From: Mycoplasma wenyonii str. Massachusetts
GTDB lineage: Bacteria; Bacillota_I; Bacilli_A; Mycoplasmatales; Mycoplasmoidaceae
Reading direction: 5' to 3'
Length of the DNA: 24,000 nucleotides
Assembly: GCF_000277795.1 (NCBI RefSeq)
Contig: NC_018149.1
Coordinates: forward strand, 317,160 to 341,159
Shown here: positions 1 to 24,000 of the stretch, in pieces
Layout: each line of letters starts with the position of its first letter
Numbering within the stretch: position 1 is the first letter of the stretch
Made by a program: the position numbers and the translations under genes
The notes under the pieces: model-generated
What the model was told of the DNA's origin: nothing
The model's input: the letters and a program-made list of their open reading frames with translations, nothing else
Database searches by the model: none

Positions 1-2
1 GT

Positions 3-413
3 AAACAAACCAGAAAATGGTCTAGAACTGGCTATCTGTATATAAATTCAACTAACAGTAAAAAGAAAAAGGCTTGGACAAGACTTGATAAAAATGGCAC
101 TGCTGGATTTTTTGTAGTTCACGACTTAAAGTTCATCCGAGAAACACTAAAGGACGATTGAAGATATAGATATGAAAAATATGGGACTATTCTGGGAGGA
201 AAAGAAAGACCAGCCTCTTATTGCAAAGCAAAAAGTAGTAGTAAAGAATGTGGAAAAGTAATTGATATTCCTCTTTCTTCAAACAGAAACTACTATATAT
301 GAGATCCAACTAAGACAAAAATAAAAGGTAAAAAGATGTACACAGAAAGTAATTCAATATTGCCTTGAAAAATAAATTCTGAGTTAACTTTCACTTCAGA
401 ACAGGTTGGTTAA
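3..413 (+). CDS. hypothetical small Cys-containing paralog, C-terminal part (5-prime end outside window)
   Basis: Frame is open from the window edge to TAA 411-413 only if three in-frame TGA are read as Trp. No recognisable family. The C-terminal Cys...Cys...Trp pattern (CKAKSSSKECGKVIDIP...W) resembles neighbouring paralogs. Confidence 0.5.
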
Positions 414-457
414 GGAAAAGAATGTATAATTTAAATCAACTACTCAAATAAAAAGAT

Positions 458-1105
458 ATGGTTTTCCTTCTTAAAGCACTATTAGGAATTGGTGCAGTTG
501 GAGGAGGTGTTGTCGCTCCTATTGCACTTTCTCAACAAACCAACACTGCTATAGAAAGAAAAGAAGGAAGTATCGCACAAGAGCTTGGTTCTACTTTTGG
601 AAAGACAATTTCTAATTTTGGAAATGCTTTATTTGAAGTAAGAGCTAGAGAAGCTTCTCATCAAAAAATTAGTAAGGCTTTAGGTCAAGTTGCTAATTGC
701 AAATTACTTCAAAATCCTGAAAATCCAGAATATTGACTAAATGCTCTTTATGCTTGCAATGAAAATAGCAAAGGAGAAGTGGAATTTAAGTATGTAAGTG
801 CAAGAAATGATTTTGTTTCTAGAGCTGAAGATGGTTTTGTAAAGAAAGTTTCAAGAGTTAATTACGTAGAAGAAGGTGTTGATAGTTCAAAAACTGCTAA
901 GTTGGAATTAACTTTGGAAGATGGATCAAGAAAAGATTGAAAAGTAGCTGTTGGTAGTGGATGAAAGCATTTCAGCAATGTGAATCTAAGTAAGCAATGC
1001 ACAATTAGTTCTAAAGGGGCAGGAGGAAATGATCTTAGATGTGTATTACAAGGATGAGAAGGAAAAGAAAATAGTCACTCTGTTTATCGATTTTCAATCT
1101 TTTAG
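458..1105 (+). CDS. hypothetical membrane-anchored/secreted paralog (215 aa)
   Basis: ATG 458. Track ORF 458..736 continues through in-frame TGA at 734, 938, 962 and 1055 to TAG 1103-1105 (checked codon by codon). N-terminus MVFLLKALLGIGAVGGGVVAPIAL is hydrophobic. Confidence 0.75.
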
Positions 1106-1155
1106 TTAGACTCCTTTTACTTTAGAGTAGGACATAAAGTAACTCAAAATCAAGA

Positions 1156-1710
1156 GTGTCTTTTCTCACTCTCCTAGCTAAAGTTGTTTCTGTAGTTGTA
1201 GTTACAGGAACTGCCATTGCTACTCCTTTAGCTCTGAATGCAAGAAAATCTTCTTCTACAACAACTCAAACTCCTTTAACTTCAACACCAACAACAACAC
1301 CAGTAGTAAATTATGAAGATTTAAGTGTGCAAGGAATGGCAAGTAGAGGTGAGTGTTGAGAAATTCCAATAACTCCTCAAGATTTCCTTAAGTTTTTAGT
1401 TTGCGCTAACCAAGACAAATACTATTTGTATGATTCCAGTAATTCAGATAACAACAAAGCTTTCACAAAAATCAAACAAATATCAGGCCCAACAAATAAA
1501 CAAATAACCATTACTTTAGATGGAGAAGAAGAAACTAAGACTTTGACTCTTTTAAGTGAGCAACTAAAGAACAGCCCAGAAAATCTAGATTTCTATAATA
1601 ACTGTAATACTGGGACAGCAGATCAAGGAATGATACTTTCTTGCAGTACCAACTCTCCAAAATCTTGAAATGGCTTTATTGAATTAACTAATTTTCAATT
1701 AAATAAGTAA
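1156..1710 (+). CDS. hypothetical membrane-anchored/secreted paralog (184 aa) with Ser/Thr/Pro linker
   Basis: GTG 1156. Track ORFs 1156..1359 and 1426..1668 are one frame joined by TGA 1357 and extended past TGA 1666 to TAA 1708-1710. Hydrophobic N-terminus is followed by SSSTTTQTPLTSTPTTTP. Confidence 0.7.
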
Positions 1711-1724
1711 CAGTTAATTAGACC

Positions 1725-2399
1725 CTAAATAATCACTATAGGTTTAAAGCCATTTGCTCACTGTAATTTATTAGTGCCTCCCTGAGTTTCTATTTTTATT
1801 GAATAAACTTTTTGACCCTTACTTGTGTATTTATTTTTTAATTGACCATCAACATCACTTTCTAATTTAAAAGTAACTTTGTTTAATGGAAGTGTTATCA
1901 TTCCATCTTCACTACCAGACAAATCAAAAATTTTACTGTGACAATCTATGTTAGATCCAAATATTTCACTGTCCTCGCCCCCACCAGTTTCTCCTAGTTG
2001 AATTCGAGTTTGCTTTCTTATTTCATAATCGGTCGAAGTTCCTCCTGTGCCTCTTACCGAACCTTGCAAACTCTTGTCGGTGTATTGTGTAGGAACATGA
2101 AGTTTCGTTCCTTTCATTTTTTTAAAATATCCTTGGGCCCGCAATTCAAGCTCGGCATTTTCTTGTATATCACTTACTGAGTCCTTAACAGTTAGATAGA
2201 TTCATAAATCTGAATAAGTTGTTTGACCGTCTCTGTCGTATGGATTATTAAAACAAGAAGATAAATAGAACTTACTGCCAGACTTTATTCTTCATATATT
2301 TGGAGGGTCTCAGTTTGGAGTAGAAAAAGAAGCTCACCCAACTACACTACCAGCCCCAACAATAGAAGTTACAAGAAACTTTGCACCTAAACCTATCAA
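1725..2399 (-). CDS. surface-paralog family member (224 aa) sharing the C-terminal signature of the 14.9-21.4 kb array
   Basis: TTG 2399 is the only start after in-frame TAA 2418-2420. Leader is MIGLGAKFLVTSIVGAGSVVGW. Track ORF 1758..2144 extends both ways through TGA codons. The track stop at 1758 is TGA, and reading on gives ...LQWANGFKPIVII then TAG 1725-1727. Confidence 0.7.
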
Positions 2400-2518
2400 G
2401 TTAAGAGTTTTTGATTGTTAATTCCGCGAAGATCTTTGTCTCCGTCTATATTTCTAAGATTAATATTTTCTTCGCCCAGTACCCCACAACTAAATAAAAA
2501 TATGTTTTCTTAATAACT

Positions 2519-3118
2519 TTAGAAAGCCGTATATATTACTTTAGGTTTTTCATTTGTGTTTCACTTGAGATTGCTATTTTCTTTTAGTTCAATATCACAT
2601 TCAATTCTCCCAATCCCTCTTTTGCAGTTTCCTTTACTTTGTTCAGTAAACATACCATAAATACTGTCCTCATTAATTCAAATATCACCAGTTTCAGTTT
2701 CATTTGCAAGACTCGAAATGATTGATTCGGTGCATTCTAAGCCAACAAAGGAAGTTGTTCCTGAACTTCCTTTTGGTTTCAGATACATCTTTCCAGCTCC
2801 ATCTTTGTTGTATTCGATAAAAAATTTATTTTTCTCTTTACTTAATACCTTTTCCCCTTTTTCCCCTCCAACAATCTTTAAAAGAATTGAATTATCAGAT
2901 TTATCCATGCCCCCTCCCGAGTCACTCAAGTGCAGATAAAAGCCTAGACTTTTCTGAGTTCCATTCTTGCACTTAAGTACAGGAGTTTTTAAACTAAGAT
3001 CTCTTCTTCACATCTTTTTAAAGAAAGTTCCAGTATATGAGAGATAAGATACGGGAGATACAAGTCCTGCAATACTTATTCCAGAAAAAGTCAAAAAAGA
3101 TATTGACTTTAAAAACAT
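2519..3118 (-). CDS. surface-paralog family member (199 aa)
   Basis: ATG 3118. Leader is MFLKSISFLTFSGISIAGLVSPVSYL. Contains track ORF 2678..2929 and extends through TGA codons to TAA 2519-2521 (checked codon by codon). C-terminus RIECDIELKENSNLKWNTNEKPKVIYTAF matches the array signature. Confidence 0.75.
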
Positions 3119-3286
3119 AAAAAAATCAATTAAAGTTTAGATTCTTTTTTGCTTAATTGTGTAAGGATTAAAGTGGTGAAAATGAATATGCACACTTAGT
3201 CTAATTACAAAAAATAAGAATTCTTTTTGAAGAAAATAAAAGACAAGAGTTTAACGGCCTTTCTCCTTTCTCCAAAAGAGTAAGAA

Positions 3287-3814
3287 ATGTTATATAAGTT
3301 GATGATGATAGGAAGTATGGCCTCTCTTGGACCTTGAGGTGGAAGCATTGCTTACTTTATTGGCCCCCCCCTCTGGATTAGGGATATTGCTCAATTAAAA
3401 GCAACAAGAGATTGCTATGTCGCGCTTGACGCTAGAGTTACTAACAATAAGTTGCTCGCTTGCGGTTGAAAATCGGATAATTCAACACTTCACTTCTATT
3501 TGTATTCCGCTACCCCCAGTACATCAATTTCTTTGGTGAAAACTTTGGAAGTTAAACCTATAGATGAAGATCTAAGAAACTCAGAAAGGGATTTTTCTGT
3601 CAAATTCTTATTTGGTGGTCGTGCCGCTTTGAAAGTAAATAGATGAACTCTGGAAAGTAATCCATGAGTAAAAGAAGGAGGAAAGATTTTTGATCTAACT
3701 GGTTTCTGCAAAACAACCAAACTTTCTACTTTTCAGGGTTCACAAGCAAAATCTTTGGTTTGTGTTTGAGGAGAACAGAGCGGTCAACAAGAAACTTGAC
3801 CTGCACTTACTTAA
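3287..3814 (+). CDS. poly-C-containing paralog, in frame (phase ON), 175 aa
   Basis: ATG 3287. Leader is MLYKLMMIGSMASLGPWGGSIAYFIG. The C8 tract 3364-3371 is read as Gly-Pro-Pro-Leu, and the frame stays open through six TGA-Trp codons to TAA 3812-3814. Confidence 0.65.
3364..3371 (+). repeat. C8 homopolymer inside CDS 3287..3814 (codon 26-29)
   Basis: Counted directly: tggCCCCCCCCtctgg. Confidence 0.9.
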
Positions 3815-3867
3815 ACAAGCAGTACATTTGATAAATAGATCTAGAATAATTAATCTTTAAATAACCT

Positions 3868-4555
3868 GTGGCAACTATAGCTTATATGCTCTTTGGTAGC
3901 GCAGCCGCTATGGTACCTACTGTGAGTAGTATGTCCTACTTCGTTGCCCCCCCCCTTGGTTCAAAATCTTCACAGAACTCTTTCTAAGACAACTACCAAT
4001 TTAAGTAAAGAAGGTATACAGTGTTTTCAGGTTATTTCAGGAAATGAGGTTGAGAAGGAAGATGAAGCCTCTAACACGCAACGATCGAGAGGAACCTCGG
4101 CATATGTACTGACTTGTTTAAAAAAACAATCAAGTAGTACAGTAGGACAGAGTGTAGCGATTGAAGATGATTTTGATTTTTACTACTACAACTCTAAAGA
4201 ATTTAGTGATCATATCTTCCCCATCAGCACAGTGCAAATGAGTGTTTATGGGGATGGAGTAATAACTATTAAGTTATTTTGAAAAAACTTTGGTTTTTTC
4301 GAAAACAGAGTCACCATGAGAGGGAATAGAGATATTGAGAAAATTCCTTGAGTTAATAAGGAAGGAGAAGAAGTCCCTTTTGCAACTTTCTTGCTAAAAG
4401 ATAAAAATGAAAAATTTTGTCAAAAAACTGAATTAACAAGTTGAAATTTAGGTGCTTATGGTAATCAATCACACATACAGTGTTCTTTGGGAGAAGGGCA
4501 GCCGCCTCTTATATGACGTGAATTTAAATTTACTAACCAAGCCTCAAGACAGTAA
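3868..4555 (+). pseudogene. poly-C-containing paralog of 3287..3814, leader out of frame with body (phase OFF)
   Basis: GTG 3868 or ATG 3886 gives the leader ...AAAMVPTVSSMSYFVAPP. C9 tract lies at 3947-3955. The leader frame stops at TAA 3985-3987. The next frame (track ORF 3944..4282) stays open through TGA codons to TAA 4553-4555. C8 or C11 would fuse them. Confidence 0.6.
3947..3955 (+). repeat. C9 homopolymer at the leader/body junction of 3868..4555
   Basis: Counted directly: gttgCCCCCCCCCttgg. Confidence 0.9.
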
Positions 4556-4767
4556 AAACTTATTGTTTTTTCAGGGGACATTCAAAACCCTCAATAAACG
4601 CCACAAAAACTAGTAACTTAGGTTAACTCTCTTACAAAGTACTTTTCCAAGTGATATAAATCAATAATCAAAGAGAATTATTAAATAGAGTTTTTAATAT
4701 TTACCAAAAGCTTGATTATCAACAACAATTAATTTGTAAGAATAATATGGAGTCACTTAGTTAAATA

Positions 4768-5152
4768 ATGTTTTCCATCTTTCTTACAAAATCTTGTTTT
4801 GGTGCGTTAACAGTCGGAACGACAATAGCTTTACCAATACTTCTCACTCAGGGGGTATCGGGGGGGGGCTGTTGTATCTCAAAACTCTTTAGAACAAGCC
4901 GCCTCTCAATCTAGACTACAGACCACAAGAAACACTAATCAAGTAGAAAGAGAGGCCACCCCAAAAGAACAAATAGAAAAAGATTTAGCATTTGATGAGT
5001 GTCAAAGAGAAAATCTTAAGTTTCTAATTAATGATGGCAACGGTGGAACTGAGTGGGTAAATAGTAAAGAATATAGCCCTTCTAAATATGGATCTTTCTT
5101 GGAGTTTTCTTATGATGAAAACCTGTGTAGCAGAGAAGTTACTAAAAAATAA
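4768..5152 (+). pseudogene. poly-G-containing small paralog, leader out of frame with body (phase OFF)
   Basis: ATG 4768. Leader is MFSIFLTKSCFGALTVGTTIALPILLTQGVS. The G tract starts at 4860 and spans a line break, so I count 9-10 G. The leader frame stops within about 55 nt after the tract. A different frame is open towards TAA 5150-5152 (...DLAFDECQRENLKFLINDGNGGTEWVNSKEY...). My base count here is uncertain by 1 nt. Confidence 0.45.
4860..4869 (+). repeat. G9-G10 homopolymer at the leader/body junction of 4768..5152
   Basis: tatcGGGGGGGGGGctg across the 4860/4861 line break. Exact length is uncertain by one. Confidence 0.8.
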
Positions 5153-5722
5153 GTGCTAGTAACCACTTTAGCTAAATTAGGTGCTGGTATTTTAGTGGCT
5201 GGAGCGGCATCTACTGTTGTGGCTGTCCCAACAATTTTATCTACTTCAAGCACATCTGAAACAATTAAGTATTCTTCTATAAGCGATTACGAAAAATTCT
5301 GTAGAGAGTTTCAACAAGAGTTGACTGCCATTGACTCTGATGGCGTCTCAAGAGAGGGAGAAGGCGCAAAAGCAAAATTAATTGTTTGTCCGGTTGATAA
5401 GAATTCAAGCCAAGCTGTGTTTTATCTATATGACTTAAAAGAAATACCTCATAAGGAAGTAGATGAGCTTGTTTATTCCATAGATTCCGCGGGAAAAGTT
5501 ACATTCACTCTCTTTAATAACAACACTCAAAAAACAAAGGAAACTTATAGAGCATATCTAGCAACTTGAAATAATTACAGTGGATTTAGCTTGAAACAAA
5601 ATTGTCAAGTTGAATGAGGTAATGTAGAAGACGGAGAAAGCAAAGAAATTACTTGTAAGACTTCCTCTAAAAATTCAAATCCAAAAGCATTCTTAAGAGT
5701 TTTAAATAATTCAAAAAAATAA
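5153..5722 (+). CDS. hypothetical membrane-anchored/secreted paralog (189 aa)
   Basis: GTG 5153 directly follows the preceding TAA. Track ORF 5153..5569 extends through two TGA codons to TAA 5720-5722. Leader is MLVTTLAKLGAGILVAGAASTVVAVPTIL. Confidence 0.7.
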
Positions 5723-5770
5723 CGAACCTTTAAGACTTCTTTTAACTAATTAAGTTCCTAGAATAACTAA

Positions 5771-6469
5771 CTATTTACTGAAACCTTTTTGTCAAGCGGT
5801 TAAAGGAATCCCCTTGGTCTCATCAGCAGAAGAATCATTTCCGCAAGTGAGTACATATTTTGAAGTATCAGAGCCCACTTGAAAGACTGCACATTCCCTC
5901 GGAGTTAATAAATTTATCGAATCATTTGAAATTCCACCCCATTCATCCCCAGTAGCTGTAAAGGTATATTCAGATGAGTAATCAGATTTTTGAGTTAAGC
6001 TGGCAGTAAGCTGTTTAGCTGTCGGATTTCACAAAAGACTTTTATCTATCTCTACAGGATTACTTGGTTTGCTTTTGTCATATATATGAAAGATACTGTC
6101 ATATTCCTCTTCATTAGAGTCAGCATCTTCTCTAATTTTTTTGTCTTCATAGCAAGTTAATAATTCAACACCATCACTGGATCTCGCAGGAATAATAAAG
6201 CACTTTTTATCAAAACTTTCAGTTACTACTACAGAAGGATTAGAGGTTTCACCTGTCAATGAAGAAGATCGACTTAAAGTTTCTTCAGTAGCTTGCACTC
6301 TTTGAACCCCTGCACCCTCTCTCTCAGAACCAGTATCAGAAACAACATTACTTGTAACTGGCTCAGAAGAAACCCCAGAACTTCTCTTCAGAAGAATTGG
6401 AGTAGCTACAGAAACTCCAGTAACTGTCGCAACCACCCCAACTTTTAAAGCCAGAATACCTACAGACAT
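5771..6469 (-). CDS. hypothetical membrane-anchored/secreted paralog (232 aa)
   Basis: ATG 6469. Track ORF 6029..6469 extends through TGA 6029-6031 and 5792-5794 to TAG 5771-5773 (checked codon by codon). Leader is MSVGILALKVGVVATVTGVSVATPILL. Confidence 0.75.
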
Positions 6470-6574
6470 TATGGAAACTACTTATTAAATATATCTATTT
6501 AAGAATAAACGAGAGAGAAAGGGAAAGAAATGTAGATTAATTGATAAGGAAATTTAGAAAGATTAAAGTAGTTG

Positions 6575-7671
6575 TTACTTAATTAGGCTGATAGTGTAGG
6601 GAAGAGAGAAGCTCACATTTCAAGGTAGTTTGTGACCTTCTTTAGTCTTTAATGTCCCCTCTTTTATCTCTGTATAGCTAGGATCTCAGAGATAGTATTG
6701 TCTGTTCTTGTTTAGAGGGACTTTTGATTCCTTGCCTTGATTGGTCGCCCCTAACTCTATTAAGCTTTTGAAATTTTTACCTTTGTTTGCCATCTCTTCT
6801 CACTTACTCTTTAACGTTCCATTCATAAACATAAAATCATGAACTACCACATAAGGTCTGTTGTCACTTCTGGGTTTCCCAGTGTAAAGATTTTCATGTT
6901 TGCTTGTTTTACTATTTCACACTTTTATTGGAGCACTTCTCGATAATTTGGTTACATTTTTGCCATCATTTATTTGTCTTTTTCCGAAAGTAGCAGTTAA
7001 TGTCAGACCTCTTTCAAAACCTAAAACTGCAACTCGTTTATCTTCTTTGTTTTTTAATTCAGTTTCAATAAGGCCCGGTTGATTCTCTAAAGATTCAAAC
7101 TCCTTAAAAAAAACTTTATCGTCACAGTAACCATTTTGTATTGTGGTTGGACCATGATCGTCTGTGCATTTAGCTTTTATTCCCCTATGCTTATCTTTCA
7201 CTAAAGAAACTAGACCTGTAACTTCAACATCTTTAGTGTTTACATTGACTCCCATTAAAAGGAATTTTTTGGGAGTTAAACCATTACGTGATTGCGTATC
7301 AGTCTCTTTTGAAAATTGTCTATCTCCCACTTGTTCAACTAATCTAAGCTCTCCTTCTGCATCTTTTAAGTTTCTCTTTACTCTCTTGCTTTTTTCTGTG
7401 TGATCGAAGTAGTTTGTTTCTTTCGCTCTTGCTACATAACCATATGAATAATTAGTTGGTTTGTCAAATGCATTGGATAATCATCTGGAATTGAAAACTG
7501 GAGAAATGTAACCTGTTTGTCAGTTAGTCCCTACTTCGTTATTTGTTACTTCTATTAATCTATCTGACTGCCCCCCCCGAGCGTTAAGTAATTAGAACTA
7601 AATAAGAAAGAAGGGCCGCCTAGACTACCTAAAGTAATTAATCCTTTACCTAAAGTTAGAGCTCTGAACAA
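6575..7671 (-). pseudogene. poly-G-containing larger paralog (about 365 aa if fused), leader out of frame with body (phase OFF)
   Basis: TTG 7671 gives the leader MFRALTLGKGLITLGSLGGPSFLFSSNYLTL. G8 on the coding strand is C8 at 7571-7578. The leader frame stops at 7555-7557. The body frame (contains track ORF 6917..7330) is open from 7593 down through TGA codons to TAA 6575-6577. G9 or G6 would fuse them. Confidence 0.55.
7571..7578 (-). repeat. G8 homopolymer (C8 on plus strand) at the leader/body junction of 6575..7671
   Basis: Counted directly: gactgCCCCCCCCgagc. Confidence 0.9.
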
Positions 7672-7881
7672 CCCTTAGAAAGGAAAATAATCTGTGATAA
7701 TTTCTAAGGATTTTAAGTGTATATAGGTGAAAAAACTAAATAAGTGAAGAAAAGAAAGTTAAATAACAAACATTAATTATTTGAGTTTTTCAAACTTTCC
7801 AATCTCTATCTCGAGATTGAATTAGAAGTAATTAGCTTATTTAGAAGAATTGGAAAAGTTACAGATACTGGAAATATCTAT

Positions 7882-8445
7882 CTAAGGATCAAAAAGATAG
7901 CAAGGAAAAGAAACTATTCACACATCTCTTTCAATCCCTTTTTCATCTTTGAGTTTCTTAGCAGTTTTCTTAAGATATATTTCTTCTCTGCCGTAGATCT
8001 CTAACATTTCTTTAGTAATTACTCCAGTTTTTCTTGTATCTTCATATGGATATCAAAATTCTTCTATTAAGTCTCATCCAGCTAGTATATCTTTGATTCA
8101 ATTGCCTATCACGATTTCATTTGTAAAAGTATTTAGCCACTTAACTTTCTTTCCTCTTCCTGAAAAGCAAGCTTTTTCTAATCGTCCTTCACCAGCAACT
8201 AAATAAAACCAATTTTTTCTAGAGGGCAAATTTTTTTCTCCCTCTATGGTAAATTTCACTTCCCATCAACTTTGTTTTTTTCCAGTCTTTTCATTAATGA
8301 TTGGTTTGCTGTAACAAGCATTTAGAGGTGAGAAGGATAAATCTAAATTAGCGTTGTCAGCCATTTCTTGTTCTGTTGGGACAACTAAAGGAATAGTAAT
8401 AGTTCTTAAAATCTCAGATTTTTCTAGTTCCTCAAGATTTATCAT
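7882..8445 (-). CDS. hypothetical protein (187 aa), probable C-terminal half of a split PLD-family nuclease
   Basis: ATG 8445 lies 2 nt after the stop of the upstream gene, in a different frame. Open through five TGA-Trp codons (8268, 8100, 8076, 8055, 7920) to TAG 7882-7884 (checked codon by codon). Absent from the standard-code track. Confidence 0.55.
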
Positions 8446-8447
8446 CT

Positions 8448-9095
8448 CTAGTAATTTTTTGTGTAGGTAATTTTAGTTTTTGTAACTTTCTTTCCCTCTC
8501 GGTTCATTTCCTCGATGGTGTTGACAATTTTATATCTCTCTAAAAAAGATACAGTTTTTGATAACCTATCTGACTGCAGCTGTTTTATGTGGTTTTTATG
8601 ATTTCTTAGTAAACGGGGCTCTTTAGTTAGTTGCCCAATTTCATATTGTCTAGGTTTTTTCATTTTCTTTGTAATTAAAAAACTTAAGTTAGCTGAACCT
8701 ATTATTGAAGAAAAGATTTTCCCATCTTTATAAAAACAATAAAGTTTTCCGTGATGTGGAAAAAAATCCACCAGCCTTATTTCCCCCAACCCCATCTTTT
8801 GTCACTTTGTGTGAATTTGTATAACCAATGTATACAGCGATTTTCGGAATCCAATAAAGAAGTACACTCCCAGAATTAAACAAATACTTTTAATATCCCC
8901 GGACTCTACTCATTCATTTATTTCTGTGATGGAATCTCCGGAACAATAAGCAACAAATATTTCAACCCTATCTGCTTTTTTGATCTCTTCTTTAAAGCAA
9001 TCATTGACTGTCTTTTCTCCTTTTTCAGGAAGTAAAGGAGGAATTTGTGTGACAAGAAAATTCTCTTCCAACTCTTCTCCTTTTCCCAATCTCAT
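8448..9095 (-). CDS. PLD/HKD-superfamily nuclease domain protein (215 aa), NgoFVII/BfiI-like catalytic domain
   Basis: Track ORFs 8910..9095 and 8448..8795 are one frame joined through TGA 8910-8912 and 8802-8804. It carries a single HKD-like motif HHGKLYCFYKDGKIFSSIIGSANLS (H-x-K ... G-S-x-N). True stop is TAG 8448-8450. Confidence 0.6.
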
Positions 9096-9155
9096 AAATT
9101 AATAACTTTCTCACCCCTTTTATTAGTGAAAAATGGAAAAAAGATGAATTTTTAG

Positions 9156-10091
9156 TTATTCCCTCAACTTAGTAAAGACTCATAACTTAGAACTTCTAGA
9201 GGCTCAGTTAAGTTCTATTTCCTCTCTACTAGGAAGAATTGGAGAGTCTGGATGTAATTGAAATAAGGGAGGGATAGTCTCCCCTAAGTCAGGAATCTTA
9301 ATTGGATAAGAATACTTTCTCTTTCAGTCTTCTATCAGTTCATCCTCTAGAGATTGAAAGGTAATAATGAGGAGTTTTCCACCTACCTCTAGAATATCCT
9401 TTACTTTTTCTAGAGTTTGCTTTAAGTTATCTAACTCATTATTAGCTTCTATTCTCAAAGCTTGAAAGAGTAACTTAATTTGGTTCTTGTTATATCTAGT
9501 TTTCTGAAAGAGCCTGTTATTAGTAATAATTGCCTTTAATTGTTCGATATTAGTAATAGGCTCTTTCTTTCTCTCTTTGAGTATTGCTTGAGCTAAATCT
9601 TTAGATTCTCTGAGATTCCCGTAGTGTTTGAATATTCAGTTGAGTTTGTGTTCTGGATATTCATTTAGTATTTCATAGACACTCTTTCCATCTAGACCAT
9701 ATCTGAGCTCTAAAGAAGAGGAGGTGGAATTATAGCTAAAAGATCTACTAGGATCTTGTAGTTGTGCAGTTGAAAATCCTAGATCTAAGAGTATTCCAGA
9801 GACTTTAGGAAGTTTATTTTTTACTCAATAACTATACAGAGAGCTGTAGTTAATATTCTCAAACTTGAATCTAGAGTCTCTCCCTTCTAGTTCTGAACCG
9901 CATTCAACACAACTAGGATCTATATCAATTCCTAGTAAAGAGCCTTTAGAGTCAAGTAATTCCAATAAAGCCTTTGAGTGACCTCCTTGCCCAAAAGTAC
10001 AGTCTATATAGAACCCTGACTTAGAACTTACTCAGTGAGTTAAAACCTCTTCCTTTAAGACAGGAAAGTGAACAACCTCCTTTTCAGTCAA
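9156..10091 (-). CDS. rsmH: 16S rRNA (cytosine1402-N4)-methyltransferase RsmH
   Basis: TTG 10091 to TAA 9156-9158, 311 codons. Motifs include VVHFPVLKEEVL, SAM-binding IDCTFGQGGHS, LLGIDIDP and LLDLGFSTAQL. Many TGA-Trp codons make it invisible in the track. It lies directly downstream of mraZ. Confidence 0.85.
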
Positions 10092-10146
10092 TCTCTCTAA
10101 GGTAGTCTCATTCCCACTCCTGAAGGAGTAGGAAATAAAGACTTAA

Positions 10147-10623
10147 CTAAAGCTCCTCTGGTTTTGTATCCTTAGGCATTTGCTTTGCCTTTCAACTCTC
10201 AAATAATCTCTTAGATCAAATCTCTATATAGTCTCCAGTACCTACAAGATATAGGAATTGATCCTTTAGAGCTAACATAGATAGCAAATCTTCTGAGATA
10301 GTTATTCTGGATTTTGGGTCTATTTCAAAAGTTCTTGCAGCTCCAATAAATAATCTCTTAACTATTTGTCTTTCTTTCTCAGTGGCGCAATTCTCTACTC
10401 TATTACTAGAAAATCACTGAAAGAAACCTGGAGTTCACATAACCAAACAACCCACTTCATTCTTAGTAATAATTACTCTATCTCCCAGTAAGTGTCTTCA
10501 AGCTAAAGGGATAGTTACTCTATTCTTGTCATCAATTCTTTCTACGAAGGTACCAGAAAAGAAATATCTATAGATTGGATTACCTTTAGTTGGAACCGCC
10601 TTGTCTTCTTTTTTGAGTAACAT
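10147..10623 (-). CDS. mraZ: transcriptional regulator MraZ
   Basis: ATG 10623 to TAG 10147-10149. Shows the duplicated MraZ motif: FSGTFVERIDDKNRVTIPLAWRHLL and FEIDPKSRITISEDL. Confidence 0.85.
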
Positions 10624-10643
10624 AGATACTTTTATTTAAAGAA

Positions 10644-10964
10644 CTAAGAAAGTTTCTTTACTTCAGTAATCTCAAGTAAAGTATGTTTTGCTCTGAATCC
10701 CATTCTCTTTCTATGTCTCTTCTGAGAAATTAAATGCAAGATGTGTAACTTCTTATTTTTAATTTGTTTTATTACCTTACATTTAACTTCTAAGTTAGGA
10801 ATATAAGGCTTCCCTATTTTCTTTTTATAGAGTAATACATTAGAGAAACTAAGTTCATCACCTACATTAGTATCTCTAAGAAAATCAGACACTATCTTAT
10901 CTCCTATATTACAAAGATATTGTTTGTTCTTAATCTCAAAACATAATTCCATTTTCTTACTCAT
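10644..10964 (-). CDS. rplU: 50S ribosomal protein L21
   Basis: Track ORF 10644..10964 (106 aa) with true stop TAG. The L21-like sequence includes ...GKPYIPNLEVKCKVIKQIKNKKLHILHLISQKRHRKRMGFRAKHTLLEI. Confidence 0.85.
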   Translation of the reverse strand: MSKKMELCFEIKNKQYLCNIGDKIVSDFLRDTNVGDELSFSNVLLYKKKIGKPYIPNLEVKCKVIKQIKNKKLHILHLISQKRHRKRMGFRAKHTLLEITEVKKLS

Positions 10965-10980
10965 TATTTAAGGTTAAAGA

Positions 10981-11802
10981 TTATTCAAACACAAATGACT
11001 CAGATGTCTGACTATCATATTCATTCAATTTATCTAGAGTCTCTAAGTCTTTCTTATCTAATTTAATGTCTCTAGCTTTAATTAGCTCTCCTATTTCTTC
11101 TTCAGAGCTAGGAACAACAATAGGAGTGATCTCATGATTCACTAGATAAGCAGCTAATAAGGTCTTAAGAGAGACTTCATACTTTTTCGCCATATCTAGT
11201 AATACAGTATTCTTTTCATTCTTAGCATAGTTACCAAAAGGAGTGTGTCCATGTAACTCAATATTGTTTTCTTTACAATAGTGAATTCTGTCTCATCTCA
11301 TATTGTTCACAGAACACTCATATTGAACAACATCTGGCAATACCCCAGTTTGTTGGTGAAACCAAACAATCATATCTTTATCAAAGTTACACAACCCTAT
11401 TCTCTTGGTTAAAGAGTTATTCTTACAGGAAACTAGTTGTTTGTAAGCAGATAGGTTCTGCTCCATATTATTAGAAGGTCTGTGTAGGAAATAAGTATGC
11501 ATAATAGTGTCTGCACCTATTTTGCTTAAAGAGAACTTAAGAGATTTAATAATTCCTCCAGTGAATTGAGAAGGTCAAACCTTAGATTGAAAGTAGGGAA
11601 TAAATTCAAACTTACTTTCTGATCTTTTTAGACTCTTAAGTGCTAGCCCAATAATAGCTTCATTACCATACTTTCAACCGCAGTCCACAAAGTCATAGTT
11701 GTGTTCATTAGCAGCTTTTAGATAAGGAGCTAATATCTCAATAATTCTCAGAGACTCAGTACCAAAACCAACCTTTGGAGTGTATTTGGTATTTGCAGAC
11801 AT
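10981..11802 (-). CDS. aldo/keto reductase family oxidoreductase (273 aa)
   Basis: ATG 11802 overlaps the rpsI stop (TAATG). Track ORFs 11293..11502 and 10981..11193 share its frame and are joined by TGA. AKR motifs include DFVDCGWKYGNE, FLHRP and GLCNFD. Confidence 0.8.
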
Positions 11803-12245
11803 TATCTCTTAGTGAATTGAGGAGATCTTCTAGCTTTGTATTTACCTATTTTCTTTCTTTCCTTAACTCTGTGATCTTGAGTTAGTAACTTTGCTTTCTT
11901 AAGAGAGCTTCTCATTTCAGGATAGTACTTTAATAGAGCTCTAGCAATAGCTAATACAATAGCTTGAGCTTGTGCACTATTCCCTCCACCCTTAGGAAAT
12001 GCCTTTACAGAATACTTTTCTCCTAGTAATCTAGCAGGAAGGAATGAGAAAGGACTTAAGAGAATAGGAGTAAGGTATTCATTTTTAAAGTAATCCACAG
12101 GACTACTTATCTTGTATTCTCCATCTCTCTTGGTATATATAAGTAATTCATGTTCTTGTTTGCTTTCTGATTTAGGTAATTGAGTGAGAATAATATTTAC
12201 TCTACTCTTTTTTCTCTTAGAGAATGCTCTAACTTCTGTATTCAT
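11802..12245 (-). CDS. rpsI: 30S ribosomal protein S9
   Basis: Track ORF (147 aa) ending ...GGGNSAQAQAIVLAIARAL...DHRVKERKKIGKYKARRSPQFTKR, the typical S9 C-terminus. Confidence 0.9.
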   Translation of the reverse strand: MNTEVRAFSKRKKSRVNIILTQLPKSESKQEHELLIYTKRDGEYKISSPVDYFKNEYLTPILLSPFSFLPARLLGEKYSVKAFPKGGGNSAQAQAIVLAIARALLKYYPEMRSSLKKAKLLTQDHRVKERKKIGKYKARRSPQFTKR

Positions 12246-12494
12246 TAGAGAGAAAGATTTATTTTATTTTCAATCGATTAAACTTAGTTTTTCAATTGTG
12301 ACAAGCAAAAAGTCACTAATTAAATAAACAGAACACCACTTTTAATTTTATTTTTCAGAATTAAACTTAAAATTTTGTCTTTTGTTCCTTAATTTTAAAG
12401 GAGCACTGAGTGTTCACAATTTCTGCTTAGATTTTTAGCAATCAAAGCCTTAATCTGCTAAAATGAGTAGAAAGTTCTTACAAGACAGCTGTTA

Positions 12495-14897
12495 ATGACT
12501 GATAGTTCCAATCTACAAGCATTCAACAATGCCTTACCACTTTTAATTTCTAGAAATCTAGTAGTATTCCCCTTTACCAAGAGTGTTATTGAGGTTGGTA
12601 GAGAATGTTCTCTAGCTTCTATTAAGTATTCACTCTCTGAATGTAAGGGAGAGCTAATAATACTAGCACAAAAAGACTATGATATTGATTTCCCCTTACC
12701 AGTAGATCTATATAGAGTTGGAACACTTTCAAAGGTTAGTGTGCTTAAAGAACACAAAGATGGTTCTTTAACAGTTAAGGTAGAGGGGCTTCAAAGAGTA
12801 AAGATTGATCACCCAAAGATCACCAGAAAAACAGGATATGAAATACTTGGTTCTATGTGATTTGCTAACTATGAATTACTTAAGGAAAGAAATACCTCTT
12901 TCCTGAAAAACAAATCAGATATAGAACAACTATTTAAGTACTTTGAAGAGCTGTTTGATGTAAAAGGAAGTGATTACGAAGAGATCAAACAACTATTTAC
13001 AGCAGAAAAAACAGAAGGATCTAATAAAGACTCCTGTTGTAAGTTAATAGATAAATTATGTAGTTTTTGACCACAAGGAGAAAGAGATGGAGTAGAGATT
13101 AAGCAAAAGTGACTAGAAGAGTTAAGTGTTTCCAGAAGAATAACTCTGATGCTAGATTATGAATATTTATCAGAGGCAGAGAAAGATGAAATTAATAGCT
13201 CTATCTCTAAGAAGGTAAATAGAAATATCTCTAAGCAACAGAGAGAGTTCTATCTTAGAGAGAGAATAAAGGTTATTAAGGAAGAGTTAGGAGAAGGTAT
13301 CTCTAGAGATGGAGAGCTACAAAAGTTCAGAGATTGATTAAAGAAAGAGAAAGCCCCAGAACACATTAAAGAGAGAGTAAAGGAAGAGATAAAGAAATTA
13401 GAGTATTCAAGTGTTATTTCCTCCAATGAAAGTTTGATTACTCACACTTACTTAACTTGACTAATCTCTCTTCCTTGAGATAAGAGCTCTAAAGACCAAA
13501 AGGTTATCTCAAAAGTTCAAAAAGAATTGGATAAGAACCACTATGGATTAGATAAAGCTAAAGAGAGAATATTAGAGTTTGTGGCTGTACAGAAGAAAAC
13601 TAAGAATCTTCATGGAACAATTATTTGCTTATCTGGACCTCCAGGAGTAGGTAAGACCTCTTTAGCTCAATCTATAGCTAAAGGACTTAAGAGAGAGTGT
13701 GTAAAGATCTCACTAGGAGGTTTAAGTGATGAAGCTGAGATAAGAGGTCACAGAAAAACTTATATTGGAGCTATGCCTGGAAGAATTATTAAGGGATTAA
13801 AGCAAGCAAAGGTAAATAATCCTGTATTAATACTTGATGAGATAGACAAGATAGTAAGTAGTGGACATGGAGATCCTCTATCAGCCTTACTAGAGGTATT
13901 AGATCCTAAGCAAAACGATAAGTTTGTAGATAACTACATAGAAGAAGAGGTAGATCTCTCAAAGATTATGTTCATAGCTACAGCTAACTATGAAGATAAT
14001 ATCCCTGAGGCTTTGTTAGATAGATTAGAGATTATTAGACTAACCTCCTACACAGAAAAAGAGAAATTAGCTATTGCAAAGAATGGACTAATTAATGAGG
14101 TATTAGAAGAACATGGATTAAAGGAAGAGGAGCTTATCTTCTCAGATGAAGCAATTACCTACATCATTCAGAGATATACAAGAGAGGCTGGAGTTAGAAA
14201 TCTAAGACAGTGTTTATCTCAAATAGCTAGAAAGTTCATTCAAAGACAAGAGTTAGATAAAGAGTTAAAGGAATTGAAGGTTGAAGTTGAGGTAGTTAGA
14301 GAGTATCTTTCAAAGGAAAAATATGAACACACAGTTAAGGACGAACTCTCAATACCTGGAGTGGTTAATGGAATGGCCTATACAGAATATGGGGGAGATC
14401 TTCTTCCTGTAGAAATTAATTACTACTCTGGAAAAGGTAACTTAATACTTACTGGAAATCTAAGAGATACTATGAAAGAATCCGCTAGTGTTGCACTCTC
14501 TTACATAAAAGCCAATGAAAGTGAATTTAAGTTAGGAGACACTAAGTGATCTGATATAGATATCAACTTACATGTACCAACTGGAGGAGTTCCAAAAGAT
14601 GGTCCTTCAGCAGGTATTACCATTACTACAGCTATTTTGTCTGCCTTTAGAAAGGTACCTATTCCAAGCAATATAGCTATGACTGGGGAGATGACTCTTA
14701 GAGGTAAGGTATTACCAATAGGAGGGCTTAAGGAAAAAGTTATCTCTGCTGTTAGAGGGGGAGTGGATACTATCTTTTATCCAAAAGAAAGTGAAAGACA
14801 TCTAGAAGATATTCCAGAAGAGATACTAAGTAAGATCCGACTAAAACCTATAAGACATTATTCAGAGTTATATAAGGAATTGTTTTCTAATAAATAG
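12495..14897 (+). CDS. lon: ATP-dependent Lon protease (800 aa)
   Basis: Track ORFs 12495..12860, 13149..13337, 13527..14549 and 14637..14897 are one frame joined by TGA-Trp codons (12858-13149 checked codon by codon). Motifs include Walker A GPPGVGKTS, Walker B LILDEIDK and protease motif PKDGPSAG. Confidence 0.95.
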
Positions 14898-14919
14898 GTT
14901 TTTAGAATATTAGAAAACA

Positions 14920-15506
14920 ATGTTCATTGCAAGAGTACTTTTTACTGGAATTGCTAGTTCAGTAGGAATAGGTGGTTTAGTTCCTCTATCTTCTCTTGTG
15001 GGGGGGGCGATCCAACAGCCTGAATAGTTAATTCTAGAGATTCTTTTCCTTTATTCACTTGTTCAAACAATAGTCATAATATAAAGATCTCTTTAACTCC
15101 CAAGGGCGGCAAAAACAATTTAACAACTGGAAAAGAAATTGTTTTTAAGGGATATGACGAAAAGAATAAAAGATCAGTTGAGTTGTATGATAGAGATTTT
15201 GCTGGATTATCACCATTTGAATTAATCATTTTTCAATCTGGCACAAGCAAGTTAACTGAAGCAGGATCGGGAATGGACAGTTACAAATATGGCGGAGATC
15301 TTTATTGTGAAGGAAATGTGTTTAAGGTTGAAACTTACAACCAAAATTTTGGGGAAGATAAACAATGATCAAAAGGATTTGAAAAAATCAATTTGACTTT
15401 AGGTCAATGTGACAGTAAAAATGGAAGACAAGAATGTTCTATTGTGTTTGGAGGAGATGTTGGTCTTAAGTGAAAAGAAGAATTTAAGCCAAGAGTAATT
15501 ATTTAG
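14920..15506 (+). pseudogene. array copy A (subfamily 1), poly-G switch, phase OFF
   Basis: ATG 14920. Leader is MFIARVLFTGIASSVGIGGLVPLSSL. G8 lies at 15000-15007. The leader frame stops at TAG 15025-15027. The body frame (contains track ORF 15183..15368) is open from the tract to TAG 15504-15506. G9 or G6 would fuse them. Confidence 0.65.
15000..15007 (+). repeat. G8 homopolymer, copy A
   Basis: Counted directly: cttgtGGGGGGGGcgatcc. Confidence 0.9.
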
Positions 15507-15531
15507 TTCAAATTAATCGTTACAGGTAGAT

Positions 15532-16137
15532 ATGCTTATTCCAAAGGTTTTTTTCCTTGGTTTAGCAAGTTCAGTAGGGATAGGTAGTCTGGTGCCATTA
15601 TCTTCTCTTACGGCGAAGGGAGATGATCCAACAGCCTGAATAGTTAATTCTAGAGATTCTTTTCCTTTATTTACTTGTTCAAGCGATAGCGGTAGTCATA
15701 AGATAAAGATTTCTTTAAAGTTCGAAAACAATTCCGCAGGAACAAATAATAAAAAGATTATTTTTGAAGGCTATGATGAGATTCAACGAAAATCATTTGG
15801 TCTATATGACACAGAACAAGCAAATTTAGCTCCCGTTAAATTAATCATTTATGGAACAGGTACTGTAAAGTTGGTTGACGCAGGATCAGGAATGGATAGC
15901 TATCAACTTCCCTCAAGTGGGCTGTCTTGTAAACCAAATATTTTTGAAGTTACCAAGTACAACGGAAATTACGGGCATGAACTTAGCGATAAGCAATGGG
16001 AAAAAGAATTCAAAGATATCGCACTTACTTTAGGTGATTGTGTTGATAAAGATGGAAGCAAAGAATGTCTAATAAATATTGGAGATCAAGTTGGATTGAA
16101 GTGAAAAACAGAATTTACACCAAAAGCAATTATTTAA
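15532..16137 (+). CDS. array copy B (subfamily 1), tract interrupted, constitutively in frame (201 aa)
   Basis: ATG 15532 to TAA 16135-16137 in one frame (includes track ORF 15871..16104). GCGAAGGGAGATGAT replaces the G run. The product reads ...SSLTAKGDDPTAWIVNSRDSFPLFTC...ECLINIGDQVGLKWKTEFTPKAII. Confidence 0.8.
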
Positions 16138-16225
16138 TTTCAGAGAAGCAGTTACTGAATTAAAGTCCACAAACACTAAAGATATATAGTACTTTTCTAG
16201 AATTCAAATAAACAGTTAAATAGGG

Positions 16226-16816
16226 ATGTTGATTCCTAAATTATTTCTTGGATTAGCCAGTACAGCGGGAATAGGTGGTTTAGTCTCCTTGTCTTCGATT
16301 GCAGGGGGGGGAGACGATCGCAATATCTGAAGAGTAAATTCTCAAACATCTTTTCCACTATTTACTTGTAGCCTCTCTGGTTCTAAAATATCTGTTTCCC
16401 TAAAACTTAAGGAAGGCATAGGTCAATTACAAGACAATAAGCAGGTAGAATTTTGAGGCGACGGAAACGCAGAAGGAGAAACAATAAATTCAGTTAATTT
16501 AAGTAGTTCTGCAACTACAAATTTAAAAGAATATAAGTTAACTATTTTTAAAACATCTGGAAGAAGCAAGTTAGAAGTAAAAACAGATAGAGGCAGTAGC
16601 TTAAGTGAGACTCTCTGGTGTGATACCAATGTTTTTAAAGTTACAAAAGAGACAATAACATCAGGAATTTCTCAGGCATGAGAGAATGGATTTGATCAAA
16701 TCAAGCTGACTCTAAGTGATTGCGATGGAAATGGAAGAAGAGGGTGTTCAATAAAGATTGGTGATCAAGTTGGCTTGGAGTGAGCAAATGACTTTAAACC
16801 AAAAGTAATTATTTAG
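16226..16816 (+). CDS. array copy C (subfamily 2), poly-G switch, phase ON (196 aa)
   Basis: ATG 16226. Leader is MLIPKLFLGLASTAGIGGLVSLSSIA. G8 at 16304-16311 is read as GGG-D. The frame is open through TGA codons to TAG 16814-16816 (checked codon by codon over the first 300 nt). C-terminus is CSIKIGDQVGLEWANDFKPKVII. Confidence 0.8.
16304..16311 (+). repeat. G8 homopolymer, copy C
   Basis: Counted directly: attgcaGGGGGGGGagacg. Confidence 0.9.
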
Positions 16817-16872
16817 TTGCAGAGAGCTCCAATAACAGTTACAGTAGCTCATAAAATCCAAAGGTTAAAAAA

Positions 16873-17493
16873 ATGCTTGTAGGATTTAAGCTCGCTTCTT
16901 TATTTACTCTTGGAGTTGCATTAAGTGGAGCTGTAGCCCTTTCTTCCAAAAAAGGATGTACTTTTCTTAAGGATCAAGAGAACTTAACAAAAACAGTTGA
17001 ATATGAATATCCATTATTTAGCTGTTCACACAACAAACAAGAAAAGTATCGTTTTTATTTGGTATTAAAAAGTACTCCTCAATCTTCAGGAAAACCTGAA
17101 CACAAAGTATTCTTAGAAGGTTATGATGTCAAGAAAGGTGAAAAAATGAACTTTCAAGAAAAGATAGAAGGAACTCCAAACTATCAATGACAACTTCAAG
17201 TGTTCAGCGACAAAATAAAGATCTCAACACTTACTGGGGCGGAAGGAAATTTGTATGGCTCTGAAGATGCTTATTGCAATCTAGGTGAATTGCAAGTTAC
17301 TGAGAAAGACAGCTCTTGAGATAGAACGGGAATATTATGAGAAAAAGCAATTAAGAATATAGAGTTTGAGTTAAAGGGTTGTGAAAAGGGAATAGTCGGA
17401 GAGAGTTGCGAAATTCAAATTAAAGAAGGAGTTAAGTTAAAGTGAGGGGTACCATTAAAGCCTAAAGAAATCTTTTGCTCTTCTCGAATTTAG
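16873..17493 (+). CDS. array copy D (subfamily 3, no tract), 206 aa
   Basis: ATG 16873. Track ORF 16873..17190 extends through TGA codons to TAG 17491-17493. The product includes ...YPLFSCSHN...WQLQVFSDKIKISTLTGAEGNLY...CEIQIKEGVKLKWGVPLKPKEIF. Confidence 0.75.
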
Positions 17494-17521
17494 TAATTAA
17501 TACACCTAAAATTGAAAAATA

Positions 17522-18108
17522 ATGTTCATAGCAAGAGTACTTTTTACTGGAATTGCTAGTTCAGTAGGAATAGGTGGTTTAGTTCCTCTATCTTCTCTTA
17601 TAGCGGGGGGGGCGATCCAACAGTTTGAATAGTTAAATCTAAAGATTCTTTTCCTTTATTCACTTGTTCAAACAATAGTCATAATATAAAGGTTTCTTTA
17701 GCTTTTAAGGAAAATACACATGATTTAAGCGAGAGAAAAGAAATTGTTTTTAAGGGCCATAACGAAAATAGCAAAGAAGAGATTAGTTTACATGATGATG
17801 ACCAAGCTGGAGTAGCGCCATTTAGATTAACTATTTTTGGAACAGGAACAGTTAGGTTGGATGAAACAGGAAATTGAGAATATAGCCACAAATATGGTGG
17901 AAATCTTATTTGCGATAGAAATGTTTTTCATGTAACCAAATTTCAAGATTATGGAGGCGAACAGCAATGAGAAAAAGAATTTAAGGCAATTTCACTTTCT
18001 TTAGTTGGCTGTGAGGATAAAAGTGGAAGGAAAGAATGTTCTATAAATATCGGAAGTGGAGTTGATCTAGAGTGAAAAAATGACTTTAAACCAAAAGTAA
18101 TTATTTAA
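17522..18108 (+). pseudogene. array copy E (subfamily 1), poly-G switch, phase OFF
   Basis: ATG 17522. The leader differs from copy A at 1 of the first 78 nt. G8 lies at 17605-17612. The leader frame stops at TAG 17630-17632. The body frame is open to TAA 18106-18108 (...FPLFTCSNNSHNIKVSLAFKE...ECSINIGSGVDLEWKNDFKPKVII). G9 or G6 would fuse them. Confidence 0.65.
17605..17612 (+). repeat. G8 homopolymer, copy E
   Basis: Counted directly: atagcGGGGGGGGcgatcc. Confidence 0.9.
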
Positions 18109-18133
18109 CTATTGTGAATTATTTAAATTTCTT

Positions 18134-18748
18134 TTGTTAGGTCTAAAGTTACTTTTTGCAGGTACTGCTGGATTAATAGGCAGTTGTATTTACTCTGCCT
18201 CTATGCCTGTAATAAACAATTCTCTTAAGCCAATCTCTTTTTGAGAAATAGGAGAGAACGATGTCTTTCCTTTATTTACCTGTAGAGGTGGAGGCAATCA
18301 TTATCAACTCGGACTAGCTTTTAAAAAAGAAGAGGGGGCGACAAAAAAGAAGAAAGAGAGACTTTATTTAAGGGGTTGAGATTTTAAAAACAATAAAGAG
18401 CTTGATTGGAATGAACTGGTAGGGTCAAACAACTACGATAAATTTTGACAGTTGCAAGTATATTCCACTGGTGCAACAAAATTAGAAACATTATCTGGAG
18501 CTGAAGGACATTTATATAGTCAACATGATGCGCCTTGTGAAGGCAATAAATGGAGAGTTACTAAACCAACATATACGAGTGGAACAGAATGAACTAATAG
18601 TGTTTCAAAGATTACATTAGAAGCAAAAGATTGCAATGATGATCTTACCAATGAAGGTTGCAAAATAACTATTAATTCAGATGTTGGACTTCAATGAAAC
18701 CCTGAATTAGAAAAACAACTAACTTTTAGTAAAGCAAGCGGTAGATAG
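18134..18748 (+). CDS. array copy F (subfamily 3, no tract), 204 aa
   Basis: TTG 18134 is the first start after in-frame TAA 18098-18100. Leader is MLGLKLLFAGTAGLIGSCIYSAS. The product includes ...VFPLFTCRGGG...WQLQVYSTGATKLETLSGAEGHLY...GCKITINSDVGLQWNPE and ends at TAG 18746-18748. The start codon choice is uncertain. Confidence 0.65.
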
Positions 18749-18788
18749 AAAGCTTATTTAGAATAGAGAAATAAGTTTCCAATAATTT

Positions 18789-19394
18789 ATGCTAGTTGCA
18801 AGAGTACTTTTTACTGGACTTGCTAGTGCAGTAGGAATAGGCGGTGTAGTTTCTGTGTCTTCTTCTGTGTCTGGGGGGGGCGATCCAACAGTTTGAAAAG
18901 TAGACTCTTCAAACTCCCCTTTCCCCCTGTTTTCTTGTAGTAACTACAAAAGTCAGATATTAATTTCCCTGAAATTTGAAGAAACTCCATTGACTCCACC
19001 CACAAATGGTAAGAAAATAAAATTCCACGGTAGCGAAAAATACACCGGCGAAGAAATTAGTTTATATGGTAGTTCTTCAGGTGCAGACAACACACAACCA
19101 TACAAATTAACTGTTTTTAAGGACGGAAGTGGTAATGGCAAATTAACAACAGATAATTTTGAAATTAATAAAAAATATGGTACAGATCTTTGATGTTACC
19201 CTACCTCCTTTAAAGTAACATCTGACACTTCCGACTCCTCTAACAATTCTCCTAAAACATTTGAAAGTATCTCTTTAACTCTTGAAAGTTGTGCTCCGCG
19301 AGGAGAAGGCAAAAAGCAAGAGTGTTCAATAAAAATCGAAGGGAGTTCCGGGTTTAGCTGAAGAGATGACTTTAAGCCAAAGGTGATTATTTAG
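18789..19394 (+). CDS. array copy G (subfamily 1), poly-G switch, phase ON (201 aa)
   Basis: ATG 18789. Leader is MLVARVLFTGLASAVGIGGVVSVSSSVS. G8 at 18873-18880 is read as GGG-D. It is in frame with track ORF 18990..19193 and runs on to TAG 19392-19394. C-terminus is ECSIKIEGSSGFSWRDDFKPKVII. Confidence 0.8.
18873..18880 (+). repeat. G8 homopolymer, copy G
   Basis: Counted directly: gtgtctGGGGGGGGcgatcc. Confidence 0.9.
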
Positions 19395-19482
19395 TTGCAG
19401 AGAATTAGTTACTGAATTACAGCCCATAAGCACTAAATATATATTTAGACTTCTCTAGAATTCAAGTAAATAGTTAGATAAT

Positions 19483-20069
19483 ATGTTGATTCCTAAATTA
19501 TTTCTTGGATTAGTTAGCGTAACCGGAATAAGTGGTTTGGTCTCATTATCTTCCGTCGCGGGGGGGATACTCGGGATATTTGAAGAGTAAGCACTAATCC
19601 AACTTTTCCTTTATTTACCTGTAAGCAAGGTTCAGTAAAGGTTTGAATTTCACTGGAATTAAAAAATAAAGAAAGTCCGCTCAAGTTATCGAATAACGGC
19701 GAGATTATCCTTGTTGGGCGCGAAAATAACTCAGAAGAACAAACAATAAGCTCAAGAGTTGCTGGATCTTCAAATACAAAAAAATACAAATTAAGTGTTT
19801 TTTCTTCGGGAAGCAGTAATTTAGAAGTAAAAGAGAATAGTAGCGACTATGGCACGGTAATCTGATGTAGTACCAATGTTTTTAAAGTTACAGGAGAAAT
19901 GAGTCGAGTTTCGGGTAGCAATTCTACATCCTGATCAAAGAATTTTGATCAAATCAAAATGAATCTAAATGATTGCGATAAAAACGGCAGAAAAGAATGT
20001 TCTATAAATATCGGTAGTGATGTTGGACTTAAGTGAAAAGATGATTTCCAACCAAAAGTAATTATTTAA
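19483..20069 (+). pseudogene. array copy H (subfamily 2), poly-G switch, phase OFF
   Basis: ATG 19483. G7 lies at 19560-19566. The leader frame stops at TAA 19588-19590. The body frame is open to TAA 20067-20069 (...DTRDIWRVSTNPTFPLFTCKQGS...ECSINIGSDVGLKWKDDFQPKVII). G8 would fuse them. Confidence 0.65.
19560..19566 (+). repeat. G7 homopolymer, copy H
   Basis: Counted directly: gtcgcGGGGGGGatact. Confidence 0.9.
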
Positions 20070-20123
20070 CCCAAAAAGAGATATATAGTACTTTTCTAGA
20101 ATTCAAGTAAATAGTTAGATAAT

Positions 20124-20710
20124 ATGTTGATTCCTAAATTATTTCTTGGATTAGTTGGTTCGGCAGGGATTGGGGGTGTAGTCTCACTATCTTCTATTGC
20201 GGGGGGGGCGACGCCCGCAATGTCTGAAGAGTAAATTCTCAAACATCTTTTCCACTATTTACTTGTAGCCTCTCTGGTTCTAAAATATCTGTTTCCCTAA
20301 AACTTAAGGAAGGCATAGGTCAATTACAAGACAATAAGCAGGTAGAATTTTGAGGTGATGGAAAAATCGGCCCAATCAACTTAAGTGAGACTAGCCCTTC
20401 AAGCCAAAAAACATATAAATTAACAGTTTTTAAATCTCGTGGAAAAAGTCAGTTAGAAGTAGGGGGAGATGGCAGTAGTGGCTTAGGCGAGACTCTTTGA
20501 TGCGATACTAATGTTTTTAAAGTTATAGAAGGGCGAGCAACAACAATTCATGGAAGCGCCTCTCAAGGTATATTAAAAGAACTAAAAGATATTTCACTTA
20601 CTTTAGAAGAAGGTTGCTCAAAAGATAACAAAAAAGAATGCTCAATAAAGGTTGGTGATCAAGTTGGCTTGGAATGGGCAGATGACTTTAAACCAAAAGT
20701 AATTCTTTAG
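20124..20710 (+). pseudogene. array copy I (subfamily 2), poly-G switch, phase OFF
   Basis: ATG 20124. G8 lies at 20201-20208. The leader frame stops at TAA 20232-20234. The body frame is open to TAG 20708-20710 (...WRVNSQTSFPLFTCSLSGSKISVSLKLKEG...ECSIKVGDQVGLEWADDFKPKVIL). G9 or G6 would fuse them. Confidence 0.65.
20201..20208 (+). repeat. G8 homopolymer, copy I
   Basis: Counted directly: attgcGGGGGGGGcgacg. Confidence 0.9.
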
Positions 20711-20826
20711 AGTATTAGATAGCAAAAAAATTTAATTAATACTTACAAGAATTAGTAACTATATAACAACTGAAAACTTTAAATATATGCTTATTTTTCT
20801 AGAATTCAAGTAAATAGTTAGATAAT

Positions 20827-21427
20827 ATGTTGATTCCTAAATTATTTCTTGGATTAGCCAGTACAGCGGGAATAGGTGGCTTAGTCTCTCTATCTTCTCT
20901 TGCGGGGGGGGGATACTCGGGATATTTGAAGAGTAAGCACTAATCCAACTTTTCCTTTATTTACCTGTAGAGCTTCTGGTTCAGAGATATCTATTTATCT
21001 GAAACTCAAAAATGGTGTAAGTCATTTACGAGATAGTCAGCAAATAGAATTTTGAGGCGACGAAAACACAAGAGAAGGGGCAGCCGGCCTAATTAATTTA
21101 AGTGACATTAGTACCTCAAATCAAAAAACATATAAATTAACAGTTTTTGATCCCAGCGGAAACAGCAGGCTAGAAGTAGGAACAGATAGTAGCAGTAGCT
21201 TATACGAGACTCTTACTTGCAAACCTCTCGTCTTTAAAGTTACAGAAGGACAAGCACAAGCAATTTCATCAAGCTCCTCTAAAGGTGTATCGAAAGAACT
21301 AAAAAACATCCCACTTACTTTAGAAAACTGTGATACGAATGATAGCAGAAAACCATGTTCAATAAAGATTGGAGGAGATGTAGGACTTAGTTGAAGAGAT
21401 GACTTTATTCCAAAAGTATTTCTTTAA
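20827..21427 (+). pseudogene. array copy J (subfamily 2), poly-G switch, phase OFF
   Basis: ATG 20827. G9 lies at 20904-20912. The leader frame stops at TAA 20941-20943. The body frame is open to TAA 21425-21427 (...DTRDIWRVSTNPTFPLFTCRASGSEISIYLKLKNG...PCSIKIGGDVGLSWRDDFIPKVFL). G8 or G11 would fuse them. Confidence 0.65.
20904..20912 (+). repeat. G9 homopolymer, copy J
   Basis: Counted directly: cttgcGGGGGGGGGatact. Confidence 0.9.
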
Positions 21428-21465
21428 TAAATAGTTAGGATACTAAAGAGCTAACTCCAACCCAA

Positions 21466-21877
21466 GATAATTGAGCAAAATAATAAGCCATGTTCTGTTT
21501 TTATCTAGAGTTAGATAAAAGTAGGTAATTAATCTAATCAATTTGATTCCTAAGCTTCGTTCACTTCCTTAGCTCAAGTTCCCTTACCAATATTTAGGTT
21601 TCTTGCTTGAGGGGTTTGCCTCGTTTCACACTCTATATTTCTATAGAGCTCGTCTCTGTGGCACTTTACAGAGAATTACTCTTGTAAGTTATTCACTTAT
21701 TTAGAAAGGTTCTCCGCCATCAACTAGTCTATTACTAGCCGTTAAGTTTTATTTTTTATGTACTTACACAAACACTACAGTCATCTCAGACTATGCAAGC
21801 ATGGACTTTCCTCTCACTTAACTAAACTACAATAAGATAGTTAGTTAAGAAGCTACCTACCACTTCACTCAAATATC
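21466..21877 (-). ncRNA. rnpB: RNase P RNA (type B-like)
   Basis: The minus strand carries the universal P4 motifs. These are GAGGAAAGTCCATGCTTGC (complement of 21803-21813 and flank) and ACAGAACATGGCTTA (complement of 21484-21498). A P3-like hairpin TTAACTAA...TTAGTTAA lies at 21817-21847. Candidate P1 pairing is GATATTTGAG (21868-21877) with CTCAATTATC (21466-21475). The ends are approximate. Confidence 0.8.
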
Positions 21878-21926
21878 TATATAAAGGGTTAAGGTTAACC
21901 CTCAGTATCCCATAAATATTTAAACC

Positions 21927-22412
21927 ATGAGTGTTAGAAAATATCACTCTATTAAGTCTGAGCAAGTAAAAGAGCTTTCTCAAAAGTTAAAGTCTTCTAA
22001 CTCCTTTGCAAGTCTTAACTACAGCACACTAGGAGTCAAATCTTCCCACTGACTAAGAAAAGAGGTAAAGAAGTTTGATGGAGAGATTAAGTTTGTCTCC
22101 AATAATGTACTAAGAAGAGCACTTAGTACTGTTGTTGACTCTCCTATTAAGTTAAGTGGACAGAATCTAGTCTTAATAGTTAATTCAGAGAAGATTGCTC
22201 CTTTAAAGCTATTTGGAGAGTTAGTTAGGAAATACAAGTTACTAAAAATAGGAGTTGTTTATTGTGATAAGCAACTACTAACTGAAGAACAAAAAGAGTA
22301 TCTTCCTTCTTGATCAGAGAAAGAAGATGCATATGCTAAATTAGCCTATTTACTGCTTTCTCCTATACTTTCTTTGTTATTCTTATTGAAGAGTATCTCC
22401 GAGAAACAATAA
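21927..22412 (+). CDS. rplJ: 50S ribosomal protein L10 (161 aa)
   Basis: ATG 21927 to TAA 22410-22412 through two TGA-Trp codons. It lies directly upstream of rplL. The sequence is L10-like: MSVRKYHSIKSEQVKELSQKLKSSNSFASLNYSTLGV.... Confidence 0.85.
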
Positions 22413-22443
22413 AATTTATTTTCAGTATTAACTTTTTATTTGT

Positions 22444-22854
22444 ATGTCAGAAGAAAGTAAGTCTAATCTAACTGAAAAAACTCAAAACTTAATAGAACAA
22501 ATTAAGGGGTTTACTGTATTAGAACTAAATGAATTAATTAGAGGTCTAGAAAGTGAATTTAAGGTTAGTGCAGCTAATTTCTCTGCAGGACCAGCAACTG
22601 CTAAGTCAGATGATTCAGCTGAAGACAAAGCAGATGTAAATAAAGACCTACACTTAGTTTCTGCAGGAGGTAACAAGATTGGAGTTATTAAGTTAGTTAG
22701 AGAGTTAACCGCTTTAGGACTAATGGAAGCTAAGAAGATAGTTGATAGTGCACCTGGATTAGTGAAAGCAGATATTCCTGCTTCACAATTTGATGAACTA
22801 AAAGCTAAGTTTGAAGCTGTGGGGGCTAGTGTGGAATTTAAATTGCCATCCTAG
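22444..22854 (+). CDS. rplL: 50S ribosomal protein L7/L12
   Basis: Track ORF of 136 aa with the typical ...VLELNELIRGLESEFKVS... N-domain and KIGVIKLVRELTALGLMEAKKIVDSAPGLVKADI...KAKFEAVGASVEFK C-domain. Confidence 0.95.
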   Translation: MSEESKSNLTEKTQNLIEQIKGFTVLELNELIRGLESEFKVSAANFSAGPATAKSDDSAEDKADVNKDLHLVSAGGNKIGVIKLVRELTALGLMEAKKIVDSAPGLVKADIPASQFDELKAKFEAVGASVEFKLPS

Positions 22855-22882
22855 TTCTTTAAGAGTCTTACAAGAGATATAT

Positions 22883-22956
22883 TGGTGCCGAATAAGTGAA
22901 TCGAACACTTCTCAGCTCATTACCATTGAGCCGTTTTACCACTAAACTAATCCGGC
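22883..22956 (-). tRNA. tRNA-Thr (anticodon GGU), CCA encoded
   Basis: The reverse complement folds by hand as a cloverleaf: GCCGGAT-TA-GTTT-AGTGGTA-AAAC-G-GCTCA-ATGGTAA-TGAGC-TGAG-AAGTG-TTCGATT-CACTT-ATTCGGC-ACCA. The acceptor stem has 7 bp with one G-U. The T-loop is TTCGATT. The anticodon loop has U33 and A37 flanking GGT. Confidence 0.85.
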
Positions 22957-22982
22957 TTAGCTACCAATTTCAATAATACTTT

Positions 22983-23297
22983 ATGCCTACTACTCTAAAG
23001 ATCAAACTAATCTCTTTTGACTACAGACTATTAGATCAATGAGTAAAGAAGATAGTAGAGTTAGCTTTAAAGTATGACTCTACTATTAAAGGTCCTATTC
23101 CTTTACCTACTAAGACTAAGTTGTATACAGTCTTAAAGTCTCCACACGTTAATAAGCCTTCTATGGAACACTTTCAAAAGAAAGAACACAGAAGACTTAT
23201 TTTGATCTCTGAGTATGACAATAGACTATTCTCTTACTTTCAAAGAATGAGTCTTCCAGCCTCTCTAGACTTAAGACTCTCTTTAATTAGTAGTTAG
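22983..23297 (+). CDS. rpsJ: 30S ribosomal protein S10 (104 aa)
   Basis: ATG 22983 to TAG 23295-23297 with one TGA-Trp. S10 motifs include IKLISFDYRLLDQW...GPIPLPTK...YTVLKSPHVNKPSMEHFQKKEHRRLI. Confidence 0.9.
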
Positions 23298-23308
23298 TTG
23301 AATAGACA

Positions 23309-23998
23309 ATGTACAGAGAAGTTATATGTCAAAAGATTGGGATGAGTAGTATCTTTAGTGAGTCTGGAAGTAACTTACCTGTAACTTTCTTAAAACCTGT
23401 AGCTTTACAGGTTTTAGAGATAAAGACTAAAGATAAATTCGGATACAACTCTTTAGTAGTTGGAGTAGGAGAAGAGTGTCCAGCTAAAAAGTTAATTAAA
23501 CCAGTACAGGGTCAATTCACAAAACACTCTCTTCCACTAAGAAGAAAGATTACTGAACTTAAGTGAGATGGAGAAAAAGAATATAAGGTAGGAGAGTTTG
23601 TAGAGTTCCAAAATCTTTTTCAAGAGGGAGAAAAGATTAAGGTACAGGGAATTTCTAGAGGTATGGGTTTCACTGGAGCAATTAAGAGATGGAACTTTGC
23701 CACTAGCCCAAAGACTCACGGAGCAGGTTATCCCCACAGATTCCAAGGATCTCTAGAAACAGGGAGAGGAGGTAGATCTCCGCAAAAAGTGTGAAAAGGA
23801 AAGAAGATGTCAGGACATATGGGTAATGAAACTTGCACTATAAGAAATCTAAGAATTCTCTATATAGATACAGAGAAATCTCTAATAGCTATTAAAGGAT
23901 CTATACCCGGAAGAAAGAAATCTTTAGTGAGAGTTAGATCTCTACACAAAGCAAAAGCTATAGTTCCAGAGAAGCTATTAGTTAAGAACACTAAATAA
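23309..23998 (+). CDS. rplC: 50S ribosomal protein L3 (229 aa)
   Basis: Track ORFs 23309..23566 and 23807..23998 share a frame and are joined by TGA-Trp codons. The sequence includes ...GISRGMGFTGAIKRWNFATSPKTHGAGYPHRFQGS...KKMSGHMGNE. TAA 23996-23998 overlaps an ATG (TAATG) that probably starts rplD at the window edge. Confidence 0.9.
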
Positions 23999-24000
23999 TG

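What the first reader, a model, noticed from the sequence alone, without database searches (positions are those of the whole stretch)
1..24000. All eleven G/C runs of 7 nt or more in the window sit at the same position of the same class of gene, and none lies in housekeeping DNA
Scanning both strands by eye, I found runs of at least 7 G or C only at 3364, 3947, 4860, 7571, 15000, 16304, 17605, 18873, 19560, 20201 and 20904. The roughly 7 kb housekeeping block (7882-14897) and the ribosomal-protein/rnpB region (21466-24000) contain none. G and C each look like roughly 16-17 percent of bases (estimated by eye, not computed). On that basis a rough expectation for G8 or C8 runs in 24 kb is about 0.03, so eleven is a very large excess.
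Basis: partly seen in the sequence, partly recalled or inferred. Interest (0 to 1): 0.7.

Follow-up and report, generated by a model that had tools for sequence, protein, structure and literature searches.

The report
Poly-G/C on-off switches in hemoplasma surface genes
In this stretch of the cattle blood parasite Mycoplasma wenyonii, eleven runs of 7-9 G or C sit just after the signal-peptide-like start of small lineage-specific surface-protein genes, putting three in frame and eight one base out of frame: the classic signature of slippage-driven phase variation, apparently not yet described for hemoplasmas.

Summary
The window has 11 G/C runs of 7 nt or more (one G7, seven of 8, three of 9), none of length 6, against 0.14-0.5 expected. 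A/T runs match chance. The window is Mycoplasma wenyonii str. Massachusetts (TGA = Trp). Every run lies on the coding strand, 61-93 nt after the start codon. That is the junction between a hydrophobic leader and the mature part of a small lineage-specific ORF. These ORFs belong to at least four sequence-unrelated families. Three genes are in frame. Eight are exactly one base out of frame, yet have intact leaders and intact bodies. Core genes hold no such run here or in 43 kb sampled from relatives, whereas lineage-specific ORF DNA holds 0.6 per kb. Runs of 5-6 are equally common in both classes. The best explanation is homopolymeric-tract contingency loci: replication slippage switches each gene ON or OFF independently. 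Switching itself was not shown. This is a known mechanism (Campylobacter poly-G, Neisseria opa). I found no hemoplasma paper that mentions it, and the deposited annotation truncates the OFF genes. It is a new member of a known kind, of moderate interest.

The parts
3287..3814 (+). Family B gene (175 aa). C8 tract at 3364-3371, starting at codon 26. In frame (ON).
   Evidence: The orthologue in another strain (L148) also has 8 and is ON.
3886..4555 (+). Family B gene (222 aa if ON). C9 tract at 3947-3955, codon 21. OFF: needs -1. As sequenced it yields a 33-aa product.
   Evidence: It is 23 % identical to the 3287 gene. The body has a single (terminal) stop in its own frame, against 9 and 14 in the other frames.
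4768..5152 (+). Orphan leader-bearing ORF (127 aa if ON). G9 tract at 4860-4868, codon 31. OFF: needs -1.
6575..7671 (-). Family C gene (365 aa if ON; WEN_01575). G8 on the coding strand at 7571-7578, codon 32. OFF: needs +1. The start is inferred to be the TTG at 7671.
   Evidence: The deposited annotation gives only 251 aa (P0033). The paralogue WEN_03280 reads ...SLGGGGQLD after the same leader.
14920..15506 (+). Family A gene (195 aa if ON). G8 at 15000-15007, codon 27. OFF: needs +1.
15532..16137 (+). Family A paralogue without a tract. The junction reads GCGAAGGGAGAT, so it is a fixed in-frame relative.
16226..16816 (+). Family A gene WEN_01630 (196 aa). G8 at 16304-16311, codon 27. ON.
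   Evidence: The AF2 model has pLDDT 80 and is all-beta from residue 33; the tract-coded Gly residues lie in a low-confidence linker.
17522..18108 (+). Family A gene (195 aa if ON). G8 at 17605-17612, codon 28. OFF: needs +1.
18789..19394 (+). Family A gene (201 aa). G8 at 18873-18880, codon 29. ON.
19483..20069 (+). Family A gene (195 aa if ON). G7 at 19560-19566, codon 26. OFF: needs +1.
20124..20710 (+). Family A gene (195 aa if ON). G8 at 20201-20208, codon 26. OFF: needs +1.
20827..21427 (+). Family A gene (199 aa if ON). G9 at 20904-20912, codon 26. OFF: needs -1.
   Evidence: It is deposited as a leaderless 175-aa protein starting MRGGDTRD (P0006).
9099..14897 (.). Core-gene block (mraW, mraZ, rplU, aldo/keto reductase, rpsI, lon). 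No G/C run of 6 or more.
21466..24000 (.). rnpB, rplJ, rplL, tRNA-Thr, rpsJ and rplC. No G/C run of 6 or more.

Best explanation
The tracts are hypermutable homopolymeric switches, that is, contingency loci. Each poly-G or poly-C run lies inside the reading frame, between a 20-31-codon hydrophobic leader (signal peptide or membrane anchor) and the folded mature domain of a small lineage-specific, presumably surface-exposed, protein. Gain or loss of one base by slipped-strand mispairing at replication moves the mature domain in or out of frame with the start codon. Out of frame, only a 33-48-residue leader peptide is made. Each gene therefore switches ON and OFF independently and reversibly, and a population of this uncultivable blood parasite displays many combinations of surface proteins (2^11 for this window alone). 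Shown here: the excess, the position, the frame states, the intact OFF genes, the exclusion from core genes, and recurrence in unrelated families and in related strains and species. Inferred: the slippage rate, reversibility, surface exposure and a role in immune evasion.
For: (1) There are 11 runs of at least 7 against 0.14-0.5 expected, with no run of 6. A/T runs are at chance. (2) All 11 are on the coding strand, start at codons 21-32, and follow a hydrophobic leader. (3) Three are ON and eight are OFF, each OFF gene by exactly one base. Both directions occur (+1 in five, -1 in three), even among close paralogues. This ratio is what free switching predicts, about 1/3 ON. (4) Each OFF gene keeps its start codon (TTG inferred for the gene at 7571), its leader and a full-length body, with only the terminal stop in its own frame against 6-16 stops in the other frames. 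(5) The homopolymer, not the amino acid, is what is conserved. It is poly-G (Gly) in families A and C and the orphan, and poly-C (Pro) in family B. All three codon phases occur. GGG makes up only 26 of 161 Gly codons and CCC 8 of 104 Pro codons in core genes, and none of the 15 GG/GGG/PP peptides there is encoded as a run. (6) Tracts occur in at least four blastp-unrelated families. Within family A they are kept in 7 of 8 close paralogues despite 38-67 % amino-acid identity. (7) Across six loci from four related genomes, core genes (42,970 nt) hold 0 runs, lineage-specific ORF DNA (34,820 nt) holds 21, and RM genes hold 2. Runs of 5-6 are equally frequent in core and lineage-specific DNA (0.54 against 0.69 per kb). 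Poisson P(0 in core) = 6e-12. Another hemoplasma contig (L155) has 5 tracts, all 51-121 nt after the start, 2 ON and 3 OFF. (8) In a wenyonii-clade hemoplasma the conserved GGG of ribosomal protein L4 is encoded GGA GGC GGT. The haemofelis group encodes it within a G7 run. (9) The tract-coded residues lie in a low-confidence linker before the folded domain, so changes in Gly or Pro number are tolerable. (10) Established knowledge, not tested here: Mollicutes lack MutS/MutL mismatch repair, and G/C tracts of 8 or more switch at roughly 1e-4 to 1e-3 per division in mismatch-repair-less Campylobacter.
Against: No read-level or longitudinal data were available, so within-population length variation and reversibility are not shown. 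The one orthologous tract that could be compared between strains has the same length in both (8 and 8). Seven of the eleven tracts are in one tandem array and could share an origin. About half of the leader-bearing paralogues in the window lack a tract. Surface exposure is inferred only from the leaders: there are no Pfam hits, and no lipobox in family A. OFF calls depend on the accuracy of homopolymer lengths in the deposited assembly.
Confidence: 0.8

Rival explanations
1. The tracts are a neutral mutational by-product. In a genome without mismatch repair, short G/C runs expand by slippage. They are purged from essential genes but tolerated in dispensable paralogues. On this view the OFF genes are decaying pseudogenes and nothing is selected.
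For: Tracts are confined to non-core genes. Eight of eleven are out of frame. Tracts are born and lost by point mutation between strains: GGGAGGGGG against G8, and CCCTCC against C6. The comparative-genomics paper suspects many paralogues are pseudogenes (PMC3958358).
Against: Position is far from random. All 11 window tracts fall in a zone of roughly 30 nt per gene at the leader junction. That zone is my estimate of about 4 % of the paralogue DNA. In the relatives, all but five tracts lie at the 5' end of a leader-bearing ORF. Every OFF gene is exactly one base from ON and otherwise intact. Seven of 8 family A members keep an unbroken run at about 70 % nucleotide identity.
Confidence: 0.1
2. 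The tracts are real, but the OFF states are homopolymer length errors, or a population consensus, in the deposited assembly. All the genes are actually in frame.
For: Homopolymer lengths are error-prone. I could not check reads or the sequencing platform: the genome announcement PMC3457230 is not held.
Against: OFF states also occur in independent assemblies: INIFAP02 (L001, L153) and Logan SRR26391074 (L155). The errors would have to go in both directions. Three tracts of the same length (8) are in frame. Even if this were true, the tracts would remain hypermutable sites at a switch position.
Confidence: 0.06
3. Programmed recoding: transcriptional slippage or ribosomal frameshifting on the G/C run produces full-length protein constitutively from the out-of-frame genes.
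For: Homopolymers allow re-pairing in any frame. Transcriptional slippage rescues frameshifted genes in some reduced genomes (own knowledge; mostly on A/T runs).
Against: The shift required is 0, +1 or -1 among close paralogues with near-identical flanks, which does not fit one programmed event. No conserved downstream stimulatory element was looked for or seen. Slippage on G/C runs of 8-9 is inefficient compared with A/T runs (own knowledge).
Confidence: 0.03
4. Protein-level constraint: a Gly- or Pro-rich flexible linker is needed after the leader, and the runs are simply its codons.
For: The tracts encode GG/GGG or PP in a low-pLDDT linker.
Against: GGG and CCC are minority codons. All 15 GG/GGG/PP peptides in core genes avoid runs, and the leader's own GIGG motif is mostly GGA ATA GGT GGT, never a long run. 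Eight genes do not even read the linker in frame. The tract-less paralogues have no Gly/Pro linker.
Confidence: 0.01

Closest known systems
Campylobacter jejuni poly-G/poly-C contingency loci (29 loci with tracts of 7 or more in NCTC11168; PMC4965091)
   Same: An AT-rich small genome. G/C homopolymers of 7-11 nt far above chance, mostly intragenic, confined to non-core surface-related genes. ON/OFF by frameshift. No mismatch repair (own knowledge).
   Different: The Campylobacter genes are mostly glycan-modifying enzymes, with tracts at various positions. Here the genes are small leader-bearing protein paralogues, with the tract at the leader/mature junction. Density is much higher here: 11 in 24 kb.
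Neisseria opa multigene family (CTCTT repeats in the leader-peptide coding region; PMC3960869) and pilC (poly-G in the signal-peptide region; own knowledge)
   Same: A multigene family of surface proteins. The repeat lies in the 5' part encoding the leader. Each copy switches independently by slipped-strand mispairing, giving combinatorial expression.
   Different: The opa repeat is a pentamer, not a homopolymer. Opa proteins are outer-membrane beta-barrels of a diderm. There is no sequence or fold relation (no Pfam hit; no PDB fold match). It works like opa but is not a member.
Homopolymer-controlled variable surface proteins of other mycoplasmas (M. hominis Vaa and M. fermentans P78, poly-A in the 5' coding region; M. 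hyorhinis Vlp, poly-A in the promoter; own knowledge)
   Same: Mollicutes. Homopolymer slippage controls a surface protein. In Vaa and P78 the frameshift lies near the N-terminus.
   Different: Those use poly-A, not poly-G/C. They are single genes or promoter spacers. The proteins are lipoproteins, often with tandem repeats. Family A has no lipobox Cys (first Cys at residue 48) and the window has no tandem repeats in these genes.
General 5'-biased homopolymeric tracts in prokaryotic genes (Orsi et al., PMC2831843); Gardnerella nanH3 poly-C (bioRxiv 10.1101/2020.09.16.300947); Bifidobacterium breve pilus G-tract (PMC9187656)
   Same: An intragenic homopolymer near the 5' end gives reversible truncation of a surface protein.
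   Different: Those are single loci or a weak genome-wide bias for A/T tracts. Here a whole set of paralogues carries G/C tracts.
Earlier proposals for hemoplasma phase variation (VNTRs found with Tandem Repeats Finder; PMC3196708, PMC3496576)
   Same: The same biological question: paralogous families, cyclic bacteraemia, persistence.
   Different: Those papers point to intergenic VNTRs and hsdS repeats. None mentions homopolymers or frameshifts. TRF scoring cannot report an 8-9 nt run (one search finds none here).

Membership tests
Simple-sequence-repeat contingency loci (phase variation by slipped-strand mispairing) | A repeat tract long enough to be hypermutable (G/C of 7 or more) and over-represented against chance | tested here: met
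   11 observed against 0.14-0.5 expected. Bimodal length distribution.
Simple-sequence-repeat contingency loci (phase variation by slipped-strand mispairing) | The tract is placed so that a length change switches expression (inside the ORF or the promoter) | tested here: met
   All tracts are in the ORF at codons 21-32. Three are in frame and eight are one base out of frame, with 33-48 aa truncated products.
Simple-sequence-repeat contingency loci (phase variation by slipped-strand mispairing) | Switched-off alleles are otherwise intact, so the change is reversible rather than decay | tested here: met
   Bodies of OFF genes have only the terminal stop in frame. Leaders and start codons are intact.
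Simple-sequence-repeat contingency loci (phase variation by slipped-strand mispairing) | Tract length is polymorphic within a population or between isolates at the same locus | tested here: inconclusive
   Only one orthologous tract could be compared (window 3364 against L148), and it is 8 in both. Paralogues show lengths 7, 8 and 9. No reads were available.
Simple-sequence-repeat contingency loci (phase variation by slipped-strand mispairing) | Observed reversible ON/OFF change of the gene product | not testable with these tools
   This needs expression data from infected animals; the organism is uncultivable.
Simple-sequence-repeat contingency loci (phase variation by slipped-strand mispairing) | Confined to surface, host-interaction or restriction-modification genes and absent from core genes | tested here: met
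   0 runs in 42,970 nt of core genes, 21 in 34,820 nt of lineage-specific ORF DNA, and 2 in the RM-classed region: one inside hsdS and one in a small membrane-protein ORF beside it. Surface location is inferred from the leaders only.
Neisseria Opa family | Homology to the Opa outer-membrane beta-barrel | tested here: not met
   No Pfam family hit for any tract gene. The AF2 model has no PDB match at E <= 0.001. The resemblance is in mechanism only.
Mycoplasma variable lipoproteins (Vlp/Vsp/Vsa/Vpma type) | A lipoprotein signal peptide with a lipobox Cys | tested here: not met
   Family A leaders have no Cys before residue 48. Only the tract-less N18101 has LIGSC.
Mycoplasma variable lipoproteins (Vlp/Vsp/Vsa/Vpma type) | In-frame tandem repeats giving size variation, or a site-specific inversion switch | tested here: not met
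   TRF finds no tandem repeat in the paralogue genes. Invertible elements were not specifically searched for.

The most novel reading that the evidence does not exclude
Hemoplasmas of the M. wenyonii clade may carry one of the densest sets of phase-variable genes known. About half of the lineage-specific leader-bearing genes, from several unrelated families, plus hsdS and a DUF31-type protease, have converged on a G/C tract at the leader/mature junction. If the window is representative of the 263 paralogue-family CDSs reported for this 650-kb genome (PMC3958358), there could be on the order of 100 independent switches. That would provide the long-sought mechanism for cyclic bacteraemia and lifelong persistence, and it could be followed directly by tract-length sequencing of blood samples.
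Probability: 0.35. Interest if true: 0.65.

Novelty: new member of a known kind. Interest (0 to 1): 0.45.

Why it matters
Hemoplasmas cannot be cultured. How they persist and cause cyclic bacteraemia is unknown. Their genome papers speculate about paralogue families and VNTRs but give no concrete switch. These tracts provide a specific mechanism that can be checked by sequence alone. Tract lengths can be read by amplicon or deep sequencing straight from infected blood, without culture. The finding also corrects the annotation: OFF genes are deposited as leaderless, N-terminally truncated 'hypothetical proteins' or are not called at all. That misleads pan-genome, epitope and vaccine-candidate analyses. 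Finally, the tract in hsdS in a related strain suggests a phase-variable methylation system.

Tried and rejected
An exact DNA pattern in genome contigs gave no hit. Exact-protein look-ups of rpsI and WEN_01630 were not on record. The whole-genome test could therefore not be run, and loci from relatives were used instead.

(2) Finding family A loci in genome contigs. The alignments were too divergent for the tool. A single-protein query gave nothing. A degenerate W-x-V-x5-FPLF[TS]C pattern gave 76 hits, all unrelated organisms, about the chance number I had estimated beforehand (~70).

(3) Word-indexed protein searches returned only 4-5 relatives. The exhaustive profile search gave 30, so the family is lineage-restricted.

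(4) The promoter/terminator scan of the array was no better than shuffles. No conclusion was drawn from it.

(5) Tandem Repeats Finder found nothing in the paralogues.

(6) Pfam gave no domain for any tract gene. A Foldseek search of a confident AF2 model against the PDB gave no significant match, so the biochemical function of the proteins stays unknown.

(7) I considered the tract as a recombination boundary between a conserved 5' cassette and variable bodies. Leader identity (0.75) is only slightly above body identity (0.67-0.68), so this is not supported.

(8) Logan contig L156 starts at a tract. That fits length heterogeneity, but repeated leader k-mers explain it equally well, so it is not used as evidence.

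(9) Illumina two-colour poly-G artefacts were rejected. The tracts are short, embedded in conserved flanks, present in independent assemblies, and include poly-C on the coding strand.


Full report
**What the window is.** Under the standard bacterial code the window breaks into short ORFs. With TGA read as Trp it resolves into long genes. Rfam finds a class B RNase P RNA at 21479-21864 (-) and a tRNA. The product of the gene at 16226-16816 is 100 % identical to WEN_01630 of Mycoplasma wenyonii str. Massachusetts, whose contig is 650,228 bp. Lon is 82 % identical to that of M. wenyonii INIFAP02 and 73 % to 'Ca. M. haemominutum'. The layout is as follows:
- 1-7881: a cluster of lineage-specific small ORFs.
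- 7882-9098: a split NgoFVII-like restriction endonuclease.
- 9099-14897: mraW, mraZ, rplU, an aldo/keto reductase, rpsI and lon.
- 14898-21465: a tandem array of eleven small paralogues.
- 21466-24000: rnpB, rplJ, rplL, tRNA-Thr, rpsJ and rplC.

**The observation.** There is no other G/C run of even 6 nt. The length histogram falls to 12 runs of length 5 and zero of length 6, then jumps to 1, 7 and 3 runs of lengths 7, 8 and 9. Markov models of order 0-2 fitted to the window predict 0.14-0.51 runs of at least 7 per 24 kb and 0.02-0.12 runs of at least 8. A and T runs of at least 7 match the order-0 expectation: 8 against 8.6, and 5 against 5.4. The excess is therefore specific to G/C. The two core blocks have no G/C run of 6 or more, although their G+C content (0.33-0.34) equals that of the paralogue blocks.

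**Anatomy.** Each tract was oriented on its coding strand. In every case a start codon is followed by 20-31 mostly hydrophobic codons, for example MLIPKLFLGLASTAGIGGLVSLSSIA. The tract comes next, and then a long open frame. The tract begins 61-93 nt after the start, at codons 21-32, and all three codon phases occur. Nine tracts are poly-G on the coding strand (Gly codons). The two at 3364 and 3947 are poly-C on the coding strand (Pro codons). Three genes are in frame: 3364, 16304 and 18873. The other eight are out of frame by exactly one base. Five need +1 and three need -1, and as sequenced they would yield only 33-48-residue leader peptides. For the gene at 7571 the leader starts at a TTG (7671, minus strand); this start is an inference. 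In the OFF genes the body frame contains only its terminal stop, while the other two frames contain 6-16 stops. These are intact genes, not decayed ones.

**The genes.** All-against-all BLASTP places the tract genes in at least four unrelated groups:
- Family A: seven tract genes in the array, 38-67 % identical to each other, about 195 aa, with four conserved Cys and a C-terminal FKPKVII. It has tract-less relatives at 15532, 16873, 18101, 1725 and 2519.
- Family B: the genes at 3287 and 3886, 23 % identical to each other.
- An orphan at 4768.
- Family C: the 365-aa gene at 7671-6575, related to the partial ORF at the left edge of the window.

None has a Pfam hit. A profile of family A finds only 30 cluster representatives among 1.84 billion proteins, so the family is lineage-restricted. 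An AlphaFold2 model of WEN_01630 is confident (pLDDT 80, pTM 0.76) and all-beta from residue 33. Residues 11-29, which are the leader plus the tract-encoded glycines, are of low confidence. Foldseek finds no PDB relative: best E 0.017, TM no higher than 0.27. Family A leaders have no lipobox cysteine, so I read them as signal peptides or N-terminal anchors. This is an inference.

**The run is selected at the nucleotide level.** In the core genes of the window GGG is 26 of 161 Gly codons and CCC is 8 of 104 Pro codons. None of the twelve GG/GGG or three PP peptides there is encoded as a run. The GIGG motif a few codons upstream in the same leaders is mostly written GGA ATA GGT GGT and never forms a long run. 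Tract-less paralogues have no Gly/Pro linker at the junction. One of them (15532) reads GCGAAGGGAGAT where its closest relatives have G8. Family A members are only about 70 % identical at the nucleotide level, yet 7 of 8 keep an unbroken run. The chance that an 8-nt stretch stays identical at that divergence is roughly 0.06 per comparison (my arithmetic).

**Related genomes.** The source genome itself could not be retrieved. I therefore sampled relatives through lon and through family A homologues, neither of which was chosen by tract.
- M. wenyonii INIFAP02 has, right after lon, an ATG, a 17-codon leader, a G8 run and an out-of-frame body (L001).
- INIFAP02 contig 6 (L149) has a G8 run 16 codons into a paralogue (ON) and a G7 run at about codon 62 of another. 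There is none in 8 kb of ribosomal-protein, secY and rpoA genes.
- INIFAP02 contig 17 (L153) has six tracts in 9.4 kb. Four are at leader junctions, one is in a loop of a small membrane protein, and one is a G8 run that splits hsdS.
- A syntenic locus from another hemoplasma (L151) has a single tract. It is a C8 run directly after ATG-T of a small leader-bearing ORF inserted between rplW and rplB.
- A further hemoplasma contig (L155) has five tracts (G9, G9, G8, C9, G8), all 51-121 nt after the start, 2 ON and 3 OFF. One of them is in a PF01732 protease-like gene.
- A second Massachusetts-like strain (L148, 89.5 % identical to window 1036-3826) keeps the 3364 tract at length 8. It also has a G8 run where the window reads GGGAGGGGG, and a C6 run where the window reads CCCTCC.

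Pooling the window with L001, L148, L149, L151 and L153 gives this tally:

| DNA class | Bases | Runs of 7 or more | Runs of 5-6 per kb |
|---|---|---|---|
| Core genes | 42,970 | 0 | 0.54 |
| Lineage-specific ORF DNA | 34,820 | 21 | 0.69 |
| Restriction-modification genes | 8,320 | 2 | 0.72 |

The Poisson probability of zero runs in core DNA, at the rate seen in lineage-specific DNA, is 6e-12. The conserved GGG of ribosomal protein L4 is written GGA GGC GGT in the wenyonii-clade locus. In the haemofelis-group species it forms part of a G7 run.

**Mechanism.** The pattern is that of homopolymeric contingency loci. Slipped-strand mispairing changes the tract by one base and moves the mature domain in or out of frame. 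Each gene switches independently. The position just after the leader has two advantages. An OFF allele makes nothing antigenic, and the tract-encoded residues sit in a flexible linker where their number does not matter. The 3:8 ON:OFF ratio is what unconstrained switching among three frames predicts. Mollicutes lack MutS/MutL, and G8-G9 tracts switch at about 1e-4 to 1e-3 per division in mismatch-repair-less Campylobacter; both statements rest on my own knowledge and were not tested here. Not shown here: length heterogeneity within a population, reversibility, surface exposure and any link to immune evasion.

**Rivals.**
- *Neutral accumulation in dispensable genes.* This explains the confinement to non-core genes. 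It does not explain the positional precision, the one-base distance from ON in all eight OFF genes, or their otherwise intact frames.
- *Assembly error.* This could explain individual OFF calls. But OFF states recur in independent assemblies and in both directions, and it would not alter the nature of the tracts.
- *Programmed recoding.* This is unlikely, because close paralogues need shifts of 0, +1 or -1.
- *A protein-level Gly/Pro linker.* Codon usage contradicts this.

**Comparison with the known.** The closest analogues in mechanism are the C. jejuni poly-G/C loci (29 in NCTC11168; PMC4965091) and the Neisseria opa family, whose CTCTT repeats lie in the leader-coding region of each of several paralogues (PMC3960869). 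Others are the 5'-biased homopolymers described by Orsi et al. (PMC2831843), Gardnerella nanH3 (bioRxiv 10.1101/2020.09.16.300947) and the B. breve pilus switch (PMC9187656). Mycoplasma precedents use poly-A in Vaa, P78 and Vlp (own knowledge), and those proteins are lipoproteins; family A fails the lipobox and tandem-repeat criteria. There is no homology to any of these proteins.

Hemoplasma genome papers attribute possible phase variation to VNTRs found with Tandem Repeats Finder. They do not mention homopolymers or frameshifts. No paper in the searchable library links hemoplasmas with poly-G or homopolymeric tracts. TRF cannot score an 8-9-nt run, which may explain the omission. The deposited annotation starts the 20827 gene at the tract (MRGGDTRD..., P0006). 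It gives the 7671 gene only 251 of its 365 residues (P0033). The absence of a report is limited to the open-access library; the genome announcement itself was not readable.

**Verdict.** The feature is a textbook mechanism in a group where it seems not to have been noticed, so it is a new member of a known kind. Its value is practical. It gives a concrete switch for hemoplasma antigenic variation that can be tested by sequencing alone, and it corrects the annotation. Interest is 0.45.

Noticed in passing
window 7882-9098 (-): An NgoFVII-like restriction endonuclease is split into two overlapping ORFs: the N-terminal PLD domain at 8448-9098 and the C-terminal B3-like domain at 7882-8472. No methyltransferase gene lies next to it. 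In M. wenyonii INIFAP02 the homologue is intact (387 aa, L153 5663-6826) and sits beside a C5-methyltransferase. The window copy is probably a degraded orphan; the split lies near short A runs.
   Followed up: partly
L153 8150-8157 (M. wenyonii INIFAP02 contig 17): A G8 tract inside hsdS splits the type I specificity gene into a 276-aa part and an out-of-frame C-terminal part. This could be a phase-variable methylation system.
   Followed up: partly
window 16226-16816 (WEN_01630) and family A generally: The mature domain gives a confident all-beta AlphaFold2 model (pLDDT 80, pTM 0.76) with no PDB match (best TM <= 0.27). It has four conserved cysteines, which is unusual for a mollicute surface protein. 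The fold and function are unknown.
   Followed up: partly
window 20827-21427 and 6575-7671; proteins P0006, P0033: The deposited annotation of the source genome calls the out-of-frame genes as leaderless, N-terminally truncated proteins (175 of 199 aa; 251 of 365 aa). The ORF at 4768-5152 seems not to be annotated at all, judging by my count of locus tags.
   Followed up: yes
window 14898-21465 versus L151 10001-11785 and L001 12401-15466: The space between lon and rplJ holds eleven paralogues in strain Massachusetts. In a syntenic hemoplasma locus (L151) it holds only one paralogue plus two short remnants. A 97.6 %-identical strain (L156) carries a different paralogue upstream of the 18101 gene. 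The array is expanding and being reshuffled between strains.
   Followed up: partly
L151 15095-15948; L002 about 16100-16700: Two tandem small leader-bearing ORFs are inserted inside the S10 ribosomal-protein operon between rplW and rplB. One has a C8 run directly after the start codon. A homologue in 'Ca. M. haemominutum' carries a G9 run near its 3' end, where a shift would change only the C-terminal tail.
   Followed up: partly
L003 22034, L004 15393, L019 7602 and 15483: Haemofelis-group hemoplasmas carry G7 runs inside core genes: rplD (RGGGVAFG) and a subunit of RNA polymerase. The wenyonii-clade loci sampled have none. Avoidance of long G runs in core genes may be specific to the clade.
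   Followed up: partly
L148 909-916 versus window about 2910-2918; L148 1521-1526 versus window about 2302-2307: Between two strains 89.5 % identical, a G8 run exists at codon 67 of the 2519-gene orthologue where the window has GGGAGGGGG. A C6 run exists at the leader junction of the 1725-gene orthologue where the window has CCCTCC. Tracts are born and broken by single substitutions.
   Followed up: yes
L155 7693-9040 (Logan SRR26391074): A PF01732 (mycoplasma protease-like, DUF31) gene in another hemoplasma has a C9 run on its coding strand after a 32-codon leader and is out of frame. The called gene is therefore N-terminally truncated.
   Followed up: no
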